A stretch of 64,000 nucleotides of DNA, from the IMG/VR virus record IMGVR_UViG_3300044633_003049, positions 147,785 through 211,784 of that record; one strand, 5' to 3'. The translations under genes and the position numbers were made by a program. A model generated the notes under the pieces. The model was not told the origin of the DNA. It saw nothing but the letters and a program-made list of their open reading frames with translations, and did not search any database. Numbering within the stretch: position 1 is the first letter of the stretch; the number at the start of each line of letters is the position of its first letter. Of this stretch, positions 1-64,000 are shown piece by piece.

Positions 1-1059
1 TGCCGCAACACTAATTAGTGGATAACCTGGTGATAATGTATTAATTAATATACAATCATTAATCGTATATGTGCCTGTTGATGTTATATTTCTAAATACA
101 AATCCATTTATGGTATCATATTTAATATTTCCTATTGCCGTTACGTTAATTGTTGTCCCACTATAATATGTTGTACCTGTTGTTGCACTTGAACAATCAA
201 CACCGTCAGGACATGACGCGGTAAATACCACATTAAATGGTGTAAATGTATTACCCGTTGTTGTTGAATAAACCACAACGTCTAATGTTGTTTTTGTGTC
301 ATTACTAATGAAACCTACCGTATCAGATATACTTTGAGCCCCCGTACCAAATGCGTATGTGGTACCATAACTCTCAGCTACATTACCGACGAATATTTCA
401 TTATTTGAGTTTGTATTTCCACTAATGTTAATTGTAATATCTACATTACCATAAGTTTGATTTAATTCAAAAAGTTGTGTTGGGGTGTTATATCCTTGTG
501 TCGCAACATTGTATGTTAATGAACCTGAACAAACTAATGTTGTTCTTAATGTTGATAATGCACAATTGCCCGCTAATTCAACATAACTTGAATCTGTTAA
601 TGTCATACCTCCATCATAATTTGAAAATAAATATGGTTCTGTATCGGCACAACTTTGAGCACAAATATAATCTGTAAATGTTCCTGGATATGAAAAAGTT
701 AGATATGATGTCTCACCACTATAAGTTCCACAAGGATAATAATATAAATAAATCTTATTATCGGTTTCACCTGATATATTGTTTAAATCACTCTGATTAA
801 TAACGATATTATATGATGTACATTCGTCACAAGGTTTTTTAATATCTTCTTTAGTAATTAATTGATTGGATAATTTTTCACTATATGAAACATGTAGGGG
901 ATTAATATTAATATATTGTAGTGCACGTTCTTTTGTAACTCCTTTATCTGTTGTTGGAATCGTTGTTTTTGATGTTAAAAAACCATCTTCAGCGGCTCTA
1001 TTAATATCACTATCAGTTAATATTTTATTTTTGGTTATCCCTGTCCATGATAATGACAT
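1..1059 (-). CDS. Tail fibre-associated structural protein, truncated by the window edge (not in ORF track)
   Basis: Hand translation from ATG at 1059 is open to base 1: MSLSWTGITKNKILTDSDINRAAEDGFLTSKTTIP...; 353 codons, Thr/Ser/Cys-rich beta-type sequence; start overlaps the end of the fibre gene by 35 nt. Confidence 0.8.
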   Translation of the reverse strand, partial: MSLSWTGITKNKILTDSDINRAAEDGFLTSKTTIPTTDKGVTKERALQYININPLHVSYSEKLSNQLITKEDIKKPCDECTSYNIVINQSDLNNISGETDNKIYLYYYPCGTYSGETSYLTFSYPGTFTDYICAQSCADTEPYLFSNYDGGMTLTDSSYVELAGNCALSTLRTTLVCSGSLTYNVATQGYNTPTQLFELNQTYGNVDITINISGNTNSNNEIFVGNVAESYGTTYAFGTGAQSISDTVGFISNDTKTTLDVVVYSTTTGNTFTPFNVVFTASCPDGVDCSSATTGTTYYSGTTINVTAIGNIKYDTINGFVFRNITSTGTYTINDCILINTLSPGYPLISVAA

Positions 1060-3355
1060 ACAATGACTCTATTTTATTTTCTAATTGTTTTATTTTATTT
1101 TCCAATTGATGTATTTTGAGAGTATGGACATCGTTATAGTTGACACTCATTGGTAAATCACCAACGACTAAGTCAGAACAAGCTTCTTTAACACTTTGAG
1201 CCGAATAACCATATCTTACTTGATTATCACCTTTTAATGTGAATTGTATAACATCTAATGTTGATAAATCCACATTTGGATTAACTGATATAATATCTTT
1301 ATATCTAATATCTGATACTTCGTAATACGCAGCAGCACTTACACTACCTGTAACAGATAATGATCCTGAAATTATTTGATTTCCTTTAAATGTATTTGAA
1401 CCAGTTGTTGCAAAATCTCCATAATTTTTTATTTGTATTGAACTAGACACAATACCTGAAGGTATTCCATTCAAACCGCTATATGTAATCTGTGAACTAC
1501 CTGAAACTAAAGATGGTTTGTCGATAATACCATTGAATGATATTTGACCTGAACCGGACACTACACTTATACCATTAAAAAATGAACCTGAATGTATAGT
1601 TGTTCCACCCAATACTTGTGAAGAACCTGATACCAAACCTGGTGGAACATCTGTAATACCGGTGAATGATATTTGTGATGAACCTGATATTACACCATCA
1701 GTTAATCTTAATAATTTTGATTCGGACCCCAAAGGACCAGCCATCCAATAATCATTTGTTGTATTCCATAATAACGAACCTGATACTAATGATGCGGTAG
1801 TTGCATCCCTAACAACCAAACCCGCATTTGCGGCTCCTGAACCATTTAACGATATAATATTATCACCAATTTCAAGTGTTGTTGAATTGATTGTTGTAGT
1901 TGTGCCAGATACAATTAAATTACCACCAATAGTAACTGTTGTACCGTCATCTGTTATTGATGAGTCACCTACAGTTGATGAGGAAGTAAATTTAACTACT
2001 TTATTGTTAGTACCTGATGTTGTAATTGAAGTTCCTGAACTTCCGTCTGTTCCATTAGAACCACTAGACCCTGAAGACCCGTCAGTACCATTACTACCTG
2101 ATGAACCACTAGTACCATCTGTTCCATTAGAACCACTAGTACCAGAACTACCATCAGTACCATTGGAACCTGATGAACCATTAGAACCTGAACTACCGTC
2201 TGTTCCGTTAGAACCACTAGTTCCTGAAGTACCATCTGTTCCATTACTTCCACTACTTCCCGAAGACCCGTCAGTTCCATTAGAACCTGAAGAACCAGAA
2301 GAACCATCTGTTCCATTAGAACCAGATGAACCTGAAGAACCTGAAGAACCAGAAGAACCATCTGTTCCATTAGAACCAGATGAACCTGAAGAACCTGAAG
2401 AACCAGAAGAACCATCTGTTCCATTAGAACCAGATGAACCTGAAGAACCTGAAGAACCTGAAGAACCATCTGTTCCATTAGAACCAGATGAACCTGAAGA
2501 ACCTGAAGAACCAGAAGAACCATCTGTTCCATTAGAACCAGATGAACCTGAAGAACCTGAAGAACCAGAAGAACCATCTGTTCCATTAGAACCAGATGAA
2601 CCTGATGTTGATGCGTTTGTTTTTGTTTCTAATCTACCTGATGTTGTATTATAAACAATAACTTCTGTTGATGTTGATCCTGATGTTAATCCTGTAATAT
2701 AAATTGAACCTGTGAATTGATGTGTGTCGTCATTGGTATCACCAAATTTTGTTGAACCTGATGAATATAAAACAGATGATGTAACATATGTCATATAAAG
2801 TTCGTCAGCCGTAATCGCACCTTTAACTTTAAATGAACCTGTTACTTCTAAATTGTTTGTTGTGTAATAATACCCTGCACCTGATATAAATAAAGAATCA
2901 CCTGATGTACCTGAAGAACCGTTGGTTCCATTAGACCCTGAAGAACCATTTGTTCCGTTAGAACCACTAGAACCTGAAGAACCGTTGGTTCCGTTAGAAC
3001 CTGATGTACCATGTGTTCCTGGATTTCCTTGATTACCCTGAGCTCCGGCCTCCCCATCACTACCTGATGTTCCAGAAGTTCCACTTGTTCCAGAAATACC
3101 TGATGAACCTGATGAACCATTTGTTCCATTATTTCCCGTGTCACCTTTTGTTCCACTTGAACCACTTGTTCCGCTAGACCCTATTCCTGATGTTCCAGAT
3201 GTACCATTACTTCCATCACTAAATCCAGTTAAAAATAATTCTCTTTTAATTCTAGACGTTACCGTTTGACCGGAATTATTTACAATTAACCATGAACCTG
3301 ATATGTCTCCCTCAAATAAGGGTAATTCACTAATTGGTATATCTGTTCCTGCCAT
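1025..3355 (-). CDS. Tail fibre with Gly-Ser collagen-like repeats and C-terminal intramolecular chaperone (peptidase S74-type)
   Basis: Long G-x-x triplet tracts (GSSGSNGTD); C-terminal SDIRYK autocleavage motif, GYSAQSV, SVNY and a terminal coiled coil, as in S74 chaperones. Confidence 0.85.
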   Translation of the reverse strand: MAGTDIPISELPLFEGDISGSWLIVNNSGQTVTSRIKRELFLTGFSDGSNGTSGTSGIGSSGTSGSSGTKGDTGNNGTNGSSGSSGISGTSGTSGTSGSDGEAGAQGNQGNPGTHGTSGSNGTNGSSGSSGSNGTNGSSGSNGTNGSSGTSGDSLFISGAGYYYTTNNLEVTGSFKVKGAITADELYMTYVTSSVLYSSGSTKFGDTNDDTHQFTGSIYITGLTSGSTSTEVIVYNTTSGRLETKTNASTSGSSGSNGTDGSSGSSGSSGSSGSNGTDGSSGSSGSSGSSGSNGTDGSSGSSGSSGSSGSNGTDGSSGSSGSSGSSGSNGTDGSSGSSGSSGSSGSNGTDGSSGSSGSNGTDGSSGSSGSNGTDGTSGTSGSNGTDGSSGSNGSSGSNGTDGSSGTSGSNGTDGTSGSSGSNGTDGSSGSSGSNGTDGSSGTSITTSGTNNKVVKFTSSSTVGDSSITDDGTTVTIGGNLIVSGTTTTINSTTLEIGDNIISLNGSGAANAGLVVRDATTASLVSGSLLWNTTNDYWMAGPLGSESKLLRLTDGVISGSSQISFTGITDVPPGLVSGSSQVLGGTTIHSGSFFNGISVVSGSGQISFNGIIDKPSLVSGSSQITYSGLNGIPSGIVSSSIQIKNYGDFATTGSNTFKGNQIISGSLSVTGSVSAAAYYEVSDIRYKDIISVNPNVDLSTLDVIQFTLKGDNQVRYGYSAQSVKEACSDLVVGDLPMSVNYNDVHTLKIHQLENKIKQLENKIESLYVIIMDRDNQK
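2304..2605. repeat. Near-perfect 54-bp tandem repeat (5 full copies plus a partial) inside the fibre gene
   Basis: Unit ccatctgttccattagaaccagatgaacctgaagaacctgaagaaccagaagaa starts at 2304, 2358, 2412, 2466, 2520, 2574; one mismatch seen in copy 3; encodes SNGTDGSSGSSGSSGSSG. Confidence 0.95.
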
Positions 3356-3393
3356 AACTATTGATTAACTAATAAATATATTAGTTTTTGGTT

Positions 3394-4266
3394 CTAATCG
3401 ACATTTATGTAATTATTATTTTCAGTTTTAATAGGATTGAGGTCTTCAGTATTAATTCTCATATAACTCGCAGCACTTTCACCACAATTAACAACCTTAA
3501 CAACTTGATTTGTTAGATACGGTGATTCAAAAACTATTCTAATTGTTTTCTCTTCAGCAACATCAAATGATTTTGTTACACTACCATTAATTCCAATTGG
3601 TGATGTGGTTTCGTCTCCCCAATGTACCGTAAATGATGACCCCGATATTGATAAATCTTGTCCGTCAATTATTATATATTCAGACAATTCGTTCTTAATT
3701 TGTTGGGGGTATTCAGATGTCAAATTTCTAACACCTGTTACATTCGTTGTTCCGTCTGGATTTGTATCATTAGCTAAAATGATATTAACTAATTGATACG
3801 TTGTTGTATTGTTAATTGTTATTGTGCTACCAGTTTCAGTACAAACACTTTCATATGCGAAGTTTGCACTAATTTTATTATGTCCAATATTTTTATCAAA
3901 CTCAACCATATCTCCCATTTCATCGGCCGTTGCTTCTAAAAATAATGGTAGTTGGAAATCGTCATAAACTTGACTATTAATATGTGTTTCTATTTCTTGT
4001 TCTGTCGTACCAGTACCAATAATTAAATTCCATGTGTCTCCTGTTGTTGGTGTATTCCATTTATAATATCCACTTGTTACGGTACCACCTGTTACATTAA
4101 AAACTAAAAAACCTGTGTCGGGTGTAAATCCGGTAGCTAAAAAGTCGGTCGCTCCCGTCCATGAAATCGGCGTATCATTAGAATCATACCATGTCTTTCC
4201 CGTTAATGAAACTAATTTCACTTCAGGTATTTTTTTTCTTCTAATGGTATGGTTAATTCTTTTCAT
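3394..4266 (-). CDS. Hypothetical virion structural protein
   Basis: 290-aa ORF in the tail/baseplate operon, Thr/Gly-rich. Confidence 0.65.
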   Translation of the reverse strand: MKRINHTIRRKKIPEVKLVSLTGKTWYDSNDTPISWTGATDFLATGFTPDTGFLVFNVTGGTVTSGYYKWNTPTTGDTWNLIIGTGTTEQEIETHINSQVYDDFQLPLFLEATADEMGDMVEFDKNIGHNKISANFAYESVCTETGSTITINNTTTYQLVNIILANDTNPDGTTNVTGVRNLTSEYPQQIKNELSEYIIIDGQDLSISGSSFTVHWGDETTSPIGINGSVTKSFDVAEEKTIRIVFESPYLTNQVVKVVNCGESAASYMRINTEDLNPIKTENNNYINVD

Positions 4267-5071
4267 AAAACTTTATCGGGGTATTTGTTATTCCTGATTT
4301 TGTCCCTCTACTAATTCCGTTATATTTGTAAACTTGGTATGAATAATCTCTTTTATCAATATCAACTTGGTAGTACATATCATTTTGTTCAGTAATAGTG
4401 TGACTCGTACTATAACTATCATTTGTAAAATCTAAAATTGTACCTTCTTTTGCGTTATAAAACTTTGCTGTCATAAAAAAGGTGTTACTTGTCGTTGTAC
4501 CACTTAAATTTGTTTCAGTTAAAACACTCTCATCTTGGAACCAAAAGAAATACATATTTTCTTTGTTACTATAATTTGATCCTCTAAAAACAGGTAAATG
4601 TATATAACCATTAAGTGAATTATAAAACATTTTTTCACCTAACGGTAACGACAAATTTTTTGCAAATATTAATTTTCTATTTTGTCTTGTTGGTGGTTCA
4701 CATGTTAATACATTACCTGAGACGGTTCCTGGTGTTTTAAAAAATTCCAATCTAAAAAAACTTTCGGTGGCCTGTTTCAACATACTTTCATTTTCTTGTG
4801 AACTTATACCTTGTGGGGTATAATCTTGAGTATATGTTCCATCACTTAAAAAATAAAAATAAAACCAAATATCGGTTTGCGCTACACCATCAGATAAATA
4901 TGGTTTATGGATATATCTAACCGTTTCGTAATTCTCAATTGGATTAATAATATCACTTAACACTTCGGTTTCAAATTCTTTCAAATTTTCTTCCCAACCG
5001 AGATTTGTTTGAAAATCAGTTTCAGTATTTAATAATATATTTAAATCAGTATCTTTTCTTAATATTTTCAT
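4253..5071 (-). CDS. Hypothetical virion structural protein
   Basis: 272-aa ORF tightly packed in the baseplate operon. Confidence 0.65.
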   Translation of the reverse strand: MKILRKDTDLNILLNTETDFQTNLGWEENLKEFETEVLSDIINPIENYETVRYIHKPYLSDGVAQTDIWFYFYFLSDGTYTQDYTPQGISSQENESMLKQATESFFRLEFFKTPGTVSGNVLTCEPPTRQNRKLIFAKNLSLPLGEKMFYNSLNGYIHLPVFRGSNYSNKENMYFFWFQDESVLTETNLSGTTTSNTFFMTAKFYNAKEGTILDFTNDSYSTSHTITEQNDMYYQVDIDKRDYSYQVYKYNGISRGTKSGITNTPIKFYEKN

Positions 5072-5072
5072 G

Positions 5073-6863
5073 TTAACAATCTGAATTACTATTTTTATTA
5101 TTTATATCCATGAAACTCGTTATTCCATTTGATTTATTTTTATAATATCTTTCATTTCTTAAATAGAAATTAATGTTTGCTTTAACATAATGATTACCAT
5201 TCATAAAAGGAAAATCTGTTCCGAATCCATCGGAATCAACGTAACCGTGATCATATATATCTCTCCATCTCCAAACTTTATCATATGGGTCATACTTTGC
5301 ATTTTCAGGTAAATTGAAAATATCATTAGTATTTGCAGTTTCGGTATATGGTGATAATTCCCTTAATTTAATTCTATAATGTGGTTGATATATTAATCCT
5401 TCTAAATTTGTTGATGACGCATATGTTGAACCCGATGTTTGTCCGTGATTAAATATTGTTATTGGATTTGTGATTTTATGAAATGATTCACTTACAATTC
5501 TCTCAGTCATTTCTTTTGGGTTATATTCAACAAAGGCACCATTTAATATTGAACCTATTGGTAATGTTTGTCCACTTAAAAATGTAAATCCAGTGTATCC
5601 AGGTAAATTTGTGTTTCCAGTAAATGACGTACTCGTTAATCCAATTTCGTTTGATGTGGTTCCACTAAAATGTTCATCAATCCATGTATCGTGAAAATGA
5701 AATTTATATCCAACCTTTGGTGGATAATTAAAATATCCATTTCCATTTCTAAAAATTGCAGTAACAAAAACATTTGTTGGACTAAATCCTAAATTATTTG
5801 TTAATCCACTTAATTTTAATGGTTCCTTAAAATCATATAAAACAGATTCCATTCTATTTCTTTCAACTATAACATCATTTGTACCTACACTATTTTCAAA
5901 TAGTATTTTTTTCTCGTCTTCAAACACTGGACTTTCAAATCCAAGTGAATCCATTATATATCCACCTTCATTAGTTAATGTTTTATGTTTGTGAACATAA
6001 TATTTGGAAGTTGAAGCAACAATGTTATTAAAATCTTTACATCTTTTACCTAACATAATTGTACTGAATGTTGTTCCCGTTTTTATTTGTGACTTTATAA
6101 TATTAATGACATATTTTTTAGAATCAAACGTTTCATTACCAACTGAATTGATATAAAAGGTTCTACCTGTTAATGTTAATCCTGTTAATGTACTACCAGA
6201 TAGAACCACATGTTCACCTTCGCTCATTCCATGTTCAACTGGTGATGTTAATTCATAATATGTGGTATAATCCACGACTCTAAATGGAATACCATCTTTA
6301 GCGGTGAAACTAACTTTAGTTCCGCCTGTTAGCGTATAGTCCATTTTAAATTCACTATCACCACTATAAACATAACTTAAATATAAATTCCAGTTTTGGT
6401 ATGGTGCCGATATTGGTGTTACGGTTGTGTGTGCTGTTGATCCTGATTTTACTATGTTTGGTGTAAAGGTACCTAATGTATTTCCCGTTACCGGTAAATT
6501 AACTTCTCTATAAACGTCTCTTCTTAAAAATGCAAATTCGTCATATGGTAAATAACCATCAAAAACAGTACTATCTTGTATGTTACTACCGTCACCCGTT
6601 AAATATAATCTTTGTTTTAAATAAGAATAAGGTGTCGATCCAGAATATAAATTACGAAAAACCATTTTTAACTTTCCATATATCTTATAATTTATACTTT
6701 CATTACGTTCTTTATAATATTGTTCATCTATATCTAATATTATGTCCCTTTCACCTATTCGCATAAGTGTATCACTATTGTCAAGATTTAGTTTTAATTC
6801 TAATTCTTGGTCATCCGCCTTTGCGAATTTTTTACTTGGTAATATGATTTGTTTCTTTTCCAT
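5073..6863 (-). CDS. Hypothetical virion structural protein
   Basis: 596-aa ORF coupled to its neighbours; 14 (S/T)GxT motifs. Confidence 0.65.
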   Translation of the reverse strand: MEKKQIILPSKKFAKADDQELELKLNLDNSDTLMRIGERDIILDIDEQYYKERNESINYKIYGKLKMVFRNLYSGSTPYSYLKQRLYLTGDGSNIQDSTVFDGYLPYDEFAFLRRDVYREVNLPVTGNTLGTFTPNIVKSGSTAHTTVTPISAPYQNWNLYLSYVYSGDSEFKMDYTLTGGTKVSFTAKDGIPFRVVDYTTYYELTSPVEHGMSEGEHVVLSGSTLTGLTLTGRTFYINSVGNETFDSKKYVINIIKSQIKTGTTFSTIMLGKRCKDFNNIVASTSKYYVHKHKTLTNEGGYIMDSLGFESPVFEDEKKILFENSVGTNDVIVERNRMESVLYDFKEPLKLSGLTNNLGFSPTNVFVTAIFRNGNGYFNYPPKVGYKFHFHDTWIDEHFSGTTSNEIGLTSTSFTGNTNLPGYTGFTFLSGQTLPIGSILNGAFVEYNPKEMTERIVSESFHKITNPITIFNHGQTSGSTYASSTNLEGLIYQPHYRIKLRELSPYTETANTNDIFNLPENAKYDPYDKVWRWRDIYDHGYVDSDGFGTDFPFMNGNHYVKANINFYLRNERYYKNKSNGITSFMDINNKNSNSDC

Positions 6864-9800
6864 TATTCAGCTGACGGGAATGCTCCCTTTGGACCAAATA
6901 GGTCAATAAATTTATCCATACCTGTTTTACCCGCATTTAATCCAAAGTAAAATTGGAATGGGGTTGAAAGTATTTGTTTATTTCCACTATAATAATCTTG
7001 TGTTCTTTTAATTGTAAATGTCGTGTTAGTCCAATTTGTAGATTGCCAAGTGCCAGCATCACCATATCTTGTATATAATGTTCCTGATGTTGGGTTTGTT
7101 TCCGAATTAGCAAATAAATAAGTAAATCCAGGATATTGTGTGTCATAACTTGTATGGTCGTCAACATCTGAAATCACATCAAATTCTATAGTTGTTCCTG
7201 ATATTTCACTATTTCCCGTTATAGTTAAACCGCTAAATGTATATGTCATCGGTAATAAAAGATATTGGTCTGATGGGTCATTAGGTGATTCCGTATATCT
7301 ATATCCATATGTCATACCTTGTAAAGGTTGTGATTGTACTCCACTATAATCCCATGATTGATTATTTTTATTTGTTCCATAATCACCAAATCCATTTCCT
7401 TTTTTATCCCATAAATAAAATGGGACATTTTGTGACGATTCAGTTAATCTACCAGGCTCATTTAAACAAGATCTAATTCTTTGTCCATCTTCTGATAATT
7501 CCAATGTAAGAGGTAATGGTCCGTAAATTGATGTTCCTCCTTTAAAAACTTGTGGATATTCTTCCGGATCTAAAACATTAAATTGGTATCCGAGATATTG
7601 TGGATTTTGTAAATCAAATTCTTCAATTCCAGTTTCATTATTTATAGATAATAGTTGTAAAATATCACCATCTAAAACATTTGATATTCCTACTCCACTT
7701 GAAAATCCTTTATTATCAAAAAACATATTTAAATTGCCGTTAGCATTTGCAACATCCATTCTATAGTTAATTGCTAACCCTAATAATTCACCTAAATCTT
7801 GATATGATGTCGCACCGATTGAACGTGATACTGAACAGTTTGGGTCTAATTTTGGATCAATACAAATTTCTTTAATAAATTCATCTCTTGGACCTAAATC
7901 AACAAATGTTGTTGGTTTTTTTATATTATCTACACTAAACGATAACCCATTTGATGTTGGGGCCGAACAATAATATAGTCTTTTTTGTCCGACCACTAGA
8001 CGTGCAATGTCTCTACAATAATTTGCGGTATTTTGATTATTACGATTAATTGCCGTTATTACTCTTTTAGCTTTGAATTGAGTGAAATACAATGAGCCGG
8101 ATAACCAATTATCGATAAATGCGTAATTCACAATTCCACCACAAAACATCTTTCCAACTCTTTTTCTTCTATAATATTCGTTTATTATTTTAATCAATCT
8201 AGACAATGTGTGAGTACCTGGTACTATATAAAAAATACCATTCATAAATTCGCTTCTATGGCTGGCCGGAATTGGTAGTCTACTAAAAACTTCACTTTCA
8301 ATATCTCTTATATTTTTATTTGAACTATAATTAGGAAATGGTATATGGGTCATAGAATCACCACCCGCCAATAATGTCGCAACTACTTTATCACCGGTGG
8401 ATGGACTTGGTTTATACGTTCTTCCTCCAATACCATTATCAACATAAACACCCGTTATTATCGCATCATTATATACTGTGTCGTACAATGCACATCCCTC
8501 TTCCGCAACAATACTTACATCTTGTGCACATTCAGTACATTCTGGAAAATTTATTAATGATAATTTTGTTGTGTTATCTATTTGCATATTACTTACAAAT
8601 CTTCTTAAATCTCTACCCGCACCTTTAGTTACACCAATATCAATTAATAATTCCGCAAATGGACCTAAAATATCTTTTACTAAAATATTTAACGTTGTTA
8701 GAATAATAAGTTTTAATACATAATCTAATAATAAAAGAAAATCTGCAATTAATAATGTAAATGTATAATTCTTAAATCCAAAATTTGATGGTGGTGTTAG
8801 TTTATCTCCACAATCCTCTTCCTCTGATGGATGTAATTCATTTATGTTTGCAAAATTTCCACCAACTTGGTAATTACTATGAAACGATGAAACAGTATAA
8901 ACTTTATTATAATTAAATCTATAAAAATAATCTCTTGGATAATATTCTCCCATTTCACTATATAAAATACCGTAATTAGAATTAGTGCTAACGGCATTTG
9001 TTGGATATCCACTCCATTGTGTACCGAAATAATATGACGCATCTATCTCACTTTCAGATGAATTAAATTCTCTAATATTTGGAATTAGGTAGTCAGCGTT
9101 AGCTCTTGCTCTACTTAAATCATTATCGTTCATACCGATTCTAAAACGATAACACGCGGAAGTTGGTACACCTTTATTTGGATCATTAGTAATTTCATTT
9201 TCACCAAACTCATTTGTATAAACATAATCCATATTCATTTCAATTGGAAACACAAAACCTCCGTCGTCGGGTATATCTTCTTCTAAATTAACCTCTTCTA
9301 ATATTGGTGCCGTAATTGATGTTCCGGATATTATTATGGTCTCTTTTTTTGGTGTAAATCTAATTGCTTCAATCTTACCAGATTTGGCAACCAAATCACA
9401 TTTTCTACCCATTTTCTTTTTGGGTCTACAGTTTTTATTAACTGCACTTTTACCGTTATCACCGTATATTCCACCAATAATAAATGCTGTTGGTGTTATA
9501 TTAATTCCTTTCTCTGATAAATCAAAATCAGTTCTTGTTAAACCAATTTCACAAAAATCATCATTACCCCAAAAAGGATAAACTTCAATTGTTTTATCAA
9601 ATGAAACAATTTGTGGTAACGTACTTAAATCTTCAGATGATTTAAATGTGTATTTGTTTTTAAATTTATCCACTCCATCACCTTGTCTCATGAAATCGTA
9701 AGGTCTTAAAGAGAAACAACCAATATCGGACAAATCAACATCAACGTGAATTGTTTGTTGTCCTAATGGAACTCCCCAAATCATAAAATCACCAGAACTA

Positions 9801-10243
9801 TTTGTTTTAACTGTATACGAATAATAAGTTTCATACACCTCTAAAACTTCTTCTCTTGTTAAAATATCTTCTTGGTCAAAGAATGTACCGGTGGGTTCAT
9901 GTCCGCCATGTTGTTTTCTTGATGGTAACAAATTGTATCTATAATTGTTACTATCTTTGCCCCCGATTTCAGTATAGGGATATAATGCAGATATAACTGG
10001 GTCATTTGAATGAATTTCTAATTGTGGAATAAATAACGATACTCTGGCATTTGGTACGCCCAAACCATTATTAACTGAAATACGACCACACACAACCCCA
10101 TAATCCGAACACATAGATGAATAAACATCCTTTTGAGTGAATCTTAACGATAGAACTTCCAAAAAATCAAAATCTTGTTTTAATTCAAGATTGACTATTT
10201 GGTCCTTCCCAATGTTTGTGGATATTCTATGCTTCTGTATCAT
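6863..10243 (-). CDS. Large baseplate/tail protein with N-terminal carboxypeptidase-regulatory-like (prealbumin-fold) domain
   Basis: GVPNARVSLF...TVKTNSSGDFMIWGVPLGQQTIHV pattern; directly downstream of the gp6-like wedge gene. Confidence 0.55.
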   Translation of the reverse strand: MIQKHRISTNIGKDQIVNLELKQDFDFLEVLSLRFTQKDVYSSMCSDYGVVCGRISVNNGLGVPNARVSLFIPQLEIHSNDPVISALYPYTEIGGKDSNNYRYNLLPSRKQHGGHEPTGTFFDQEDILTREEVLEVYETYYSYTVKTNSSGDFMIWGVPLGQQTIHVDVDLSDIGCFSLRPYDFMRQGDGVDKFKNKYTFKSSEDLSTLPQIVSFDKTIEVYPFWGNDDFCEIGLTRTDFDLSEKGINITPTAFIIGGIYGDNGKSAVNKNCRPKKKMGRKCDLVAKSGKIEAIRFTPKKETIIISGTSITAPILEEVNLEEDIPDDGGFVFPIEMNMDYVYTNEFGENEITNDPNKGVPTSACYRFRIGMNDNDLSRARANADYLIPNIREFNSSESEIDASYYFGTQWSGYPTNAVSTNSNYGILYSEMGEYYPRDYFYRFNYNKVYTVSSFHSNYQVGGNFANINELHPSEEEDCGDKLTPPSNFGFKNYTFTLLIADFLLLLDYVLKLIILTTLNILVKDILGPFAELLIDIGVTKGAGRDLRRFVSNMQIDNTTKLSLINFPECTECAQDVSIVAEEGCALYDTVYNDAIITGVYVDNGIGGRTYKPSPSTGDKVVATLLAGGDSMTHIPFPNYSSNKNIRDIESEVFSRLPIPASHRSEFMNGIFYIVPGTHTLSRLIKIINEYYRRKRVGKMFCGGIVNYAFIDNWLSGSLYFTQFKAKRVITAINRNNQNTANYCRDIARLVVGQKRLYYCSAPTSNGLSFSVDNIKKPTTFVDLGPRDEFIKEICIDPKLDPNCSVSRSIGATSYQDLGELLGLAINYRMDVANANGNLNMFFDNKGFSSGVGISNVLDGDILQLLSINNETGIEEFDLQNPQYLGYQFNVLDPEEYPQVFKGGTSIYGPLPLTLELSEDGQRIRSCLNEPGRLTESSQNVPFYLWDKKGNGFGDYGTNKNNQSWDYSGVQSQPLQGMTYGYRYTESPNDPSDQYLLLPMTYTFSGLTITGNSEISGTTIEFDVISDVDDHTSYDTQYPGFTYLFANSETNPTSGTLYTRYGDAGTWQSTNWTNTTFTIKRTQDYYSGNKQILSTPFQFYFGLNAGKTGMDKFIDLFGPKGAFPSAE

Positions 10244-10297
10244 TCTTTTAATAAATAGAAAAAAGGAGATTTTCTACTATTATAAACAAAAAACATT

Positions 10298-12130
10298 TTA
10301 ATATGTAGTCGTTCCTAATGTTTTGGTTCTAACTCTAATATCAGTATTAGGGAACCTTATTTGGAATATTTGATTAGACTTCATAAAAATGGTCATATCT
10401 GACTGTAATATTTCCTTAGTTAATGTGTCTTTGTATGCCATTGCGGTTTCTGATGAAGAATATAACCCACCAATCTTATTATACGCCCTGATATCAATTA
10501 CATTCACTACTCCAGGTATTTGACCAATATGTCTAATTAAATCTCCAATGAATAATGGGTCACCCATTTTTCTTTTAGAAATGTCAAAGAAATCTGTTGT
10601 ATCGTTAATTGCTGTTTTAACGACATCTGTTGGGTTTTCATTTTTGTCGATGACAATATCCATTTCCAATGATAAGTCAATAACTTCCCCACTTGCAATG
10701 TCAATATAATCATTTATCATTCTATATTCAGAAAGATATTCTATAATATTACTTTTTAATGTATTTGAAACTGTGTCAGATAAATTACCATTATCGTCAT
10801 AGGATAAAATTTTAATTTTTACCTTATTGTCTTCTTCAACGACGTTCACTTTTGCTGGTGCTCCAAATGTTGCTGGCATCACCTCAATTATTGATTTATA
10901 GTCATTTAAAGTAACCGCTCTATTTTGTGCAGCAAAATTATAAGAAATCATGTTTCTCAATTCTTCAATCGTTGGTTGATCTGCCCCACCGACAGCTGGA
11001 GTTACATTTGTAACCCTCATAGATTGTGTCACTTGTGTGTTAATGGTAGATTGAGGTCCGTTGATATCTAATTCCACATTATCAATACTCGTGATAACAT
11101 TCACACCTAAATTGGAATCTTTTCCTCCACCAACTCTGTATTTTATGAATAAGGTTGTACTTGATTTTGGTATTGCCCCCAATGACATATTATTAAGATA
11201 GGTTGAAAGATTAACTTTCATTGTACCATTCATATAACTATCTAAATTGTCTAATGGATCAACATTACCCGAACCAAATGTAACTGAAAAATATCCTTCT
11301 GGTGTATATTCAGTTATAAATTTATTTGTAACAATTTTATTAGTTCCAGCCTTAAAATTATTTTTATCTGATACTGCGGTCGGGTCCGGTACAAAAACTT
11401 TATCCTGTACCAAACTTTTAACTTCATACCATTTGTTTGTTAAATCACTAAATTCATTTGAAGTAGGATTAGTACCAAAGTTAGTACCATCTTTATGTAT
11501 AATACTACTAACACCTAACACATCTTGTTCGGGTAAATACAATTTTAAAAATGGCTTTTGGTCTAATGATGTGATTACTCTCCTATATATTCTTGTAACC
11601 CCATTAACTACCGCTTCTCTTTTTGTAATTGTATATGACACCAATGAATTATTTGCATTGAAATTTGGTATTTTTAATCTATTTGGTTCACCCTTACTAT
11701 TAAATGGGTCTGAAAAATCTACATCCTCTACGGTTTCAAAAATTTGTCCTCCTCCTGATACTTGTGTTCCTGATCTCATAATTCCCAAATATCTATCATC
11801 TTCTTTATCACCTCTAACTGGTACATTTATTGAGAAATCACATAACGCAACTGAAGGTCTTTTGCATGGTATTTTCATACCATAAGTTTTTGCAATATGA
11901 AATAATGATTGTCTTTGTTGAGCAAAATCTAACATTGTTTCTTGCCAAACTCTATCTATATGGAAGTGTAAGTTATCTGCTACCGCAGCATTTAAATCCA
12001 ATAATACTGAAAATATTGATGCGTCGTTGGTATTTTTAACCAAGTCAGGATAATATTGTGTTGTTAGATTTACTAACTCTTCTCTTAAACCTGCAAAATC
12101 TCTTGTTGCGTATGATATTTTTTTACTCAT
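10298..12130 (-). CDS. Baseplate wedge protein, T4 gp6 / baseplate J-like
   Basis: N-terminal RDF..LR..L...Y.D....DASIFSVLLD..A; YRVGGG..SN; QNRAVTLNDY motif; follows a gp25-like gene. Confidence 0.85.
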   Translation of the reverse strand: MSKKISYATRDFAGLREELVNLTTQYYPDLVKNTNDASIFSVLLDLNAAVADNLHFHIDRVWQETMLDFAQQRQSLFHIAKTYGMKIPCKRPSVALCDFSINVPVRGDKEDDRYLGIMRSGTQVSGGGQIFETVEDVDFSDPFNSKGEPNRLKIPNFNANNSLVSYTITKREAVVNGVTRIYRRVITSLDQKPFLKLYLPEQDVLGVSSIIHKDGTNFGTNPTSNEFSDLTNKWYEVKSLVQDKVFVPDPTAVSDKNNFKAGTNKIVTNKFITEYTPEGYFSVTFGSGNVDPLDNLDSYMNGTMKVNLSTYLNNMSLGAIPKSSTTLFIKYRVGGGKDSNLGVNVITSIDNVELDINGPQSTINTQVTQSMRVTNVTPAVGGADQPTIEELRNMISYNFAAQNRAVTLNDYKSIIEVMPATFGAPAKVNVVEEDNKVKIKILSYDDNGNLSDTVSNTLKSNIIEYLSEYRMINDYIDIASGEVIDLSLEMDIVIDKNENPTDVVKTAINDTTDFFDISKRKMGDPLFIGDLIRHIGQIPGVVNVIDIRAYNKIGGLYSSSETAMAYKDTLTKEILQSDMTIFMKSNQIFQIRFPNTDIRVRTKTLGTTTY

Positions 12131-12131
12131 C

Positions 12132-12584
12132 TTAAATGTTTAGTATTATAAAATCCGAAGACGTAAAAGCTCCGTTATTTACTGTATATTCAATTTTAAC
12201 TACAGCCGTATGTGGTTTTTCAGAATCGCTTGAAACTCTAAAAAGTCTATTATCTTCATTTTCTTGTAGTGAATTAATTTGGTCTGGATCATCTTCCGCT
12301 GATACAACTACTATTGAGGTTAAATCCAAATTAGGAATATATTTTTTTACAGAATCTCGAATTTCACTTTCAATTAAACCGAATGTAACCGCATCGTTTT
12401 GGTCAAAGATGTATTGATATAATCTAGTACCAAAATCAGGTAAAAAATATCTACTACCCTTCTTTGTCAATAGGAGGTGTATTAAATCCGCTCTAATCTC
12501 TCTTTCGGGAGTACCAGTCATCTTTAAAAACTTTCCTTCTAAACTATCCCTAAATGGGAAATCTATTCCGTAGGTTGCTGCCAT
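12132..12584 (-). CDS. Baseplate wedge protein, gp25/GPW-like
   Basis: GIDFPF, LIHLLLTKKGSRYFLPDFGTRLYQYIFD motif; ATG at 12584 preferred over the TTG at 12590. Confidence 0.85.
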   Translation of the reverse strand: MAATYGIDFPFRDSLEGKFLKMTGTPEREIRADLIHLLLTKKGSRYFLPDFGTRLYQYIFDQNDAVTFGLIESEIRDSVKKYIPNLDLTSIVVVSAEDDPDQINSLQENEDNRLFRVSSDSEKPHTAVVKIEYTVNNGAFTSSDFIILNI

Positions 12585-12614
12585 ATTCAATAAATATAAA
12601 CAATACGAAAATGG

Positions 12615-12779
12615 TTATGTATCTTCTTTTATTTTTGTATTCCCTTTTTGATGTGGAGGTAAGTAAGGACATCCTGAACATCCATTACCACAACAGTACC
12701 CTCTCTTTAATAAAAAAAGAGAAGTCAGAACCATAAGTCCTGACTTCCCATCTATGTAATAATCTACCCCTTCTACCAT
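12615..12779 (-). CDS. Small Cys-rich protein, DUF5522-like (not in ORF track)
   Basis: Hand translation MVEGVDYYIDGKSGLMVLTSLFLLKRGYCCGNGCSGCPYLPPHQKGNTKIKEDT (54 aa); ATG overlaps the RNR stop (TAATG). Confidence 0.8.
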   Translation of the reverse strand: MVEGVDYYIDGKSGLMVLTSLFLLKRGYCCGNGCSGCPYLPPHQKGNTKIKEDT

Positions 12780-15040
12780 TAGATACTTGTAATTTCACAA
12801 CTTCCACCAGAACATGCTTGAGCCGCAAAGTCACTAATATCTTTATATTGAGGTCTGTCTAAAATTTCACCAAAATTAACTTCTTTAAATTGACGAGTGA
12901 TGGTTTCCCACTTATAAAATAAATGGACGTCTTTTAAACAATAAACCATTTTCTTCATATCACCTTTAAAGTAATTCTTTGCAAATTTCTTCGCTCTTGA
13001 TAACCAATATTCTTTTAATAAAACTTGTTCTCTTGTTCCTGTTAAAGTTATACTTCTATCCAATAAAGTATCACAAGCTAACCATAAGTTTTGATTAAAG
13101 TAATGTAAACCATCAATGATTAAACCTGACGCTAAAATTGAACCTTTACCATATTGTTCAATAATATCTTCTAAATTCAATACTGAAGTGAATGGTGCTT
13201 GGTTAAAATCTTTATCTCCGTAATCAGACATAAAACTTACAGCAGTAAAGAAATCTCTTTCTTCCCAAATGTAATCAACAATCGCATCTTTGTCATCAAT
13301 AATGACGGTACAAGATGTATTATGATTAACTCCTTTGTAAGCACATAATTCATGATTAGTTCCGGCATTTACCCAATGTTGTTGAACTAATTTAATTAAT
13401 TCAAGATGTTTAATTCCTTTCATGTCCTTTTTGAATAAACCAACTTTTGGGTTTTCAACAGGAACAAAAACAACGTAATCACTTTTAGTTGATGACCATA
13501 CACTCTCTTCCAATAAGAATCCCATATTGTCAACTAACCATTTTGCGGTGTTACTTTCTTTATTCAATTGCATAATACGGAAATACTTTTCAGAATGTTC
13601 AGGGTGAATACCTGAAGCGGTTCCTAATACAACTGATGCGTTACCTGAAGGTTTAACACAAGTAGTTCTTGCAGCTTGGTTAATACCAATAACCGCAGCA
13701 ACTTCTTTATTTGTGTCTTTTACCATTTGAGCACCTTCTTCTAATAATTCTGCATTGAATAATTTTGGATTGTTCATCCAACCTGTAATACTAACACCTA
13801 ATAAAGCCTCCCTTTCAAAAATCTTTCTACTTGTTTCACCTAAGTAAGGGAAACTTGTATATCCTGCTTGTAGTGTACCTAAGATAGACGCATCTTTACA
13901 AGCCTTTAAAAATTTATCTTTTGTAGTTGCCTTCTCCGCATTAATTTCAGTTAAGTTACAACCTTGAATACCAAATTTTTCTTTATTGTTTTTAACATAT
14001 TCTTCAACATCATCATATTTGATTTTAGAAAAATCTACAGTATCTAATACAGGTATTTTTAAAATTTCAAAACATGGGTTGAACATATCAAACCAACTAT
14101 TTGCAAATACGAATCCAATATCGTTAGCACCATCATTAAGTTGTACCAAGTAATTAAATTGTTCTTTTTGAACTTCACTTCTTAATAACAAAACTGAGTT
14201 ATTACTACGACCTCTTTGTGGATTTTCATTTCTCCAATTCCCTGTTTTAGCGTGAATCATTTCAGTATCGTTAGGGTCAACAATCATATTCAACGCTGAA
14301 CGTCTAACACCACCTGATAATACAGCATCTGCCGAATGACAAATAATATCAAACGCTAAAATTGGTCTGATTTTATTTCCTTCATTAGTTAACCACTTTT
14401 CAATTAACGCTTCTATCTTTTCTAAAGATTGTTTTAATCCTTCGGGGCCAGGTGCTTTAAAACCACCACTAATGAATGCTCCTTTTTCTCTGATTTGTGA
14501 ATAATCAAATTTTACTTCATATCCAGCAAATTCAGGGAAAGGTTGTTCATCAACAAAATATGATGACATAATAACTCCCAATGAGTTTGCCCATCCTTCA
14601 ATACTATCTTCAATTACATATGTTTTAGTACCTAAAGTTCTTTTTTGAATTTTACTTAAATTATTAACAAATGGAATTGATAGTCCTCCACCGAAACCAC
14701 AACCAGATAATGCAAGATAAAATATCTCTTGAAATACTCTATTACGAGCAATGTGTCCTGATGTACAGTTAAACATTCTCGTGTTGTGTTTCATAATTTG
14801 TTCGTGTCTGTATTGTAAATTTCTTTGTGAAGCCAATACCGCCTGATCTTTCATACTTTCTAACGCCGACTCTAAATACGGTTCCACCGTTTTTTTATAG
14901 TTCACATATTTTTTTCTGTGTCCATCTATGATATTTTCACATGCGTCTTCCCATGTTTCATACCTTCCTTTATCTTCCAACCATTTGAAATAGTCCGAGT
15001 GTAACTTCAAGTCACTCAGAAATTTTTTACCTTTCTGCAT
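12779..15040 (-). CDS. nrdJ: Class II (adenosylcobalamin-dependent) monomeric ribonucleotide reductase
   Basis: FNC, SGGVRRSA, NPCFEI, CNLTEIN, TCVKPSG, GTASGIHP and C-terminal CSGGSCEI; resembles RTPR-type enzymes; no beta subunit adjacent. Confidence 0.85.
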   Translation of the reverse strand: MQKGKKFLSDLKLHSDYFKWLEDKGRYETWEDACENIIDGHRKKYVNYKKTVEPYLESALESMKDQAVLASQRNLQYRHEQIMKHNTRMFNCTSGHIARNRVFQEIFYLALSGCGFGGGLSIPFVNNLSKIQKRTLGTKTYVIEDSIEGWANSLGVIMSSYFVDEQPFPEFAGYEVKFDYSQIREKGAFISGGFKAPGPEGLKQSLEKIEALIEKWLTNEGNKIRPILAFDIICHSADAVLSGGVRRSALNMIVDPNDTEMIHAKTGNWRNENPQRGRSNNSVLLLRSEVQKEQFNYLVQLNDGANDIGFVFANSWFDMFNPCFEILKIPVLDTVDFSKIKYDDVEEYVKNNKEKFGIQGCNLTEINAEKATTKDKFLKACKDASILGTLQAGYTSFPYLGETSRKIFEREALLGVSITGWMNNPKLFNAELLEEGAQMVKDTNKEVAAVIGINQAARTTCVKPSGNASVVLGTASGIHPEHSEKYFRIMQLNKESNTAKWLVDNMGFLLEESVWSSTKSDYVVFVPVENPKVGLFKKDMKGIKHLELIKLVQQHWVNAGTNHELCAYKGVNHNTSCTVIIDDKDAIVDYIWEERDFFTAVSFMSDYGDKDFNQAPFTSVLNLEDIIEQYGKGSILASGLIIDGLHYFNQNLWLACDTLLDRSITLTGTREQVLLKEYWLSRAKKFAKNYFKGDMKKMVYCLKDVHLFYKWETITRQFKEVNFGEILDRPQYKDISDFAAQACSGGSCEITSI

Positions 15041-15059
15041 TTCTAAACTTTGTTTTTTT

Positions 15060-16445
15060 TTATTTACTTATTATTTGTGTCTTCTTCTCTTGTGCCTTTT
15101 TGTAAACTTCGGCAACTCTATTAGCTCTTTTTTGTACCTCGTCTTGTTCATGACCTAATAAGGTATTTTGTGATTCCGTATCAATAATTAAAAATTCATT
15201 ATTAAATTTACAATTTTGAAATACCACACCATCTTTACCAATACGTGATTTCAATAATGTAAGTGTTGCCAAATTATGTTCCTTTTGTTCTAATGTTTTA
15301 CCAATAGATAATATAACGTGAGCAATTTGAGCCTTCTTAATTGAACCTCCCATTTGGTCACCAGTCACAACTTCGCTTGAAATAGATTCACGGTTACCTT
15401 GTGTTGCCGTCCATATTGCCATTTCAAATTCACCCGTCATAGATTCCAAACTTCTCATAACCGAACCCTCTCCTTTCCATTCTTCACCATTTGTTGATTT
15501 GTCAGATGAAATACAATCAACATAATCTAACACTAATAAATCCACTTTAATTCCATCTGAATTCATCTTTCTGATTTTATTTTTAATTTCAGAAACAGTT
15601 ACATTATCACTCGCCAATTTCAATAATTTCAAACTTCCTTTTGATCTTGTTTGTGCTTCCTCAACTTTTTCTTTAACCATATCTTTAAATTCTGGTTGTT
15701 GGTCTGGAGCAATTTCTGACCAAATAGTATAATGTTTTCTTTTAATATTACCTGGGTTGTCTTCAAAAAATATTTGAACTACGTTATAACCTAAGTTATA
15801 AGCCGTGTTTGCAAACTTCGTAAGTAAGGTAGTTTTACCAGTACCAGTAGGTGCTAATACAACTCCTAATTCTCCTATCCCTAACCCACCCTTAAGTAAG
15901 TTGTCAATTCCCACAATGCCTGTCGGTAATGGGTGTCTAAAGTCCTGTTCTAACGCTGCATCAATATCGTGGAATACATCAGTTGTTTCATCATTAGAAA
16001 TACCAACTTGTAATGCTTTTTGGATAATTTCTTCAATCTTATTATACGCTTCAAATTCACCACTTTCAATAATACTCTGTACGTTTTTTAACTCTCTTTT
16101 CAAGTTTTGTTGTTTACAGAAATTAAGTGCAGTGTCTTTTACATATTCAATTTGTGATTCATTATTTTTAATTGCCTCTAATGTATCTACGTGAACTTTG
16201 GAAGAGTCTTTGTTACCACCTTCAGCCATAATTTTCTGTGCCAATGTATTGTAATCAGGAATTTTATTATATGCCTTATATAATTCCTTTGTATTTTCCA
16301 TAATAAATTTAAATGAACTGTTGTCAAAAAATTTACTTTCTAATACATCAATAATGGTCTCACCATATTTCTTATCTTCAATAATCGCTTTTATTAGGGA
16401 TTGTTGAAACGAAAATCCCAAATACCCAAAATTCCTTTCTTCCAT
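15060..16445 (-). CDS. dnaB: Replicative DNA helicase, DnaB/gp41-like
   Basis: Walker A APTGTGKTT, LLVLDYVD Walker B, WTATQGNR, LLKSRIG. Confidence 0.9.
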   Translation of the reverse strand: MEERNFGYLGFSFQQSLIKAIIEDKKYGETIIDVLESKFFDNSSFKFIMENTKELYKAYNKIPDYNTLAQKIMAEGGNKDSSKVHVDTLEAIKNNESQIEYVKDTALNFCKQQNLKRELKNVQSIIESGEFEAYNKIEEIIQKALQVGISNDETTDVFHDIDAALEQDFRHPLPTGIVGIDNLLKGGLGIGELGVVLAPTGTGKTTLLTKFANTAYNLGYNVVQIFFEDNPGNIKRKHYTIWSEIAPDQQPEFKDMVKEKVEEAQTRSKGSLKLLKLASDNVTVSEIKNKIRKMNSDGIKVDLLVLDYVDCISSDKSTNGEEWKGEGSVMRSLESMTGEFEMAIWTATQGNRESISSEVVTGDQMGGSIKKAQIAHVILSIGKTLEQKEHNLATLTLLKSRIGKDGVVFQNCKFNNEFLIIDTESQNTLLGHEQDEVQKRANRVAEVYKKAQEKKTQIISK

Positions 16446-16470
16446 GTTTTGTTTTTATATATGTTTTAAA

Positions 16471-16929
16471 TTATAGCTCGTGTTGTAGATATTTCGTCTC
16501 TAATTCTTCGGTTGATAAAATGTCAGTTAAATCTGACAAAATTGTTTTCAATCTCGGACGAATGTCTACCGTATATCTTACTTTCGGATGGTAATAATAT
16601 GCGGGGAATATCCTTTGAATAAATACATCGTCCCCCAACTTAATTTCCATTAAAAAATGTTCTTTTTCTTTGGTTTCATCACTTTCCACAGAGTCCATAT
16701 TAAGGATATAGTTTTGATTCTCACATAGATAGTTGGAACTTTTTATTTTCAAATCGTGTGAAATATCTTCACAAATATTTTTTATATAGTAGTGAAGGTC
16801 CATTGAACGTCTCGCTTGGTCAACGTGGTCTCTCACGTTAAAAAATCTTTGACACACAATGTGTCCTTCTAAAGACAAAAGAAATTCAAATTTCGTAATG
16901 TTGTCTTGGTTTTGGTAATCTCTACTCAT
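16471..16929 (-). CDS. Hypothetical protein
   Basis: 152-aa ORF overlapping the exonuclease stop, upstream of the helicase. Confidence 0.7.
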   Translation of the reverse strand: MSRDYQNQDNITKFEFLLSLEGHIVCQRFFNVRDHVDQARRSMDLHYYIKNICEDISHDLKIKSSNYLCENQNYILNMDSVESDETKEKEHFLMEIKLGDDVFIQRIFPAYYYHPKVRYTVDIRPRLKTILSDLTDILSTEELETKYLQHEL

Positions 16930-17950
16930 TGGTTTTTACTTTAATTGTTTTTGTTTTTATTTTATTTTTTTCTTTTCTTGTTAAACGTAAGAATGGATTT
17001 AAAAACTTTGTCCATGCGTCATCTGATTTGGGTAACATATTGAACAGTCCATCGTCCATCATCATTTTCATTGCGTTTTTATAAGATCTTCCTTCTTGGT
17101 CTAATGACTCGTTTATTAGAAGGTCAATGTTTTCTTTCGCCTCATCACTTAAAAAAGGTTCATCCAAACTCACGATACGATTGTTTACGTCAAAGAACTC
17201 TTCCCCAAATACTCCGTGTTTAGTAACACCTGTTAGTAAATTTGTAATTAATTTGTTGTGTTTGTCTTGTTCAAAAAGAAGTTCACTCCTTTCTTTAACT
17301 TGTTGAACTGAGATTGATTCGGTTCTAAGTTCAGGGAAAAAAGATAGAAATCTTTTAACACCCATTCCTTTAATTCCTGCAATGTTGTCTGACGAATCAC
17401 CACATATCATCTTAACCAACCTAACGTTTTCAATTAAGATGTCTTCTTTGTCATAAACTATCGTATCATTTTGTTTGTATAACTTTCCGTGAGACGGATT
17501 GTAAATTTGTGTGTTTTCTGAAACCAATTGGGTGAGGTCTCCGTCTGAAGAATAAATTATTTTATTTTCATCTGGTGAGTTTTGTGTGTAATAAGCAATG
17601 TTATCATCTGTCTCACAAAATTCATATTCACCCTGTCTTACATATAGTTCTTCAAGATATTGTTTAACCCTATCTCTTTGACTTAAATAAGATTGTAATT
17701 CTTCTTCCGACCTTAATCTTGAACGTCGGTTTTCCTTGTAATGAATGTATATTTTCTTTCGGTTTTGTGAACCTTCGTGTCCATCCCAAAATACTACAAT
17801 CTTATCTAAATGGTAGTACTCAAACGCTCTCCTAAGAGTATTAAGGAAATGATATATTCCCCCAACATGTTGTCCTTTATGAAAAGCATTTTTGACACCG
17901 TAAAAACCAATTGTGAGTAGATTGTCTCCATCAACAAGTAAAACCGACAT
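16922..17950 (-). CDS. 5'-3' exonuclease / RNase H (T4 rnh, PolI 5'-nuclease family)
   Basis: LLVDGDN, VVFWDG, ETDDNIA, SSDGDLTQL, GDSSDNIAGIKGMG helix-hairpin motifs. Confidence 0.9.
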   Translation of the reverse strand: MSVLLVDGDNLLTIGFYGVKNAFHKGQHVGGIYHFLNTLRRAFEYYHLDKIVVFWDGHEGSQNRKKIYIHYKENRRSRLRSEEELQSYLSQRDRVKQYLEELYVRQGEYEFCETDDNIAYYTQNSPDENKIIYSSDGDLTQLVSENTQIYNPSHGKLYKQNDTIVYDKEDILIENVRLVKMICGDSSDNIAGIKGMGVKRFLSFFPELRTESISVQQVKERSELLFEQDKHNKLITNLLTGVTKHGVFGEEFFDVNNRIVSLDEPFLSDEAKENIDLLINESLDQEGRSYKNAMKMMMDDGLFNMLPKSDDAWTKFLNPFLRLTRKEKNKIKTKTIKVKTNE

Positions 17951-17960
17951 TTAAAATAAT

Positions 17961-18941
17961 TTATAGATCACTTTCTTCTGTTACAACTTCTACGTCTGCG
18001 ATGTCTGTAACATTAACACCTAACATCTTACTGATGTAATCACCACTTTCTTTTTTATATTCCTCGATAGATTTCTTCTCTTCAGCGTCTTCTCTACCTG
18101 GCATAAATCCGTGTGATGTAACCAAGATACGTCCATCCTCATATCCTAAACCATTGATGTGGTTTTTCATAATTGAGATTTTTGTTCTTGTTGCAATTTT
18201 AACTTTTCTCTTATCTTTAGTGATAGAGATTTTAGTTGTTCCCGCTCCTTTTTGATTACCAAATAAGAATACAATACTTGAGTTTAACCAAATTGCTTCA
18301 CCGCCCTTTGCTTTAATCTTTGGTTGTCCAAAAGGATTGTCAGGTAATTCTACCCAAGGTTGGTTTACAATGATTAACGTGTTTGTATAAGGTTTATCTG
18401 TTCTTCTTGAACCTGAGATACGTTGATTAATACCCATTCCAATTTTGTCAGCTAATACCGACGCATTGTGTTGTTTACCACCTTTACCATCATATGTCAT
18501 CTTACATGGAACTGAACCAACCGAATCCCAAAGAATTAATAAATCGTGAGGTAAATCACCTTTTTCTTGTGCATCTAATAGTTCATTTATATATTCTGTA
18601 ATTTGCTCAATATACTCAAAATCACTATTAAAAAGGTAGTCTCCGTCTTTATTAAACCCCATTAATTCGGCGTGGTCCCAACTCCATTTTTGTTCTGTAA
18701 TTACAAACACAGGAACAACACCTTTCTTTTGTGCATCTACCGCTGCCTTTACAAGTGCTGTAGTTTTACCCGTATCACTATGTCCTAATAACATATTGAT
18801 GTGTCCCATTGCAGGACCTGGAATACCACAAGCATCCAAGAAAGCATCTCCCAAATCAAAGAAACGGTCTGGTTTATATTCGGCCTCTTTTGAGAATTTT
18901 TTTTTAATTGCTGAAAAATCTGTTTTTTTAATACCTGCCAT
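17961..18941 (-). CDS. recA: RecA/UvsX-like recombinase
   Basis: Walker A GHSDTGKTT, ILWDSVG Walker B, IIVNQ, GGEAI. Confidence 0.9.
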   Translation of the reverse strand: MAGIKKTDFSAIKKKFSKEAEYKPDRFFDLGDAFLDACGIPGPAMGHINMLLGHSDTGKTTALVKAAVDAQKKGVVPVFVITEQKWSWDHAELMGFNKDGDYLFNSDFEYIEQITEYINELLDAQEKGDLPHDLLILWDSVGSVPCKMTYDGKGGKQHNASVLADKIGMGINQRISGSRRTDKPYTNTLIIVNQPWVELPDNPFGQPKIKAKGGEAIWLNSSIVFLFGNQKGAGTTKISITKDKRKVKIATRTKISIMKNHINGLGYEDGRILVTSHGFMPGREDAEEKKSIEEYKKESGDYISKMLGVNVTDIADVEVVTEESDL

Positions 18942-18954
18942 GTTTTTGTTTTTA

Positions 18955-18984
18955 AAAATGGGGCGGATATTTCACCACCCCGTT
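18955..18984 (-). terminator. Intrinsic terminator after the SSB gene
   Basis: Minus strand ggggtggtgaaatatccgcccc hairpin followed by attttt. Confidence 0.65.
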
Positions 18985-18990
18985 AAATAA

Positions 18991-19833
18991 TTAGAACGGA
19001 AGATCTCCATCTACATCCGCATCGTCTTGTGGGTCAACCACAGGAGTAGAAGATTTCGGTGCTCCGATAGTTTCTTCTGTTGTCAAATTAGAAACCCATT
19101 TGCTACTTGCGGTGTCCCAACGTGGAACCTCACCTCTTGCAACCATTTCCAAATAATCTTCACCCTTTTTAGAGTAAACATCAGACCAAGTTAATTCATC
19201 TTCTAACCACGTTTTTGCAACGTCAGCGTCAGTATGTAATGGACTTGGGTCATCATTTAATACTGAATTAATAACAGTGTACTCTTTTCCTGTACCTGCC
19301 TTTGTTAAGGTTAAAGACAAGATTAAGTCACGACCTGTTTCAGAATTGGTAACATCACCTTTATTACGGAAGATTGGGAATACTTTGTCGATAACACCAT
19401 CACCTTTATGGTTGTGTTTAAATCTCCAAAATTTAACTCCGTCAGATTCGTGGTCTCTATCTATAACTTTAACGATATAGAATTTACGAGAACGATATTG
19501 ACGTGCGGCTTCTCTATCAGCCTCAACACCCGTACCCATTAAAGCTTCATTAACCTCATTTAATGGTGAACGTTTTCCTTCTTGTTTTGGGTCATATAAT
19601 TTAACCCATTTTCCATCCACTTGAATTTCGTGGAAGTAAACCTCAACAAACGGAGAAGAACCGTCTTTTGTTGGTAAAATACGAATACGTCTTTCTTCAC
19701 CCTTAGAACCCTTAGGTAATACGGTTGTGAAATAACGTTTCATTCTGTCCTCTGAGGACATTTTGTTGCTATTGCCACTTGTGGCGTTTTTGTTTTTCTC
19801 GTACTGTGCAAGTACTGCGTCAAATGTAGACAT
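18991..19833 (-). CDS. Single-stranded DNA-binding protein, gp32-like
   Basis: IRILP..DGSSPF.EVYFH, R.KFYIVKVIDR; acidic C-terminal tail DDADVDGDLPF; next to RecA. Confidence 0.8.
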   Translation of the reverse strand: MSTFDAVLAQYEKNKNATSGNSNKMSSEDRMKRYFTTVLPKGSKGEERRIRILPTKDGSSPFVEVYFHEIQVDGKWVKLYDPKQEGKRSPLNEVNEALMGTGVEADREAARQYRSRKFYIVKVIDRDHESDGVKFWRFKHNHKGDGVIDKVFPIFRNKGDVTNSETGRDLILSLTLTKAGTGKEYTVINSVLNDDPSPLHTDADVAKTWLEDELTWSDVYSKKGEDYLEMVARGEVPRWDTASSKWVSNLTTEETIGAPKSSTPVVDPQDDADVDGDLPF

Positions 19834-19880
19834 GTGATTTTGATTTAAATTTTAATAATCATTTATGATATAATATACAT

Positions 19881-19910
19881 AAAAAAACCCAGACTGTGAA
19901 ATCTGGGTTG
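19881..19910 (-). terminator. Intrinsic terminator upstream of the SSB gene
   Basis: Minus strand aacccagatttcacagtctgggttttttt. Confidence 0.8.
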
Positions 19911-19934
19911 AATTATTTTTAAAGTATTTTTTTA

Positions 19935-20162
19935 TTACCAACTAATCACATAATCGTTATTGGTACCCATAAAATTGTTCTTAGTCTGAATTTTATAACC
20001 ATAATTTGTTAATGTGGTTACTATCGCGTCATTCACGTATCTTGGGTCTAAGGTAATTTGATATAGTCCTTGAGATGTTGCCCCTGATATTAAACCATCA
20101 ATATAAGCTAACGACCCTGTTGATGTATTTGACGCTGTTCTAGCTGCTGATCCTGATTGCAT
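19935..20162 (-). CDS. Hypothetical protein
   Basis: 75-aa ORF followed by a terminator. Confidence 0.65.
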   Translation of the reverse strand: MQSGSAARTASNTSTGSLAYIDGLISGATSQGLYQITLDPRYVNDAIVTTLTNYGYKIQTKNNFMGTNNDYVISW

Positions 20163-20182
20163 TTTTTAATATTTTTTAATTT

Positions 20183-20554
20183 TTATTCTAATGTTAATAG
20201 ATATTGTAGTTTATTTACTTCACCTAAGATTTCGTCCCTTATGTTCATAAGATTAGTATCTGTAGATTCAAATTCTTCTGTAAATTGAATTAAAGCGTCT
20301 TTAGTTGTTTTTAACATTCCTTTAAGGTCAAGTTCCGCTAAGTTCTGTAAATTGATTGTTTTACTTTCATCATCTAAAACGAATCTACCGTATTTTCCCA
20401 TTGACTCTTCAACAAACCTATCAATTAAATCTCCTAATGCATCATATATTCCACCAAATGCATTATGTCTTGAGAACTCTTTAGTTTGCCAATGATTAAT
20501 CCTGAATTGTACTTGAACCTCCAAGAGGAACTTTACTTTAGTAGCTATATTCAT
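20183..20554 (-). CDS. Ferritin/Dps-like four-helix protein (DUF5856-like)
   Basis: HWQT..FSRHNAFGGIYDALGDLIDRFVE and NIRDEILGEVNKLQYLLTL. Confidence 0.65.
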   Translation of the reverse strand: MNIATKVKFLLEVQVQFRINHWQTKEFSRHNAFGGIYDALGDLIDRFVEESMGKYGRFVLDDESKTINLQNLAELDLKGMLKTTKDALIQFTEEFESTDTNLMNIRDEILGEVNKLQYLLTLE

Positions 20555-21194
20555 CTTTCTCTTCTTCTGGGTTAAACGATGCCTTTATTGTTGGGTTATA
20601 ATTTTCAACATCATCTTTAGTTAAAATGTATTCATTTTTTCCACTAGCTCTCATTTCACCTTGTTTGTGGTCAAAAAATTCTGCTGGTTTTTCATTAAAT
20701 GGGTATGAATCTAAAGAACGCATTTCTAATTTCTCAACAGGAGTTTCAGGTTTGATTTGTTGAACCTCAACACCTAATTGGTCAATTTTAGCCATTACTT
20801 GATCCATTTGAGCAAGTTTTTGTTCTAACTCACCTAATTTACTAAACACATCATCCATTTTATTAACAATAGTACCGTGGTCTTGTTGTTTATTCTCTAA
20901 ATCTCTCTTTATACTTTTAGTCATGTCAACTAAATCTGTAATATCAATTTCTTCCGTACTGTCCATTTCAGGTGATGGTGGAGTGTCCATAGACATATCA
21001 GCATCAGGTGTTGGTGGTAAATCCGTAGGAACGTCGCCAGCCGGTGGTGGAGGAGGAACATCCGTAGGTGCCGCAGCATCTGGTGCTGGTGGAACATCTG
21101 TAGGAGGTACGTCTTGCTCCATTATCATCGTTTTACCATATTTGTTAATGGCTTTGTAACGATTTAATTCTTCTTGTAGTTTTTGCTCTAACAT
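20538..21194 (-). CDS. Hypothetical protein with Pro/Asp-rich linker and coiled coil (putative head-internal protein)
   Basis: N-terminal KLQEELNRYK motif; DVPP repeats. Confidence 0.65.
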   Translation of the reverse strand: MLEQKLQEELNRYKAINKYGKTMIMEQDVPPTDVPPAPDAAAPTDVPPPPPAGDVPTDLPPTPDADMSMDTPPSPEMDSTEEIDITDLVDMTKSIKRDLENKQQDHGTIVNKMDDVFSKLGELEQKLAQMDQVMAKIDQLGVEVQQIKPETPVEKLEMRSLDSYPFNEKPAEFFDHKQGEMRASGKNEYILTKDDVENYNPTIKASFNPEEEKDEYSY

Positions 21195-21198
21195 AGTA

Positions 21199-21402
21199 TT
21201 AATCTTGTAATAATTGTCTACCGTCGTTTGTGACGTATTTTTTATTTATTCTTTCAACGATTCCGTCTTTTTCTCTGATTGTATAACATTCTCCAGTCAT
21301 CAAATCACATTCTTCTCTTTCCATTCCGTCTTGAGAAACTCTCTTAACATTCTTTGGAGTTAAGAATTGATCTACCGTATTATTTAATTTATTATTTTCC
21401 AT
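21199..21402 (-). CDS. Hypothetical protein
   Basis: 67-aa ORF with upstream TATTTAT motif. Confidence 0.6.
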   Translation of the reverse strand: MENNKLNNTVDQFLTPKNVKRVSQDGMEREECDLMTGECYTIREKDGIVERINKKYVTNDGRQLLQD

Positions 21403-21450
21403 AATATTTCTTTTATTAATATAAATATCCTAAATATTGTTATTATTCAA

Positions 21451-24400
21451 TTATTTGTATAAAGGAAGGTCATCATCTCTAAAATACACCACGTCACCGT
21501 CTTTTAAACCTAATGCTATCATTAATTTTTTAGACAATGCAACGCCATAACCTGCAACTGATGGCCCAACACTAATCGGACCTGTTAGGTTATCAATACG
21601 CATTTCTGATTCACTAATTGGGGGTACGGTTACCGTTTTTCCGTTTTCAGGGTTTTTAAATAACGTTGATGTAGATATGATTCTATTAGGTGTTATTTTA
21701 TTAGATAAGAACTTTGTGGAATAGAATAATTTACTATTTGATACAGTTTTAACTGACTCCCATAGTAATGGTAATGGTTTTATTTTTAATGTATTAAGTT
21801 GGTTATTTCCGTATCTATCGACACCATTTAATAAACTCATTTCTATTTTATCATCCAACGGATTTTTTGTACCTCCCATTTCAACCGCAATTGCTCTTAA
21901 CCATATTCCACTATTACTTACTTGTTGAATGTACTTCTCATCTTCAAATCCATTATATGGAATACCAAAACTACTAATACCTGTTTTATATATTAATGTT
22001 TCACCATTAATACTTTTACCTCCGTTATCAACAGTAACGGATCCGATATCTGTTTGTATTGATTTTTCGTTTTTATTAGAACCTATTAAACTATCAGCTT
22101 GTTTTACTTTAGCCACCGCACTGTTTGTTATTTTATCAAAATAAACCCTATAACTTGAGAAGAACGAATCTTTAGGGTCAGGTAACGATGCGTATGGTAT
22201 TCTTGTTCCTTTAAATGAAGTACTGATTTTATTTCCTTGAATGCTATGTGATACTTCGGTAATCCAATATGAACCTCTAAACATTGGTACATTCTTTAAA
22301 TAGAAAAACATTGTTGGTTGAATCATCACATTACCCATACATGAAACTTCACAGGTATATGAAGCTTGTCTATAAACATCAAATAAACCGATATCAACAT
22401 TATATGTTGCACCACCACTTTCAGAACGTCCCATATTTTCATATACGGCGAACGATTCACTTGTATTTCTAATTGAGTTTTGATCAAGTTTTACTCCTTT
22501 GAATATTCCTTGATTTTGGTCACCAATACTAACTTCAAATGCAACAACTTTATTAGATTTACTTAAATCTCCAGTTTTGAAAACTTCAGGTATGGTAATT
22601 GATAGGGGTCCACCTTGTCCATTAAATAAATTACCACTATCATTTTTAAATTTGTATTTTTCACTAATGTCAGATAATTCCAAATGTTTTGATGTTGGTC
22701 CCGTATATTGAAGAACTATCTTTGGTGCGGATTCTTGGTAATCAACTTCTAAAAATGTTCCAAATATATTTTTAGCAACTTGTTTTGATGAAGTTACTTT
22801 AGATTTATTTGTAAAGTTAGTTCCGTTAAAGTTTACATATGCAGGTAATGCCCTCATATCAAATCCAGTTCCTGAAATTAACATACCAATAACACTATAC
22901 AAATCTACGTTGTCATTTTTAGGGTCTTCTAATGCTATAAGTTTATCTAATGAAATGTAAGCTTGACTACCAATATCTTTATTGGCTTTATCAATAAATA
23001 AAAACTCTTCCAATAGTCCTCTTTGACCTATGGAATTTCCAGACGACCATTTATCATTAAACGACTTAAAGTGATTGTATAATTCCAATTTACCTAATAA
23101 ATCGTTATAACCATTTGTAATTGTTAATTTATTATTGGAAGTTCCTTTTGACACAAAATCAGGAGATTTAATTTTATCAATAATTTGTTGTAGATATATG
23201 TTAAATCTATATTCAAATTCAGTTAATACATTATCCTTTATATATGTTTGGAATCCAATTTTAGTGGTGAATTTATCTCCATATCCACCAGCAAAAATTA
23301 AAATTAAAGGTCTAAATAATTTGATATTATCTTCACTTAATATTATATTATTTGTGATAAAAAATTGTTTATATTTTAAATCTAAATCTTCACCGACATA
23401 TATTTTAATGTAATCTTCGGTTCCAGGAATCCAATTACCATCAATATATTGACCTGAAGTATATTGTGATTGATTGTATTCATTATATGTAAACGTGTTA
23501 CCTGTTGAAAATTTTGTAAATCCATCCCAAACATATAATTTAATTTCTTTAGGATTTCCTAATGTAATTTTAATTAAATTATCATTAGTTAAAATATCAT
23601 TTGTAATTGTTTTTAGATTATCTTCTTGTATTGTTCTAATTGAACTATACACGTCTTTTGTTGAGTCAATTTTAGTACTGTCAACAGTAACGATTGATTT
23701 TAAAAGATTTTGAAAATTATCATATCTAATATAATGTCTATGTCCTGATGATGTTTCAATATAATCGGGGAATATTTTTCTTTCAACCTCAACATTTACT
23801 CTTTCAGATGCAAACTCTATAAAATACGTTTCAAATAAATCTAAAATATCAGGACTAAAGGTTCCAATTAAATCAATTACTTTTCTTTTATTTTCACTAA
23901 CTGAATAATGATTATCTAAATTTCTATCATCAATATTTAAACTTCTATTATATTCGTATGGTGTGTTAAATGTTTTTCCACTAAAAGATTCACCATTTGT
24001 ATTTTCATCTTCGTACCAAACAACTCTGAAATTAGATTGTTCACCTTGATTAAAGTCGATAATATCAATTTCAATATTATTTATTAAATCAACATAAAAA
24101 TCGTTATATGTATTTAGATATTCTTGTTTGTTAGACCCATCACAAGGTAATAATGTATAATAGGTACTACCAGTTAATATTTTAGAATTATCCACATATG
24201 ATGTCCAATAATTTATTCCATCATTTATTTTATTTGTTCTACTTCTACCAACATATGTGCTCCCACTTACTGAACTATAGAAACTATCTGTACTTCCCGT
24301 TGAAAAATTAAAATAACTATACCCATTAACAACATTGTGAAATACATTGTCATAATATGGGTGTAACCCAATATTGGTTTTTCCACTATATGTTACAACA

Positions 24401-27294
24401 TTTGTAATTTCTGAGTTAGTTGGATAAAATAGATTACCATTAAAATCAAAAAACGTACTTCCTACAATTGGAGTCGTTACTCCTGATAATATATCAACGT
24501 TATCTAAAATTTGTCTTTTATACCTATGATATAATGACCCCCATTTTAACATCAAATGATACGGAACGTAATGTGTTCCTCCAACTTCTTTAAACATTGA
24601 AGACATATTAACCGAATTTCCACTAAATGTTAACGTATCTTCTAAATCTTTGAATGGTAATGAGTTCAATAACAAATATGCTGAACCAATATATTTTCCA
24701 TTTGATGTTTGTATTAAAAAGTCATCATTCAATTGTTTATGGAAATAAGGGGTATTGAGTATGTTAATTTTTGAATCTCCTATTTCTAATTTTTGACTAA
24801 ATAAATTTGTTGTGTAATCACTTTTAACCCATGATTGGGGTTCTAATGGTGTACAAATAAATCCTGATTTTGTATCAATCTGAAATATATTTGTGAACTT
24901 CAAACTGTCATCAAAAGATGTTTTATTTAAATAACTTAAGTACTCGGTAGAATTAAATGGATAAATGTTTTTTCTATAATCTTCAATTTTATAATCTTCA
25001 AGTAATTTTTTTAAACTACCAAATGAACTTGATTTATCCGTTTTAAACTCATTACCGTAAGATTGTTTTATTTCAAATGGTGTTTCTATAACATCTTTTA
25101 TGTATTGTACCGTATCTAAATTGTCTAAATAATATGGGAACCTTTCCAATGGTGAAAATGATAAAAGATAATTTTTTAATATATCTATTGTGGACACTCC
25201 TTTAATTAAATTAATTAAATCATAATCTTCATTAAATGAAAATCTAATATTTTCAAATTCAATGTTAGCTAAATCTTGTAATGTTTTAGGGTTATTAAAT
25301 GTATCAAATAATGTGGCGTTTTTTGCCCTCTCATATATCTCATAAAAAATATTTGATATTGATTTATCATTATATGGTAACCTAAAAGATAAATTTAATA
25401 AATTTGAGGTTGGTGTGTAATTTTTTTCATCAACATTAGATTCAAAAACAAAACTCACGTTACCTACACCTCCTTCTTTTTCGGCCAATGTGTCTAATCT
25501 TTTAGTGGATACTCCGACATAGTTTTCAATAAAATCAATTTCAGGCCAAAGTGTTTTATTATCTGATCTTAATTTTTTCTGTAGGTCAGGGTCTCCAGGA
25601 TATGCCAATACTTTTCTCTTATCTGAACCAGTTTGTTTTTTAATTTCGGGCCAAGGATATATGTTATCACCACCAGGCGCTTCGTCAACTAAACCATTTA
25701 AAATATTCTTTCTTTGTGCTGATACGTCAAAAGCTGACTTGTGTACGTCTTTCATTAAACGAATATAAACATCGGCGTTAGCCAAGATAACCGCAAAAAT
25801 ATTTCTAATTGTAGGGTCAAATCCAATACCTATACCATTATTTGGGTCTTTTATAATGGTATTCATTTTTTCTTCTACACTTTTTTGTAACTTATCTCTT
25901 TCTTTTACAAATGATGATTGAATTTCGTATATGTCAGATAATATTAAATTTTTTGCAATAACATATTGTGATTCAAATGGTTTATAATATTGATTGATTT
26001 TTTTAATATTAGTAATTAAATTAAATGTTTCTTTTTTGAAATCTACATTAATTGATTTAACACCATTTTTGTCCTTTTTTATTAAATCGTCGGTAAAGAT
26101 TTGAATTTCTTTTAACTCCTTTTGATAATTTATTATTAAGTATTCTAAAGTATTTGTACCTGTTCCTGTTATTTTTTCTAATGTATTTTTTTCTTTTGCT
26201 TGACCTTTTAATTTGAAATAAACTGTATCCGTGTCGGTAAAATTAACAACTTCATCTGTTAAATTAATATTAGACCATGCTGTAATTGAATTTTCAAAAT
26301 CAATTATTTTTTTCTCAAACTCTTTAACTCCATTAAATAATTTAAAATCAACAACTTGGTCAAAAATAGTTCTTTCTAAAATTTTGTCTAAACTTTTAGC
26401 AATTGCAATAACTTCCCTAAGTGTTTTAACTGGAAAATCTTTTGGTAATAATCCTTTGGCCTTATATTCATCGTAAACGGTTTTAAGTATTGAATACCCT
26501 TTTGATGATTTTTTAACTCTTTTCTCGTTTATACCAGTTTTATTATTAAATTTTATTTCACTATCACTTTCAATGTAATACATATACGGGGCGTTTAACA
26601 TACCCGATAGTGGAATATCATTTAAATATGCATATGTTGAACCGACAAACGTACATGTTATATCAAAATTTCCATTTGATTCGTTATATCTAGATGTAAA
26701 ATTTGTCATATGTAAACGATATCTTATCGCCTTACCATAATAACCCTTAACCGTTAAATAATATATCGGCCACGGTAAATGAAAGAATGCTTTATATGGT
26801 GAATCTTTAGGTGATTCAAATAATGTTTTACCTCTAACATCAACAAAATTTATTGTGATTTGAGGGATAAAATTAGCACCTTTAATTGCAATGTTAATAC
26901 TATCAATACCAAAAGATTGTCCTGAAGAATCTGATTGTTCAAATTCACCAGTAAACTCTCCTGTTTTATTGTTTTTTACTTCTTCTGAATTTAAAAATGA
27001 ATCTGTCCATGATGTATCAAAATCCTGACCATTTTGATTTCTAAGGAAATTCAAAGTTCCTTTAGCAATTGAAGACAACGAACCAACTATGTTTTGTCCT
27101 CCTGACGCTGTTAATATTGATCTTGGTACTAAGTCCGCCTCTAAATTAACGTACATCACAAAATTTTCAGGAATTACACCTCTAGTTTCAACGGTATTTC
27201 CGTTGACAATACTATTAGGGTCAATATATATTAGGTTATTTTCATCAACCTTAACTAATATATTTTCACTACCATTTAAATTATTGTTCGCCAT
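21451..27294 (-). CDS. Giant baseplate hub protein (gp27/gpD/VgrG-like elements)
   Basis: 1947 aa; C-terminal MGNVMIQP...GSYWITEVSHSI...STSFKGTR hub-type barrel motif; downstream of a LysM/gp53-like gene. Confidence 0.6.
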   Translation of the reverse strand: MANNNLNGSENILVKVDENNLIYIDPNSIVNGNTVETRGVIPENFVMYVNLEADLVPRSILTASGGQNIVGSLSSIAKGTLNFLRNQNGQDFDTSWTDSFLNSEEVKNNKTGEFTGEFEQSDSSGQSFGIDSINIAIKGANFIPQITINFVDVRGKTLFESPKDSPYKAFFHLPWPIYYLTVKGYYGKAIRYRLHMTNFTSRYNESNGNFDITCTFVGSTYAYLNDIPLSGMLNAPYMYYIESDSEIKFNNKTGINEKRVKKSSKGYSILKTVYDEYKAKGLLPKDFPVKTLREVIAIAKSLDKILERTIFDQVVDFKLFNGVKEFEKKIIDFENSITAWSNINLTDEVVNFTDTDTVYFKLKGQAKEKNTLEKITGTGTNTLEYLIINYQKELKEIQIFTDDLIKKDKNGVKSINVDFKKETFNLITNIKKINQYYKPFESQYVIAKNLILSDIYEIQSSFVKERDKLQKSVEEKMNTIIKDPNNGIGIGFDPTIRNIFAVILANADVYIRLMKDVHKSAFDVSAQRKNILNGLVDEAPGGDNIYPWPEIKKQTGSDKRKVLAYPGDPDLQKKLRSDNKTLWPEIDFIENYVGVSTKRLDTLAEKEGGVGNVSFVFESNVDEKNYTPTSNLLNLSFRLPYNDKSISNIFYEIYERAKNATLFDTFNNPKTLQDLANIEFENIRFSFNEDYDLINLIKGVSTIDILKNYLLSFSPLERFPYYLDNLDTVQYIKDVIETPFEIKQSYGNEFKTDKSSSFGSLKKLLEDYKIEDYRKNIYPFNSTEYLSYLNKTSFDDSLKFTNIFQIDTKSGFICTPLEPQSWVKSDYTTNLFSQKLEIGDSKINILNTPYFHKQLNDDFLIQTSNGKYIGSAYLLLNSLPFKDLEDTLTFSGNSVNMSSMFKEVGGTHYVPYHLMLKWGSLYHRYKRQILDNVDILSGVTTPIVGSTFFDFNGNLFYPTNSEITNVVTYSGKTNIGLHPYYDNVFHNVVNGYSYFNFSTGSTDSFYSSVSGSTYVGRSRTNKINDGINYWTSYVDNSKILTGSTYYTLLPCDGSNKQEYLNTYNDFYVDLINNIEIDIIDFNQGEQSNFRVVWYEDENTNGESFSGKTFNTPYEYNRSLNIDDRNLDNHYSVSENKRKVIDLIGTFSPDILDLFETYFIEFASERVNVEVERKIFPDYIETSSGHRHYIRYDNFQNLLKSIVTVDSTKIDSTKDVYSSIRTIQEDNLKTITNDILTNDNLIKITLGNPKEIKLYVWDGFTKFSTGNTFTYNEYNQSQYTSGQYIDGNWIPGTEDYIKIYVGEDLDLKYKQFFITNNIILSEDNIKLFRPLILIFAGGYGDKFTTKIGFQTYIKDNVLTEFEYRFNIYLQQIIDKIKSPDFVSKGTSNNKLTITNGYNDLLGKLELYNHFKSFNDKWSSGNSIGQRGLLEEFLFIDKANKDIGSQAYISLDKLIALEDPKNDNVDLYSVIGMLISGTGFDMRALPAYVNFNGTNFTNKSKVTSSKQVAKNIFGTFLEVDYQESAPKIVLQYTGPTSKHLELSDISEKYKFKNDSGNLFNGQGGPLSITIPEVFKTGDLSKSNKVVAFEVSIGDQNQGIFKGVKLDQNSIRNTSESFAVYENMGRSESGGATYNVDIGLFDVYRQASYTCEVSCMGNVMIQPTMFFYLKNVPMFRGSYWITEVSHSIQGNKISTSFKGTRIPYASLPDPKDSFFSSYRVYFDKITNSAVAKVKQADSLIGSNKNEKSIQTDIGSVTVDNGGKSINGETLIYKTGISSFGIPYNGFEDEKYIQQVSNSGIWLRAIAVEMGGTKNPLDDKIEMSLLNGVDRYGNNQLNTLKIKPLPLLWESVKTVSNSKLFYSTKFLSNKITPNRIISTSTLFKNPENGKTVTVPPISESEMRIDNLTGPISVGPSVAGYGVALSKKLMIALGLKDGDVVYFRDDDLPLYK

Positions 27295-27607
27295 AATATA
27301 AGTTATACAATTCTACGCCGTTTTTATAATCTTGTAAAGAGGTTACCAAAGGAAACGGTACCCTTATATAAGAATTATCTGGTATTTCAAATTCAATACT
27401 ACCCACGGATGGGTTTGCTGATAATATTAACCAACCAAACATTGGTGAGTTGTAATATTCTTGTGATAAAATATCTAATCTATGTTTTCCTTTTTTATAT
27501 TGGAAAAATTTATCTGTTGATTTAATTGGTATTTCTATTCCAGGGACAATTCTAAATTTTCCGTCGGTAATATAATCTTGGTATCTATTGTAATAATTTC
27601 TACTCAT
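27281..27607 (-). CDS. Baseplate protein with LysM-like domain (gp53/gpX-like)
   Basis: RLDILSQEYYNSPMFGWLILSANP...IPDNSYIRVP. Confidence 0.75.
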   Translation of the reverse strand: MSRNYYNRYQDYITDGKFRIVPGIEIPIKSTDKFFQYKKGKHRLDILSQEYYNSPMFGWLILSANPSVGSIEFEIPDNSYIRVPFPLVTSLQDYKNGVELYNLYYGEQ

Positions 27608-30600
27608 TATTTATAAAAATTTAAAGTGGTTCCAAGGTTATTTTTTGATGAGAATATTTTAAATATATCATCTGATTTTGTTAAATCTGAAACCTCACTA
27701 GATGGTGAAGTTTCATATTCTATTGGTGTTTCATTACTTCTAATAGGTGCAACATCAATTGTTAATGTTGTTTTATTATTTGTGTTAACAAATAAATCAA
27801 ATTTTTCATAAAAATTTTGTGTGGTATATTGTAACAATTCATCACCAATCCAACGATTAACAAGTGGGTCCACAATATCTGATTTATGTCCAATTAGGAA
27901 TACTTGTAATATTGATTTAATATCTTCATTTGAAATTGTTGCAGATTCAAGATATACTGTGTTAAAATCAATTGATGAGTTAAATAATGAAGTAGTTTTT
28001 AAATCAAAACTTCTTAAATAATCAATAACTACATTGTAGTTTGATGTGAATCCTGATTGATTAAATCCCGTTAAAGGTGTTTTTACCAATGTTGTTTCAA
28101 CAATTTTAGTGTCTCCTGAATATATTGCAATGTAGTTTAATTTATCTATTATTGATACAGTTTCATTTCTCGATGTTTCAACTTCTTTTATTGATTTTAA
28201 TGTTGAAAATTCATCAATAATGTCAGATACTATTTTATTAATAATAGGTTTAATTATATCTTCCGCCTCTTTTGATACATCCTCACCACCCATTTCAAAC
28301 CCTAACATATCCATAAGTTCTTTAGTTGGTAATGTTGTGATTGAATATGTTAATGTGTTTTTAAATGCGTTAGAATAAAAAGATAAATTATTATTTCCAC
28401 TATATTCTCCTAACATATTAATAACATCACCTTCTTCAATATTAATATTTAACTCATTAATTGTTCTATAATCTGGTGAGAAAAATAATCCAACTACTTT
28501 AGGACCATATTTTTCATAAATTGATTCATATGTAGATTTATATTTTTTAGTATAGTTATCCGCTAATTTATATAATTCATTTATTAAGGTTGTGTATACT
28601 AATTTAGTACCACTACCAACACCAATATATGTGCCTTGTACTATTTTATTCGGGTCCGTCGAAACTGATGGGGTTTTTGCTATGTCAATATTATTTAATG
28701 TTTGTAAAAATTCTTTTGTGAACTTTTCTCTATTCTCATATCCAATTCTACCATCAGTTGGTATTGACCTTTCATCATACATTTCTGTATTTGCAAAGAA
28801 ATTAGACGATAACGCATTTTGTAATTTTTCAACAGGTCTATCTAATCCTTGTCCTCCAATAAAATTAACTTGTAACTGAACGTTAGCAATCATTGGTTGT
28901 ACACCAATACCTTCAGGATTAAAATCCCAAACACCTTCTTCATATGTTATATTAATGTCTTTAATAATAATTTTTGAATGGTAGAAATCACCAATTCTCA
29001 ATACACAAATTGGTGGTGGTCCAAAGGTTGTGTTTCTTGCACCAATATCATTATTATCTGAAAGTCCTTTAATTGGTATGGTATCACCAGGTCTTAAACA
29101 TTGTAATAAAAATGTTAATCTACTATTCAAACCTTCTGGTGTTGTTGAGTGAAAAGATGGGTGAAAATATTTTAATTTTTCTGTTAAAGATTTAAATGCT
29201 ACCGGTGAGTCCTCCTCTAATTTTTTAAAATAAAAACACTCCGATAATGTTTTCATTATAATTCTTTTCATAACATCTATCGATGGTTTCTTTTTTGTAA
29301 TGTCTACCGTATCCCTTGAAACTACTAATTTTAGAGGTGGAATGTTAATCTTTTGTACTGTTTTTTCACCCGCACTTTTTGTATATTTAATTTTTACTTT
29401 ACCCTCTCTACAATAAAATGCCGTTGGTGAATATACCTTTAATAATGTATTTGTAAATGGTTTAGAACAATCAACATTTGTTTCTCCTCCAGCATTATCT
29501 AACACATAACTTTCACCAAATGTACTAACATTAAATTTTATTTGTCCATCCACATCATAACCAAAATCTTTAAAACTTTTTGTAATTGGTAAAGTGTTAA
29601 ATCGTAAACCATCCTTTACAAATGGGTCAAGTTTAAGTTGGTCGAACCAAACTAAACTTGGTGGGTTATTATTTTTAGTTATATAACCAATAATGTATTT
29701 TAGTAATGAATGTATTCTTCTTATACCTAAATAGAAATTTTTATTTTCATCTCCCGCTTCAGATGTTGTAGTTAAAATTTGAATTTCAGCATCTCCAACA
29801 ATAGTTTTACCTGATAAAACCGTTTTTAAATCATCTAATTGTTTATTTAATTCGGTAAAATTTACACCTAACTCGGTGAATCCACTTGTTATTTTACCAG
29901 TTATTTCGGTGATAACACTTGGAGTTGATGTTGATCCGGTACTTCCTATTAGTAAAAGTTTATCTGATGAATTTAACGAACTATTCATTGCTGTCGTTAA
30001 ATTAGTGACACATGTACCTGACGTTCCACTATAAGATGTGATTTGTGAACCGTAATCTCCATCTGAAATTGTTAATGAATTTCCTTGTTTACTTGGTATG
30101 TCATTTTCAAAATAAAATGAATTTTTTATATTATACTCTATATTTGTAAATTTATTATTATCAGTATCTCCATTGTCGGCTGGTAATGGTTCACTGGTAA
30201 ATTTAATATTAGTTATTGCCTGTTTTTCAATTCCAGCATTAAGATATTGTTGGATTAAATCTCTATCGTTTTGGTCTAAAGTGGTGTATGTTTGTATTAA
30301 AGAATAGAAGTCAACATCTTGTGCACCAGCGAAAAACGCATTTATATAGTTATCTGATTCTTCATCTGACATTCCTTTGAAATGTTCTCTAACCAATAAA
30401 TTCATAATACTTGGGTGGTCAACAACTACTTTAAATGAAACTTGTCCGGTTCTTTCGGTATTTTGATATGTGTAAATCGGTTCGGGTCTTCCAATAAAAG
30501 AATTCTTTTCCCAACTTGCACTATTTTGTTCTGACATTTTTAAATCATATGGTGGAAACCACATGACTCTTCCTCCGTTATTACCTCTTTCACATGCTGG

Positions 30601-32367
30601 TAAATCGCTAACTTGAAATCCTTTTAAATTAGATGTTTTCCATGCTAAATTCTCAATTGATAACATATATTTTTTAGCGTAGAAATCACCATTACCTATA
30701 TTTTTTTCAACAATATTTGTTGACGTATCAAATGATTTTTTACCATTAGACATCGGTGCCATATTCAAATTCCATGTGTCGTCTAATACACTTGAATTGA
30801 ATCGTCTTATATTACCTCTTCTATATTTTCTTCCTGTTTGTTTGTATTTTTTTGTGTTAATATCTTTTTGATTTGTCGCCAATGGCATCGTATCAAAATT
30901 TGTCATATATGGTCTATCTTTCGTCCAAACTCTAGCATATTCAACTCCACTTTCTTCTCCTGTAAATTTGTCCGTATACTTAACTGCAGAACCTCTCGAT
31001 ATTCTTGTGTCTCCATCTTGGAAAACTCTACTTGTTTGGTCAATAACATTTGCAACATGTGAACGTGCTGCACCTCCATCTGAAGGCATTGAATCTAATA
31101 ATTCTTGTGTAATTCCTAAAATTGAATCGGACCTAAATTTATAATTAATTGATGTACTACCAGTAAATAATGAAGCTTGATAGCTATCGTTATTAGCACC
31201 TAATTTATTTTTGGAGTTTTTACTAATCCAAGATAACTTACCGCCGATTGACCCTCCCTCTGTAATATTTTTATTTGTGTGAAATAATTCAGCTGACACT
31301 TTATCAAACATTAACGTTAAAAAATAGTTACTCTTTACGGGTCTATCATTAAAATCGTTCATCTCATATTTTACATCCTCACCTCTATCATCTCCAATAT
31401 ATGCTTTTCCTGTAGGTGCCTCAACACCTAAAATATTTTTTACCCCTTGTGCAACTTTATCGACAAAATTAAAAATTTTAGATGTGTTTTGTGACCTTGC
31501 TGTTGTGGTATAATTTGGTGCATATGTGGAATATCGTAATAGGTCATATAACCTGTTTTTTTGACCACTTCCCATATGTTCAATCAAAAGGTCAGATGGT
31601 TTCCTTGACAACAATGGTCGTCTTTGTATTCCGATTAATGAACCTAATACGCCTGTTACGTCTTGATATAATGCACCTAATTGTGATGACGCTTGTGGTC
31701 TATAATTAATTGGGTTTCTTGGATTGCTTAAATAATCACCCGGTATTTGACTAAAGGGTAATTGTACTCCCGACACCGTTCTTAAAAAATCAACCGCTTG
31801 ACCTGGTATACTTAATGTATTATCAACCGTGATTGTGTAATTTGATTCAATTAATGGTTCTCTACCTGTTATTATGTTAACCGCGGTGGCTGTGTTACCA
31901 TTAAGAGCATCCAATATTCTCACACGACCATATGTATTTTTTTCTACATTTTGAGCTATTCTACTATAAACGGGTCCTTGTGGGTCATTTTTAATTAAAC
32001 TAGTTGAAAACTTAACTAATTCAGATTCAGTTTCATAATTTGAATTACTAATGATACCGAATAAACTTAAATCTGTTTGAACAAAACTTGGGTATAACTT
32101 TAAATTAACTGAACGAGGTAATGTGTTAATAACTTCACCAATAAAATATTCGTCAGGTTTATATATGTTTGAGTTTTTTGGTATTCTTAAATCACTACCT
32201 CTGTTGGTATCTACCTGACCTTGTAATAAATTAGGAATGTCACTTAGATTTTGTTCAATATATGAACTGTTTGTAAACGTTTGGGGTCCATTAGGTTGTT
32301 GTAAGGTCTTACCTAATATATGGTTTCTAAACTGTTTTGTTGTGTTAAAATCTAAATAACTCGGCAT
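27607..32367 (-). CDS. Large baseplate/tube-initiator protein with CIS-tube-like domains and an OmpA-like insert
   Basis: WFPPYDL....SASW....FIGRPEPIYTYQNTER and PPICVLRIGDFYHSKIIIKDINITYE motifs; located between tape measure and LysM genes. Confidence 0.6.
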   Translation of the reverse strand: MPSYLDFNTTKQFRNHILGKTLQQPNGPQTFTNSSYIEQNLSDIPNLLQGQVDTNRGSDLRIPKNSNIYKPDEYFIGEVINTLPRSVNLKLYPSFVQTDLSLFGIISNSNYETESELVKFSTSLIKNDPQGPVYSRIAQNVEKNTYGRVRILDALNGNTATAVNIITGREPLIESNYTITVDNTLSIPGQAVDFLRTVSGVQLPFSQIPGDYLSNPRNPINYRPQASSQLGALYQDVTGVLGSLIGIQRRPLLSRKPSDLLIEHMGSGQKNRLYDLLRYSTYAPNYTTTARSQNTSKIFNFVDKVAQGVKNILGVEAPTGKAYIGDDRGEDVKYEMNDFNDRPVKSNYFLTLMFDKVSAELFHTNKNITEGGSIGGKLSWISKNSKNKLGANNDSYQASLFTGSTSINYKFRSDSILGITQELLDSMPSDGGAARSHVANVIDQTSRVFQDGDTRISRGSAVKYTDKFTGEESGVEYARVWTKDRPYMTNFDTMPLATNQKDINTKKYKQTGRKYRRGNIRRFNSSVLDDTWNLNMAPMSNGKKSFDTSTNIVEKNIGNGDFYAKKYMLSIENLAWKTSNLKGFQVSDLPACERGNNGGRVMWFPPYDLKMSEQNSASWEKNSFIGRPEPIYTYQNTERTGQVSFKVVVDHPSIMNLLVREHFKGMSDEESDNYINAFFAGAQDVDFYSLIQTYTTLDQNDRDLIQQYLNAGIEKQAITNIKFTSEPLPADNGDTDNNKFTNIEYNIKNSFYFENDIPSKQGNSLTISDGDYGSQITSYSGTSGTCVTNLTTAMNSSLNSSDKLLLIGSTGSTSTPSVITEITGKITSGFTELGVNFTELNKQLDDLKTVLSGKTIVGDAEIQILTTTSEAGDENKNFYLGIRRIHSLLKYIIGYITKNNNPPSLVWFDQLKLDPFVKDGLRFNTLPITKSFKDFGYDVDGQIKFNVSTFGESYVLDNAGGETNVDCSKPFTNTLLKVYSPTAFYCREGKVKIKYTKSAGEKTVQKINIPPLKLVVSRDTVDITKKKPSIDVMKRIIMKTLSECFYFKKLEEDSPVAFKSLTEKLKYFHPSFHSTTPEGLNSRLTFLLQCLRPGDTIPIKGLSDNNDIGARNTTFGPPPICVLRIGDFYHSKIIIKDINITYEEGVWDFNPEGIGVQPMIANVQLQVNFIGGQGLDRPVEKLQNALSSNFFANTEMYDERSIPTDGRIGYENREKFTKEFLQTLNNIDIAKTPSVSTDPNKIVQGTYIGVGSGTKLVYTTLINELYKLADNYTKKYKSTYESIYEKYGPKVVGLFFSPDYRTINELNINIEEGDVINMLGEYSGNNNLSFYSNAFKNTLTYSITTLPTKELMDMLGFEMGGEDVSKEAEDIIKPIINKIVSDIIDEFSTLKSIKEVETSRNETVSIIDKLNYIAIYSGDTKIVETTLVKTPLTGFNQSGFTSNYNVVIDYLRSFDLKTTSLFNSSIDFNTVYLESATISNEDIKSILQVFLIGHKSDIVDPLVNRWIGDELLQYTTQNFYEKFDLFVNTNNKTTLTIDVAPIRSNETPIEYETSPSSEVSDLTKSDDIFKIFSSKNNLGTTLNFYK

Positions 32368-32396
32368 TTTTTATTTTATTATAAATAGGTTTAATA

Positions 32397-34325
32397 CTAT
32401 TTTTTATTGTTAGCGGCTAATTTTGGTGTGGTATAATCACTTTTATGTCCCCATTCAGTTATTGCTGTTGGGTTTTTCATAACTTCTTTATTAATACCGT
32501 CCATAATTGATGAAGTAATTAAATTATGATTTACTGTTAATGTTGAATTTTGCGGTGTGTTATTATCGCTAACTCCATTTTTCACTTTTTCAAATTCTTT
32601 ATTAAGTGATTCTGTTATTTTTTTAACCGTTGCATTTTGTGCTCCATATATTTCAGTTAAAACATTTAATTTTGTTATTTGTTCCTGAACTTGTGGTAAG
32701 TTTTTAAAATCTTCGACGGCCGCCGCTATTCTTTCTTTATTATTATCATTAAATGGTCCCCTTTTTTCTTTTAAAAAAGTATCAGTATAATTTGATACAT
32801 TTCTCATCGCATCAGCACCAAGTTCATTTAAATTTAAACCTTTTTTTCCTGCCCCCATACTTACAGCCTCTATTTTTTGTAATGCCCACATTGATGCCAA
32901 ATCTCTTTCTATGTTTTTAACTGATGTGACTTGGTCTCTAGCTATGTCTGCTGGACTCATGGCTTCAAATGCTTTTCTATTATCTTGTAATACTTCAATT
33001 TGTTTTTGTGTCAAATCAGATAGCGCTATTTTACTTTTACCTTCAAAATCTTGTGATAATGTTTTAGGTATTTCAATTACCATTTTACCATTATCCATTT
33101 TAGATAAATTGGTAATAAATTCTTTATCTTCTTCTTTGATACTAAAACCTTTAGCCATTAAATCATTTGATGCTGCTAATCTTTCTTGTGACGCAACGGC
33201 ACCTCTAGTTAAACTTTCATATGAAATACCTAATTCATCCGCCATCGCCTTCGCTCTTCTAATATTAATACCTGTAATTTCAAATCTACCTTGTTTGTCA
33301 TTATATGTTGCCAATGAACCTGAAGCCTTTATAATTGCATCTTGTAATCCCTCAACATTGTTAGTGGCCATGTACATCAACTTAAGAGGGTCATTAAAAT
33401 CGCCAATTGCACCACCTAAAACTTGTAAATTAGCGGTTAATGCTATTGCCTTTTCAGGGTCCATTACTTTATCTGCAATGATGAAGGCATCACCAATATC
33501 CATTCTAAATTCTTTTGCCCTTCTTGACATAGTTGCTAAACCTTCAATACCCTCTTTAAATCCGTATTTATTTAACTTCTCAATATTTTCTCTAATATCC
33601 GTAATTGTTTTTTTAGCTACAAGTCCTAACGATAATGAATTCTTACCAGCCTGATTAATTGAATCAATAGCATTACCAGCACCAATTCCAACCTTTTCAA
33701 ATTCGGTAAACGACTTACCCATATCACCTAAACTACCCACAAATGCCCTTGCCGAATCAAAACTTTTTGTTAATGTTTCTGAAGAAATTAAATTAAATCT
33801 ACCTGATGACTCCATCATGTTGGTTACCAATTCAGTTACTTGTGCAATACCATATCCCATTCTAATCGCGGCGGGATACGAATCTATCATTTCTTTTCTT
33901 AAACCTTGAGATAATTCACCACTAATACCAATTTTTTCGTTTACTTCAGTTCTAACTTGATTTTCTAATTGTAGTTGTTGAAATATTTCATTACCAGCAA
34001 CTTTTAAATCTTTAAATAAATTTGCACCGTTCTTACTTAATGCACTTAATATGTCACCTGGAGTGGTAACCTCATCACCATATGTGTTAGATTGTGTAAC
34101 ATTAAACGCTGCAGTAAAACTAGTTGCTTTTTGTGCGTACGCAGTTTGAGATGAACCACTTGAAGTATTTTTACTATTTCCTGTAGATGTTGCGGAAACT
34201 CCTGCTAACGCAGTTAATACTTGTGGTTGAGATGCCCCTTCTTTATCTAAATATTTTGATAACCCTTTAGGGTCATTTTTATATTTATTTACCGCATCCT
34301 TTACTTGTTGATCTGTTAGTGCCAT
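32397..34325 (-). CDS. Tape measure protein
   Basis: Helical Ala/Leu/Lys-rich 642 aa; canonical position after tube and chaperone genes. Confidence 0.7.
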   Translation of the reverse strand: MALTDQQVKDAVNKYKNDPKGLSKYLDKEGASQPQVLTALAGVSATSTGNSKNTSSGSSQTAYAQKATSFTAAFNVTQSNTYGDEVTTPGDILSALSKNGANLFKDLKVAGNEIFQQLQLENQVRTEVNEKIGISGELSQGLRKEMIDSYPAAIRMGYGIAQVTELVTNMMESSGRFNLISSETLTKSFDSARAFVGSLGDMGKSFTEFEKVGIGAGNAIDSINQAGKNSLSLGLVAKKTITDIRENIEKLNKYGFKEGIEGLATMSRRAKEFRMDIGDAFIIADKVMDPEKAIALTANLQVLGGAIGDFNDPLKLMYMATNNVEGLQDAIIKASGSLATYNDKQGRFEITGINIRRAKAMADELGISYESLTRGAVASQERLAASNDLMAKGFSIKEEDKEFITNLSKMDNGKMVIEIPKTLSQDFEGKSKIALSDLTQKQIEVLQDNRKAFEAMSPADIARDQVTSVKNIERDLASMWALQKIEAVSMGAGKKGLNLNELGADAMRNVSNYTDTFLKEKRGPFNDNNKERIAAAVEDFKNLPQVQEQITKLNVLTEIYGAQNATVKKITESLNKEFEKVKNGVSDNNTPQNSTLTVNHNLITSSIMDGINKEVMKNPTAITEWGHKSDYTTPKLAANNKK

Positions 34326-34340
34326 ATACTAATAAATAGA

Positions 34341-34493
34341 TTAATTAGGATTTTCTAACTCTAATAAGAAGTTAATATAATATCTTCTAACATATATGGG
34401 CATAGATAGGATATCGCCATATGTAAACCCCTTTTTAATGAGGTATAAAATCTCGTCTAATTGATTTTTTTTATATTCCGTAGAAAGGTCGAA
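34341..34493 (-). CDS. GT/gp51-like second tail-chaperone reading frame, probably reached by frameshift (not in ORF track)
   Basis: +1 frame relative to 34471..35220: FDLSTEYKKNQLDEILYLIKKGFTYGDILSMPIYVRRYYINFLLELENPN*; no upstream ATG in this frame. Confidence 0.7.
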   Translation of the reverse strand, partial: FDLSTEYKKNQLDEILYLIKKGFTYGDILSMPIYVRRYYINFLLELENPN

Positions 34494-35220
34494 AAAACTC
34501 AACCCCAAATCCAATGTCAATTTGGACTATATCTCCTGATGGGGTGGTTACTGTTTGGGTTAAATCTAACCCTGGTTTATTATCTTTGATAAATTTTCTA
34601 AATTCTTGTGAATCTTTAATCGGCATATTCTCAACAAAGTTCCTAATGTTCATTTGGTCTTTGTTACCTGCAACCGTTTTAATCATAAATTCAAGTTGTT
34701 TTGTAACAATTGGAGCCACCCCATTACCATTCCAACTTTCCTTTATATCTTCAATTTCCTTTTCTTGTTTTTGAGTTAAAAACTTGAAGGTGATATCTAT
34801 TTTACTCTTTTCCATGTAATATTGATATTCACCATTACTATCTTCTTTCAAGTTAAAATCCTTCATCTTTAATTCAGATAAATCAATTTCAACCGTAAAT
34901 TGTTCTTGTGTCTTTGAGTCAGTTGTGGTTAAGTTATATATTGAACCAAAACCTGTATTTCTTAAAAATATAAGAATGGCTTGTCTATCTTCATCCACAA
35001 TATCATCTACTTGTAAATCTTTATCCAAAACCTTTCTTCTTAAAAGTTCATTGATAACACCGTTATTCGCAATTAAGTTTGGAGCAGAAAGAATATTTTC
35101 ATCTGCAGCAGTTAAATAAGCAACTCTTACTGATTTCTTTTTACTTGGGTAATGTATACCTCTACTTGGTAGTTCTACTACGTCGTATGCAATTGTTGGG
35201 TCTATTTTATATTCGTCCAT
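34471..35220 (-). CDS. Tail assembly chaperone / T4 gp26-like baseplate hub assembly protein
   Basis: VELPSRG..Y, LTAADENIL, DRQAILIFLR, PIKDSQEFR; located between tube and tape measure genes. Confidence 0.75.
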   Translation of the reverse strand: MDEYKIDPTIAYDVVELPSRGIHYPSKKKSVRVAYLTAADENILSAPNLIANNGVINELLRRKVLDKDLQVDDIVDEDRQAILIFLRNTGFGSIYNLTTTDSKTQEQFTVEIDLSELKMKDFNLKEDSNGEYQYYMEKSKIDITFKFLTQKQEKEIEDIKESWNGNGVAPIVTKQLEFMIKTVAGNKDQMNIRNFVENMPIKDSQEFRKFIKDNKPGLDLTQTVTTPSGDIVQIDIGFGVEFFRPFYGI

Positions 35221-35261
35221 AATATAAGTTTATACTATAACTATGATAAAGTAAAGTTTTT

Positions 35262-35300
35262 AAATAAAAAAACCGATACCCATTTCTGGTATATCGGTTT
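35262..35300 (-). terminator. Intrinsic terminator after the tail tube gene
   Basis: Minus strand aaaccgatataccagaaatgggtatcggtttttttat; GAAA loop. Confidence 0.8.
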
Positions 35301-35321
35301 CTCATATGAAAAATTATTATA

Positions 35322-35810
35322 TTAATAAACTTGGATACAACGGTCCATTCTTAATGAAGCGTCAATTGTTGCCAAATCATCTCTTGAGTAATCTAAATCA
35401 CCGAAGTTCAAACTTGTTAAGAAACAACCTTGTAAAATCCATTTTTCAACCACAACTCCCGTTGGGTCTAACATCTCCAATTCAATGTCTTTCTTATAAC
35501 CCGCAGCATATCCCATACGACCTGTAACTGACTCCGCATGTAAACGGAACCATTCCATAAGTGCTTGAGAAGCAGAAGGACCAATTGGGTCTTTAAATTG
35601 AACTTTAATCTCTTCCCACTCAAATTGACCAGCAACATAAGTTTTTGTGTTCAAGAAAGGAATCTCAACTGATTTAATTTTAGCAGATGGTCTCGCTGTG
35701 GAGAATACATACCACTCATTTATTCCTAAAGATGATGGAAATCTTAGGATAAATCTATTTTTTCTTTTCGGTTCGTAAGGAACCGGCATTTTCATTAATA
35801 AATCTGCCAT
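35322..35810 (-). CDS. Tail tube protein (gp19-like)
   Basis: YEPKRKNRF, RPS, YVAGQFEWEEI, YKKDIELEMLDPTG..VEKW.L.GCF, GDLDY; follows the sheath gene. Confidence 0.9.
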   Translation of the reverse strand: MADLLMKMPVPYEPKRKNRFILRFPSSLGINEWYVFSTARPSAKIKSVEIPFLNTKTYVAGQFEWEEIKVQFKDPIGPSASQALMEWFRLHAESVTGRMGYAAGYKKDIELEMLDPTGVVVEKWILQGCFLTSLNFGDLDYSRDDLATIDASLRMDRCIQVY

Positions 35811-35946
35811 ATTGTATTTGTTAAAGTTTTTAAGTTATTTACTTTCTTATAAATATATCTATATTGGAAAATAATTTTATTTTAAGTTTTTTATTGGAAA
35901 TACTTGTTTATGTCAATTATTTTTCGTAGTTTTTTACAGGCTCCAG

Positions 35947-36022
35947 TATCTAGTTCCAGTTTACTACTCTCCTTTAATAATTTAATATTTCAATAATAAA
36001 TACTAGTATATCTAGTTCCAGT
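35947..36022. repeat. 14-bp direct repeat tatctagttccagt in the sheath-tube intergenic region
   Basis: Exact copies at 35947-35960 and 36009-36022. Confidence 0.85.
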
Positions 36023-36080
36023 ATTCTGGGTATAATATAATAGTATAATTGTTATATAATATGGTTCTACGTGGAGCATT

Positions 36081-36111
36081 AAAAAAGGGTACCATTTCTG
36101 ATACCCTTCTT
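36081..36111 (-). terminator. Intrinsic terminator after the sheath gene
   Basis: Minus strand aagggtatcagaaatggtacccttttttaa. Confidence 0.75.
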
Positions 36112-36134
36112 ATTTTTATATATCTCCTTTTAGA

Positions 36135-38966
36135 TTAGATATTGTCAAATGAAGCTCCTGTTGGAGTGATTACAAATTCCAAATCAATGAATTCTAAAGA
36201 ACGAGTTGGTTTGATATAAATCTTACCTCTTAATGTGTTAGCATCGATGTCCTCTGGATCATTAGATACACTCACACGGAAGTCATACAAACCTCTTTCT
36301 TTCTTAATTGATTCCAAGATAGGATTTACTAATCTTAAGAACTCTTGTCTTACTTGGTCGTCATTTTGTTCAAACAATAACCTTACAGCTACCGCAGAAA
36401 TCAATTTTCTAGCTCTTAATAATAATCTTCTTACGTTGATTCTATCTAAAGCCGACTCTCTAACTTGTAACGTTTTATTACCCCATATAATGGTACCTGT
36501 ATCAGAGAATGTTGCAATTGGGTTGATTCTCGCCTTATATAACTCATCTCTTTCGTCAAGAGTAAGTTTCTTTTGTGCTTTGATTGCGTTTACCAAACCT
36601 CTACTGTAACCCGCAACTGCGAACCAAGGATAAGATACGTTGTCAGTTAAGGCGATGTTCTTAACAACCTCACCTGTTGGTGGAATATATAATTGAGTTG
36701 CATTATCCGTGTCTCTTACTTGAATCCAAGGCCAATATGTGGCTGAATAGTTTGAGTCAACTGCGATACCGTCTAAATCGTCAATAACGTTAGATGCAAT
36801 AGTTTCATTTGGTGCTCCAATTATATAAATTGAATCCGCTCTATCAGTTTCAATCATGTCAATTGCTTGAGTTGTTAATGAACTATGGTCGTAGAAGTTA
36901 ATACCTGGAGTTGCAAATACGTTAATATCTACGGCCTCAGGATTTGCATATGTTTGAATACCTTCTAAATAAGCATAATAATCAGAGTTTCCATTTGCAG
37001 TGTCAAACAATCCACCATTTGTTGTAAGACCTGAAATATATGTTAATTTTCCAAATATATAACCGTCACCATATGTTCTTACTTGTCTGTAAATGTCCCA
37101 ACCATCAAAACCACCACATACGGCAAATGTAAATTTACGGAAGTTAATACTATCTAATTTACCTTTATCGGTACCTTCTAAATCATAAGGTGTTGTTTGG
37201 TACATTAATCCTGAAACTGTATTTCCAGTTATTGTAGCTGCGTTTATAGATAAGTGAAATCCGTCTGTTGATCCTTTTTGAGTTGCTTCTGTTGAACATT
37301 TATATTTAAACAAATCGGAGTCAAAATTAAAATTACCATCAGAAGATAAACCTAAAGATGTTTTTCTAAATTTATCACCATTACTTGTTATGTCATCATA
37401 AATTGTTTCACCAGAATCAAAAAATTCAGTTTTATAAAGAACACTACCTAATGTTGTTGAACCTGATAAAGTTGCATTTGTAAAACCTTTAAATCCTGCA
37501 GGAAATGCATTTGATGGTGCGTTAGAGTCCATAAGTAACATAATGTATTTAGAATTCAAAGTATACTCACCAGTTGATGTACCTATTTTTCTAGCAACAT
37601 ATCCTGCAACGTCTGGATTCATTGAACATCTTGAGAATTTTTCCAAAACAACCATGTTTTCATCGGAATCATTAAAATCTCTAACTAATATATCAAATTC
37701 ACCTGTTTCAATATTAATATTTTGAATTGTGATTTTAATTTCCTGATTTGCGGCGTTTCCGTCAGAAATTGTAATAACATCAAATAAATCATCAACTTTA
37801 CCACCACGAACTTCAGAAACCACAGTAGGTGACTTTGGTGTGTCCCAAGTATTTGAGAAGTTGTCACCTTCCGCATTATATACTTCAGTTAGGCTTAAAC
37901 CTCTAATTAAACCTTGATTATATAAGTTTTTTGTTAAGTTCGGATAAACTTCGTGAACATATAATGGAACATCGTTACCATCTTTATCATATGGACTTGT
38001 TCCTAAAACTTTAGTTATGTATTTTGTTGACGTTGAATCTAAACTACACGTGAAAACCTTAGCACCTGTAGTTCCTGTAACATAAATATTAAATTCCGAT
38101 AATGGGTCACTTGTTAACGTTGCCCCACTAATAGTAAAAGATGTGTTTCCAGTAACTTGAAAATTTAAAGATTCTTGTGAATAATTTCCTCTTGATCTTA
38201 ATGCCGCCATAACAATTTCCTTATCATATACTGAAGTTGCGGTATATGTATATTTTGTTGTGGTAAAATTCATTGAACTAGCAGCATAAACAAATAAGTA
38301 ACTATACACTTCGGTACCGTTAGTATTGGTAAACACGTTATTCCAATTTTTTATAGTTGCGGTTCCAATAGGACTTGTTTTTTGATTTCCCGTTAAACCT
38401 GATGTTGCTGATGATGGAACATTTCCAATTGTAAACCAATCACCTGTAGATAAACCGCTACCGTAATTAGTGACTATATAATTTGTAACCGTTGTACCAG
38501 TTGAATTGGTTTTACCAGATAATGAACTATAAAAAGTACTATATGTTGGGTTTACAATGTCCTCAGCTGTTGGTGTTGTAATACCTGTAGTTGAACTTGG
38601 AGTTTGTGTTAAGTCAACAGATATACCACCTATTGTTTTAATGCCGAATGTTTTTCCTGCTTTGTAACCTGTCTTACCTAATACTCTTGTTACAAATAAT
38701 TGATTTGACTCTTGTAAATAAGATTTAGCGACATAACCTAATTCATATTTTGGATTGCCAGCACCATCTTTTTCAGGTGAGGTTGGTCCGAAGTATGTTT
38801 TAAATTCGTCAAAATTTGAAATTAATATTGGTTCAAAAGCGGGACCTTTTAAGGTTTCACCCACTAATCCCAATGTTGTAACACCTATACTTTGTGCTAC
38901 GAATGTTAGATCTTTCTCTGATGTATAAACACCAGGAGACACGAAAACTCTGTTATTACTTGCCAT
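36135..38966 (-). CDS. Tail sheath protein (gp18-like)
   Basis: FVSPGVYTSEKD, GETLKGPAFEP, SNYSATYWPW, PWFAVAG..RG, INPI, WGNKTL, RINVRRLL. Confidence 0.95.
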   Translation of the reverse strand: MASNNRVFVSPGVYTSEKDLTFVAQSIGVTTLGLVGETLKGPAFEPILISNFDEFKTYFGPTSPEKDGAGNPKYELGYVAKSYLQESNQLFVTRVLGKTGYKAGKTFGIKTIGGISVDLTQTPSSTTGITTPTAEDIVNPTYSTFYSSLSGKTNSTGTTVTNYIVTNYGSGLSTGDWFTIGNVPSSATSGLTGNQKTSPIGTATIKNWNNVFTNTNGTEVYSYLFVYAASSMNFTTTKYTYTATSVYDKEIVMAALRSRGNYSQESLNFQVTGNTSFTISGATLTSDPLSEFNIYVTGTTGAKVFTCSLDSTSTKYITKVLGTSPYDKDGNDVPLYVHEVYPNLTKNLYNQGLIRGLSLTEVYNAEGDNFSNTWDTPKSPTVVSEVRGGKVDDLFDVITISDGNAANQEIKITIQNINIETGEFDILVRDFNDSDENMVVLEKFSRCSMNPDVAGYVARKIGTSTGEYTLNSKYIMLLMDSNAPSNAFPAGFKGFTNATLSGSTTLGSVLYKTEFFDSGETIYDDITSNGDKFRKTSLGLSSDGNFNFDSDLFKYKCSTEATQKGSTDGFHLSINAATITGNTVSGLMYQTTPYDLEGTDKGKLDSINFRKFTFAVCGGFDGWDIYRQVRTYGDGYIFGKLTYISGLTTNGGLFDTANGNSDYYAYLEGIQTYANPEAVDINVFATPGINFYDHSSLTTQAIDMIETDRADSIYIIGAPNETIASNVIDDLDGIAVDSNYSATYWPWIQVRDTDNATQLYIPPTGEVVKNIALTDNVSYPWFAVAGYSRGLVNAIKAQKKLTLDERDELYKARINPIATFSDTGTIIWGNKTLQVRESALDRINVRRLLLRARKLISAVAVRLLFEQNDDQVRQEFLRLVNPILESIKKERGLYDFRVSVSNDPEDIDANTLRGKIYIKPTRSLEFIDLEFVITPTGASFDNI

Positions 38967-39010
38967 TGATTTTTGTTTGGTTAAATTGTTTTTATTACTT
39001 ATCTAATAAA

Positions 39011-39079
39011 TATCTTTGTTTTTACCAAAGATTTCCTAACTTTTATTAAAAAGATAGTTATTTATCTTTAATTATCTTT
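39011..39079. promoter_or_regulatory. Array of AAAGAT(A)/(T)ATCTTT repeats between the divergent sheath and RHH genes (putative operator)
   Basis: tatcttt 39011, caaagat 39026, aaagata 39050, tatcttt 39063 and 39073. Confidence 0.5.
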
Positions 39080-39082
39080 TAT

Positions 39083-39241
39083 ATGGAAAACAAACAAAAA
39101 AACGTTAAAATAGGTCAGAAACACCACGAAATGTTAAAAAATTTTTGTGATAAAAATGGATTAAAAATTTATAAAGTATTGGAAAAACACATTGAGGAAC
39201 TTTGTAAACCTAAAAAGAAGGACATTTACGGAGATGATTAG
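39083..39241 (+). CDS. Small ribbon-helix-helix-like DNA-binding protein (not in ORF track)
   Basis: Hand translation MENKQKNVKIGQKHHEMLKNFCDKNGLKIYKVLEKHIEELCKPKKKDIYGDD (52 aa): strand KNVKI, helix, G-turn, helix. Confidence 0.7.
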   Translation: MENKQKNVKIGQKHHEMLKNFCDKNGLKIYKVLEKHIEELCKPKKKDIYGDD

Positions 39242-39741
39242 TATAGATAAGATATACTAATTTTTGACCCAACTTTAGGATTGGAGAGATATGTAATTTC
39301 ATCGTCTCCCGTAATCTCAAACCCAACTGACTCTTCTTCAGCTAATCCATTGGTTTCAACTGTTATTAAACTATTGATGTAATTACTTAAGTTAAACACC
39401 GTTGATGTAGAGTAAATAAACTCTTCTTTTTCATATTGTAATAATTTACCCTTATTATCTAATATTACACTATTAATTCCTTTATAAAATTGTACCGTTA
39501 TTATTGAGTTATTTAACGGAGGTTCAATAAAAGTAATCGTACTTGTAAAGTTTATAAACGTAAAACTTAAATCTCTTATTTGACCAATACCGTTCATTGA
39601 AACTGAAAATAAGGTTCCGATATTAGTTCCAACACTAAAATTAGTTTGTGTTCCGTCCGCAACAAAACTGACCGTTGTTATATTAATCGGCATGTTTTGA
39701 CTCTGACTTGAAACGACATTATCTTTTATAAATTCGTACAT
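39238..39741 (-). CDS. Structural protein, stand-alone paralog of the C-terminal domains of the upstream gene
   Basis: MYEFIKDN...DGTQTNFSVGTNIGTLF matches MFEFIKDN...DGIQTVFDVGESIGTLF in the upstream ORF. Confidence 0.7.
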   Translation of the reverse strand: MYEFIKDNVVSSQSQNMPINITTVSFVADGTQTNFSVGTNIGTLFSVSMNGIGQIRDLSFTFINFTSTITFIEPPLNNSIITVQFYKGINSVILDNKGKLLQYEKEEFIYSTSTVFNLSNYINSLITVETNGLAEEESVGFEITGDDEITYLSNPKVGSKISISYLY

Positions 39742-39751
39742 AGATTATAAT

Positions 39752-41032
39752 TTAAAATAAATATCCTACCGATATATTTGAATTTATTGATGGTCTATCC
39801 GATAAAATAATATACGAGTTATCATCTGAAACAATAAATCCGATACCTTGTTGTTCTGCCAATCCATTAATCTCAACTGTAACAACACTATTAATCATTT
39901 CATTTGTATCAAACATTGGTCTATTATTGGTTGGTGGGTCAAAAAAAGATCCCGAACCTGTGAATTGAAACTCTTCTCTAACAAAACTAAAAATTGTACC
40001 TGATGTTCCTACTATTCTACTATTTTTACTTTTATAATAAACAATGGTGAGTTTACTTCCGGCGGTTGGGATATATGGAGAAACAAATTCTATTTTTGAA
40101 GTGTAAGTAATATGTAAATAATTTGTATTTTTTGTTTGTAATACATCATTTACATAAACACCGAATAATGTACCAATACTTTCACCAACATCAAAAACAG
40201 TTTGAATTCCGTCAACTGCTAAATTTACAGTTTGTATTATATCATTAGTATTAACAACTTTATTGACACCAAATTTGGGATTGTCTTTTATAAACTCAAA
40301 CATGGTAAATAATCTATTAATGGCGGGTTTCACTTCAAACTCCTCACTATCTATCAAATAACCTAACATTGTAAATTGGTAATTCTGAACGTAAAATCTA
40401 CGTCCGTCAATCGTTTCAATTGGACTATTATCTTCAATCTTATCAAGAACAATAGGAATGTAATGTCCTTTAATCATTGTGTAATCTTGTCTTGACGCAA
40501 AGTGACGTAATATGATTTTATTAAACTTGTTTAAATCTCTAAATTTATTACATATAATTGTTACATCATAAGTAATATCCACAGGGATAGGTTGTGGGAT
40601 TGTATATATATCCGCACCTAATTGTGAACCATTCCAATTCGGAACTGATGCATAATAAACTTGGTATCTATCGGGTATTGTTCTTTGAACTGCCGGATTT
40701 GTTCCAAATTGAACGTCAGGTTTTCTAATGGTTGCAATAAATGGAAGTTGCATGTTCCCGTCTTCATCACTAAACGACCAATTCTGCATAAACTCTCCCC
40801 ATCTTTGTATTGTAAGAATTTTATTTATAATTGGGATTTGTTTACCGTCAGTTACAACCTTAAATGTTTTTGTAACATAATCTAACATACCCCTATCTAA
40901 ATCATCGTGTAATATAGAATCGGGAAGATTCGTATCTGATTTGGTAATATTATCCAAAAGTTCCTGTCTCCTTTTAGTGAGTTCAGAACCTTTATAGATT
41001 TCAATATTTGTTTTTCTTTTAGGTATTCCCAT
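39752..41032 (-). CDS. Tail completion/terminator-like protein (gp15-like N-terminus) with C-terminal beta-sandwich extension
   Basis: DLDRGMLDYV, LPFI...R, PIPVDITYDVTI; start MGIPKRK at 41032 preferred because the track start overlaps the upstream gene. Confidence 0.55.
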   Translation of the reverse strand: MGIPKRKTNIEIYKGSELTKRRQELLDNITKSDTNLPDSILHDDLDRGMLDYVTKTFKVVTDGKQIPIINKILTIQRWGEFMQNWSFSDEDGNMQLPFIATIRKPDVQFGTNPAVQRTIPDRYQVYYASVPNWNGSQLGADIYTIPQPIPVDITYDVTIICNKFRDLNKFNKIILRHFASRQDYTMIKGHYIPIVLDKIEDNSPIETIDGRRFYVQNYQFTMLGYLIDSEEFEVKPAINRLFTMFEFIKDNPKFGVNKVVNTNDIIQTVNLAVDGIQTVFDVGESIGTLFGVYVNDVLQTKNTNYLHITYTSKIEFVSPYIPTAGSKLTIVYYKSKNSRIVGTSGTIFSFVREEFQFTGSGSFFDPPTNNRPMFDTNEMINSVVTVEINGLAEQQGIGFIVSDDNSYIILSDRPSINSNISVGYLF

Positions 41033-41033
41033 G

Positions 41034-41552
41034 TTATACTCCTCTAAATGTATTGTCTTGTACCGCAGTACATACAATGTTTCTATAATATGGTTTGTAA
41101 CCAAACATATTATGTTTATTATCTGATGTTACCTTTCCGTCATTTGAAACATTATAATATCTTGTTCTTGTTTCAGATTCAGGATATCCAATAAAATCTC
41201 CGTATTTAATGTCAACCTTCAATTCTTCTAAATGTTTTATATATACCGATAATGTCATATTACCTGGTTCGTTGTATCTTAATAACCCACCTTTATATGT
41301 ACTATTCTTTGGTTCTTCTATTTTAACTAACGCATAAAACTCAATAGGTGGGAAATATTTAATTTCATCCACTCCAACTTCGGCGTAAACGTCGTCGTTT
41401 TCTGTTTTTTGTTTATCTACACGATATAGTACCAATTTTATCCCCAAATCACCATGAAGGTACTCCTGACCCATTTGAATATTTAAATCAAAGTCGTCTT
41501 GAGAAAGGAATTTGGACATTCTCGTAATAGGTAGTTTATTATTCATATCCAT
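41034..41552 (-). CDS. Head closure / neck protein (gp14-like)
   Basis: Position upstream of the tail-completion gene; LYRVD, GNMTLSVYIKHLEELKVDIKYGDFI. Confidence 0.5.
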   Translation of the reverse strand: MDMNNKLPITRMSKFLSQDDFDLNIQMGQEYLHGDLGIKLVLYRVDKQKTENDDVYAEVGVDEIKYFPPIEFYALVKIEEPKNSTYKGGLLRYNEPGNMTLSVYIKHLEELKVDIKYGDFIGYPESETRTRYYNVSNDGKVTSDNKHNMFGYKPYYRNIVCTAVQDNTFRGV

Positions 41553-41600
41553 ATAAATAGTTTAATCTTTCATTCTATTTAGTTATATTGTATATATTAT

Positions 41601-43352
41601 ATGGAGATAAAAATTCCCGAGATTGAAGCGAGAAGTATATTATTAACTTACGAAGGTTCCAATAACCAATTATTGGATTGGAAAAGAAAGATAGATGAGG
41701 TTAAAAATTTTAAGTTAACCAGACCCCAAGCTGAATATGTAATGAAATATTACGAATTGAGTCCAAAGGTCGCTAGAAAATATATTAATTTGGTTTCCAC
41801 ATTTGGAGAAAAAATTATGGAAGAAAGGTTATTACCTGTCCCTCCTGAAAAAATTTGGTGTGAAAAATTGTTATGTGAATCTGATAAAGCTTTTCATATA
41901 TGGGGTAAAGTTTTAGATAGTGACCAAATGAGTGCAATGTGGTTACCAAAGTCCGCAATTGTCCAAGATGAGAAAAAGTTAAATCGTGTAATAGATTATA
42001 GTCCGTATGATAATCGTCCTCCTATGGAACATCAGAAAGTCGCCATTGAGAAATTATTAGCAAACAATAAGTTTATATTGGCCGATGATATGGGTCTTGG
42101 AAAAACGACGGCAGCGGTTATTGCATCAATGGAAAGTGGTGCGAAGAAAGTATTAATTGTATGTCCCGCGTCTCTTAAAATAAATTGGGATAGAGAGATT
42201 AAAAATTACACCGATAGAAAAGTATTAATAGTTGAAGGTCGTAAATGGGGTTCTACCTTTGATTACTACATTATCAATTACGATATATTAAAGAATTACC
42301 ACACTACAGAAAAAAGTGAAGATAGTGATGACTATAAATTATTGGTAAATGAAAAGTTTGATTTAGCAATTGTGGATGAAGCACATTATGTTAGTAATAG
42401 CACGGCGAACAGAACTCGTTTATTGAATGATGTATTAGAAACCATACCACGAGTTTGGTTATTAACAGGAACCCCAATGACGTCAAGACCAATTAACTAT
42501 TTTAATTTATTAAAGATTGTTGATTCACCTTTAACATTGAATTGGCAATCTTATGTTCGTCGTTATTGTAAAGGTTATCAATTCACAGTTGGAAATAGAA
42601 AAGTGTGGAACACAAGTGGTGCAAGTAATTTGGATGAGTTAAGAGAAAGAACAAAGTCATATGTTCTTCGTAGAATGAAAACAGATATTTTAGATTTACC
42701 TGAAAAAATTGTTACACCTGTATTTGTAGAGTTAAGTAGTAAAATGTATGATGAGGAGTTAGAAGAGTTTACAAGAATTAGTAATGATAAGAAGGACAAT
42801 GAAACTATTAGTGTTACCTTAAATCGTTTAATGAAAATTAGACAACTTATTGCTTACGAAAAAATTCCATATACTTGTGAGATTATAGACAAATGTTTAG
42901 ACCAAGGAAAGAAAGTAATTGTATTCACCAACTTTACAATGTCATTAGATATGTTACATGAGAAATACAAAAAGAACTCTGTAATATTAAATGGTAGTAT
43001 GTCTAAAGAAAAGAAACAAGAAAGTGTTGATAGATTTCAAAATGAAGATAAGGTAAAAATATTTATCTCAAATATTATTGCTGGTGGTGTTGGTATTACA
43101 TTAACCGCCGGTGAAGTTGTGGTTATGAATGACTTATCATTTGTACCTGCACATCATAGTCAAGCCGAAGATAGAGCATATCGTTATGGTCAACAGAATA
43201 GTGTATTAGTATATTATCCCGTTTTTGAGAATACAGTTGAGAAAATCATCTATAATATATTACAAAAGAAAAAAGGAATCATCGACCAAGTTATGGGAGA
43301 TGGTGAATACTCAGAATCGTTCAGTAAGGATTTACTTAAAAGTCTCTTGTAA
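41601..43352 (+). CDS. SNF2/SWI2-family helicase (HARP/SMARCAL1-like)
   Basis: ILADDMGLGKT, IVDEAH, LLTGTP, GVGITLT, QAEDRAYRYGQ. Confidence 0.9.
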   Translation: MEIKIPEIEARSILLTYEGSNNQLLDWKRKIDEVKNFKLTRPQAEYVMKYYELSPKVARKYINLVSTFGEKIMEERLLPVPPEKIWCEKLLCESDKAFHIWGKVLDSDQMSAMWLPKSAIVQDEKKLNRVIDYSPYDNRPPMEHQKVAIEKLLANNKFILADDMGLGKTTAAVIASMESGAKKVLIVCPASLKINWDREIKNYTDRKVLIVEGRKWGSTFDYYIINYDILKNYHTTEKSEDSDDYKLLVNEKFDLAIVDEAHYVSNSTANRTRLLNDVLETIPRVWLLTGTPMTSRPINYFNLLKIVDSPLTLNWQSYVRRYCKGYQFTVGNRKVWNTSGASNLDELRERTKSYVLRRMKTDILDLPEKIVTPVFVELSSKMYDEELEEFTRISNDKKDNETISVTLNRLMKIRQLIAYEKIPYTCEIIDKCLDQGKKVIVFTNFTMSLDMLHEKYKKNSVILNGSMSKEKKQESVDRFQNEDKVKIFISNIIAGGVGITLTAGEVVVMNDLSFVPAHHSQAEDRAYRYGQQNSVLVYYPVFENTVEKIIYNILQKKKGIIDQVMGDGEYSESFSKDLLKSLL

Positions 43353-44351
43353 TTTTATAAAAAACTCAGACAATTCATTTGATAAATTTTCATCTAAAAA
43401 ATTACCAATTGTTATCATTACGACATCATCTTTAATTTCCATTAAATTGGTACCGCTTTTAACATATTGTAATTCAATTATTAATTCAGGTTTGTTATAG
43501 ATAAATTCTGTAATTTTATGTAAAGTTTCAGGTACTTCCATATGTTCATTAATTTTTATTGGTTGTAATATTTCCTTACGGAAAGTATGATTTATAGTTC
43601 CTCTTATTATATATTGTAATAAATTTTGAAATGTGACTATTGTTGTTTTATTGTCTTTAAAATCAACAAAACAATAATATTTAGCTTTTGATTTTAAATC
43701 ATTAACTGAACTTTCAACAACAAAACCTATTTCATTTTCTTGAATTATTTTTCCCGATTTAACTTGTATTGTTATTATTTCACCACAATCATTTTCAATT
43801 ATTATGTCAATACCTTTAAAATCGTTACCGTCCCCTCTCATAATACTAAAATCCATTTTAAGTATTTTACAGTCAGGAAAAAGTTCCCTTATTTTATACA
43901 TAACTGCAATAGTGGTTACCTGACCTCTTCCCCAAGATTTATTACAACGACGCCAAAAATTTTTAAAATATTTTTCTTCAATGTTCATAGTAAAAAATAA
44001 ATCAAAGTTCTCATCTACAAATTCAAATAACTTATCAATATTTTCAAATAACGTGGTCGGATTATCGTAATCTAAGGTTTCATTTTTAAAATGTTTATAT
44101 AAATAAAAGAGATCTAAAGTACAATAAGGATGTGTATTAACGGTATTTCTCCAACACCAAATTGATTGTTCATTTAAAATACCATAATTTCCTCTCCACC
44201 AGAAACCCCAAATTCCAAGTCTCTCACCATTTCTTTTGAAGACCTCATTACATTTTTTAATATAATATGACTTAAATGTATCATTCTGAAAAAGGTTATG
44301 AAAATAATTGTGTCTTAAATTATAAGGACTGTAAGGATATATTTCTATCAT
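43332..44351 (-). CDS. Hypothetical protein with a PD-(D/E)xK-like nuclease motif
   Basis: DFKGIDIIIENDCGEIITIQVKS; aromatic-rich N-terminus; opposite strand to both neighbours. Confidence 0.45.
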   Translation of the reverse strand: MIEIYPYSPYNLRHNYFHNLFQNDTFKSYYIKKCNEVFKRNGERLGIWGFWWRGNYGILNEQSIWCWRNTVNTHPYCTLDLFYLYKHFKNETLDYDNPTTLFENIDKLFEFVDENFDLFFTMNIEEKYFKNFWRRCNKSWGRGQVTTIAVMYKIRELFPDCKILKMDFSIMRGDGNDFKGIDIIIENDCGEIITIQVKSGKIIQENEIGFVVESSVNDLKSKAKYYCFVDFKDNKTTIVTFQNLLQYIIRGTINHTFRKEILQPIKINEHMEVPETLHKITEFIYNKPELIIELQYVKSGTNLMEIKDDVVMITIGNFLDENLSNELSEFFIKLQETFK

Positions 44352-44390
44352 AAGTTCAAATTTACACTATTTATTAGAATATACCAAATT

Positions 44391-45506
44391 ATGGCCACTA
44401 TTATTACACCGGAAGAAAGAGATAAATTATATACGCAGGTTTTTCACCTTTTGGGGATGCCAGTTCGTGGAATTGAACTTACACAGGAACAAATGGATAC
44501 CTTTTTAGAGTTATCTCTATCAGAATACGAACAATACGTTAGTGATTGGTTAATTGAGTCTCAATGGTCAGCATTGGCCGGACTTGATTTAGATACACAA
44601 TCCCTTTCAAGGGCTTTCACAACAAGAAGTTTAGATTACGAAACTCAATATACTCACTCATATTCCAAAATTGTAGGTTTACAGGCTGGAGGAACAAGTG
44701 AATTAAAGAAGGACTATTTTACAGTTTCACAAGGTCAACAAGTATATGAAATCCCTGCTGGTCGTGAAATTAACGAGTTATTATACTTTACACGTGCAAC
44801 TTTAAATGACTCAATTGTTGATCCATTTTTAGGTGGTTTTGGTGCACTTGGTGGTGTTGGTTTCGGTGGTGTGGGTGGATATGCTCAAGTTGGGACCGCT
44901 GGTTCATATTTTATGACACCGGGTTTTGACCTATTATTAAGAATGCAAGATAGAAACTTTAAGAGTAGAATGATTGGTGGTGATTTAACTTATAAGATTA
45001 CCGCGGGTCCTGAAGGTAAGAAATTGGTACACCTTTATAACGTACCAGGTGGTAAATTTGACTTTGGTTCTATCGCTAAAAATAACTACAACGTTTGGTA
45101 TTGGTACTATGAAACTATGGATAGAGATACTTGTTTAGAGAAAAACAAAGATGTTATTAAATTACCTTCGGATGTAATGACGGAAGAATTAACATGGGGT
45201 AGTTTAAATAAACCTTCACAGAATTGGGTTAGAAAATATCTAATCGGTTATTCTAAAGAAGGTTTAGGTCGTATATGGGGTAAGTTTTCAGGTGATTTAC
45301 AAGTTCCTGATAGTACAATTAAATTAGATTACAGTTCATTAATTACTGAAGGTAAAGATGAAAAATCTAAATTGGTTGAAGAACTTATGGCAAGATTAGA
45401 AAGATTACGTCCTGACAAAATACTTGAAAGAAAAGCAGGTGAGGCAGAGAACCTAAACAAATCTCTTAAGTTTAGAGCAATGCCTGCACCTATTAATATT
45501 ATCTAA
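44391..45506 (+). CDS. Neck / head-tail adaptor protein (gp13-like)
   Basis: LGMPVRGIELTQEQMDTFLELSLSEY N-terminus; WVRKY.....KEGLGRIWGKF; LITEGKDEK..L.EEL. Confidence 0.8.
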   Translation: MATIITPEERDKLYTQVFHLLGMPVRGIELTQEQMDTFLELSLSEYEQYVSDWLIESQWSALAGLDLDTQSLSRAFTTRSLDYETQYTHSYSKIVGLQAGGTSELKKDYFTVSQGQQVYEIPAGREINELLYFTRATLNDSIVDPFLGGFGALGGVGFGGVGGYAQVGTAGSYFMTPGFDLLLRMQDRNFKSRMIGGDLTYKITAGPEGKKLVHLYNVPGGKFDFGSIAKNNYNVWYWYYETMDRDTCLEKNKDVIKLPSDVMTEELTWGSLNKPSQNWVRKYLIGYSKEGLGRIWGKFSGDLQVPDSTIKLDYSSLITEGKDEKSKLVEELMARLERLRPDKILERKAGEAENLNKSLKFRAMPAPINII

Positions 45507-48400
45507 CTTTCTATTGCGTGTAATGCATAATCATTACCATTAGTCTCAATAATTTCCTCTTCATTTGATTTGGTACTTTGTTCTTGAAACGAAATTACTT
45601 TTCTATTGTGGTCAACCCAAAATGGGTCGGCAAGTTCTAAACTATTTTCCACATACATAAAGTAAGGGTCTCTACCCACACGATTCCAAAATAATACTTC
45701 ACTATCTGATAAAGTCATTACCTCATCTAATTTATCTTGACCTTCTTCTTTTAATGGAAATCCATTAACTAATTCACATTGTAATTTTGTAAAGAATTGT
45801 CTTTGGTCAGGTGATTCAATTAATATATCTTCTCTAATTGATGGATGAAAAACAACTAACAATGGTTCAACACGTTTGTTAAAATTATTAAGATAACGAG
45901 GAACATTATAATCACCTTTTAAATCAGGATTATTTAATATTTCTTTTTCATCAATCATATAACAATTCACTTCAATGTAATCTTCGGGCATTGGCGTACC
46001 ATGTTTTGCAAGATATTCTTCTAAAACTTTCTTACTAGGTCTACTAACTTTCTGAACATCTCCAGATGATTTCTTAACACCATTATTTACATAATAAATT
46101 GTATCTCCTAATCCTGCGGGATAATCACTTCTCATAATTAATTCCATATGTGCTTGACGAGACATTAATGAACCAGCTTTAGTTGTCTTCTGAACATACT
46201 TTCTATAATCATTAATAGATTGTTTAACACGAGCTTTATTTGCAATTTTAGATAATGGAATTTCTTTATTATAGATTTTACTTACAAATTCATAATATAA
46301 TTCCACAAAAGATAATCCATCACCATTTAACAAATACTTTAATCCTTCATCTAAAAACTCTACGATATATGTTTGTAATTTTTTTGATTTGATTGTGTTA
46401 CCTGTTAATTTAATTTTCTCTTTTCCTTTCTTCATCATCTTAATGATATAGTTCTTACGAGAAACATTAATACAAGCCGGCGCCACATAGTCAATATCTA
46501 ATCCCATTTCATTTCTCATAAAGATATCATTGAATTCTGCGGTGTCCGCTTCAATACCTTTATATTCTTTTCCTAATGTAACCATTTCATTTAATCCTTT
46601 ACCAACATAAACCGTATCATCAATATTCAATGGTGTTTCAAAGTTCACACCATCCGTGTCCATTACCAAAGGTTTATAACCTTTCTTCATATAGAACATA
46701 ATCATCATCCTTAAACACTGACGACCAACACAGGTAATGGTTTCACCCATATTCATATCTCCCCAAGGGAATACGTGTGGTGCAGATAAACTACCGAAAT
46801 AAGCGTTGATAAAAATCTTAATTGGTAATTGTTTTCTATCATACATTTCAGCAAGAACTGGATCACTATTTTTTAATTCACCAGCAAGTAATTTATATTT
46901 GATACGAATATCACGGAAATATTTTAACATTGATTTTTGTACACCCATCACATCACAATCAGGGAACACATCATATACAAGTTGAATTGATGGATAAAGT
47001 GATGCGTAGTCAAACTTAACAATGTTCTTTGAATAACCTACGTTAAGTAATCTTGATAAACCACCAGTGATTGCACGTTTCTCATCTTTTGCTGGTATTG
47101 CTAAATTGTTTTCATAAGACCATGCTAACATAATAATTTTCCATAGTGTTGCAGTTCCCATTGTTGCAATTCTTTCATAAGTGGTAGGTACAAGTTTTGA
47201 TAATAAGAATGTTGATTGAGAAAATGAATCATCTACAACCATAGTCTCATACAAGTCATCGTCAAGATATTGTTCCACAATTTTTCTTCCTGTCCATATC
47301 TCAAATTTACCAGGATATTTCTGTGTTAGATTTTCTGTACCAGGTTCTCCAATTTGTTTGTAGTTTCCTGTCTTTGGATTTACATAATAACTTTCGTTAT
47401 CAAGATATATTTTTGAAATCTTTGCACCATCTACGTATACACGATTAGGTTTTTCTTTCTCCAAATATGTTGTAATATATTTTAATCCCCAACTTTTAAT
47501 TTCAGAATTGATAGCTTGTGCTCTACGAACTGAATGTGCAATATCAATAATATTAAATCCCCATATAACGTGTTGTTTGTATGGTTCAATTTCATTTGCA
47601 AGTTTTAACATTCCTTCCTTCTCTTTCATTCCTTGCGTTGTGAATATTTGTGTAAGACCATTAACGTCAACACCAAGTATTTCTGCACGTTTTAATATAA
47701 ATGGCCAGTCAAAGAACGCGGAGTTATAACCTGCAACAATGGTTGGTTTTAAATCTTTAATATACTTGAAAAATCTTTCTATACATTTCTTTTCACCGTC
47801 TTCACCAAATGCTGCAATTGTTTCGTTCATACCACGATTGTCTTTAACTCCAATTAATATAATAACACAAGTTTCAGGGTCAAGACCTGTGGTCTCAATA
47901 TCAAATACAAATCTATTAACACCACTATATTCATCAATACCTTTAAATAATCTTTTTTTCTTCTGTATAAGATATTGTTCTACAGGGTTTAATACGGTAA
48001 AATGTTGTCTAACTTTTTCGTCCCATGGATTTAATCCGCCCATTCTAAAGAACGATACTAAATCCGTATATGATTTAATACTCTTAACAATATGGGTCAT
48101 ACCATTTTCTAAACGTTCGTTGCCGTGTGTATCTAACTTTTCAATTAATATCCCAAACTCACCCATACGTTTTTTCTGCATGGCCTTTGAGTTGTTATAA
48201 AAATTTAATCCTGTTAAATCACCTACCCATATAAACGGTGTAAATGTATCAGATTTAATAATTTTTCCTTCAATTGGGTCTTGAATAATTTTCCAAATTG
48301 TATTGGTTGGGTAGTCATATTCAACACCGACGATATACATTTCGTCGTCACCACCATTGAGGAAGCCTTCAATAACTTCCTGAGAGATAACCTCTTTCAT
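45503..48400 (-). CDS. Family B DNA polymerase
   Basis: ExoI FDIETTG, ExoII GYNSAFFDWPF, motif A DYASLYPSI, motif B KIFINAYFG, motif C MDTDG. Confidence 0.92.
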   Translation of the reverse strand: MKEVISQEVIEGFLNGGDDEMYIVGVEYDYPTNTIWKIIQDPIEGKIIKSDTFTPFIWVGDLTGLNFYNNSKAMQKKRMGEFGILIEKLDTHGNERLENGMTHIVKSIKSYTDLVSFFRMGGLNPWDEKVRQHFTVLNPVEQYLIQKKKRLFKGIDEYSGVNRFVFDIETTGLDPETCVIILIGVKDNRGMNETIAAFGEDGEKKCIERFFKYIKDLKPTIVAGYNSAFFDWPFILKRAEILGVDVNGLTQIFTTQGMKEKEGMLKLANEIEPYKQHVIWGFNIIDIAHSVRRAQAINSEIKSWGLKYITTYLEKEKPNRVYVDGAKISKIYLDNESYYVNPKTGNYKQIGEPGTENLTQKYPGKFEIWTGRKIVEQYLDDDLYETMVVDDSFSQSTFLLSKLVPTTYERIATMGTATLWKIIMLAWSYENNLAIPAKDEKRAITGGLSRLLNVGYSKNIVKFDYASLYPSIQLVYDVFPDCDVMGVQKSMLKYFRDIRIKYKLLAGELKNSDPVLAEMYDRKQLPIKIFINAYFGSLSAPHVFPWGDMNMGETITCVGRQCLRMMIMFYMKKGYKPLVMDTDGVNFETPLNIDDTVYVGKGLNEMVTLGKEYKGIEADTAEFNDIFMRNEMGLDIDYVAPACINVSRKNYIIKMMKKGKEKIKLTGNTIKSKKLQTYIVEFLDEGLKYLLNGDGLSFVELYYEFVSKIYNKEIPLSKIANKARVKQSINDYRKYVQKTTKAGSLMSRQAHMELIMRSDYPAGLGDTIYYVNNGVKKSSGDVQKVSRPSKKVLEEYLAKHGTPMPEDYIEVNCYMIDEKEILNNPDLKGDYNVPRYLNNFNKRVEPLLVVFHPSIREDILIESPDQRQFFTKLQCELVNGFPLKEEGQDKLDEVMTLSDSEVLFWNRVGRDPYFMYVENSLELADPFWVDHNRKVISFQEQSTKSNEEEIIETNGNDYALHAIES

Positions 48401-48432
48401 CTTTTAATTTTTTTTAATGTGACGTATTAGCT

Positions 48433-48447
48433 TGTGATTAAATCACA
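48433..48447. promoter_or_regulatory. Palindrome tgtgatt-a-aatcaca upstream of the polymerase start
   Basis: 7-bp arms, about 33 nt upstream of the ATG at 48400. Confidence 0.4.
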
Positions 48448-48491
48448 GTTTGCCTTGTTTACATTAATAAGTATAAGAAAAAAAGGAGGTA

Positions 48492-48845
48492 TTAAAAAAT
48501 ATTAATGTATAATTTTTCCTTAACGGGTAATATAAGTTTATTACCATTATCAAACGACACATTTACTTTTCCTTCAAATTTACCTATTTCAGATGTCTGT
48601 TGTTCAGTGAATCTATAAACGATATAATATTCGTCAGTCGTTTGGTTATATAATTTTGTTCTTGTTGTGATATTACAAGTTTCATTTAATAATACGGGTT
48701 CACCGGTACTAACATCAAACATGTCAAATGTGATTGTTGCATTTTCCAATAAATCATTAAATGATGATTTGTCGTTTTTACCGTCATCAATCATCCTCAT
48801 TTTTAATATTGGGTCAGATGCCCCTTGTCTTATAAAGAATTCCAT
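48492..48845 (-). CDS. BppU N-terminal-like baseplate/adaptor domain protein
   Basis: FFIRQGASDPILKM, ATITFDM, YRF...QT...GKFEGKVNV.F....LILP. Confidence 0.55.
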   Translation of the reverse strand: MEFFIRQGASDPILKMRMIDDGKNDKSSFNDLLENATITFDMFDVSTGEPVLLNETCNITTRTKLYNQTTDEYYIVYRFTEQQTSEIGKFEGKVNVSFDNGNKLILPVKEKLYINIF

Positions 48846-48867
48846 ATGTTATAAATATATATTTTTG

Positions 48868-50988
48868 TTATAAACCGTATTTAGATTTGTCTGCGTTATA
48901 GTTATTCAAAACTTCAGTTGATGTTAATGCACTACTATATAAACGGGTTATACCAATCTTACCATCAAAGTATTGTGGGTATTCACCATTATTATATGAA
49001 CCAATGTATAAGTTTGTAGTAGTGTTTAATATACTTGCTAAACTGTGATTTACAGTACCGATACTAACACCATTAACAAATGTTTGAAATGTATTGGCCG
49101 CAACATTAGTAAATACATAAACTATTTGATACCATGTATTAAGTGTTGCGGTGTGGTTTGTACTATTAACAAATAGTGTTGATCCTGAACCCGCACCCGA
49201 ACCATATTGTCCATAAAATGTTGAAGCAGTTGTTCTAACACTATAACCCACACTTGTTGTTAACCCAGCTGCGTTAAATTTACCAAGTACTACATCATTA
49301 CCTGCTACTGATTGATTCACCCAAACTTCTACTGTCCAATCACCACTTCCCGGTTCTAATGCCGCATTATCTGCAACTGAAATTTGTGATGAAGAACCAT
49401 TGTATGTGAAGTATGGTGATGTATATGTTATATTACTCATTGTTCCATTCAAATCATTACCTGATAAATCATTAATTGTTGTTCCACTACCAGGATATGA
49501 AGAAAGGTTTGATGGGTCGTAATGTAATACTAAATTGCTTGTAGTTATCCCACTTGCGGCGACACTTGGTGTGGGTGTAACTGAATTGGTAGGTGTGACC
49601 GTATTAGTGGGGGTATTAGTGGGTGTATTCGTTGGAGTTTGCGTAGGTGTTTCAGTAACCGTAGGAGTTGGTGTGTTAGTTGGAGTAGGTGTTGGGGTTT
49701 CACTTCCTGTTGGTGTTGGTGTGTTAGTCGGTGTATTAGTCGGCGTTTGCGTTGGAGTAACGGTATTTGTTGGTGTCGAAGTAATTGTGTTAGTAGGAGT
49801 GTTTGTAGGTGTAATACTTGGTGTTGGTGTATTGGTTGATGTATTAGTTGGTGTAACAGTATTAGTAGGAGTAACAGTATTAGTAGGTGTTGGTGTGTTA
49901 GTTGGTGTTGGTGTTGGGCTTGGTAAAACATCTGAACAACCATATATTGAATAATTTGGTTTAATTGATGTTAAATAATGATGATTAACATGAACAAAAT
50001 CCAACGGTTCTTCAAAATACTTAACTTGTTTTAAAACACCATTAAGTGAATTATTACCAAAAATTTGTACGATTTCATTTTCAGAAGACCTTAATGATGG
50101 AATTATTTCCTCAAAGTTTTCTAATTTATATATTCTTTTACCGTTATGATAAATTTTAAGTGTTCCTAATCTTTTTTGTTTTTCTCCTGCCCATTTTTTA
50201 TTTAATTCTTCCACATAACTATATTCAGTATCCCCCGTAATCCAATTTAATGATCCGGTAACCATTGTATAACCTGTGGTGATTTGTGTTGAGTGACCTA
50301 TAAATGAACCCGAAAAGAAACTACCAGTATCACCAGTTGTCGGAGCCCATAATTCATCAGTATAACTAACTGCGTGTGGACCTAATATTAAATCATTAAA
50401 TCCCCCCTCATTCTCAATCTCACAACCATAAAGATATGTGTATCTATCAAATGTGATTGTAATATTAAAATCGTCATATATTCCATTTGCACATAATTCA
50501 GGAGTATTACCTGTTATTGTGTAATATGACTCCGTGTACCCACTATCTGGATTACATAATCCCGAATAATGAAATGACTCCCATTTTATCTTTTTATTAT
50601 TGGTAAATGAGAATGTTAAATTATTATCCGCGTAATTCCCATTAGCCAAATCATCTTTAATTCCTAAATAGTAAAATGTCGTTCCAGTTACTAATCTATC
50701 AAAAACCAAATCTAATGTCCAACCCTTCTCTGTTCTTCTACGAACAGTAAAATCACAGGTGTCTCCCGTATAACGAGTATTCACCGCAACTTCCCAAGGT
50801 GAAGTTAGTCCCGTTAAACAAGAAGAATCGATAGTTAGTCCTGTATATGTTATTTCCGTGTCGAAATCTAAGACCTCTTCATTATAATCCATTTGAACTT
50901 TTGATAGTTCATAGTCATATAATTCGGAATAATCTACCTTTAAATCGAGTTTGGAACCGTAAAATCTTAAAATATTCTGATTAGCCAT
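48868..50988 (-). CDS. Virion protein with Pro/Thr mucin-like linker and C-terminal LamG/concanavalin A-like domain
   Basis: LVLHYD...[50 protein letters not shown]; start MANQN at 50988 preferred. Confidence 0.8.
49545..49920. repeat. Low-complexity Pro-Thr repeat (TPTPTNTPT)
   Basis: Translation of the 48868 ORF. Confidence 0.9.
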
Positions 50989-50989
50989 G

Positions 50990-51030
50990 TTTATATAAAT
51001 ATCTTTCATAACATTTGATATTTATATAAA
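50990..51030. promoter_or_regulatory. Perfect 14-bp inverted repeat forming back-to-back putative late promoters
   Basis: tttatataaatatc 50990-51003 and gatatttatataaa 51017-51030, between divergent genes. Confidence 0.7.
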
Positions 51031-51041
51031 AGTCCATTTAG

Positions 51042-51815
51042 ATGAATAATTTTATAAAACAGGTAATTGAGGAGAAATTTGCATCAAAAGCACAACAAAG
51101 ATTCTTCTATGCAAAAGCCAAAGGGGGTAAAAATAAGAAGTGGTCCAAATGGGCCAAAGAGTTTTCTGATAAAACAGATTATAATAAAATACCTGATAAA
51201 GTAGAAAAAGAAGAAGAGGTGGATGAGATTGTAGATAAAAATGGTAATATCTTAACAAGTAAAAAACCTTCGGATTTAGATGCTAAAGGTGTTAGTTCCG
51301 ATTCAACAAGTGATGAAGTGGCTCTAACTGGTAAAGGTATGATGGGTAATTACGGTATGACTAAGGTTCAAAACTACACAAAGTTCTGGGGAGAGGGTAA
51401 ATTAACCAAAGGAGAACTTATTGAAATTGCAATGAAAGATGCTCTTGGATTTGATGCAACAATGGGAAATGACGCAGATTACGAAGAGGCTGAAGAATAT
51501 TTTGAAAAAGATTTAGGTTTGGACAGTGAAGAAACTGAAGATAGAATGGATCAAATGGGTTATGATAAAAATTTACCTGACGATAAGGTTAGATTAGTTG
51601 AGAACCCAAAGAAGTATATGGAGGAATATATTGAGAGTATTCTTAAAGGTAGAAGTAAAGATAATGATGTTTTAGAAAAGGAAAAGGAAGAAGTTGAACC
51701 AAAAGAAATACACCCAATTATTAAAAGACAACTTAATTCATTAAAAAATAGTATGGATAGTCACGGTTTAACTGCTGACGATGTAATTAATTATATTAAA
51801 AAAGATAATGAATAA
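51042..51815 (+). CDS. Hypothetical protein (putative head-internal)
   Basis: Charged 257-aa ORF with TATTTAT upstream. Confidence 0.7.
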   Translation: MNNFIKQVIEEKFASKAQQRFFYAKAKGGKNKKWSKWAKEFSDKTDYNKIPDKVEKEEEVDEIVDKNGNILTSKKPSDLDAKGVSSDSTSDEVALTGKGMMGNYGMTKVQNYTKFWGEGKLTKGELIEIAMKDALGFDATMGNDADYEEAEEYFEKDLGLDSEETEDRMDQMGYDKNLPDDKVRLVENPKKYMEEYIESILKGRSKDNDVLEKEKEEVEPKEIHPIIKRQLNSLKNSMDSHGLTADDVINYIKKDNE

Positions 51816-52302
51816 GGATTTAAAACATAGGATATTTGATATACCGCAGAACATTTTAGATAAGATTAACCACACAATTGTTGGTCTTAACGGAACACAT
51901 GTTCATGGTGTACAAAGAGCTAAGAAACTTTTAATAGATAAAAAAGTTAAATATGGACAGTTAAAAAGAATTATACATGACTTACAAAATATTGATAAAA
52001 TTGGTGATAGAGTTAGGTATGACTTGGCTGGTGGTGAATTAATGGATATGTGGTCCAAACAATACCTACAAGGTGAAAGAGATATGGTGAGTAATAGAAA
52101 AGACGGAAGAAAACAGGCTGATGATATTGGTGGGATAACAGGGGAAAGAAAAAATAGTCATTTGAAAAAACATTCAAAGAAGCCAGATTTCTTACCTCCT
52201 TTGAATATGATGAAAAGTAATTCACATAAATCTTCAATATCAAGTATTAAATTATCAGGTTTGTTTGAACAATTACAAAGAATAAAAAAATTAATGTTAT
52301 AA
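51808..52302 (+). CDS. Hypothetical protein
   Basis: 164 aa, C-terminal LFEQLQRIKKLML. Confidence 0.7.
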   Translation: MNKDLKHRIFDIPQNILDKINHTIVGLNGTHVHGVQRAKKLLIDKKVKYGQLKRIIHDLQNIDKIGDRVRYDLAGGELMDMWSKQYLQGERDMVSNRKDGRKQADDIGGITGERKNSHLKKHSKKPDFLPPLNMMKSNSHKSSISSIKLSGLFEQLQRIKKLML

Positions 52303-52303
52303 T

Positions 52304-52699
52304 ATGGCAAAGACACAATTAGAAGTTATCGCTGAAAAATTAAGAACACAAGAAGTTGTTATTAACAGATATTCAGAAAAAAATGGTTATGGTATCACAA
52401 GTAAAAATGCACTTTCCGACGGAGATGAATTAGGTAAAGGACAAGTTGGTGATACGGGTACTGTCGGTTCATTAACTGATATTAACACAAGAATTCAAAT
52501 TATGGCAACCAATAAATATAGTGGTGAAAATGGATATGGTGTTACAAATCCTAATGCAATGTCAGATGGTGACGAATTTGGTAAAGGACAAATTGGTGAT
52601 AATGGACAAGTTGGTTCATTAACCGATATTAATACAAGAATACAAGTTATTAATAAAAATAAATTTGGTGAAACCAACAAATATCCTGATTTCGAATAA
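52304..52699 (+). CDS. Hypothetical protein built from two 49-aa repeats
   Basis: N.YS..NGYG.T..NA.SDGDE.GKGQ.GD.G.VGSLTDINTRIQ occurs twice, 147 bp apart. Confidence 0.75.
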   Translation: MAKTQLEVIAEKLRTQEVVINRYSEKNGYGITSKNALSDGDELGKGQVGDTGTVGSLTDINTRIQIMATNKYSGENGYGVTNPNAMSDGDEFGKGQIGDNGQVGSLTDINTRIQVINKNKFGETNKYPDFE

Positions 52700-53529
52700 T
52701 GAATTTTAATCAAACATTCTTCGATGTTATTGAAGAACAAAATATATTAAAGACGACTAAAACAAAACCTATTGTTGATGCAATCAAAAGTAGGAATAAG
52801 ATATCTTTTTTTTATAGTGGGCCAAGAAAACCCGCAAAAAATAGTGTTAAACCAGGTAATAGAATTGACGCAGAAGCGGTTGCGTTAGGTTTAAATAAAA
52901 AAGGTAATTTAGTTGTTCGTGCGTATGTCCAACCACCATCAGTATCCAAAAAAGGATTTGATAAAACAGGTTGGAGAACTTTTATGGTTGGTCGTATGAG
53001 TAATTTAAAGGTTAGTGATAGTAAGTTTGACCAAAAAAGACCCGATTATAAAGAAGGTGACGATAAATCTATGAGTGTTACTTATGTAACTTCCGATTGG
53101 ACAAATAAACCTGAAGTTAAAAAACCAAGGATTGTTAAACCTATTGTTACTAAACCAACTACTCCTACAACTGAACCTACGGAACCAACACCAACAGAGC
53201 CGGAGGTTACAACATCACAAGAACCAAAGACAACAGAGTTACCTCAACCAAAACCTCAAACTAAACCTGAACCAACACCACAAGATACGGTTGATAAAGG
53301 AAAAGAACTATATAAAGCTAAAGAAGTTGATTGGATTAATAAACAAAAAGAGGTTGGTGGTAATACTAAACCAGGTCAAGGTACAAGAGAAAGATTTAAA
53401 AAGGAAGTTGAAAAAGAATTACCTCAACCAAAACCAACAGAAAAACCTGTTGCAAATCCTGAAGAAGAGGATGAAAATAAGAAACTTCAAGAAAGTATTA
53501 AAAACATTAAGCGTTTAATGTTTTCATAA
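52699..53529 (+). CDS. WYL-like domain protein with Pro/Thr/Glu-rich tail
   Basis: DAIKSRNKISFFYSG...R.IDAEAVALG...LVVRAYV...GWRTFMVGRMSNL matches the WYL pattern; no HTH. Confidence 0.65.
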   Translation: MNFNQTFFDVIEEQNILKTTKTKPIVDAIKSRNKISFFYSGPRKPAKNSVKPGNRIDAEAVALGLNKKGNLVVRAYVQPPSVSKKGFDKTGWRTFMVGRMSNLKVSDSKFDQKRPDYKEGDDKSMSVTYVTSDWTNKPEVKKPRIVKPIVTKPTTPTTEPTEPTPTEPEVTTSQEPKTTELPQPKPQTKPEPTPQDTVDKGKELYKAKEVDWINKQKEVGGNTKPGQGTRERFKKEVEKELPQPKPTEKPVANPEEEDENKKLQESIKNIKRLMFS

Positions 53530-53562
53530 AAAATATTATATTAAAATAAAATATTTATTAGT

Positions 53563-54135
53563 ATGTCACAAGGAAAAGGAACAATATCATCTAACGATTT
53601 AATGCAAAAATTAGTTAATGCTAAAAAGGTTATGAATAAAGTAGACGGCGGAAACTACGAAAGAGGTCATGTAAATGAAGAAATGTTAAGGTCTAATCCA
53701 GAAGATTTAATGAATAGTCAAGATTTACCACAACAATCTTCTACAAAACAAATGGGTATGCCGTCTGTTGATAAAATACAAAATTCTAAATTACCTGACG
53801 CAATTAAAAAAGCAATGATTGAGAATCCAATTCAACAAATATCTTTAAATGATACACTTGATATGGATTTCTTAAAAGGTGCTAAAAGATTAATGGAACA
53901 AGAAGGTGTCGGTAAAAAACAACCACAACAAAAACAAGTAGTACAATATAATAGTAATATTGATATGGGGGCAATTGCCACACTTATTGAAAATACAGTT
54001 CGTAAAGTGATGGACGAAAAGTTAAATCAAATATTAACAGCATCAACCACAGCATCAATTAATGAAAATTTAGTATTAAAGGTAGGTGATTCAATATTCA
54101 AAGGTAAAATCACTGGTGTAAATAAAGCAAAGTAA
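53563..54135 (+). CDS. Hypothetical protein
   Basis: 190-aa ORF with TATTTAT upstream. Confidence 0.7.
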   Translation: MSQGKGTISSNDLMQKLVNAKKVMNKVDGGNYERGHVNEEMLRSNPEDLMNSQDLPQQSSTKQMGMPSVDKIQNSKLPDAIKKAMIENPIQQISLNDTLDMDFLKGAKRLMEQEGVGKKQPQQKQVVQYNSNIDMGAIATLIENTVRKVMDEKLNQILTASTTASINENLVLKVGDSIFKGKITGVNKAK

Positions 54136-54186
54136 TTTTGTTTTCTCATTTTTATTTCTTATATTATAGACATATAATAGTAATTA

Positions 54187-55407
54187 ATGTCAAAAATTAG
54201 AATTTTAGCGATTCCCTCGGATAAACACGGAGTAGGTAAGTTTAGGATGATGGACCCTTACCAATTTATTGGTGATAATCATTCGGATGATATCCATGTT
54301 GATATCTCATATAATGCAGATAACAATGATGAATATTTTTTAAATTACGATATCGTCGTATTTCATACGTTCATACATCAAACAAATCACGAACAAAACA
54401 TTGGAAGAATAAAATGGTTGCAATCCAAGGGTATTAAAGTTATTATGGATATTGATGATTTGTGGTTTGTCGATCAAAGACACCCAATGTATCATCACGT
54501 TAAAGCGTCTAAGATAGGTGAGATGAAAATCGACATGTTAAAAGCAGTTGATTACGTTACAACGACGACACCAATTTTTGCTAAAACAATTAAAGATAAA
54601 TTACATATAAAAAATATTGAGATTTTTCCAAATGCAGTTAATGAAGATGAACCTCAGTTTAAGAGAGAACCAATTAAGTCAGATAAAATTAGATTTGGTT
54701 GGTTAGGTGGTTCATCACACTTACACGATATTGAATTAATGTCAAATGGTATTTCTTCAACGCACAACAGTTTCAAAGATAAAGTACAATTTGTGTTATG
54801 TGGATTTGACTTAAGAGGAAGTGTCACTGAAATTAACCAAGAAGGAAAACAAAGACAACGTCCAATTCAACCAACAGAAACTGTTTGGTATAAGTATGAA
54901 AAATTCTTTACTGAAGATTATAAAGTATTAAGTCCTCAATATAAAAGTTTTTTAAATACATTTGTTGATACACCATATGATGATGAAAATGAATCATATA
55001 GAAGAAGGTGGACAAAGGACATTAAAACATACGCATCAAATTATAATACATTTGACGTGTCTTTGGCTCCGTTAGTTGAATCTCAATTTAACGCTAACAA
55101 ATCACAATTAAAAGTTATTGAAGCTGGGTTTCATAAGAAAGCAATTATTGCAAGTGAAACTGACCCATATACATTAGATTTAATTTCAGCAATTAACGAC
55201 GGTAAGTTTAATGATAATGGTAATGCATTATTAGTTAACCCAAGAAGAAATCATAAGGATTGGGCAAAACATATGAAACGTTTAGTTGAGAATCCAAATA
55301 TGATTGAAGATTTAGGTAATCGTTTATATGAAACAGTAAAAGACAAATACTCATTAAAAAAAGTTTGTCAAGATAGAGTAGAATTTTTTAAATCAATAAT
55401 AAAATAA
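54187..55407 (+). CDS. Glycosyltransferase, GT-B fold (family 4-like)
   Basis: VIMDIDDLW, RFGWLGGSSHLHD, FDVSLAPL...FN..KSQLKVIEAG...IIAS. Confidence 0.8.
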   Translation: MSKIRILAIPSDKHGVGKFRMMDPYQFIGDNHSDDIHVDISYNADNNDEYFLNYDIVVFHTFIHQTNHEQNIGRIKWLQSKGIKVIMDIDDLWFVDQRHPMYHHVKASKIGEMKIDMLKAVDYVTTTTPIFAKTIKDKLHIKNIEIFPNAVNEDEPQFKREPIKSDKIRFGWLGGSSHLHDIELMSNGISSTHNSFKDKVQFVLCGFDLRGSVTEINQEGKQRQRPIQPTETVWYKYEKFFTEDYKVLSPQYKSFLNTFVDTPYDDENESYRRRWTKDIKTYASNYNTFDVSLAPLVESQFNANKSQLKVIEAGFHKKAIIASETDPYTLDLISAINDGKFNDNGNALLVNPRRNHKDWAKHMKRLVENPNMIEDLGNRLYETVKDKYSLKKVCQDRVEFFKSIIK

Positions 55408-55413
55408 AACAAC

Positions 55414-55650
55414 ATGCATTATTTAGTTACAATCGGTTATGAAACCGAACAAATGGACAGAGAAGGAAACCCTCGTGTTAAAAAGTACAAGTACATTATC
55501 GAAGCGGAATCGGTAGAAGAAGCAACAATTGTCGCATCAAAGTACAGAGCAGGTGACACACGTTCAAGTGAAAGCATTTCAGTTGCTAAAATGGCAATTG
55601 AATGTATCATTGATAGTAAGAACACACCTGAGTATTACAAAAGTAAATAA
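55414..55650 (+). CDS. DUF4494-like small protein
   Basis: Y.VTIGYE......GNPRVKKYKYIIEAESVEEA pattern resembles Bacteroidota DUF4494. Confidence 0.5.
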   Translation: MHYLVTIGYETEQMDREGNPRVKKYKYIIEAESVEEATIVASKYRAGDTRSSESISVAKMAIECIIDSKNTPEYYKSK

Positions 55651-55669
55651 CAATTAAACACCAACTGAT

Positions 55670-55882
55670 ATGGAGTTCTATAGTCGTGAAATACAAATTA
55701 TGCGTCAATCGCAAAGTAAAATGGCTTTAGAGTATGTCACAACAGTTGGTGTTTCTGTTACTTTAGAAGAGTTAATACGAATAACTGATTTATTCGTAGA
55801 AATATGTTTAAGACCCCAAGATGATGACCTTAAAAGAAGAATAAAGGCGTTAGATAAATGGTTGGAAGAAAAGAAAAAATAA
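55670..55882 (+). CDS. Hypothetical protein
   Basis: 70-aa ORF in the operon. Confidence 0.6.
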   Translation: MEFYSREIQIMRQSQSKMALEYVTTVGVSVTLEELIRITDLFVEICLRPQDDDLKRRIKALDKWLEEKKK

Positions 55883-55883
55883 A

Positions 55884-56537
55884 ATGGAAAAAGAAGAAAT
55901 AGAACAGTACCTAAAAAAATTAGAAGAGATTGAAAAAACACTTAATGACGATACTGATGAAAGTCAGGATATGAGTTATTTAAGTGAGTTAGAAGATGTT
56001 TTAAATAAATTATCTGGAGAAATTATTAATGATGACGCACCAAAAAATGTTAATACTCCTGTTGCCGGACGAAACATAATTAACACTCAACCAACAATGA
56101 CGGGAGGTGGTACTTTAGTTAAAGTTAAAAAATTAGTTCCTGAAGCTGTAATCCCATCATATTCAAAAGTTGGGGATGCTGGTATGGATTTAACAATCAC
56201 AAAAGAAATAGAAAATACATCATTTAGTGTTTCTTATGGATTTGGTATTGCAATTGAAATTCCACAAGGTTATGTCGGTTTAGTATTCCCACGTTCATCT
56301 GTACGTAACCAAGATTTAATATTATCAAATTGTGTGGGTGTTATTGATAGTGGATATAGAGGAGAATTACAAGCCACCTTTAAGAAAACAAATGGTTTGG
56401 ACTCAATTAAATACAAAGTTGGAGATAGAGGAGCTCAAATCATCATATTACCTTATCCTACCATATATATGACGGAGGTTCTTGAATTATCTAATACAGA
56501 AAGAGGTGAGGGAGGATTTGGATCTACTGGTGTTTGA
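55884..56537 (+). CDS. dut: Trimeric dUTPase with acidic N-terminal extension
   Basis: Motifs AGMDL, PRSS, GVIDSGYRGE, RGAQII, RGEGGFGSTG. Confidence 0.95.
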   Translation: MEKEEIEQYLKKLEEIEKTLNDDTDESQDMSYLSELEDVLNKLSGEIINDDAPKNVNTPVAGRNIINTQPTMTGGGTLVKVKKLVPEAVIPSYSKVGDAGMDLTITKEIENTSFSVSYGFGIAIEIPQGYVGLVFPRSSVRNQDLILSNCVGVIDSGYRGELQATFKKTNGLDSIKYKVGDRGAQIIILPYPTIYMTEVLELSNTERGEGGFGSTGV

Positions 56538-56580
56538 TGATATTTATAAACAATAAACAGAACTTTTAAAACTATCAATT

Positions 56581-57312
56581 TTGGCATATAAAACTAGAAC
56601 CAAAACAACCAACCACCCACCCGTATTAGTAGAAGAGAAGAAGATATCACATAAGGATAGGATTAGACAAATCATCAAACGTCCTAAAGAAAAGTTCCTA
56701 ACGAAAAACCAAGAAATTTATTGGAACATTCTTGGAGAAAATCAAATAACATTATGTTTCGGTCCCGCAGGTGTAGGTAAGTCCTACATAGCAATGAAAC
56801 GTGCTGTGGACCTATTATACGACGATTCTAACAAGTATGAGAAGATTATCATAGTTAGGCCCGCAGTTGAAGCTGAAGAGAAATTAGGGTCACTTCCAGG
56901 GGGTTTAGAAGAGAAATTAGACCCATACATTTATCCGTCATATTATCTATTAAACAAAATTATTGGTAAGGAATCAAGAGAAGAACTAAAAGACCAAGGT
57001 TATATTGAGGTTGCTGCTCTCGCTTACATGAGAGGTTGGAACGTAGATAATACTATTCTTGTTTTTGAGGAAGCACAAAATGCTACCCCATCACAAATTA
57101 AGTTATTATTAACTCGTATTGGATTTAATTCCAAATTTTTCTTATCAGGAGACCTTGAACAATCAGATAAATTTAGAGATAAAACTAAATCTGGTTTATT
57201 TGATGCCAAAATGAGATTACAAGATGTTAAGGGAATTGGTATTTTTGAATTTGGAATGCAAGACATTGTACGAAACCCAATCATTGGTGAAATATTGAAT
57301 AGGTACGATTAA
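56581..57312 (+). CDS. phoH: PhoH-family ATPase
   Basis: GPAGVGKSY, RPAVE, GSLPG, YMRGWN, EEAQN, GDLEQSD, DIVRNP; TTG start. Confidence 0.92.
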   Translation: MAYKTRTKTTNHPPVLVEEKKISHKDRIRQIIKRPKEKFLTKNQEIYWNILGENQITLCFGPAGVGKSYIAMKRAVDLLYDDSNKYEKIIIVRPAVEAEEKLGSLPGGLEEKLDPYIYPSYYLLNKIIGKESREELKDQGYIEVAALAYMRGWNVDNTILVFEEAQNATPSQIKLLLTRIGFNSKFFLSGDLEQSDKFRDKTKSGLFDAKMRLQDVKGIGIFEFGMQDIVRNPIIGEILNRYD

Positions 57313-57337
57313 AATAATTATTAAATTACATATTTTG

Positions 57338-57372
57338 ACCCACATCGTTTACTATAATGGTGTGGGTTTATT
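57338..57372 (+). terminator. Putative terminator after phoH
   Basis: acccacatcgtt...aatggtgtgggt hairpin followed by a T-rich stretch. Confidence 0.55.
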
Positions 57373-57408
57373 ATTTACTTATGGTTATGAATATGTTATA
57401 TTTTTATT

Positions 57409-58053
57409 ATGGAAATTTTTATTAGTATAGATGGTGTTATAAGAAACACAATTCAAAAATTTGACTTTCATTATAAGGATTCTTATTTGGATAGTGAAAG
57501 TGAAGATGTCTTTGAATACGACATAACGGAACCAATTCAAAACGACAATTTATTAAATTCTTATAAATTTCAATCACAAGAAGAATTTGAATATTTTTTA
57601 TTTGTTGAATACCCAATTGAAATATTTGGTCACGCTGGTTTGAGTTACTCCACCACATTTACGGATTTACATAAAATGATTTTTGATAATCCTGAACACA
57701 ATTTTACATTAGTTGGTTTAGATGAATTAGGTAAAGCAAAACCTGCAACACTTTTCTTCTTATCAAAAAATGGATTCATGGGTAATAATATTAAATCTAT
57801 TAAAACTGAAAACTTAAATGAGAATTGGAATAAGTGTGATGTTTGGATTACTGATTGTAAAAAAATTGTTGACTCGTGTCCAAGTGATAAAGTTGTAATT
57901 AAATTTAATACGACTTATAATCAATACTTTACAAATAAAAAAGAAATAACTAAATTAACAGAAATACAAGAACCATGGTTGAAATCTTTGGAAAAATCTA
58001 CTACATTGACCTTGACGGAGTCACAGACAAATGTAGAACAGGAAAAAATATAA
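57409..58053 (+). CDS. HAD-like 5'(3')-deoxyribonucleotidase (NT5C-like) with degenerate catalytic motifs
   Basis: ISIDGVIRN motif I, CDVWITD motif IV, FNTTYN. Confidence 0.55.
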   Translation: MEIFISIDGVIRNTIQKFDFHYKDSYLDSESEDVFEYDITEPIQNDNLLNSYKFQSQEEFEYFLFVEYPIEIFGHAGLSYSTTFTDLHKMIFDNPEHNFTLVGLDELGKAKPATLFFLSKNGFMGNNIKSIKTENLNENWNKCDVWITDCKKIVDSCPSDKVVIKFNTTYNQYFTNKKEITKLTEIQEPWLKSLEKSTTLTLTESQTNVEQEKI

Positions 58054-58256
58054 AAGACGAGGATGGAGAAGATGTTACCGAGGTAAACATTTTCAAATAT
58101 GAAATTATAAAAATGTGTTTAGATAGAGTGTTGGCCGAGTTTGAACAAGTAGATGAAGAACTTGGTGAATTCGCACAAAACAATACAACCACATCATTTA
58201 AAATTGCATTTAACACACTAATAAAAAATCAAATATTAATAGAAGACGATGAGTAA
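57975..58256 (+). CDS. Hypothetical protein
   Basis: 93-aa ORF overlapping the upstream gene by 79 nt and coupled to the next gene. Confidence 0.6.
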   Translation: MVEIFGKIYYIDLDGVTDKCRTGKNIKDEDGEDVTEVNIFKYEIIKMCLDRVLAEFEQVDEELGEFAQNNTTTSFKIAFNTLIKNQILIEDDE

Positions 58257-59313
58257 TAACGAAAACATAGAAAAATTAGAATCTGCTTTAGGTAGATTAA
58301 ATAACAATGAAAGTGTTGTTTATTTTTTAACATACGACACTAAAACAAATGCAAGAGCATCAGTAAAATACATTTACGATTTAGCATTAACACTTAATAG
58401 AAATGGTAGAAAATCCAAAATTTTAGTTGAAGATAAAAACTATGTTGGGGTTAGTTCTTGGTTAAGTGAAGAATATAGTGAATTAGAGATTGTATCTATC
58501 AAAGAAGATAAAGTTGAAATTAAAATTGAAGATGTCTTAGTTGTTCCCGAGTATTACGGAAACACATTACAACAATTATCAAACATTAGATGTATTAAAG
58601 TTTTATTGATACAACAAAAAGAATATATGTTTGAGACATTACCAATTGGTAGTAGGTATAGTGAATATGGATTTGATAAAGTTATTACCACAACTGAAAG
58701 TGCAAAAAAATACATTTTAGATTACTTCCCTGAAAGTTTAGTGTATATTATTCCGCCAATTATTGGAGATAATTTTAAACCAATTAATTTACCATTAAAA
58801 CCTTATGTGGCAATCAGTTGTAGAGATAGAGCGGTACATAGAAAATTAATTTCTGAATTTTATTTGAAGTTCCCACAATTGCGTTGGATTACTTTTAGAG
58901 ATATGGTTCAGATGTCTTATGATGAGTTTTCGTCAAACTTAAAGGAATGTATGGTATCGGTATGGGTTGATGATGAAAGTACGTTTGGTACATTCCCATT
59001 AGAATCTATGAAATGTGGGGTTCCTGTAGTCGGTAAAATTCCTGACACTGAACCAGATTGGTTAAGTGAAAATGGTATGTGGACATACGATGGTAATAAG
59101 TTAGTTGAATTATTAGGTACCTATATTTTAGCGTGGATTGAGGGTATTGAATTAACTGACGAAGTTAAAGATAAAATGAAAGAAACGTTATTACCTTATG
59201 ACACCGAAATTACAAAAAATAATATTTTATCAATATTTGGTTCATTAATAAATAAAAGAGTTGATTCTATTCAATCGGCATTAGACAAATTAAAACAAGA
59301 AGAAACAGTATAA
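58249..59313 (+). CDS. Glycosyltransferase-like protein, GT-B fold
   Basis: DVLVVPE, DDESTFGTFPLESMKCGVPVVG (GT4-type acidic-x7-E signature). Confidence 0.7.
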   Translation: MSNNENIEKLESALGRLNNNESVVYFLTYDTKTNARASVKYIYDLALTLNRNGRKSKILVEDKNYVGVSSWLSEEYSELEIVSIKEDKVEIKIEDVLVVPEYYGNTLQQLSNIRCIKVLLIQQKEYMFETLPIGSRYSEYGFDKVITTTESAKKYILDYFPESLVYIIPPIIGDNFKPINLPLKPYVAISCRDRAVHRKLISEFYLKFPQLRWITFRDMVQMSYDEFSSNLKECMVSVWVDDESTFGTFPLESMKCGVPVVGKIPDTEPDWLSENGMWTYDGNKLVELLGTYILAWIEGIELTDEVKDKMKETLLPYDTEITKNNILSIFGSLINKRVDSIQSALDKLKQEETV

Positions 59314-59314
59314 T

Positions 59315-60094
59315 ATGAAAAATATAACAGTAATTTTACCTTTACATAAATTAGATGATGATTATAAAGTTATGTTAAATAACGCGTTATCGTCTATCGA
59401 GGATTTCCACAATGATGTTAAAGTGTCAATTGTTTGTCCAAGTAAATTAAAAAAAGATTTAGAGAATCTTTCTGAAAAATTAGAAATTGAAATTGTGGTT
59501 AATAAAGGTGAAACAGATTTTTGTTCACAAGTTAATTTAGGTATTGAGAAATGTGATACTGAATGGTTTACTATTTTAGAGGTTGATGATGAATTTAGAC
59601 CTATTTGGTTAAAATCAATCAACGATTATATGAAAATTTATAAAGATGTTGATGTATTTTTACCTATTGTAAGAGACATTAATACTGATGGTAAATTTGT
59701 AAGTTTTACAAATGAATCAGCTTGGGCATATGGTTTTACTGAAATGCAAGGATTCATTGACAATGAAGTATTATTAGATTTCCAAAATTATCAAATAAGT
59801 GGTGGTTTATATAGAACCCAAGTTATTAAGGATAACGGTAGTTTAAAAGAAAATATCAAATTAACATTCGCATACGAATTCTTTTTAAGATTAACACACA
59901 ATGGTATTAGGGTCATGACAGTTCCTAAAATCGGTTATCAACATGTAAACTTAAGAGAAGACTCATTATTTTGGGATTACAAGAATAATGAAAAACAAAA
60001 ACTGTCAGAAAATGAGGTTAAATTTTGGTTGGAAACTGCCAAAAAAGAATTCTTTTTTAAGAATAAACGAGATGTAAATTATGAAACAGTTTAA
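59315..60094 (+). CDS. Glycosyltransferase family 2 (GT-A fold)
   Basis: ITVILP, NLGIEKCDTEWFTILEVDD, YEFFLRL....IRV..VPKIGYQH. Confidence 0.85.
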   Translation: MKNITVILPLHKLDDDYKVMLNNALSSIEDFHNDVKVSIVCPSKLKKDLENLSEKLEIEIVVNKGETDFCSQVNLGIEKCDTEWFTILEVDDEFRPIWLKSINDYMKIYKDVDVFLPIVRDINTDGKFVSFTNESAWAYGFTEMQGFIDNEVLLDFQNYQISGGLYRTQVIKDNGSLKENIKLTFAYEFFLRLTHNGIRVMTVPKIGYQHVNLREDSLFWDYKNNEKQKLSENEVKFWLETAKKEFFFKNKRDVNYETV

Positions 60095-60793
60095 ATGCCG
60101 AGACCACGAACCCAAAAAATATACTTTGGTGAGGATCAAGAAAAAGCCGTCGTTAATTACCTAGAGAGTACTGACGAAGACGAAAGAAACAAAATATTCA
60201 ATGAGTTTTTAAGAGAACCATTAGTTATTATGGTTGAAAGTATTATTAGAAGATATAAATTATATAGGAAGGATATGGAATTTGAAGAAATTCACACCGA
60301 CACTATGTCTTTTTTAATCACCAAAATTAATAAATTTGACCACACAAAGAACACTAAAGCGTATTCATACTTTGGAACTATCTGTAAAAACTACCTTATG
60401 GGAGCAATACAGAAAGACACTAAAGAACAGAATAGACAAGTATCTTATGATGACATATCATCTGACATTGAAGATAGAAAAGATTTGTCTTATGTTATTG
60501 ATGAACATATTATTGATTATCAAAGTGTTATAATTAAATTAACCATTTCTTTAGAAAACTTTATTGAGAAGGAAAACCTAACGGAAAACGAACAAAAATT
60601 GGGATATGCCTTGTTAGAGATTTTTAGCAATTTTGATAAAATATTCCAAGTTGGGGATGGTAATAAATTCAATAAGAACCTTATCTTACTCTCATTACGA
60701 GAAATGACCTCATTATCCACAAAAGAGATTAGAGTATCCCTAAAACGTTTTAAAAAGATGTATGACGGTATTTTGGTTGGATTTTTAGAATAA
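60095..60793 (+). CDS. Sigma-70-like factor, T4 gp55-like late sigma candidate
   Basis: Region-2-like KINKFDHTKNTKAYSYFGTICKNY; N-terminal KIYF. Confidence 0.7.
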   Translation: MPRPRTQKIYFGEDQEKAVVNYLESTDEDERNKIFNEFLREPLVIMVESIIRRYKLYRKDMEFEEIHTDTMSFLITKINKFDHTKNTKAYSYFGTICKNYLMGAIQKDTKEQNRQVSYDDISSDIEDRKDLSYVIDEHIIDYQSVIIKLTISLENFIEKENLTENEQKLGYALLEIFSNFDKIFQVGDGNKFNKNLILLSLREMTSLSTKEIRVSLKRFKKMYDGILVGFLE

Positions 60794-60807
60794 ATCTATT
60801 TATTGAT

Positions 60808-61185
60808 ATGAGAACACAAAGAAACAATATTACTTTAGATGTTGATTCGGCGTTAGCCCTAATGCAGGAAATCTATAACGATGTTGTAGAGAATAGAAAT
60901 ACTGCGTCCCAAATTTTGAGAAAAATGATGGGATTTATGAAGGACGCTGAAGATATGAGTACAATTGGACCTGTTATTAAAGAACAACAGAAGATTTTAA
61001 ACGATTGTACCGAGAAGAAAATTTCATTAGTTAAATTACAAAGTTTACTATTAAAACAAACTACAGGTGGTGGTAATGGAGGTGGACCAATGGGTAAACT
61101 TACATTATCGGATGAAGATAGGGAGTTATTAGATAAACTGGTAAATGATGGTTCAGATAATAAACCAAGTAATTATTCATTATAA
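60808..61185 (+). CDS. Hypothetical coiled-coil protein
   Basis: 125 aa, TATTTAT upstream. Confidence 0.7.
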   Translation: MRTQRNNITLDVDSALALMQEIYNDVVENRNTASQILRKMMGFMKDAEDMSTIGPVIKEQQKILNDCTEKKISLVKLQSLLLKQTTGGGNGGGPMGKLTLSDEDRELLDKLVNDGSDNKPSNYSL

Positions 61186-63242
61186 TGTCATCATTAAACG
61201 ATAAATTAAGCGATCCAGCTTTTCAACAGAAATCAATAGAACAACCAGAAAAAGGACAACCCACTCCCAAAATATCTAAAACAAAGGTTTTAATTGCTAG
61301 AATTAAAGGGAAAATTCAGGCTGTTAAGGAATTTACCGAAAAGTATAACAATGCAATAGATGAGGATGGTTTTGGGGGTATTATTGATTTTAATGGAGAT
61401 GGTCCATTACTTGCGGATGCAAAAAGAAAAATAAAGAAAAAATTTACAGATTTAAAAACTAAACTGCAGAAAAAAAAAGATGCTGGAAAATTAAAAACCG
61501 ATATTTTTAGTCAAATTATTGATTTAGTTGATACTTTTTTAAATAAAAAAAAATCTACAACTTTTACTGTTAAAAAAACTTACGGGTCTAAATTAACAAC
61601 ACAAAACTTTGTGTCTAAAGACAGATTACATTTTTTAGCACATGAAGCCATTAATACAACAATAACGTCTTCTAAAAATATTGTGATGGATAACGTTAAA
61701 AATATCCTTTTTGCTGGAGACGGTATTTGTGGATCATCGACTCCAATCACGGGTAGTACGTTATTCATACGACCTGGTGAATTTGATTTTATGAATATTT
61801 TGACAATAAACCCAACTAGTAATAGTGGTCAAATTGTCTATGAACCACAAAATCCATCAAGGAATTTAATTAAAATGAATCGTACATTATATTCTACCTT
61901 TACAGCAACAGGAACTACATCGGTTGAAGCATCTGACGGAAAAAAACTATTTGACTTAGAATGGGTGGAAGCAGATCAAGAATTTAAATTAGATAATTTG
62001 TCAGGTGTTGTCACCTTGGCACAAACAGGTGCTACGGTTGGTGGTTTTTTTAATGATTATTATAGTAATATTGAACAGTTAGATTTGTCGGCAGTGGTCA
62101 AAACTGCAACGATGATGGTATTGAAAGGTGATAAATCTGAACCCCCGTTATTTGATATTGGTATGAATGATTTAAATAGATTACTAAATAAATTGATGAA
62201 AGTTTGTAATAACCCAAGTCAAGGATTAAATCAAAGTGCGGAAAATCAATTTAATGAAGACGATGAAGATATTGAATCTTATTTTGATTTTGACGATATG
62301 GAAGGTATTGATTTAGACGACGAGGCGAATAGATTCAATAAAGTTTTAAAATTTACAGATTGTAATAATTTTACAATACCATCAAATCCATCACACTATG
62401 AAGATTTTGTGTATCTTTCAAAAAACAATTTAGATGATGCAGTAAATGACGTCTTTTTAAATACTGCAACAACATCATATCAAGAAGCTGGTGGAACAAT
62501 ACCATTAGTTAATTTTCAAATATCGTTATTCAATAGTTATATTTTAAACTTACCTAAAGCATTGATTGGTTCTATTTTATCACCAAAGTATATTTTACCA
62601 ATTGTAATAATTTATAAATATATAAATTCAACGGGAGGTAATGTTGTTTTATTGGCAAAAGAAATAATGAAAAAATTACATAAATTGTTTTTCAAAATAA
62701 TTAAGGATATTTTATGGAAATTTATAAGTGAGTTTTGGAAATTAGTTAAAAAAGATTTACTTGAATTTTTAAAAATTACAGCGTGGAACATATTAAAAGA
62801 AAAAATTAAAAAATATAGAGATTATATTCTTTCTGTTATAAATTTATTACGTGGACTGTTGGACACAAAGCTTAATAACTGTAATGCATTATTTACTGTG
62901 ATTGATAAAACAATAGATGCTGCATTATTTGGGGGACCTAATTTTCAAGTTCCTGGTATTATTGATTCCTACGCTGATAAAAAATCAGGATTTAGTAATA
63001 CTAGAACTATTATCAATATCGTGAAACAATTAGAAAAACAAGGTATAAATGCATCCCAACCAATATTTGGTAAAGATAATAACTTATTAAATGTTTTGGC
63101 AACAACAGTCCAACAACACACTAAAGAAGTAAATAATAACTCTTACATGCACGGTTCAAATAAACCGATAACGGTGCCTGTTATTAATGGAGTGGCGGTA
63201 ATAGCACGAGGAGCACTTAAAGTCACTGGAGGACTAGCATAA
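61185..63242 (+). CDS. Hypothetical virion protein
   Basis: 685 aa, upstream of the spike gene; hydrophobic helical C-terminal half. Confidence 0.65.
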   Translation: MSSLNDKLSDPAFQQKSIEQPEKGQPTPKISKTKVLIARIKGKIQAVKEFTEKYNNAIDEDGFGGIIDFNGDGPLLADAKRKIKKKFTDLKTKLQKKKDAGKLKTDIFSQIIDLVDTFLNKKKSTTFTVKKTYGSKLTTQNFVSKDRLHFLAHEAINTTITSSKNIVMDNVKNILFAGDGICGSSTPITGSTLFIRPGEFDFMNILTINPTSNSGQIVYEPQNPSRNLIKMNRTLYSTFTATGTTSVEASDGKKLFDLEWVEADQEFKLDNLSGVVTLAQTGATVGGFFNDYYSNIEQLDLSAVVKTATMMVLKGDKSEPPLFDIGMNDLNRLLNKLMKVCNNPSQGLNQSAENQFNEDDEDIESYFDFDDMEGIDLDDEANRFNKVLKFTDCNNFTIPSNPSHYEDFVYLSKNNLDDAVNDVFLNTATTSYQEAGGTIPLVNFQISLFNSYILNLPKALIGSILSPKYILPIVIIYKYINSTGGNVVLLAKEIMKKLHKLFFKIIKDILWKFISEFWKLVKKDLLEFLKITAWNILKEKIKKYRDYILSVINLLRGLLDTKLNNCNALFTVIDKTIDAALFGGPNFQVPGIIDSYADKKSGFSNTRTIINIVKQLEKQGINASQPIFGKDNNLLNVLATTVQQHTKEVNNNSYMHGSNKPITVPVINGVAVIARGALKVTGGLA

Positions 63243-63245
63243 TAT

Positions 63246-63446
63246 ATGGAAAAAGAAAAAATTATAGAAATAGTATATGACGTTGAAAATAAATCAAATA
63301 AAGATTTATTCATTGTCGTTAATGAATTATACGAAGAATTTGAAAAGACAAAACAATTAATAATTGATTTAACAAGACATATGGAGAGTGTTGAAAGTTC
63401 ATATAATAAAGTTAATAAAGAAATTGAAAAAAGGATTAAGAAATGA
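63246..63446 (+). CDS. Small coiled-coil protein
   Basis: 66 aa; stop overlaps the next ATG (ATGA). Confidence 0.65.
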   Translation: MEKEKIIEIVYDVENKSNKDLFIVVNELYEEFEKTKQLIIDLTRHMESVESSYNKVNKEIEKRIKK

Positions 63447-64000
63447 AAATAATTGATATCGCCATTTGTGTTGATAATAATGACCCAAAAGGTATTGGTC
63501 GTATTCGTGCAGTTAGGTATAGTTCATATACGGGTGAGTTAGAAAAGGCTTTTGATTATAATGCTTGGGATGACAAGGATTTATTTACCGCAATTCCATT
63601 TTTACCGACAAATTTAAATTTCATTCCTGAAAAAGGACAATCAGTTAAAATTATAAATTACGACACTGATAAAGATACTGTGAATTTGGAATATATTGCT
63701 GGCCCATTTACGACTGTTCATGATTATAATGGACAAACACATTCGGCACAACTTGAAAATACAACATACGGTATTGCAGCGAAACACGGTGAAGATGTTA
63801 AAGATAAAGACGGAAATTATATTAAACCAAAATCTAATGGTTCGTTAGCAAAAAATACTGATTATGGTGTTTATGGAAAATATGGTTCTGATGTTATTTT
63901 TACAGAAAATGGTGTGAATATTAGAGGTGGTAAATTGTTAAGTAAATCATTTGCAACAAGTGCACAAAAAAAGACATTATTGTCACATCCGATAATGTCG
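63443..64000 (+). CDS. Baseplate spike/hub protein with gp5/VgrG OB-fold N-terminus, truncated by the window edge (not in ORF track)
   Basis: MKIIDIAICVDNNDPKGIGRIRAVRY...AIPFLP....FIPEKGQSVKII matches the gp5 N-terminal OB motif. Confidence 0.75.
   Translation, partial: MKIIDIAICVDNNDPKGIGRIRAVRYSSYTGELEKAFDYNAWDDKDLFTAIPFLPTNLNFIPEKGQSVKIINYDTDKDTVNLEYIAGPFTTVHDYNGQTHSAQLENTTYGIAAKHGEDVKDKDGNYIKPKSNGSLAKNTDYGVYGKYGSDVIFTENGVNIRGGKLLSKSFATSAQKKTLLSHPIMS

What the first reader, a model, noticed from the sequence alone, without database searches (positions are those of the whole stretch)
3394..50988. (S/T)-G-x-T tetrapeptide marks outer virion proteins: candidate glycosylation sequon
Seen, by manual count of SG/TG dipeptides with Thr at the fourth position: ORF 5073 has 14 of 16 and ORF 3394 has 7 of 11. 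The sheath has 11 of 22, all outside its conserved C-terminal core. There are also about 12 hits in the LamG protein, about 8 in the hub and 7 in ORF 1-1059. In contrast, RNR has 0 of 11, the SNF2 helicase 0 of 3, tape measure 0 of 6 and tube 0 of 2; polymerase has one, and DnaB and RecA have only their Walker A. The motif therefore recurs in unrelated folds that face outward and is absent from enzymes and luminal proteins. Established: some mycobacteriophages glycosylate virion proteins with their own glycosyltransferases. Inference: this is a recognition sequon for a phage-wide virion modification, plausibly by the three glycosyltransferases at 54-60 kb.
Basis: partly seen in the sequence, partly recalled or inferred. 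Interest (0 to 1): 0.85.

Follow-up and report, generated by a model that had tools for sequence, protein, structure and literature searches.

The report
Recurrent S/T-G-x-T motif on phage tail
The outward-facing, fast-evolving parts of this uncultured freshwater jumbo phage's tail proteins carry the four-residue motif (Ser/Thr)-Gly-x-Thr five to seventeen times more often than chance; the pattern is real and shared by hundreds of relatives, but the sequence evidence fits a favoured strand-end turn somewhat better than a sugar-attachment site.

Summary
[ST]-G-x-T takes 14 of 16 [ST]G dipeptides in ORF 5073-6863, 7 of 11 in ORF 3394-4266, 11 of 22 in the sheath and 12 of 20 in the LamG protein. 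Over ten outer proteins that is 72 copies against 14.5 expected, even after shuffling within 15-residue blocks.

It is a protein-level motif with a hydrophobic residue before it. Only this tetrapeptide is enriched. It is shared by hundreds of IMG/VR relatives and absent from the nearest isolates. It sits in proteins with no detectable homology to one another. Its positions turn over between lineages.

The glycosylation reading is neither shown nor refuted:
- The three glycosyltransferase-like genes are real and lie in a strictly syntenic core block.
- A distant relative has that same block but a motif-free sheath (0/7) and neighbour (1/20).
- In one motif-rich lineage the capsid and portal proteins carry none.
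- Motif density across relatives is a continuum rather than on/off.

Gly alternates with Asp/Asn, the third residue is polar, and structure models place several copies in two-residue hairpins. My best reading (0.42) is a structural strand-end turn that multiplied in variable outer tail domains. A phage-encoded O-glycosylation sequon remains a live alternative (about 0.22). Mass spectrometry or co-expression would decide.

The parts
5073..6863 (-). Distal baseplate/fibre protein (596 aa), the strongest carrier: 14 of 16 [ST]G dipeptides are [ST]G.T
   Evidence: It has no Pfam, PHROG or PDB relative. The family pools to 367/497 over 33 non-redundant homologues. Motif columns are conserved with S/T swaps at position 1.
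6159..6200 (-). Three tandem 5-residue units [ST]-G-x-T-[LF] (aa 222-236 of ORF 5073)
   Evidence: Homologues differ here by 5-residue indels. In the structure model this is a loop after strand 218-222.
3394..4266 (-). 290-aa distal tail protein: 7 of 11. Six copies cluster in aa 22-88 (window 4003-4203).
   Evidence: Family total 151/268.
4253..5071 (-). 272-aa distal tail protein: 2 of 3 here. Longer homologues carry up to 10 of 12.
1..1059 (-). C-terminal part of a fibre-like protein that runs off the window: 7 copies
   Evidence: block shuffle z = 4.8.
36135..38966 (-). Tail sheath (943 aa): 11 of 22, all before the conserved core
   Evidence: Pfam Phage_sheath_1 and Phage_sheath_1C at aa 658-934; phrog_23. 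Family total 608/1399 over 76 homologues.
38055..38627 (-). Sheath insertion (aa 114-304) that is absent from the Mel-JY01 sheath; it holds 7 of the 11 copies
   Evidence: This region is hypervariable, and tandem motif doublets occur here in relatives.
48868..51009 (-). Virion-type protein with a C-terminal LamG/ConA-like domain: 12 of 20. Nine copies lie in aa 56-261 (window 50227-50844).
   Evidence: Pfam Laminin_G_3 5e-16 and phrog_8510. Family total 114/162.
21451..27294 (-). Seven copies lie in aa 937-1267 (window 23494-24486).
   Evidence: No family hit. Homologues have 4/14 and 8/25.
27607..32367 (-). 1586-aa tail protein: 6 of 21, a weak carrier
   Evidence: Family total 90/424.
61185..63242 (+). 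685-aa protein of unknown role: 3 of 8, a weak carrier
   Evidence: Family total 103/328. It is 0/0 in some lineages.
54187..55407 (+). GT-B-type glycosyltransferase-like gene (candidate modifier; no link to the motif shown)
   Evidence: Pfam Glyco_trans_1_4 at 7e-4, below the family cut-off. Present in 53/53 syntenic loci, with 151 near-invariant residues. Homologues occur in Phapecoctavirus and other phages.
58249..59313 (+). GT-B glycosyltransferase-like gene; the nearest solved structure is AmGGT, an Agt homologue
   Evidence: PDB 8xsg at 4.2e-6. AmGGT/Agt biology from PMC12159676. No tblastn hit in 50,697 isolate phage records.
59315..60094 (+). GT2-family (GT-A) glycosyltransferase-like gene with a conserved E-x-D-D
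   Evidence: Pfam Glycos_transf_2 at 2.2e-6, above the cut-off. D91 and D92 are invariant. No hit in isolate phages. 1756 clusters in metagenomes, all unnamed.
10298..12130 (-). gp6-like baseplate wedge: non-carrier control (0 of 4; family 3/125)
35322..35810 (-). Tail tube: non-carrier control (0 of 2; family 0/113)

Best explanation
The motif is hydrophobic-[S/T]-G-x-T. I read it as a favoured strand-end turn or cap that multiplied in the fast-evolving, Thr/Ser-rich, outward-facing domains of tail proteins in a broad group of low-GC aquatic myoviruses.

Inferred mechanism:
- The hydrophobic residue is the last buried residue of a beta-strand (sometimes of a helix).
- The Ser/Thr hydroxyl caps the backbone, as in an ST-turn.
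- Gly takes the positive-phi position.
- x is a polar, exposed residue.
- The beta-branched Thr starts the next extended segment.

Such a hydrophilic, uncharged tight turn would let hypervariable loops and inserted domains fold while their sequences change. New copies would arise by small duplications and indels (5-residue units, tandem doublets) and travel with exchanged outer-domain modules. That would explain why density varies by lineage and why positions turn over.

Shown: the statistics, the position preferences, the phylogenetic distribution and the placement in loops in two models. Inferred: the turn geometry and the reason for the proliferation.

This reading does not exclude that the hydroxyls are also modified.
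For: Position preferences fit a Gly turn:
- Position -1 is L/I/V/Y/F in 64% of 1572 instances, and x is T/S/N-rich.
- At conserved sites Gly alternates with Asp/Asn, the usual substitutes at a positive-phi position.

AlphaFold models:
- Sheath copies 501 and 580 are modelled as strand, two-residue loop, strand; copy 297 lies at the end of a strand before a two-residue loop.
- ORF 5073 copy 179 lies in the loop between two strands.

Related forms with a non-hydroxyl fourth residue:
- S-G-x-V tandem repeats occur in the GT-bearing relative.
- P2 gpH has T-L-S-G-G-L-T-F.

Milder enrichment elsewhere:
- S-RIM2 1913-aa structural protein, z = 3.2.
- L240 1976-aa protein, 27/102.

Distribution across relatives:
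- Among 116 sheath representatives the motif fraction is a continuum from 0 to 0.7, not on/off.
- There is no genome-wide co-variation between carrier families.

Against a link to the GT genes:
- The GT block is present in a relative with a motif-free sheath and neighbour.
- It is intact in lineages whose sheath has lost most copies.
- Capsid and portal are not carriers in a motif-rich lineage.
Against: - The size and sharpness of the enrichment (5x pooled, 17x in ORF 5073) are unusual for a turn preference. The background in 439 proteins of sister phages is 9.2%, with a maximum of 33%.
- Asp/Asn, structurally equivalent caps, are not enriched at position 1, and Ser is not accepted at position 4.
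- Copies occur as tandem or overlapping pairs (spacings 3-5) and directly after helices, which are not canonical hairpins.
- Position +5 is only weakly hydrophobic.
- Full-length alignable sheaths exist without any copy (P0021, 0/7), so the fold does not need the motif.
- At the homologous loop 645 the outgroups have NAAN or GGAN.
- The carriers share no detectable domain.
- The models are of modest confidence (pLDDT 49 and 66), and no coordinates were available to measure geometry or exposure.
Confidence: 0.42

Rival explanations
1. One reading: [S/T]-G-x-T is the acceptor sequon of a phage-encoded cytoplasmic O-glycosylation system. The GT2-like enzyme would start a glycan on exposed loops of tail proteins, the two GT-B enzymes would extend it, and the tail would end up coated with sugar.
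For: Features expected of a motif read by an enzyme:
- A sharply specific tetrapeptide in non-homologous, outward-facing proteins.
- A hydroxyl is required at position 1, with S about equal to T and not D/N. Thr is strongly preferred at position 4.
- Positional turnover across lineages: 65 alignment columns of the close-clade sheath alignment carry the motif in at least one sequence, and at least 7 gains or losses are needed on the tree of 150 sheath representatives.
- Clustered and tandem copies.
- The motif is laid over loops that have other sequences in outgroups.

The GT genes:
- Three GT-like genes are core to the clade.
- Two have no homologue in 50,697 isolate phage records.
- One is closest to AmGGT/Agt, whose relatives extend glycans on cytoplasmically glycosylated adhesins.

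Lineage check and precedents:
- Every lineage walked in full (the L117 and L069 lineages, with the GT block seen on the L069 contig) is motif-rich in its baseplate proteins.
- Precedents are mycobacteriophage virion glycosylation (cited in PMC12619734) and TibC heptosylation of Ser in an N-S-G-G loop of TibA.
Against: - There is no direct evidence of any modification.
- A distant relative carries the whole syntenic GT block, yet its sheath is 0/7 and its 606-aa neighbour 1/20. Its GTs are only 28-36% identical, so a changed specificity is not excluded.
- The GT genes sit with dUTPase, PhoH and a sigma-like gene rather than with the structural genes, which fits DNA or envelope chemistry equally well.
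- The GT genes stay under tight constraint where sheath copies are lost.
- Capsid and portal are not carriers in a motif-rich lineage.
- Motif density is a continuum and does not co-vary across carrier proteins.
- The Gly to Asp/Asn alternation and the polar-x preference are not predicted by a sequon.
Confidence: 0.22
2. The motif is itself a weak ligand-binding element. A hydroxyl-rich Gly loop would bind phosphate, carboxylate or sugar groups, and many copies on the tail surface would give multivalent, reversible adhesion to host-envelope or environmental polysaccharides.
For: - The carriers are the outermost and receptor-proximal parts, including a LamG lectin-fold protein.
- Lineage-specific gain and loss would fit host switching.
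- [ST]-x-T-G-x-T loops bind the FMN phosphate in flavodoxins (paper listed; the mechanism is recalled from memory).
Against: - No binding data, and no pocket-like conservation around the copies.
- The copies are scattered and turn over, rather than forming conserved sites.
- Hosts are unknown.
Confidence: 0.08
3. The motif is the target of another hydroxyl-directed modification (phosphorylation, acylation, nucleotidylation), or the recognition site of an assembly chaperone encoded outside this window.
For: - The same sequence-level arguments as for a sequon apply.
- About 148 kb of the source contig lies outside the window and was not examined.
Against: - No kinase or similar enzyme was found in the window.
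- No precedent is known to me.
Confidence: 0.06
4. The enrichment is an artefact of Thr/Ser/Gly-rich composition, of low-complexity repeats, or of picking one pattern out of many.
For: - The carriers are Thr-rich (9-17%), and T-x-T is also enriched.
Against: - Global and 15-residue block shuffles leave z = 15-18.
- G.T is the top pair at spacing 2 in an unbiased scan, and all of its excess depends on [ST] at -1.
- The pattern replicates in hundreds of independent homologues.
- Thr-rich proteins of other phages do not show it.
Confidence: 0.01

Closest known systems
Two-residue beta-hairpin or type II' Gly turn with an ST-turn cap (general structural motif; its statistics are recalled from memory)
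   Same: Gly sits at the second position and is replaceable by Asp/Asn. The third residue is polar Ser/Thr/Asn. Hydroxyl or beta-branched residues flank the turn, and a hydrophobic strand residue comes before it. Several copies are modelled as strand, two-residue loop, strand.
   Different: An ordinary turn preference gives about 1.2-2x enrichment, against 5-17x here. Asp/Asn caps are not used here. Tandem and overlapping copies, and copies after helices, are not hairpins.
Tail-fibre motif of the form T-[LM]-[ST]-G-x-L-x-[FL], for example T-L-S-G-G-L-T-F in P2 gpH
   Same: The core is the same: hydrophobic residue, [ST], G, x, then a beta-branched or aliphatic residue, in a fibre protein. ORF 5073 aa 222-236 and the L471 fibre fragment (19/23) look like multiplied versions of it.
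   Different: P2 gpH has one copy, with Leu rather than Thr at the fourth position. No homology to P2 gpH or any annotated fibre family was found. That this motif is widespread in fibres is my recollection and was checked only in P2.
Mycobacteriophage virion O-glycosylation (Freeman et al. 2023, as cited in PMC12619734)
   Same: The phage encodes its own glycosyltransferases, and Ser/Thr-rich exposed parts of virion proteins are candidate acceptors.
   Different: As cited in PMC12619734, the glycans there are on C-terminal tails of the capsid and tail-tube subunits. Here the motif is internal, the tube has none (0/113 in the family), the capsid of a motif-rich relative has none, and no glycan has been demonstrated.
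Autotransporter heptosyltransferases AAH/TibC acting on AIDA-I/TibA (PMC4358343)
   Same: This is cytoplasmic hyperglycosylation of many Ser residues in short loops of a beta-rich protein. One mapped site is Ser followed by Gly-Gly.
   Different: In that system only Ser is modified, not Thr, within a 19-residue repeat family, by a dedicated heptosyltransferase. No heptosyltransferase-family hit was found in the GT-like genes here.
NGT/Agt cytoplasmic protein glycosylation of Actinobacillus (PMC12159676)
   Same: The gene at 58249-59313 is closest among solved structures to AmGGT, an Agt homologue (4.2e-6).
   Different: That system starts on Asn in N-x-S/T, which is not enriched here. No NGT homologue was seen. 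The similarity may be no more than GT4-family level.
Asp-box / BNR hairpin, S-x-D-x-G-x-T-W (consensus recalled from memory)
   Same: It contains G-x-T in a beta-hairpin and recurs in unrelated folds.
   Different: The defining Asp two residues before Gly and the Trp after Thr are absent. Position -1 is hydrophobic and +5 is mixed.

Membership tests
Phage virion O-glycosylation system (mycobacteriophage type) | The phage encodes glycosyltransferases | tested here: met
   GT2 Pfam hit above the cut-off with a conserved D-D. PDB 8xsg GT-B hit at 4.2e-6. A third, weaker GT-B hit.
Phage virion O-glycosylation system (mycobacteriophage type) | Glycan demonstrated on virion proteins | not testable with these tools
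   This needs mass spectrometry or glycan staining of virions or co-expressed proteins.
Phage virion O-glycosylation system (mycobacteriophage type) | Acceptors are the capsid and tail-tube subunits (C-terminal Ser/Thr-rich tails) | tested here: not met
   Tube 0/2, family 0/113. Major capsid protein and portal 0/7 each in a motif-rich relative. The capsid of the window's own clade was not found.
Phage virion O-glycosylation system (mycobacteriophage type) | Presence of the modifying genes tracks presence of the acceptor motif across relatives | tested here: inconclusive
   The GT block is in 53/53 clade loci. It is absent from the motif-free isolates. It is also present in a distant relative with a motif-free sheath and neighbour.
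BAHT (AAH/TibC) autotransporter hyperglycosylation | Dedicated heptosyltransferase-family enzyme | tested here: not met
   Pfam and NCBIfam scans of the GT-like genes report only Glyco_trans_1_4, Glycos_transf_2 and weak unrelated hits.
BAHT (AAH/TibC) autotransporter hyperglycosylation | Acceptor Ser in short loops between short beta-strands of a repeat protein | tested here: inconclusive
   Some copies are modelled between strands, but the carriers are not one repeat family.
Type II'/ST-turn beta-hairpin motif | Gly at a positive-phi position (interchanges with Asp/Asn) followed by a polar residue | tested here: met
   At conserved sheath sites the second position reads G45 D9 N2, G45 D12 and G43 N15. 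x is T 18%, S 14%, N 10%.
Type II'/ST-turn beta-hairpin motif | Located in a tight turn joining two antiparallel strands | tested here: inconclusive
   Among the 10 sheath copies outside the low-confidence stretch, 501 and 580 are modelled as two-residue hairpins, with 297 at the end of a strand before a two-residue loop. The others follow helices, lie in longer loops, or in one case lie within a strand. Model confidence is modest and no coordinates were available.
Asp-box / BNR repeat | Asp two residues before Gly and an aromatic residue after Thr (S-x-D-x-G-x-T-W) | tested here: not met
   Position -1 is hydrophobic in 64% of instances, and Asp is not among the preferred residues there or at position 1 (x0.6). 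Position +5 is mixed and Trp is not among its common residues.
Bacteroidota general O-glycosylation sequon D-[ST]-[AILVMT] | Enrichment of that tripeptide in the modified proteins | tested here: not met
   25 observed against 34.4 expected.
N-glycosylation sequon N-x-[ST] (NGT type) | Enrichment of the sequon in the carriers | tested here: not met
   118 observed against 122.6 expected.
Collagen-like G-x-y repeat | Long uninterrupted triplet arrays | tested here: not met
   The collagen-like fibre at 1025-3355 is not enriched (6 against 6.0 expected). Spacing-3 overlaps are a small minority (43 among the spacings of 1572 instances).

The most novel reading that the evidence does not exclude
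Hydrophobic-[S/T]-G-x-T would be the first defined acceptor sequon for phage-encoded O-glycosylation of virion proteins. The conserved GT2-like enzyme would read it, and the two GT-B enzymes (one Agt-like) would extend the glycan. Sheath, baseplate and fibres would be coated with glycans across a large, globally distributed group of uncultured freshwater jumbo phages. Motif gain and loss would then record an arms race over surface recognition.
Probability: 0.22. Interest if true: 0.85.

Novelty: new variant of a known kind. Interest (0 to 1): 0.5.

Why it matters
A four-residue motif this sharp, repeated in unrelated tail proteins of hundreds of uncultured phages, has not been described. Full-text searches for the motif found nothing relevant.

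If it is structural, it is a simple sequence marker for the exposed, fast-evolving modules of tail proteins in metagenomic phages. It would also be an example of how such modules stay foldable while they diversify.

If it is a sequon, it would extend virion glycosylation from a few mycobacteriophages to abundant aquatic phages. It would also supply a sequence rule that makes the question testable by peptide assays and by re-searching existing viral metaproteomes.

Either way it gives a concrete handle on proteins that currently match no family.

Tried and rejected
**Alternative causes tested and rejected**
- DNA-level motif: rejected. Ser uses both AGY and TCN codons and Thr codon use matches background.
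- Composition or local low complexity: rejected by global and block shuffles.
- Avoidance of deamidation-prone NG/DG: rejected. NG is 56 against 51 expected and DG is 39 against 39.
- A shared hidden domain in the carriers: no support (BLAST; hhalign of ORF 5073 against the sheath; profile against PDB).
- Asp-box, N-x-S/T and the Bacteroidota O-glycosylation motif: not enriched or not matching.
- Decay of the GT genes in low-motif lineages: not seen.
- A GT-bearing but motif-free genome inside the close clade: not found. The low-sheath lineage (sheath 2/9 and 5/10) was walked 30 kb to its baseplate. There the motif is abundant: 6/9, 5/6, 4/7, 5/7, 6/8, 5/9, 13/28 and 13/23.

**Tests that gave no answer**
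- GT co-occurrence within the clade: uninformative, because the block is in every locus.
- Genome-wide co-variation of carrier families: none detected, but power was low.

**Searches and models that led nowhere**
- The AlphaFold model of ORF 5073 was poor (pLDDT 49).
- The fold search with the sheath model returned only sheaths.
- The GT2 profile found no significant PDB relative.
- The GT2 homologue search returned only unnamed proteins.
- The search for the clade's own major capsid protein, using the Mel-JY01 capsid as query, returned only sister-group loci.
- Literature searches for the motif strings found nothing relevant.
- Lambda Stf (orf-401 and orf-314) shows no comparable motif.

Full report
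**What the window is**

The window is 27-35% G+C. It is identical to the last 64 kb of the 211,784-bp IMG/VR contig IMGVR_UViG_3300044633_003049.

It encodes a contractile-tail module on the minus strand:
- a collagen-like fibre at 1025-3355;
- four distal proteins with no family match (3394-4266, 4253-5071, 5073-6863, 6863-10243);
- a gp6-like wedge at 10298-12130;
- two very large tail proteins (21451-27294 and 27607-32367);
- a hub subunit, the tube and a 943-aa sheath.

Replication genes are interspersed: a class II-like RNR, DnaB, a 5'-3' exonuclease, RecA, a gp32-like SSB, an SNF2 helicase and PolB.

A plus-strand block at 51-63 kb holds a GT-B-like gene, dUTPase, PhoH, an Agt/AmGGT-like GT-B gene, a GT2 gene and a sigma-like gene.

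The nearest isolate by sheath is Microcystis phage Mel-JY01, at only 33% identity. IMG/VR holds hundreds of relatives on contigs of up to about 335 kb. A 2025 paper describes freshwater 'moraphages' of 200-307 kb with predicted Bacteroidota hosts and four core glycosyltransferase orthogroups (PMC12619734). These may be the same or a neighbouring lineage; I could not verify this.

- Whole-protein shuffles give z = 14.6 for ORF 5073, 8.2 for ORF 3394, 7.2 for the sheath and 6.2 for the LamG protein.
- After shuffling within 15-residue blocks, ten outer proteins still carry 72 copies against 14.5 expected.
- In an unbiased scan of all residue pairs, G-x-T is the top signal at spacing 2. Its whole excess depends on Ser/Thr before the Gly: Thr follows [ST]G in 72/158 cases and other-residue-G in 46/453 (odds ratio 7.4, p = 5.5e-20).
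- Close variants and known sequons are at expectation: [ST]G.S, [DN]G.T, [ST][DN].T, N-x-S/T and D-[ST]-[AILVMT].
- Codon use is diverse, so the signal is at the protein level.
- The zeros in the enzymes are just the chance expectation, not avoidance.

**The motif in relatives**

The pattern is a property of protein families, not of this genome alone. Pooled over non-redundant IMG/VR homologues, the share of [ST]G followed by x-T is:

| Family | Share |
|---|---|
| ORF 5073 | 74% |
| LamG protein | 70% |
| ORF 4253 | 57% |
| ORF 3394 | 56% |
| Sheath | 43% |
| 61185-63242 | 31% |
| 6863-10243 | 26% |
| 27607-32367 | 21% |
| Tube, wedge, RNR, SNF2 | 0-2% |

Over 1572 instances the logo is: hydrophobic (L/I/V/Y/F, 64%), then S or T about equally, then G, then T/S/N-rich x, then T.

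Controls are at background:
- Mel-JY01, 4/86;
- 439 proteins from 80 sister-group loci of similar G+C, 9.2% with a maximum of 33%;
- sister-group sheaths, 0-2 of 4-14.

A few large structural proteins of other aquatic phages show a mild excess.

**Is it a shared domain or a fixed structural site? No.**
- The carriers share no similarity by BLAST or by profile-profile comparison.
- In the close clade some sites are conserved, for example sheath 150, 297, 580 and 645 in 36-45 of 61 sequences. Even so, 65 alignment columns carry the motif in at least one sheath.
- Seven of the window's eleven sheath copies lie in an insertion (aa 114-304) that Mel-JY01 lacks.
- At the alignable loop 645 the outgroups read NAAN or GGAN where the clade reads SG[LNH]T.

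A search of 1.84 billion representative proteins returned 150 sheaths at 33-70% identity.
- In their variable parts the motif takes 26% of [ST]G, against 9.7% in the conserved C-terminal 300 residues.
- The fraction is heterogeneous (chi-square p = 5e-7) but forms a continuum, not two classes.
- On a tree of the conserved core the clearly rich state is clustered, yet well-supported branches force at least 7 changes. One clade of 37 has no rich member.
- Full-length alignable homologues exist with none (P0021, 0/7) and with eight copies at entirely different positions (P0005).
- One distant lineage has a fibre fragment with 19 of 23.

So the motif is a lineage-variable overlay on outer domains, and its positions turn over.

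**Structure**

The ORF 5073 model is poor (pLDDT 49). In its one confident stretch, copy 179 lies in the loop between two strands, and copies 222-235 and 262 lie in longer loops that run into the next strand.

The sheath model (pLDDT 66; the insertion region is mostly 65-92) places the copies as follows:
- 501 and 580 as strand, two-residue loop, strand;
- 297 at the end of a strand, just before a two-residue loop;
- 150 and 189 just after helices;
- 156, 272 and 518 in longer loops, and 280 at the start of one;
- 127 inside a strand.

At conserved sites Gly alternates with Asp/Asn, the usual substitutes at a positive-phi position. These features fit a Gly turn with a hydroxyl cap.

Other features do not fit a simple hairpin. 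Relatives have tandem doublets and overlapping copies, Asp/Asn are not used at position 1, and position +5 is only weakly hydrophobic.

ORF 5073 aa 222-236 is three 5-residue units that vary in number among homologues. It resembles the single T-L-S-G-G-L-T-F of P2 gpH. A GT-bearing relative has S-G-x-V tandem repeats instead.

**The glycosyltransferase link**

The three GT-like genes are credible enzymes:
- GT2 scores above the Pfam cut-off and has invariant D91-D92.
- The gene at 58249-59313 matches PDB 8xsg (AmGGT) at 4.2e-6. Its Agt relatives extend glucose on cytoplasmically N-glycosylated adhesins.
- The third is a weak GT-B hit.

GT2 and the Agt-like gene have no tblastn hit in 50,697 isolate phage records. 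The block is strictly syntenic in 53 of 53 full-flank loci and tightly conserved. No GT-less clade member exists to compare with.

Three results loosen the link:
1. A lineage whose sheath has lost most copies (2/9 and 5/10) and whose 61185-63242 homologue has none keeps an intact block. It is still motif-rich in its baseplate proteins, so this is protein-specific loss.
2. The genome encoding the motif-free sheath P0021 carries the whole block in the same order: GT-B-like 28%, Agt-like 36% and GT2 29% identity, with dUTPase, PhoH and a sigma-like gene. Its sheath is 0/7, the 606-aa protein at the LamG position is 1/20, and the other large neighbours total 1/11. Only about 32 kb of it was seen, its distal baseplate was not reached, and the enzymes are divergent enough that a changed specificity is possible.
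3. In the motif-rich P0101 lineage (sheath 15/44), the major capsid protein, portal, protease and terminase carry none. The motif is therefore tail-specific rather than virion-wide.

Sheath and 27607-32367-family counts do not co-vary across 21 genomes.

**Verdict**

Its cause is open.

I favour, at about 0.42, a structural strand-end turn or cap that proliferated in variable outer tail domains. That reading accounts for every position preference, for the Gly to Asp/Asn alternation, for the modelled hairpins, for the continuum of density and for the independence from the GT block.

It does not comfortably explain the sharpness of the specificity, the exclusive use of hydroxyl residues at position 1, or the tandem copies. 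The O-glycosylation sequon (about 0.22) and other recognition roles therefore stay open.

A co-expression and mass-spectrometry experiment, or a re-search of existing viral metaproteomes, would settle the matter quickly.

Noticed in passing
window 1025-3355 (-): Collagen-like tail fibre with six Collagen-repeat stretches (Pfam 2.5e-42), 24% Ser and 20% Gly. It is not enriched for the motif (6 against 6.0 expected).
   Followed up: partly
window 39238-39741 (-) and 39752-41104 (-): The 167-aa protein is a paralogue of the C-terminal 183 residues of its 450-aa upstream neighbour (37% identity, 1e-29). This is a tandem partial duplication next to the sheath gene.
   Followed up: no
window 6159-6200 (-), ORF 5073 aa 222-236: Three tandem 5-residue units [ST]-G-x-T-[LF]. 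Homologues differ here by 5-residue indels, so the copy number varies.
   Followed up: partly
outer proteins, e.g. LamG protein aa ~470-486 (window ~49550-49600): Thr-Pro and Pro-Thr dipeptides are about twice as frequent as expected (64 and 58 against 33.5). This indicates Pro/Thr linkers between domains.
   Followed up: no
window 54187-55407 (+): Unlike the other two GT-like genes, this GT-B-like gene has 26-34% identical homologues in Phapecoctavirus-type E. coli phages, Klebsiella and Acinetobacter phages and 735-kb uncultured phages. Campylobacter phages are also among the 142 matching records. Most of the listed homologues are annotated as hypothetical.
   Followed up: partly
window 51042-63242 (+); L475 177-5880: The block GT-B-like, dUTPase, PhoH, small ORF, Agt-like GT, GT2, sigma-like gene is conserved in order. 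It holds even in a relative at 25% G+C whose proteins are only 28-41% identical, which points to an old functional unit.
   Followed up: partly
L475 8181-9998 (606-aa protein of the P0021 genome): It contains a run of S-G-[IN]-V-S type tandem repeats, that is S-G-x-V rather than S-G-x-T, at the genomic position where the window has the LamG protein.
   Followed up: no
L471 12226-13278: A 351-aa N-terminal fibre fragment from a distant lineage (sheath 38% identical) has 19 of 23 [ST]G as the motif. Many copies form composite units such as L-S-G-G-T-I-S-G-N-T-N-F.
   Followed up: partly
IMGVR_UViG_3300031787_000001 (L069, L300 at the start; L370, L449 at the far end): On this 286,785-bp contig the tail module runs off the start and continues at the other end. 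The contig is therefore circularly permuted or terminally redundant, which suggests a complete genome.
   Followed up: partly
L134 (LR756508.1) 19635-22124 and 23133-25613: This 484-kb uncultured phage carries two sheath paralogues close together (about 1 kb apart). One of them shows 3 of 6 motif copies.
   Followed up: no
window 60095-60793 (+): Weak Sigma70 region 2 match (1.1e-3), conserved in 77 of 78 related loci. It is probably a phage late sigma factor directly downstream of the GT2 gene.
   Followed up: no
L127, homologue of window 39752-41104: One lineage has 7 of 21 in this otherwise motif-poor neck-region protein. This suggests a local gain of a motif-bearing segment.
   Followed up: no

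What the first reader, a model, noticed from the sequence alone, without database searches (positions are those of the whole stretch)
39006..39241. Hidden ribbon-helix-helix regulator with its own repeat operator, divergent from the tail operon
Seen: a 52-aa RHH-like ORF is the only credible plus-strand gene in the first 41.5 kb. It is preceded by five AAAGAT(A) copies in both orientations within 70 bp, and these overlap the sheath TATTTAT site. Its stop overlaps the stop of the convergent gene. Established: RHH proteins (CopG, Arc, MetJ, omega) bind arrays of short repeats and often autoregulate. Inference: a compact switch controlling sheath/tube expression.
Basis: partly seen in the sequence, partly recalled or inferred. 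Interest (0 to 1): 0.6.

Follow-up and report, generated by a model that had tools for sequence, protein, structure and literature searches.

The report
Conserved small regulator beside phage sheath gene
A real, strongly conserved 52-residue ribbon-helix-helix-type DNA-binding protein sits back-to-back with the tail-sheath gene of an uncultured freshwater jumbo phage. The 116-bp spacer between them carries a conserved, helically phased repeat array that is most likely its operator: a tidy but ordinary kind of local gene switch.

Summary
The ORF at 39083..39241 (+) is a real gene. It is intact and divergent from the sheath start in all 146 related viral loci examined. dN/dS is about 0.12, and it is better conserved (70-98% identity) than the sheath (58-85% in related loci, mostly 60-70%).

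Its relatives consistently give weak hits to ribbon-helix-helix (RHH) families only: RepB-RCR_reg 64/66, ParG 60/66, Omega 25/66, and PHROG Arc-like repressor 58/66. The fold model shows the two expected helices.

The five AAAGAT/ATCTTT copies at 39012-39079 are the densest such cluster in the 211-kb record (0/100 shuffles reach it). They resolve into two footprints conserved in 59 distinct relatives:
- **Block A:** ATCTTTG-N7-CAAAGAT, abutting the sheath-facing TATTTAT motif. That motif is a genome-wide promoter-like element found upstream of 40/206 ORFs.
- **Block B:** GATA-N6-TATC-N6-TATC with strict 10-bp phasing, overlapping a TATTTAT that faces the small gene.

The block B array occurs once per genome. 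There is no covariation that would suggest an RNA structure.

The sheath has its own terminator, and metatranscriptome contigs cover it but stop at or before 38987. The target is therefore the sheath alone, not a sheath/tube operon. DNA binding, and whether the effect is repression or activation, are inferred and not shown. It is a new member of a known kind, of moderate interest.

The parts
39083..39241 (+). 52-aa ribbon-helix-helix-type gene. Putative beta-strand K6-N7-V8-K9-I10-G11, helix A residues 12-25, invariant G26 turn, helix B residues 30-41, and a conserved basic/acidic tail KPKKKDIYGDD.
   Evidence: Intact in about 66 loci found through the sheath and 80 found through the protein. 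Codon-position entropy 0.40/0.32/1.01 and dN/dS about 0.125. 249 homologues, nearly all 51-53 aa. RHH family hits. Helices in the AF2 model. Invariant K6 N7 K9 H14 H15 L18 K19 C22 G26 K28 Y30 P43 Y49.
39006..39012 (-). TATTTAT promoter-like motif facing the sheath gene. The minus strand reads CAAAGATATTTATTAG.
   Evidence: TATTTAT lies sense-oriented within 60 nt upstream of 40/206 ORFs, against 3.4 expected. It is present 31-43 nt upstream of the sheath ATG in 59/59 distinct relatives. RNA contigs cover the sheath up to 38949-38987 and stop short of the motif.
39012..39032 (.). Block A: inverted repeat ATCTTTG-N7-CAAAGAT. It lies immediately upstream of, and overlaps, the sheath-facing TATTTAT. 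Candidate operator for the sheath promoter.
   Evidence: (I14). It is the most conserved part of the spacer across 59 distinct relatives. Departures break pairing rather than compensate, and covariation is no higher than in shuffles.
39050..39079 (.). Block B: AAAGATA (39050-56), TATCTTT (39063-69) and TATCTTT (39073-79). The cores GATA/TATC/TATC start at 39053, 39063 and 39073, spaced 10 bp apart. Candidate auto-operator.
   Evidence: Successive TATC cores are 10 bp apart in 92 of 103 cases, and GATA to TATC is 10 bp in 46 of 52. Repeat number varies from 2 to 5, with indels in units of about 10 bp. GATA-N6-TATC-N6-TATC occurs once per record in three records and 0 times in the reversed control.
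39059..39065 (+). TATTTAT promoter-like motif facing the RHH gene, embedded in block B (TATTTATCTTT), 17 nt before the ATG.
   Evidence: A sense TATTTAT lies in block B in 52/59 relatives. It forms a mirror composite with the sheath side: AATAAATATCTTT / AAAGATAGTTATT, 92% complementary (I4).
36135..38966 (-). Tail sheath gene (943 aa), the divergent neighbour and presumed regulated target.
   Evidence: PF04984 and PF17482. phrog_23, E 5.6e-65. Covered by contigs from four lake metatranscriptome runs.
36079..36111 (-). Intrinsic-terminator-like hairpin plus U-run just after the sheath stop. It makes the sheath a single-gene unit.
   Evidence: dG -16.5 kcal/mol, z -4.35, 0/200 shuffles fold as well. 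Sequence.
39238..39741 (-). Convergent 167-aa gene whose stop overlaps the RHH stop. It is context, not part of the switch.
   Evidence: It is a paralogue of residues 268-450 of the next gene. The overlap is conserved.

Best explanation
The ORF encodes a small ribbon-helix-helix transcription factor dedicated to this one locus. The inferred mechanism has four steps.

1. Dimers insert their N-terminal beta-ribbon (invariant K6, N7, K9) into the major groove at the TATC/GATA-centred half-sites.

2. Several dimers bind cooperatively on one face of the DNA at block B (cores 10 bp apart). Block B covers the gene's own TATTTAT promoter-like motif and the predicted start site, so the protein limits its own synthesis.

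3. Another pair of dimers binds the block A palindrome. Block A occupies the 20 bp directly upstream of, and overlapping, the sheath-facing TATTTAT. From there the protein gates RNA polymerase access to the sheath promoter. Repression is more likely than activation, given a centre about 13 bp from the motif.

4. The result would be a self-limiting local switch. It would set the timing or dose of the monocistronic sheath transcript separately from the other TATTTAT-driven structural genes.

Shown: the gene is real and under selection. Synteny is invariant. The repeats are non-random, phased, conserved and unique in the genome. The sheath has its own 5' end region and its own terminator.

Inferred: the RHH fold at full confidence, dimerisation, binding to these repeats, TATTTAT being a promoter, and the sign of regulation.
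For: - Gene reality.
- RHH assignment: PF10723 hits in 64/66 homologues (best E 4.1e-5), ParG 60/66, Omega 25/66, 56B_RHH 6/66. PHROG Arc-like repressor 58/66. NCBIfam RepA regulatory protein 64/66. A PDB profile match to ParG 1p94 over residues 4-42. All ten best named ESM-Atlas clusters are RHH families. The model has two helices at 12-25 and 30-41 with an extended N-terminus.
- Operator: cluster statistics. Footprints across 59 distinct spacers. Strict 10-bp phasing. One array per genome. No RNA covariation.
- Promoter context: TATTTAT enrichment and its conservation on both sides.
- Own transcription unit: terminator, and RNA contigs that end at 38949-38987.
Against: - Every family hit for the window protein itself is below the curated cut-off (15.2 bits against 21 for PF10723).
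- The dimer prediction did not reach its mark, which counts neither for nor against.
- Fold searches with the monomer model found nothing.
- No RNA contig covers the small gene in four metatranscriptomes.
- The block A spacer is itself conserved, which a simple two-half-site operator does not need. It may hold extra promoter information.
- TATTTAT has not been shown to be a promoter.
- The record is only 63% complete, so further sites elsewhere cannot be excluded.
Confidence: 0.6

Rival explanations
1. The repeats are promoter architecture only, for example reiterated or overlapping TATTTAT-type elements and upstream elements of a bidirectional promoter. The small protein, though real, acts elsewhere on host or other phage targets.
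For: The half-sites overlap TATTTAT on both sides. The block A spacer is conserved as well. A similar TATTTAT plus palindrome occurs at a second place in one relative.
Against: The other TATTTAT motifs in the genome lack these repeats: of the 40 upstream contexts listed, only the sheath's carries the block A palindrome, and pattern scans find no second array. The phased GATA/TATC array is unique per genome and always next to this gene. The repeat count changes by whole 10-bp units while phasing is kept, which is typical of protein arrays. Absolute linkage of gene and array in 146 loci is hard to explain if they are functionally unrelated.
Confidence: 0.15
2. The inverted repeats act at the RNA level. 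They would form a hairpin that terminates or processes read-through from the upstream minus-strand genes, or a leader structure of the small gene's mRNA.
For: Both palindromes fold modestly as RNA: -6.5 kcal/mol (z -2.7) and -10 kcal/mol (z -4.4). Convergent genes with overlapping stops leave no room for a terminator.
Against: There is no compensatory change. Variants break pairing, and covariation is not above shuffled or slid controls. The block A stem has two G-C pairs and no clean U-run. The direct repeats and their 10-bp phasing have no RNA rationale. RNA contigs do not extend over the palindromes.
Confidence: 0.07
3. The protein is a ParG/omega-type centromere-binding protein or a toxin-antitoxin antitoxin, and the array is a partition site or TA operator.
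For: The best family similarities include ParG and Omega, which bind arrays of short repeats.
Against: No ParA-type ATPase (PF01656, PF13614) is present in the held 211 kb. No toxin-sized partner gene is co-oriented. The neighbours are the sheath and a structural-module gene in every locus. The family is absent from 185,579 species genomes; no plasmid collection was searched.
Confidence: 0.05
4. The ORF is a chance open frame inside a conserved non-coding promoter region.
For: It is short, has no Shine-Dalgarno sequence, and was not seen in RNA contigs.
Against: Third-position entropy is 1.01 against 0.40 and 0.32. pN/pS is 0.21. The coding frame has zero stops in 34 homologues against 2.5-7.4 in the other five frames. 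Length is kept at 51-58 aa and indels are in frame. Genes of this phage generally lack a Shine-Dalgarno sequence.
Confidence: 0.02

Closest known systems
CopB/RepA2-type and RepB-RCR_reg plasmid copy-number repressors (Pfam PF10723; NCBIfam NF010256)
   Same: This is the best and most consistent sequence similarity, with 64/66 homologues matching. Both are small proteins in which the RHH domain is almost the whole protein, and both act as local transcriptional repressors of a neighbouring promoter (family function from established knowledge).
   Different: The context is phage structural genes, not a plasmid replication gene. The window protein scores below the curated cut-offs. This protein has a conserved C-terminal KPKKKDIYGDD tail.
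ParG (TP228) and omega (pSM19035) RHH proteins
   Same: The profile aligns over the full RHH core, with the shared pattern H-x2-[FL]-K-x2-C-x3-G. ParG and omega bind arrays of short direct and inverted repeats and autoregulate (established knowledge), as proposed here.
   Different: No ParA-type partner is present. The repeat unit here is a 4-7-bp core on a strict 10-bp period. The known units are shorter (omega 7-bp heptads, ParG tetramer boxes with 4-bp spacers, from my own knowledge). The flexible tail here is C-terminal, not N-terminal.
Phage P22 Arc and Mnt (PHROG Arc-like repressors phrog_3180, phrog_582)
   Same: They are phage-encoded RHH repressors that sit between divergent promoters and bind palindromic operators as dimers of dimers (established knowledge). 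PHROG hits occur in 58/66 homologues.
   Different: Arc and Mnt control the antirepressor in a temperate phage's immunity region. Here the divergent partner is the tail sheath gene of a roughly 330-kb, apparently lytic, T4-related jumbo phage. Arc and Mnt have one operator (from my own knowledge); here there are two operator blocks of different architecture.

Membership tests
Ribbon-helix-helix (MetJ/Arc) superfamily | Sequence or profile match to curated RHH families above threshold | tested here: inconclusive
   The window protein is below the cut-offs: PF10723 at 15.2 bits against 21, ParG at 13 against 21.4. At family level, 64/66 homologues hit PF10723 (best E 4.1e-5), 60/66 ParG and 25/66 Omega. 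The other families that hit are scattered and unrelated to each other, and none matches more than 10 members. Some homologues carry a precomputed PF10723 hit.
Ribbon-helix-helix (MetJ/Arc) superfamily | Topology: an N-terminal beta-strand followed by two helices joined by a short glycine-containing turn | tested here: met
   The AF2 model has helices at 12-25 and 30-41, with residues 1-11 extended. Mean pLDDT is 67.6, and 77-80 over the helices. G26 is invariant between the helices, and K6/N7/K9 alternate in the N-terminal segment. The strand itself is not formed in the monomer model, as expected for an obligate dimer.
Ribbon-helix-helix (MetJ/Arc) superfamily | Intertwined homodimer whose paired strands form the DNA-reading ribbon | tested here: inconclusive
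   The homodimer job scored 0.38 against a mark of 0.42, giving no verdict. Monomer fold searches were uninformative.
Ribbon-helix-helix (MetJ/Arc) superfamily | Sequence-specific binding to repeated or palindromic operator half-sites | not testable with these tools
   Only a candidate operator can be shown. It is conserved, phased at 10 bp, unique per genome and adjacent to the gene.
ParG/omega partition systems | A partner ParA/Walker-type ATPase encoded with the RHH protein | tested here: not met
   No PF01656 or PF13614 match in the 211-kb record, while the controls were positive. The neighbours are the sheath and structural-module genes. Caveat: the record is 63% complete.
Type II toxin-antitoxin RHH antitoxins | A co-transcribed toxin gene directly adjacent | tested here: not met
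   The gene is solitary on its strand. Its downstream neighbour is convergent with an overlapping stop.

The most novel reading that the evidence does not exclude
The protein is not a plain repressor. It would be a promoter-specific adaptor that uses its invariant C-terminal tail (K42-P43-K-K-K-D-I-Y49-G-D-D) to recruit or hold back the phage's late transcription machinery at the sheath promoter. Bound at block A, where a -35 element would normally lie, it would give this clade a gene-specific layer of late control. Such a layer is unknown in T4-related phages, whose late promoters are thought to need only a -10-type element plus clamp-coupled activation.
Probability: 0.1. Interest if true: 0.7.

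Novelty: new member of a known kind. Interest (0 to 1): 0.4.

Why it matters
Small ORFs in structural modules of uncultured jumbo phages are routinely missed or mislabelled. Several homologues here carry the spurious name 'coproporphyrinogen III oxidase'.

This one defines a large, tightly conserved family: 249 clusters in the word search, always beside the sheath gene, with a clean predicted operator. That gives a directly testable example of gene-specific control of a major tail protein in a T4-related lineage. It also suggests that sheath dosage or timing is regulated separately from the rest of the tail.

The compact protein-operator pair (52 aa plus about 70 bp) could also serve as an orthogonal regulatory part if binding is confirmed. 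It does not change any general principle, because RHH autoregulators with repeat operators are well known.

Tried and rejected
- **Homodimer prediction:** score 0.38, below the 0.42 mark. No verdict, so not used as evidence either way.
- **Fold searches with the monomer model:** VIA wide PDB (best Z 4.4, unrelated helical hits), Foldseek PDB (nothing) and the ESM-Atlas shape search (no hit). All were uninformative for a 52-residue helix hairpin.
- **Rfam scan of 38500-39800:** only a chance sub-threshold hit.
- **Sigma-70 and terminator consensus scan:** no more promoter-like sites than in shuffles and no terminator.
- **blastn and tblastn against cultured phages:** no relative of the locus or the protein. 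The nearest sheath is Microcystis phage Mel-JY01 at 33% identity.
- **Scan of 185,579 species genomes with the family profile:** none.
- **Block A as a general late-promoter element:** rejected. The extended motif does not recur.
- **RNA-hairpin reading of both palindromes:** rejected for lack of covariation.
- **Hairpin plus U5 after the RHH stop (39238-39265) as a conserved terminator:** rejected. It is present only in the window and one near relative.
- **Metal-site reading of the invariant H14/H15/C22:** rejected. C41 is variable, and ParG shares the H and C positions as core residues.
- **Literature searches:** no description of an RHH regulator next to a sheath gene.
- **First Python simulation:** timed out and was redone.

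Full report
**Setting.**
The window is the last 64 kb of a 211,784-bp IMG/VR virus record, 31% G+C, estimated 63% complete. Related contigs reach 331-334 kb. The phage is therefore an uncultured freshwater jumbo phage. Its sheath is distantly T4-like: the best cultured match is Microcystis phage Mel-JY01 at 33% identity, followed by Flavobacterium and Synechococcus T4-like phages. DNA runs holding the stretch are lake and freshwater metagenomes. From 1 to 41.5 kb, all substantial ORFs lie on the minus strand.

**Checking the observation.**
- The ORF at 39083..39241 (+) encodes 52 aa.
- It sits in a 271-bp gap between the sheath gene (36135..38966 -; PF04984, PF17482, phrog_23) and a 167-aa gene (39238..39741 -).
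- The two stops overlap in the tetranucleotide TTAG.
- The 116-bp spacer to the sheath ATG holds ATCTTT (39012-17), AAAGAT (39027-32), AAAGATA (39050-56), TATCTTT (39063-69) and TATCTTT (39073-79).
- Five copies in 80 bp is the maximum anywhere in the 211-kb record. No other position exceeds 3, and none of 100 dinucleotide-preserving shuffles reaches 5.
- The leftmost copy shares bases with ATAAATA (39006-12), which is TATTTAT read towards the sheath.

**Is the ORF a gene?**
- A word-based protein search found 249 clusters with E of 0.01 or better. Nearly all are 51-53 aa and 70-90% identical.
- Starting from the sheath protein, 80 viral loci were fetched. In every locus with enough flank (about 66), an intact homologue lies on the opposite strand, 114-138 bp from the sheath ATG.
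- Starting from the small protein instead, 80 of 80 loci have the sheath start 113-127 bp away, with one at 75 bp.
- The small protein is better conserved than the sheath. In loci found through the sheath it is 45-92% identical, mostly 60-90%, and in loci found through the protein it is 85-98% identical. The sheath in related loci is 58-85% identical, mostly 60-70%. One locus, L002, is the same phage at 100% for both.
- In 34 gaplessly alignable homologues, the entropy of codon positions 1/2/3 is 0.40/0.32/1.01. pN/pS is 0.21 and the JC-corrected dN/dS is about 0.125. The coding frame has no stops, while the other five frames average 2.5-7.4.
- The ORF is a protein-coding gene under purifying selection.

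**What kind of protein?**
The window protein alone gives only sub-threshold hits, but all meaningful ones are RHH families: RepB-RCR_reg (E 0.021), ParG, and PHROG Arc-like repressors (E 0.005).

Scanning 66 family members individually gave the following:

| Family | Members matching | Best E |
|---|---|---|
| RepB-RCR_reg (PF10723) | 64 | 4.1e-5 |
| ParG | 60 | |
| Omega repressor | 25 | |
| 56B_RHH | 6 | |
| PHROG Arc-like repressor | 58 | |
| NCBIfam RepA regulatory protein | 64 | |

- A profile search of PDB sequences aligns residues 4-42 with the RHH core of ParG (1p94), sharing H-x2-[FL]-K-x2-C-x3-G. It also lists the RHH protein 2kel.
- The ten best named ESM-Atlas clusters by features are all RHH families (a lead only).
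- The AF2 model (mean pLDDT 67.6) has helices at 12-25 and 30-41 and an extended N-terminus. This is what an RHH monomer looks like without its partner strand.
- Invariant residues are K6, N7 and K9 (alternating, as in a DNA-reading ribbon), H14, H15, L18, K19, C22, G26 (the inter-helix turn), K28, Y30, P43 and Y49.
- The C-terminal tail KPKKKDIYG[DE][DS] is conserved but matches nothing known.
- The homodimer job gave no verdict, and monomer fold searches were uninformative.
- I rate the RHH assignment at about 0.85.
- The JGI label 'coproporphyrinogen III oxidase' on some homologues comes from a chance local match.

**The spacer.**
Alignment of 59 distinct spacers shows two footprints separated by variable sequence.

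*Block A* is ATAAATATCTTTG-N7-CAAAGATTTC(C). It comprises the sheath-facing TATTTAT fused to a 7-bp-arm palindrome, and it is nearly invariant.

*Block B* is (A)AGATA-N6-TATC(T/C)TT-N3-TATCTTT, often with a further TATCTTT.
- Successive TATC cores are exactly 10 bp apart in 92 of 103 cases (20 bp in 5).
- GATA to the next TATC is 10 bp in 46 of 52 cases.
- Lineages differ by whole repeat units: 2 to 5 TATC cores, with 10-column indels.
- The last core lies 6-7 nt before the ATG in most relatives. In the window, one unit is missing relative to the majority.

The phased pattern GATA-N6-TATC-N6-TATC occurs once in each of three records (211, 287 and 234 kb), always here, and never in the reversed-pattern control. 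The exact palindromes are likewise unique in the window's record.

Counted as RNA helices, the two palindromes show no covariation above shuffled or slid controls. Most departures break pairing.

Conservation of sequence rather than of pairing, strict helical phasing, unit-wise indels, uniqueness and absolute linkage to the gene together are the signature of a protein-binding array. The adjacent RHH protein is the obvious candidate ligand. Binding itself is inferred.

**Promoter context.**
- TATTTAT occurs only 128 times on both strands of the record. It lies sense-oriented within 60 nt upstream of 40 of 206 ORFs, against 3.4 expected and 15 antisense (listing). It is very likely this phage's own promoter element.
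- In the sense direction it reads as the reverse complement of the T4 late TATAAATA (own knowledge). I note this but did not pursue it.
- The sheath-facing copy is present in 59/59 relatives, 31-43 nt from the ATG. A copy facing the small gene lies inside block B in 52/59.
- The two composites mirror each other: AAAGATATTTATT on the minus strand and AAAGATAGTTATT on the plus strand (I4).
- If TATTTAT is a -10-type element, block A spans about -13 to -34 of the sheath promoter. Block B spans about -22 to +7 of the small gene's promoter.
- The block B position argues for autorepression. The block A position fits occlusion better than classical activation, but the sign is open.

**Transcription units.**
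- Just after the sheath stop there is a 13-bp-stem hairpin followed by U6: -16.5 kcal/mol, z -4.35.
- The tube gene (35322..35810, phrog_4542) has its own TATTTAT. 'Sheath/tube operon' is therefore not the right unit.
- Contigs from four lake metatranscriptome runs, 90-99% alike, tile the sheath from 37500 up to 38949, 38958 and 38987. None covers 39015-39620.
- This fits a sheath transcript that starts in the spacer downstream of the TATTTAT. It also argues against comparable read-through from the upstream genes.
- It gives no evidence that the small gene is transcribed. These are contigs, so absence is not proof, and a regulator's mRNA would be rare.

**Rivals.**
- Promoter architecture only, with the protein acting elsewhere: 0.15.
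- RNA-level hairpins: 0.07.
- Partition or antitoxin role: 0.05. No ParA-type ATPase in the record, no toxin partner, and no relatives in 185,579 species genomes.
- Spurious ORF: 0.02 (refuted).

**Comparison and novelty.**
The locus works like classical RHH autoregulators at divergent promoters (Arc/Mnt, CopG/CopB, omega/ParG). It is most similar in sequence to the CopB/RepA2-RepB_RCR_reg and ParG groups.

It differs in four ways:
- Its context, beside the tail sheath of a T4-related jumbo phage.
- Its two operator blocks of different geometry.
- The strict 10-bp TATC period.
- The conserved C-terminal tail.

No paper in the searched library describes such a regulator, and no cultured phage carries it. 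It is a new member of a known kind. It is worth annotating and easy to test, but not surprising in principle.

**Limits.**
The large representative protein search was not used because the family scans did not leave the protein open.

Noticed in passing
whole record; e.g. window 39006-39012 (-), 41553-41600, 44360-44390, 51010-51041: TATTTAT[AT] lies sense-oriented 0-52 nt upstream of 40 of 206 ORFs, against 3.4 expected. It is probably the phage's own promoter element. In the gene direction it reads as the reverse complement of the T4 late consensus TATAAATA. Several copies sit only 4-8 nt from the ATG, implying very short or absent leaders.
   Followed up: partly
window 36079-36111 (-): A strong hairpin plus U6 lies directly after the sheath stop (dG -16.5 kcal/mol, z -4.35). 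A 325-bp gap before the tube gene follows. The sheath looks monocistronic.
   Followed up: partly
window 39238-39741 (-) and 39752-41104 (-): The 167-aa gene is a paralogue of residues 268-450 of the neighbouring 450-aa protein (37% identity, E 6e-32). Most relatives have a single 415-435-aa gene abutting the RHH stop, so the window carries an extra copy of the C-terminal domain.
   Followed up: partly
homologues P0009, P0015, P0062, P0065, P0099: Some database homologues of the 52-aa protein are named 'coproporphyrinogen III oxidase'. This stems from a chance local match (HH..LK..C...G..Y) and is a mis-annotation.
   Followed up: yes
window 39238-39265 (+): An 8-10-bp hairpin followed by U5 lies right after the RHH stop, inside the end of the convergent gene (dG -10.7 kcal/mol, z -4.2). 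It is present only in the window and one near relative, so it is not a conserved terminator.
   Followed up: yes
L166 975-1010 (G001:C1:87674-87709, a 287-kb relative): A second TATTTAT followed by TATCTTTG-N5-CAAAAGAT lies upstream of an ORF-poor stretch of about 500 bp in a relative. It has no counterpart in the window's (incomplete) record. It may be a second target of the regulator in fuller genomes.
   Followed up: partly
window 37500-38987: Sheath-gene sequences of this phage group are present in four lake metatranscriptome runs as contigs 90-99% alike. The neighbouring 39015-39620 is not covered, so these phages appear to be actively expressing the sheath in lakes.
   Followed up: partly
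window 38972-38988: TTGTTTGGTTAAA, in the sheath 5' leader just before its ATG, is conserved across most relatives, although neither gene has a Shine-Dalgarno sequence. Its function is unknown. It could be a translation-initiation context or part of an early promoter for the small gene.
   Followed up: no
whole record: IMG/VR classes the record as 'provirus'. Related contigs of 331-334 kb with the same gene order, and the absence of the family from 185,579 bacterial and archaeal genomes, suggest a free jumbo phage rather than an integrated element.
   Followed up: partly

Follow-up and report, generated by a model that had tools for sequence, protein, structure and literature searches.

WYL domains constitute the ligand-sensing part of bacterial regulators of anti-phage and DNA-damage responses. 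Short C-terminal tails that target proteins to a capsid are known from the scaffold proteins of P22 and phi29 and from the cargo-loading peptides of encapsulins, and such a tail is reportedly present in the HK97 gp4 protease as well. In phage T4 the signal is located at the N-terminus: the first ten residues of the internal protein IPIII, which end in I-A-E, form a sufficient capsid-targeting sequence (CTS), and L/I-x-E is the cleavage motif of the prohead protease gp21 (PMC9026906). The anti-restriction proteins of phage P1 (DarB/Dar) are also loaded into the head by means of a signal at the N-terminus, after which they are injected and protect the DNA (PMC9024508).

Here we describe a phage gene that encodes a 276-aa protein composed of a leader, a WYL domain, a spacer rich in Pro, Thr, Glu and Lys, and a C-terminal tip. 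The protein may well be made as a precursor and mature into an internal head protein, packaged in the capsid, trimmed at both ends, probably ejected and capable of binding nucleic acid, a reading to which we assign a probability of roughly 0.55. A literature search, incomplete in its coverage, returned no study in which a WYL domain is connected with a protein inside the virion.

Source phage and genomic context

The window, i.e. the whole stretch of DNA that was analyzed, comprises the last 64 kb of an IMG/VR virus record of 211,784 bp with a completeness of 63% (CheckV). The presence of a tail sheath, a baseplate wedge, a ribonucleotide reductase and a DnaB-type helicase, together with a UvsX-like recombinase, a gp32-like SSB and a family-B polymerase, marks a large T4-related myovirus. 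The source phage is a T4-related jumbo phage of ~335 kb that belongs to a marine, uncultured clade, which is widespread and very abundant. The head-module region is absent from this 63%-complete record. It is present in a 100%-complete relative (G001; 335,630 bp) and on an IMG/VR contig on which one locus (L007) encodes the 276-aa protein with 100% identity and another (L144) holds the head module.

The gene is the fourth of five small, co-oriented genes that are tightly packed at positions 51042-54135 (Table 1) and that are followed on the 3' side by genes for a glycosyltransferase, a dUTPase and PhoH. The ORF upstream ends with a stop codon on which the gene starts, and therefore the two ORFs overlap. 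Metagenomic contigs that are unrelated to each other, some of them genomes of 310-336 kb, keep the gene order of the block. None of the five proteins has a match in PHROGs. The divergent gap that precedes the block is flanked by the T4 late-promoter word TATAAATA, at 50994 on the plus strand and at 51019 on the minus strand; with 16 occurrences in the window versus 16.8 expected there is no enrichment, and the word was dropped as evidence for late expression.

A word search retrieved more than 1036 metagenomic homologues of the 276-aa protein, and the best 120 of these are 62-96% identical over the full length. These homologues and the conserved synteny are far above chance and confirm that the gene is real; it belongs to the core genes of a widespread clade of uncultured phages. 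No cultured relative of the gene was found among 50,697 phage records (blastn and tblastn). The distant members of the family match a single, unannotated phage record of 636 kb, which is silent on the termini because its WYL domain lies mid-way in a protein of 418 aa. The surroundings of three distant relatives were uninformative, their contigs being short or lacking DNA.

Table 1. Features of the five-gene block, in positions of the window
Feature	Position	Strand	Basis or characteristic
257-aa protein, first gene of the block	51042..51815	+	V-I-E-E ends the leader at residue 11; CTS-like
164-aa sibling, helical	51808..52302	+	same C-terminal tip as the 276-aa protein
Tip of the 164-aa protein, residues 152-164	52261-52299	+	L-F-E, then R-I-K-K-L-M-L
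131-aa tandem-repeat protein	52304..52699	+	N-terminus, residues 3-11, ends I-A-E
Whole gene, 276-aa WYL-domain protein (predicted precursor)	52699..53529	+	ORF, homologues, synteny
N-terminal leader, residues 1-13 (candidate)	52699..52737	+	ends I-E-E; resembles the T4 IPII/IPIII CTS
WYL (Sm-like beta-barrel) domain, residues ~19-127	52753..53079	+	Foldseek, VIA-align
Disordered Pro/Thr/Glu/Lys spacer, residues 136-254	53104..53460	+	pLDDT <50, composition
Helical module in the spacer, residues 196-240	53284..53418	+	G-G-N..P-G.G-T-R.R-F-K-K; low-confidence prediction
C-terminal tip, residues 263-276	53485..53526	+	L-Q-E site, then amphipathic helix with core I-K-R-L-M
190-aa conserved gene, downstream end of the block	53563..54135	+	internal K-R-L-M-E (L-M-E site), residues 107-112

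A divergent WYL domain

The sequence-only reading had proposed that the protein opens with a WYL-like domain that lacks an HTH, and the structural comparison agrees with this. An AlphaFold model built on 20 orthologues has a pLDDT of 80-90 across the N-terminal domain. The ten best matches of this domain in the PDB are all WYL proteins (DriD, BrxR, CapW and PafBC; Foldseek probability 1.00, rmsd 1.9-4.2 Å over 88-115 columns). In VIA-align 14 WYL entries reach Z-scores of 8.4-11.0 over 82-109 residues, with the Sm/Hfq proteins behind at Z 6-8, as expected of an Sm-like barrel. An identity as an SSB-like OB-fold was considered and rejected, the fold being WYL/Sm-like and not OB.

The confirmation by HMM that had been suggested was obtained for distant members of the family, but not for the protein itself. 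The Pfam profile PF13280 aligns to residues 24-105 (profile positions 5-70 of 70) at 14.3 bits (E 0.041) with the full protein and at 16.5 bits with the domain alone, whereas the gathering score is 21.8 bits. A sub-threshold match was likewise found for 19 of 20 diverse orthologues, with a best E-value of 9.5e-4. As the domain had stayed below the threshold in the family scans, a profile of the N-terminal domain was searched against 1.84 billion representatives, which yielded 265 clusters. PF13280 is matched at E <= 0.01 by 47 of 70 distant members (best E 4e-12, 41.9 bits), and the canonical W-R-x-F-R-x-D-R-I motif is visible in the trimmed family alignment. The profile made from this trimmed alignment (A4) gave weak matches in register to PDB sequences (PafBC at E 0.01, BrxR at E 0.14); searches of the PDB sequences with the profiles A1, A2 and A3 did not find a WYL protein. 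On the model and the family profiles together, the domain is a divergent but genuine WYL domain.

The resemblance to BrxR, CapW, DriD and PafBC thus comprises the beta-barrel fold, the R-x-F...R-I motif and an Arg after the WYL strand. The differences are equally clear. No family match to an HTH was found in the protein: where the regulators have a wHTH, the barrel is preceded by no more than two short helices (residues 3-17 and 23-31). The WCX dimerisation domain is absent too: beyond residue ~135 the chain continues as the disordered, proline-rich spacer. Since it lacks both an HTH and a WCX domain, the 276-aa protein is not a WYL transcription factor. Moreover, its W-Y-L triplet is replaced, it is sub-threshold in Pfam, and it is phage-encoded and equipped with signals of the capsid type.

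The conserved arginines of the domain include some that may bear on the ligand. The residues of CapW that contact ssDNA are S144, R164, R168 and R184 (CapW-ssDNA paper). In a sequence alignment made via BrxR, three of these four have putative equivalents in S40, R74 and R93 of the phage protein, whereas the remaining one, the first Arg of R-W-H-V-R, is replaced by Asn (N70). The region of residues 14-140 is basic, with a pI of 10.1. Ligand binding by the domain is plausible because of this charge and the three contact equivalents.

L/I-x-E sites and the N-terminal leader

In the 276-aa protein the L/I-x-E motif occurs exactly twice, at residues 11-13 and 263-265, and both sites are kept in 20 of 20 orthologues. 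The chance of finding sites at both ends and none in between is low (P = 0.0012 in composition-matched shuffles). The first site closes a short leader, in the form V-I-E-E at residue 13, which resembles the leaders of the T4 internal proteins as read from the T4 record NC_000866. This N-terminal signal had been missed in the sequence-only reading.

Leaders of this kind are common in the family. An [LI]-x-E site is located within residues 3-22 in 104 of 139 representatives of the WYL family (75%, a count that is inflated by relatedness among the representatives), compared to 4-9% for control windows later in the same proteins and a phage proteome baseline of 20-24%. The middle residue of the site is variable in the family leaders, which is what a protease site predicts. 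In addition, eight mostly unrelated proteins of the complete relative open with one strict leader pattern, which occurs 9 times in the 106,124 residues of that proteome, and this suggests a portable leader in the clade. A leader is thus carried by the 276-aa protein and two neighbouring proteins, and by these eight others in the complete relative. With respect to the neighbours, the leader of the 131-aa protein is identical to the IPII/IPIII CTS at 6 of 9 positions and the N-terminus of the 257-aa protein is kept in 59 orthologues; the leaders of these two and of the 276-aa protein are all kept among orthologues. It should be noted that the leader and the tip are short motifs in an AT-rich proteome that is rich in Ile, Leu, Lys and Glu. 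Furthermore, the VIA-align alignments with DriD and PafBC begin at model residues 1-5, and the N-terminal helix could be part of the WYL fold rather than a leader.

The likeness to the T4 internal proteins IPI, IPII and IPIII, and to Alt, lies in the short N-terminal leader that ends in L/I-x-E and in the presence of a gp21-family protease in the phage. Like the T4 internal proteins, the 276-aa protein is encoded away from the head module and its predicted mature form (residues 14-265; 28.4 kDa, pI 9.6) is small and basic; with Alt it has in common a site at both termini (PMC9026906). Nevertheless, no homology to IPI, IPII or IPIII was found in PHROGs or by tblastn against 50,697 phage records, and the cargo consists of a WYL domain on a proline-rich spacer of ~120 residues. 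A further difference is a second, C-terminal signal that is common to the protease and the scaffold, and packaging is in this case a prediction.

The spacer and the C-terminal tip

The long linker was seen correctly from the sequence: residues 141-254 (114 in total) contain 21 Pro, 18 Thr, 22 Lys+Arg and 18 Asp+Glu, and residues 140-253 are disordered in the model. The length of the spacer differs among orthologues, with L181, P182, P184, K185 and P244 invariant, and the motif L-P-Q-P-K-P occurs in it twice. The helical module, with modelled helices at 200-218 and 229-239, is found in most but not all orthologues; it is gapped in more than 30% of the homologues and conserved in distant orthologues. 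An acidic run precedes the tip, and the model places a C-terminal helix at residues 255-275.

The C-terminal tag is also upheld. Across the 120 best homologues, and in orthologues down to ~42% identity, residues 263-276 show little or no variation. The whole tip was found on one other protein in the 211-kb record and in the complete relative, i.e. the 164-aa protein encoded two genes upstream, where it is conserved as well and where its L-F-E is the only L/I-x-E site.

With its binding domain, followed by a linker without order and by an acidic run before the tip, the protein resembles SSB, and genes of DNA metabolism are located nearby. The protein might thus be a cytoplasmic, SSB-like adaptor whose tip docks on a hub of replication, recombination or transcription or, alternatively, one half of a two-part WYL regulator of which the 164-aa protein is the other half, considering that the tip-bearing genes are close, with just the 131-aa repeat gene in between. 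We consider this very unlikely. The tip was not found on the tails of the polymerase, the helicase, the SSB or the recombinase, and the SSB ends in a D-L-P-F tip of its own; instead, the tip motif is common to head-core proteins (see below). The 164-aa protein has no HTH or known fold, its predicted structure having no PDB match at E <= 0.001, and an adaptor role leaves the terminal L/I-x-E pattern unexplained. In fact, an early version of this idea, an SSB-like or clamp-binding adaptor, was rejected, as no replication protein carries the tip and no match to the gp45 clamp family was found.

A tail motif in common with the head core

In the complete relative the head module is of the T4 type. 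Its protease belongs to the gp21 family (PF03420, 72.5 bits) and its major capsid protein (MCP) to the gp23 family (PF07068, 211 bits), and the position of gp22 is occupied by a 420-aa protein with 11 L/I-x-E sites. On the contig with the identical copy of the 276-aa protein the genes run as in T4, from the portal through two small genes to the protease, the scaffold position and the MCP, and PHROG matches identify the head maturation protease, the portal and the major head protein. It is in these proteins that the core of the tip recurs. The tail of the protease contains R-M-K-K-L-M and the scaffold-position protein ends in R-M-K-D-L-M, a motif that is kept in 80 protease and 64 scaffold orthologues. 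The pattern R-[IM]-K-x-L-M occurs four times in the proteome of the complete relative, always at the C-terminus: in the 276-aa protein, the 164-aa protein, the protease and the scaffold-position protein.

As this expression was written post hoc, with the hits already seen, a hexamer PSSM was made from the tips of the 276-aa and 164-aa families only, which is free of the problem. It scores the tail of the phage's own protease at 18.7 bits and that of the scaffold-position protein at 14.8 bits, values that are reached by just 1 and 2 of the 104,029 positions of the proteome, respectively. The terminal hexamer of T4 gp21 has no score with this PSSM. When the PSSM is widened to a 12-mer that covers the whole tip, the protease no longer stands out, and the likeness is thus confined to the hexamer core. 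Two distant relatives extend the connection: the tail of one WYL-family member matches the protease tail over 11 residues, better than 5000 of 5000 random windows, and in another an XkdF-type prohead protease domain is fused to the WYL domain. A complex prediction with the MCP (L144:6033-7769) and residues 231-276 had a score of 0.00; it gave no answer and weighs neither way.

The suggestion that the tag serves packaging hence gained support, the tag core being present in the tails of the phage's own protease and scaffold and the tag opening with an L-x-E site. Virion delivery of the 276-aa protein is a reasonable inference because of this tail motif, the L-x-E site and the N-terminal leader. 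With the C-terminal targeting tails of HK97, P22, phi29 and encapsulin cargo, the tip has in common that it is a short peptide on a flexible linker, carried by several cargoes and the protease. It differs in the unrelated sequence of its motif and in the protease site at the start of the tail, and its binding to the capsid shell or core is putative. By the same signals, leader, tail or both, the 164-aa protein would be a prohead-core cargo too, and probably also the 257-aa and 131-aa proteins, with subsequent trimming by the gp21-type protease, whereas the membership of the 190-aa protein is uncertain.

The tail motif in common with scaffold and protease also fits a purely structural role, in which the protein takes part in assembly, or condenses DNA via its basic WYL domain, and has no function in the host. 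Such a protein would be modelled on the prohead-core proteins gp67, gp68 or IPIII of T4. The basic character of the protein, its place among the core genes, with a full-length identity as high as 62-96% in the clade, and the tight packing of the five genes, which suggests stoichiometric partners, are all in line with this. We nevertheless regard it as unlikely, considering that WYL domains are known as ligand sensors and not as packaging proteins, and that a simple counter-ion for DNA needs no long flexible spacer.

The genomic location has to be weighed against packaging in general: the genes around it are non-structural (dUTPase, PhoH, glycosyltransferases), and in the complete relative ~14 kb separate it from the head genes. 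The ip genes of T4 are likewise scattered.

Proposed role of the 276-aa protein

The fold, the architecture, the conservation, the site positions and the tail motif held in common were computed, and from these we infer packaging, cleavage, ejection and the nature of the ligand. In the reading that we prefer, that of an internal head protein, the protein would enter the prohead by means of two signals: at the N-terminus a short leader that resembles the CTS of T4, and at the C-terminus an amphipathic tail that copies the tails of the protease and the scaffold. The gp21-type protease would then cut after residues 13 and 265, at the only two L/I-x-E sites, and the trimming would free a basic protein of ~28 kDa in which a stand-alone WYL domain is connected to a long, proline-rich spacer. 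Given signals at both ends that resemble those for capsid loading, the protein would probably be packed with the DNA and injected: the mature form is predicted to stay with the packaged DNA and to leave with the genome at infection, by analogy with T4 IPI* and P1 Dar. The analogy with Dar concerns the loading into the head by way of a signal at the N-terminus and the injection, both of which are predicted in the case of the 276-aa protein; the type of phage, the signal and the proteins are different, and Dar has no WYL domain. Once inside the host, the protein would use its WYL barrel to bind a ligand of nucleic acid, which is most likely ssDNA as in DriD, CapW, BrxR and PafBC. In fact, solved WYL domains bind ssDNA, and the shielding or sequestering of ssDNA is therefore a natural guess for an injected protein of this kind.

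A more specific function had been put forward in the sequence-only reading, namely that of a virion-delivered decoy that soaks up the ssDNA or nucleotide signal by which WYL-controlled BREX, CBASS and DNA-damage regulons are derepressed, or that poisons the dimers of the host regulators. It is a special case of the internal head protein, with a defined function after ejection. The fold of the domain, which is nearest to DriD, BrxR and CapW, the equivalents of three of the four CapW contacts in the sequence alignment, and the terminal signals that fit packaging are all compatible with a decoy. Moreover, ejected phage proteins often act against host defences, as T4 IPI* does against GmrSD (PMC9026906, PMC13326640). 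However, the few tens to hundreds of copies that would be injected face abundant ssDNA, and the formation of mixed dimers with host regulators is improbable for a protein without a dimerisation domain. We hold the decoy as a whole to be quite improbable. The poisoning of host WYL dimers, in particular, is unlikely because the WCX domain is absent.

If a bare WYL domain is indeed packed in the capsid, as the internal-head-protein reading has it, this would constitute a new class of injected protein, and one that is a direct candidate for disturbing the alarm that ssDNA signals. That this clade of jumbo phages injects the domain as an ssDNA sponge or shield, and thereby blinds the BrxR- and CapW-type repressors of BREX, CBASS and other defences, is a rather doubtful proposition at present; if true, the alarm of the host would be blinded at the very moment of phage entry. 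In more general terms, the phage WYL proteins would, as a whole family, carry leaders for capsid loading. Whatever the function of the domain may be, the analysis provides two short, portable candidate signals for capsid loading in marine phages of ~335 kb, of which the tail occurs on few candidate cargoes, namely the 276-aa protein and its 164-aa neighbour. With the leader and the tail in hand, the capsid content of the clade would therefore become predictable from sequence.

Fusion of the WYL domain to a prohead protease domain, and further copies of the tip

In another uncultured phage, a distant member of the family (P0232) joins the WYL domain to an XkdF-type prohead serine protease domain (PF14550, E 2.7e-16). 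The fusion gene adjoins those of a 1551-aa protein, a 990-aa protein and an amidase on its contig (L103).

Copies of the tip or its core were found in two further proteins. In G001, the complete 335,630-bp relative, residues 3-14 of a 181-aa protein form a 12-residue, N-terminal copy of the C-terminal tip, which scored 24.5 bits with the tip PSSM and ranked third proteome-wide, behind only the two tips themselves. The tip core also occurs within the conserved 190-aa protein encoded downstream of the WYL gene, where residues 107-112 hold K-R-L-M-E and thus the core followed by an L-M-E site, and this motif is kept in relatives. The 190-aa protein is thus a possible addition, as the fifth, to the set of candidate cargo proteins.

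Features considered in this part (window, G000: the phage under study; L002, L103: loci on other contigs)
Feature	Location	Strand	Remark
gp32-like SSB	window 18991-19833	-	acidic D-L-P-F tip
713-aa protein	window 48868-51009	-	PHROG match
131-aa repeat protein	window 52304-52699	+	compare L002:5362-5997
190-aa protein	window 53563-54135	+	internal K-R-L-M-E
232-aa protein	window 60095-60793	+	weak Sigma70 region 2 match, E 0.0011
642-aa protein ending P-L-P-F	G000 16768-18696	-
About eight adjacent ORFs ending N-K-T-L-I or near variants	G000 41796-47762, outside window	-
181-aa protein, N-terminal tip copy	G001 40623-41168	+	tip PSSM
Leader-bearing proteins (examples)	G001 15550-16395, 18951-19784, 42494-42937, 48155-48676
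P0232, 659-aa fusion	L103:8001-9980		XkdF-type prohead serine protease domain and WYL domain

Divergent neighbour, possible late functions and other conserved ends

The 713-aa gene is transcribed divergently from the block of the WYL gene, across a 32-bp gap. Its product, whose PHROG match is a virion structural protein, carries a T-P-T-N-T-P repeat spacer of ~100 residues and a C-terminal laminin-G/concanavalin-like domain. The T4 late-promoter word TATAAATA is present on both strands of the gap (50994-51001, +; 51019-51026, -), each copy oriented correctly for its gene; the word is not enriched in the window (16 found versus 16.8 in shuffles). The 232-aa protein is a possible late sigma factor of the gp55 type.

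The acidic D-L-P-F end of the SSB resembles that of bacterial SSB. Together with the P-L-P-F end of the 642-aa protein, it may form a distinct system in which such tips mediate docking at the replisome. The N-K-T-L-I ORFs are paralogues that share a conserved pentapeptide at the C-terminus.

N-terminal sequences

In the 131-aa protein, for which the family search gave no match, a unit of ~45 residues (S-D-G-D-E.G-K-G ... D-I..R-I) is repeated twice in tandem; its relatives have up to four such units. Its N-terminus shows the closest resemblance to the T4 IPII/IPIII targeting sequence. In G001, eight proteins of region 15550-48676 open with M-K-L-x-D-[IL]-[IL]-x-E; the 63%-complete record of the phage under study lacks this region. 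Across 106,124 residues the strict pattern was counted 9 times, all but one N-terminal, and the bodies of the eight proteins are mostly unrelated to one another. This sequence looks like a portable capsid-targeting leader.

What the first reader, a model, noticed from the sequence alone, without database searches (positions are those of the whole stretch)
54187..60094. Three-glycosyltransferase cassette without visible sugar-synthesis or base-hydroxymethylase genes
Seen: GT-B, GT-B-like and GT2 genes interleaved with dUTPase, PhoH and a HAD-like gene, directly upstream of the sigma factor. Two established precedents exist: DNA glucosylation (T4 alpha/beta-gt, which needs hmC) and virion protein glycosylation. 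Inference: three different GTs suggest an oligosaccharide chain, and with the (S/T)GxT bias this favours virion glycosylation. The nucleotide-metabolism neighbours keep DNA modification possible.
Basis: partly seen in the sequence, partly recalled or inferred. Interest (0 to 1): 0.7.

Follow-up and report, generated by a model that had tools for sequence, protein, structure and literature searches.

The report
Jumbo lake phage glycosyltransferase trio
Three real sugar-transferring enzymes form an ancient, conserved gene module in a widespread but uncultured family of giant lake-water phages; the phage lacks what it would need to put sugars on its DNA, so the enzymes most likely sugar-coat phage proteins, which is unproven.

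Summary
The three genes are real. GT406 (54187-55407) and GT354 (58249-59313) are GT4-like GT-B enzymes. GT2 (59315-60094) is a GT-A enzyme with an invariant DxD motif. dUTPase, PhoH and a probable sigma factor are confirmed; the 'HAD-like' gene is not. The module is conserved in 73-81 of 81 related contigs. It persists at 33-42% identity in distant relatives.

'No sugar-synthesis genes' holds only for the window. The same 212-kb record carries two large sugar-biosynthesis islands.

'No base hydroxymethylase' holds. A complete 335-kb relative with the cassette has no thymidylate-synthase homologue, ThyX, TET/JBP or C5-methylase, so DNA glycosylation is unlikely.

GT354's closest characterised relatives are the Actinobacillus alpha-1,6-glucosyltransferases Agt and AmGGT, which extend protein-linked or free glucosides. 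T4 DNA glucosyltransferases are not among the best fold matches.

No polytopic membrane protein (Wzx/Wzy/WecA type) is encoded.

The (S/T)GxT bias is real, sharply specific and confined to about ten virion-type proteins.

Best reading, at 0.45: an early-expressed cytoplasmic protein-glycosylation core. Rivals are host envelope glycan remodelling, a small-molecule or other acceptor, and DNA.

The parts
54134..54186 (+). Conserved sigma-70-like promoter upstream of GT406 (TTGTTT, 16 nt spacer, TATATT)
   Evidence: The same -35/-10 arrangement is kept in most of about 40 distinct upstream sequences from related loci. Only 7 gene-proximal sites of this class occur in the 212-kb record. That this marks early expression is an inference.
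54187..55407 (+). GT406: soluble GT4-like GT-B glycosyltransferase with a conserved basic insertion at about residues 205-276
   Evidence: PHROG 7162 E 8.6e-42. AF2 pLDDT 86. Foldseek matches PglA, MshA, BshA, SPS and ALG2 at TM about 0.6-0.65. More than 8000 homologues were found. A 42% identical orthologue sits in the distant locus L129. No TM segment.
55414..55882 (+). Two small conserved ORFs (78 aa and 70 aa) of unknown function
   Evidence: Present in 75 and 62 of 81 loci at 83% and 77% median identity. No family hits.
55884..56537 (+). Trimeric-type dUTPase with a roughly 75-aa N-terminal extension
   Evidence: PF00692 E 6e-22. TIGR00576 scores 103 bits.
56581..57312 (+). PhoH-like ATPase (TTG start)
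   Evidence: PF02562 E 9e-62. Median identity across loci is 90%.
57337..57368 (+). 13-bp-stem hairpin, terminator-like, separating two transcription units
   Evidence: Found. Present in some relatives and absent in others. A hairpin-less variant appears in a metatranscriptome contig (joint 57311-57402).
57374..57408 (+). Conserved sigma-70-like promoter (TTTACT, 17 nt spacer, TATATT) ending 6 nt before the ATG of the next gene
   Evidence: Conserved in about 30 distinct upstream sequences. Also found in G001.
57409..58053 (+). o214: conserved protein of unknown function.
   Evidence: No hits. S-I-D-G-V is invariant in the 22-sequence alignment. Conserved next to GT354 in distant relatives.
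57975..58256 (+). o93: small conserved ORF overlapping the end of o214
   Evidence: Present in 81 of 81 loci at 71% identity. 34% identity in L121.
58249..59313 (+). GT354: GT4-type GT-B glycosyltransferase of the Agt/AmGGT (alpha-1,6-glucosyltransferase) kind
   Evidence: A profile of the family against PDB hits 8xsg at E 2e-25. AF2 pLDDT 95.5. Foldseek gives 8xsg at TM 0.76/0.78. In Swiss-Prot the top hit is B3H2N1 (Agt) at TM 0.78/0.83 and E 1.4e-15; the next hit has E 4e-10.
59315..60094 (+). GT2-family GT-A glycosyltransferase, soluble
   Evidence: PF00535 scores 28.1 against a cut-off of 23.3. Invariant residues are P9, H11, Q72, N74, G76, E89, D91 and D92. No TM segment.
60095..60793 (+). 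Probable phage sigma factor, co-transcribed with GT354 and GT2
   Evidence: Weak hits to Sigma70_r2, PHROG 234 (late sigma) and SigK. Median identity 89%. Always directly downstream of GT2.
36135..38966 (-). Tail sheath (943 aa, with large insertions) carrying 11 (S/T)GxT sites, all upstream of the conserved C-terminal core
   Evidence: PHROG 23 E 6e-65. Sites lie at residues 127-645. 11 sites against 1.8 expected.
48868..51009 (-). Virion protein with a LamG/ConA-like domain and 12 (S/T)GxT sites
   Evidence: PF13385 E 5e-16. PHROG 8510. 12 sites against 2.4 expected.
3394..6863 (-). Three adjacent genes of unknown function (290, 272 and 596 aa). The 596-aa and 290-aa products have the strongest (S/T)GxT enrichment.
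   Evidence: 14 sites against 0.7 expected (z 15) and 7 against 0.6 (z 8.5). 10 of 14 sites are conserved in the G001 orthologue.

Best explanation
The cassette is the conserved core of a phage-encoded cytoplasmic glycosylation system in an uncultured clade of lake-water jumbo phages of about 335-350 kb.

Shown:
- All three proteins are soluble, catalytically plausible glycosyltransferases.
- They form an ancient syntenic block, GT406-PhoH-o214-o93-GT354-GT2-sigma.
- The genome also carries large, mosaic nucleotide-sugar islands.
- It encodes no membrane export machinery and no pathway that would put a hydroxyl group on a DNA base.

Inferred:
- The two operons are read early, from host-type sigma-70 promoters.
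- The enzymes use host UDP-sugars to build the conserved inner part of a glycan directly on phage proteins in the cytoplasm.
- GT354 acts as an Agt-like retaining alpha-glucosyl-extending enzyme. Which enzyme starts the chain, GT406 or GT2, is not resolved.
- The variable islands add strain-specific outer sugars.
- The most likely acceptors are the roughly ten virion-surface proteins (sheath insertions, fibre-like proteins, LamG protein) that are 6-fold enriched in the motif (S/T)-G-x-T.
For: GT identity and fold.

GT354 and Agt/AmGGT:
- Profile E 2e-25; TM 0.76-0.83, far ahead of other GT4 enzymes.
- These enzymes extend glucose on glycoproteins or oligosaccharides (PMC12159676).

Conservation:
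- The cassette is present in 73-81 of 81 loci at about 73-75% identity.
- The block is kept at 33-42% identity in L121, L122, L128 and L129.

No route to a modified base:
- PF00303, ThyX, Tet_JBP and C5-methylase are all absent from complete G001.
- The thymidylate-synthase homologue in G002 is an ordinary ThyA.
- G000 has a C5 methylase, which implies ordinary cytosine.

Sugar islands. They are mosaic between G000 and G001.

No protein with 6 or more TM segments occurs in G000 or G001.

Motif:
- TG.T 70 against 12.3 expected (z 16); SG.T 44 against 7.5 (z 15).
- AG.T, NG.T, [ST]G.S and [ST]A.T are at expectation.
- The bias is confined to virion-type proteins and is conserved in G001.
- It is absent from Phapecoctavirus structural proteins, used as a control.

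The promoter class is shared with sugar island B.

RNA-library contigs lie on all cassette genes.
Against: - No result links any of the three enzymes to the (S/T)GxT motif.
- GT406's nearest structural neighbours (PglA, ALG2, MshA, BshA, SPS) act on lipid-linked sugars or small molecules, not proteins.
- No initiating protein GT of a known kind was found; GT41/NGT is absent.
- The operons look early, as do T4's DNA glucosyltransferases.
- Phapecoctavirus has GT406 homologues but no motif bias.
- The motif could be a structural feature of a fibre or decoration fold. In two proteins the sites are strongly conserved in position.
- The GT406-substrate complex prediction gave no answer.
- The acceptor of a GT4 or GT2 enzyme cannot be read from its fold.
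Confidence: 0.45

Rival explanations
1. Host envelope glycan remodelling. The soluble GT4 and GT2 enzymes work at the inner face of the membrane on the host's own undecaprenyl-phosphate-linked LPS, capsule or EPS intermediates. They use the phage's nucleotide sugars and change the cell surface during infection, for superinfection exclusion or to protect progeny from adsorbing to debris.
For: - GT406's best fold matches include PglA and ALG2, which act on lipid-linked acceptors.
- The sugar islands look like O-antigen or capsule loci and are mosaic between genomes.
- JGI labels the proteins 'glycosyltransferase involved in cell wall biosynthesis'.
- Early-type promoters fit host takeover.
Against: - No initiating polyprenyl-phosphate transferase, flippase, polymerase or ligase candidate exists: no protein has 6 or more TM segments in G000 or complete G001.
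- The three GTs are core genes conserved like replication genes, not variable morons.
- GT354's specific relatives act on glycoproteins or free glucosides.
- This reading does not explain the virion-restricted motif.
Confidence: 0.25
2. DNA base glycosylation of the T4 or RB69 kind. The GTs transfer sugars to a hydroxylated pyrimidine in phage DNA to block restriction.
For: - Early-type promoters and dUTPase/PhoH neighbours.
- GT406 has a conserved basic insertion, including an R-R-R-W stretch.
- From memory and not tested here: in T4 the alpha-gt gene lies next to gene 55, the late sigma factor.
Against: - Every known glycosylated base starts from hmC, hmU or 5hoC made by a thymidylate-synthase homologue, or from TET/JBP oxidation (PMC13326640). 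None of these genes is present in complete G001, which has the cassette. G001 also has no C5 methylase.
- G002's thymidylate-synthase homologue is an ordinary ThyA.
- G000 encodes a C5 cytosine methylase, which needs ordinary cytosine in DNA.
- T4 AGT and BGT are not among the top 50 PDB or top 30 Swiss-Prot fold matches of either GT-B model.
Confidence: 0.07
3. Another soluble acceptor. The GTs make or modify a small molecule or polymer in the infected cell, for example a glucoside or compatible solute, a thiol-type cofactor as MshA/BshA do, a storage glucan, or RNA.
For: - GT406 and GT354 resemble MshA, BshA, sucrose-phosphate synthase, GlgM and tetrahydrobiopterin glucosyltransferase at TM 0.5-0.65.
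- AmGGT itself prefers free oligosaccharides.
Against: - Three different GTs plus large islands for exotic sugars are an unusual investment for a small metabolite.
- No partner biosynthetic genes sit in the conserved block.
- This reading does not explain the motif bias.
Confidence: 0.13

Closest known systems
Actinobacillus pleuropneumoniae NGT/Agt cytoplasmic N-glycosylation system, and A. minor AmGGT (PDB 8XSG/8XSH)
   Same: - GT354 is a sequence-profile relative (E 2e-25) and structural relative (TM 0.76-0.83) of Agt/AmGGT.
- These are soluble, metal-independent, retaining GT4 enzymes that add alpha-1,6-glucose to a sugar already on a protein or oligosaccharide.
- The second Glu of the E-x7-E region is kept (E252).
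   Different: - Identity is only about 15%.
- The uracil-contacting Arg203 and the acceptor-defining residue pairs are not kept.
- No HMW1C-like GT41 initiating enzyme is present.
- N-x-S/T is depleted, not enriched, in the candidate acceptor proteins.
Mycobacteriophage virion glycosylation (Freeman et al. 2023, cited in PMC12619734)
   Same: Phage-encoded GTs are proposed to decorate virion proteins with glycans made in the cytoplasm.
   Different: - From memory: in those phages the GT genes sit in the late structural operon and the glycans are on C-terminal extensions of capsid and tail-tube subunits.
- Here the GTs are in early-type operons next to PhoH and the sigma factor.
- Here the candidate sites are a dispersed four-residue motif in the sheath and fibre-like proteins.
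- No sequence relationship was tested.
Virus-encoded glycosylation machinery of chloroviruses and mimiviruses
   Same: A large virus carries its own nucleotide-sugar pathways plus many soluble GTs and no ER- or membrane-type export system. (From memory: in those viruses the glycans end up on capsid or fibril proteins at non-canonical sites.)
   Different: Those are eukaryotic viruses, the protein families are unrelated, and nothing here has been shown experimentally.
T4 alpha- and beta-glucosyltransferases; RB69/DLP3 arabinosyl-5hoC system
   Same: They are GT-B enzymes and, from memory, early phage genes. Also from memory, a GT lies next to the late sigma gene in T4.
   Different: - The required base hydroxylase or hydroxymethylase (a thymidylate-synthase homologue) is absent from a complete relative.
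- AGT and BGT are not among the best fold matches.
Phapecoctavirus four-GT cassette (e.g. NC_052662 gp102-gp105), uncharacterised
   Same: It contains two GT406 homologues at about 26% identity, in a run of four GT genes in a large myovirus.
   Different: - It has no GT354 homologue. GT354 has no match in any of 50,697 phage records.
- Its structural proteins show no (S/T)GxT bias.
- Its neighbours are different genes.

Membership tests
T4-type DNA glucosylation system | Pre-replicative synthesis of a hydroxylated pyrimidine by a thymidylate-synthase homologue (gp42-like) | tested here: not met
   PF00303 is absent from G000 and from complete G001. The only clade hit, in G002, is an ordinary ThyA (TIGR03284, 288 bits).
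T4-type DNA glucosylation system | GT structurally of the AGT (GT72) or BGT (GT63) kind | tested here: not met
   Neither appears in the top 50 PDB or top 30 Swiss-Prot Foldseek matches of GT406 or GT354.
TET/5mYOX-dependent DNA hypermodification (methylase + TET + GT) | A TET/JBP dioxygenase together with a C5 cytosine methylase | tested here: not met
   PF12851 is absent from G000, G001 and G002. A C5 methylase is present in G000 and G002 but absent from complete G001.
NGT/Agt cytoplasmic N-glycosylation system | Agt-type GT4 alpha-1,6-glucosyltransferase | tested here: met
   GT354 family profile against 8xsg gives E 2e-25. TM is 0.76-0.83, the best hit by five orders of magnitude in E-value.
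NGT/Agt cytoplasmic N-glycosylation system | HMW1C-like GT41 N-glycosyltransferase | tested here: not met
   PF13844 is absent from G000, G001 and G002.
NGT/Agt cytoplasmic N-glycosylation system | N-x-S/T sequons in the acceptor proteins | tested here: not met
   N.[ST] is depleted in the ten motif-rich proteins: 136 against 167.6 expected, z -2.8.
CAZy GT4-like GT-B glycosyltransferases (GT406, GT354) | Two-Rossmann GT-B fold with the conserved C-terminal Glu of the E-x7-E region | tested here: met
   The AF2 models match GT4 structures. E252 is nearly invariant in GT354. 28 of 66 family members hit Glycos_transf_1. The retaining mechanism itself cannot be tested here.
GT2 family (GT-A) | Pfam GT2 domain above its cut-off, and a DxD motif | tested here: met
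   PF00535 scores 28.1 against a cut-off of 23.3. E89-x-D91-D92 is invariant in 23 sequences.
Wzx/Wzy- or GtrABC-type envelope glycan pathways | Polytopic membrane components (flippase, polymerase, ligase, polyprenyl-P transferase, GtrA/GtrC) | tested here: not met
   A hydropathy scan finds no protein with 6 or more TM segments in G000 or complete G001. None of the cassette proteins has any TM segment. Use of the host's own components cannot be excluded.
HAD superfamily (o214) | Motif I D-x-D with a nucleophilic Asp | tested here: not met
   The position reads S-I-D-G-V, invariant in 22 aligned homologues. No Pfam, NCBIfam or PDB-profile hit.
Mycobacteriophage-type virion glycosylation | Glycans demonstrated on virion proteins | not testable with these tools
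   There is no isolate and no proteomic data. Only the motif statistics bear on this.

The most novel reading that the evidence does not exclude
A widespread, uncultured clade of lake jumbo phages runs its own sequon-directed cytoplasmic O-glycosylation system. (S/T)-G-x-T would be the acceptor motif on the tail sheath, fibre-like proteins and other exposed virion proteins. The conserved GT406/GT354/GT2 trio would build the inner glycan. Hypervariable sugar islands, with nonulosonic-acid pathways and sialyltransferase-like genes in some relatives, would supply strain-specific outer sugars. This would be a bacterial-virus counterpart of giant-virus glycosylation and the first defined phage glycosylation sequon.
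Probability: 0.3. Interest if true: 0.8.

Novelty: new variant of a known kind. Interest (0 to 1): 0.6.

Why it matters
Phage-encoded glycosyltransferases are usually assigned by default to DNA modification or to serotype conversion. Here a core, ancient three-GT module sits in very abundant lake phages, with thousands of near-identical homologues in metagenomes. Those phages demonstrably lack the known chemistry for DNA glycosylation and lack any export machinery. They do carry tens of kilobases of exotic sugar pathways and a sharply defined motif on their exposed virion proteins.

If the proteins are glycosylated, virion glycosylation would extend from mycobacteriophages to environmental jumbo phages. 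It would also give a testable sequon and suggest a glycan-based layer of phage-host or phage-grazer interaction in freshwater. The GT354 family would add a large viral branch to the little-studied Agt/AmGGT enzymes.

Tried and rejected
1. Single-sequence searches of GT406 and GT2 against PDB sequences found nothing. The shallow GT406 profile also found nothing.
2. The PDB profile search for o214 found nothing, so the HAD call was dropped.
3. DNA (megablast) search of the cassette and protein (tblastn) search of GT354 against 50,697 phage records gave no match. There is no cultured relative. PolB is only 23-27% identical to Salinibacter and Nostoc phage polymerases.
4. The T4 late-promoter consensus TATAAATA is not enriched in the window: 16 against 16.8 expected. 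It was replaced by an empirically found motif, TATTTAT.
5. The generic promoter/terminator scan was uninformative apart from the hairpin.
6. The GT406 plus 187-aa TGxT-rich protein complex prediction gave 'no answer' and is not used as evidence.
7. 'Moraphages' (PMC12619734) were considered as the clade's identity. That paper was searched only for a few terms and no membership test was run. From the abstract alone (genomes up to 307 kb, Bacteroidota hosts) nothing ties it to this 335-351-kb clade, so the question is left open.
8. The Bacteroidota O-glycosylation motif D(S/T)(A/I/L/V/M/T) and N-x-S/T were tested as alternative sequons. Neither is enriched.
9. The Phapecoctavirus comparison was meant to link the GT406 family to the motif. 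It was negative and now serves only as a control.
10. The metatranscriptome contigs show presence in RNA libraries but cannot give strand, transcript ends or expression rank.

Full report
WHAT THE WINDOW IS

The window is the last 64 kb of a 211,784-bp IMG/VR virus record (G000). Its GC content is about 31%, and CheckV estimates it as 63% complete.

It is collinear with a complete 335,630-bp relative, G001; 174 of 219 ORFs have a match there. A 351-kb ENA contig with a Gp23-type capsid gene near the cassette is also related.

The sheath and baseplate-wedge genes are myovirus-like. The family-B DNA polymerase is only 23-27% identical to any cultured phage's, and the cassette has no match in 50,697 GenBank phage records. 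The runs that hold this DNA are lake-water and freshwater metagenomes. This is therefore an uncultured, deep-branching clade of freshwater jumbo phages.

THE OBSERVATION

The + strand block 54187-60793 contains, in order:
- GT406
- two small ORFs of 78 and 70 aa
- a dUTPase
- PhoH
- a strong hairpin
- o214
- o93
- GT354
- a GT2 enzyme
- a probable sigma factor

GT406 matches a phage glycosyltransferase PHROG at E 8.6e-42. Its model (pLDDT 86) is a GT-B fold resembling PglA, MshA, BshA, sucrose-phosphate synthase and ALG2 at TM about 0.6-0.65.

GT354 has no family hit of its own. An exhaustive search found 464 cluster representatives. A 66-sequence alignment gave a model with pLDDT 95.5, and 28 of the 66 members hit Glycos_transf_1.

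GT2 passes the Pfam cut-off and keeps an invariant E-x-D-D motif together with the N-terminal P/H and Q-x-N-x-G signatures.

None of the cassette proteins has a hydrophobic segment.

The 'HAD-like' gene is not confirmed. It has no hit in any library, and the would-be motif I reads S-I-D-G-V in all 22 aligned homologues.

CONSERVATION

All cassette genes are present in 62-81 of 81 related IMG/VR loci. The GTs are at 73-75% median identity, PhoH at 90% and sigma at 89%. Neighbouring fibre-like genes are at 40-50%. GT406 alone has more than 8000 homologues in the protein collection.

In distant relatives at 33-42% identity the block persists:
- PhoH - o214-like - small ORF - GT354 - GT2 - sigma is kept.
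- In L129 a 42%-identical GT406 orthologue sits directly before PhoH.

The dUTPase is not part of the conserved linkage. The trio is therefore an ancient core module, not a moron.

SUGAR SYNTHESIS

G000 has six NAD-dependent epimerase/dehydratase genes outside it, and G001 has five to six.

Scanning 50 ORFs of two regions (G000 21013-35463 and 50629-79613) found the following:
- gmd- and fcl-like enzymes
- LegB/PseB-like dehydratases
- three DegT/PseC-like aminotransferases
- a UDP-Glc/GDP-Man dehydrogenase
- a sugar C-methyltransferase
- a NodU-like carbamoyltransferase
- a cytidylyltransferase
- two twitch radical-SAM proteins
- several methyltransferases
- a P4H-like 2OG oxygenase
- about eight further GT-like genes (GT2 x3, GT7-like x2, GT1, TOD1/MUCI70, DUF5672)

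Between G000 and G001 these islands are mosaic. Conserved anchors (92-95% identity) flank genes that are replaced or absent.

In a distant relative (L128), a NeuB / CMP-sugar synthetase / GT29-like sialyltransferase cluster lies directly upstream of GT354-GT2-sigma.

DNA AS TARGET

Known glycosylated bases start from hmC, hmU or 5hoC made by thymidylate-synthase homologues, or from TET/JBP oxidation (PMC13326640; PMC12619734 reference list).
- G000 has neither.
- G001 is complete and carries the cassette. It has no PF00303, ThyX, Tet_JBP or C5 methylase.
- The one thymidylate-synthase homologue in the clade (G002) is an ordinary ThyA.
- G000 encodes a C5 cytosine methylase, which implies ordinary cytosine in its DNA.
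- T4 AGT and BGT are absent from the best fold matches of both GT-B models.

I rate DNA glycosylation at about 0.07.

WHAT GT354 RESEMBLES

The family profile hits one solved structure far above all others: 8XSG/8XSH, A. minor AmGGT, at E 2e-25.

Foldseek agrees, with TM 0.76-0.78. In Swiss-Prot the top hit is the A. pleuropneumoniae alpha-1,6-glucosyltransferase Agt, with TM 0.78/0.83 and E 1.4e-15; the next hit has E 4e-10.

According to PMC12159676 these are soluble, metal-independent, retaining GT4 enzymes using UDP-Glc. Agt extends the N-linked glucose placed on adhesins by NGT, while AmGGT extends free glucosides.

GT354 keeps the key Glu (E252). It does not keep the uracil-binding Arg203 or the acceptor-defining residue pairs, so neither donor nor acceptor can be transferred by homology. 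No GT41/NGT is encoded.

ENVELOPE AS TARGET

A hydropathy scan of all ORFs found no protein with 6 or more TM segments in G000 or G001. The phage therefore encodes no Wzx, Wzy, WaaL, WecA/WbaP or Gtr-type component. Soluble GT4 and GT2 enzymes could still act on host lipid-linked intermediates, so this rival stays at about 0.25.

THE MOTIF

(S/T)GxT is strongly over-represented in about ten large proteins of G000. For example, the 596-aa protein has 14 sites against 0.7 expected (z 15).

The specificity is sharp:
- TG.T: 70 against 12.3 expected. SG.T: 44 against 7.5 expected.
- AG.T, NG.T, DG.T, GG.T, [ST]G.S, [ST]G.N, [ST]A.T and [ST]S.T are all at expectation.
- N-x-S/T is depleted, and the Bacteroidota O-glycosylation motif is at expectation.

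The sites are not tandem repeats.

The proteins that could be identified are a tail sheath whose 11 sites all lie upstream of the conserved C-terminal core and a LamG-domain virion protein; the other motif-rich proteins gave no family hit and are taken as fibre-like from their size and position.

The bias recurs in the G001 orthologues. Positional conservation is mixed: 32 of 81 sites against 20 expected overall, with 10 of 14 in one protein and 1 of 11 in the sheath. Phapecoctavirus structural proteins show no bias, 15 against 12.6, so this is not a generic property of myovirus tails.

The pattern looks like a sequon but could be a structural motif. Nothing ties it to a particular enzyme, and the one complex prediction gave no answer.

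EXPRESSION

TATTTAT(A/T) lies within 100 nt upstream of about 45 genes, in most within 7-50 nt, most of them large genes in the structural-gene regions. It is 17-fold enriched in upstream gaps, and I take it as the late-promoter-like element.

GT406 and o214 are instead preceded by conserved sigma-70-like promoters, TTGTTT-16-TATATT and TTTACT-17-TATATT. This class has only seven gene-proximal sites in G000. One of them sits before the first gene of sugar island B. In G001 it also precedes small early-looking ORFs.

GT354 and GT2 share an operon with the sigma factor. I infer early or middle expression. That fits either enzyme production ahead of virion assembly or host takeover, so it does not discriminate.

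Short contigs from four lake metatranscriptomes lie on every cassette gene at 95-100% identity, though DNA carry-over cannot be excluded.

VERDICT

The absence of sugar genes is an artefact of the window. DNA modification is unlikely. Protein glycosylation, probably of virion proteins, is the best-supported but unproven reading (0.45). It would be a new variant of known virus-encoded glycosylation.

Noticed in passing
G000 21013-35463 and 50629-79613 (outside the window; loci L092-L094): Two large nucleotide-sugar and glycan-biosynthesis islands with about 40 genes. They are mosaic between G000 and the complete relative G001, with conserved anchors at 92-95% identity flanking replaced or missing genes. 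This is the pattern of O-antigen-like diversifying loci.
   Followed up: partly
whole G000 record, e.g. window 51019-51025, 53552-53558, 60797-60803: TATTTAT(A/T) lies within 100 nt upstream of about 45 genes (mostly 7-50 nt), most of them large genes in the structural-gene regions. It is 17-fold enriched. It is the reverse complement of the T4 late-promoter core TATAAATA. It is often so close to the ATG (11-14 nt) that transcripts would be leaderless or nearly so. The sigma-70-like promoter of o214 also ends 6 nt before the ATG.
   Followed up: partly
window 36135-38966 (-): The tail sheath is 943 aa, about twice the length of the PHROG sheath profile. The large insertions carry all of its (S/T)GxT sites, and the sites turn over between G000 and G001 (1 of 11 conserved) while their density is kept.
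   Followed up: partly
window 12779-15040 (-): A 753-aa ribonucleotide reductase gene (PHROG 367, E 2e-80) has no homologue in the complete relative G001.
   Followed up: no
G000 14275-15249 (L099) and 10703-11317 (L103): A C5 cytosine DNA methylase, and possibly a second partial one, are present in G000 and G002 but absent from complete G001.
   Followed up: no
L082 1495-2652 (G002): The only thymidylate synthase in the clade is 385 aa and matches ThyA models in three separate stretches. This suggests an insertion within the gene.
   Followed up: no
window 57337-57368: The hairpin between PhoH and o214 is an indel within the clade: present in some relatives and cleanly absent in others. A metatranscriptome contig shows the hairpin-less form (joint 57311-57402).
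   Followed up: partly
L128 1092-9655: In a distant relative the GT354-GT2-sigma block is directly preceded by several glycan genes: NeuB, a CMP-sugar-synthetase-like gene, a GT29 sialyltransferase-like gene, a faint Maf/MptE-like hit and several methyltransferases. Together these look like a nonulosonic-acid pathway.
   Followed up: no
ESM Atlas neighbours of GT406: One viral cluster of GT406-like proteins is 787 aa long and carries a LAGLIDADG homing-endonuclease domain. Such insertions are typical of highly conserved, essential phage genes.
   Followed up: no
G000 as a whole: IMG/VR labels the record 'provirus', but it is collinear end to end with part of a complete linear 335-kb phage genome. 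The label may come from the host-like sugar islands. No integrase search was done.
   Followed up: no
G000 141278-148843 (partly window 1-1059): Very large (S/T)GxT-bearing proteins of 1989 and 431 aa have no counterpart in G001. The fibre-like gene set is highly variable within the clade.
   Followed up: no
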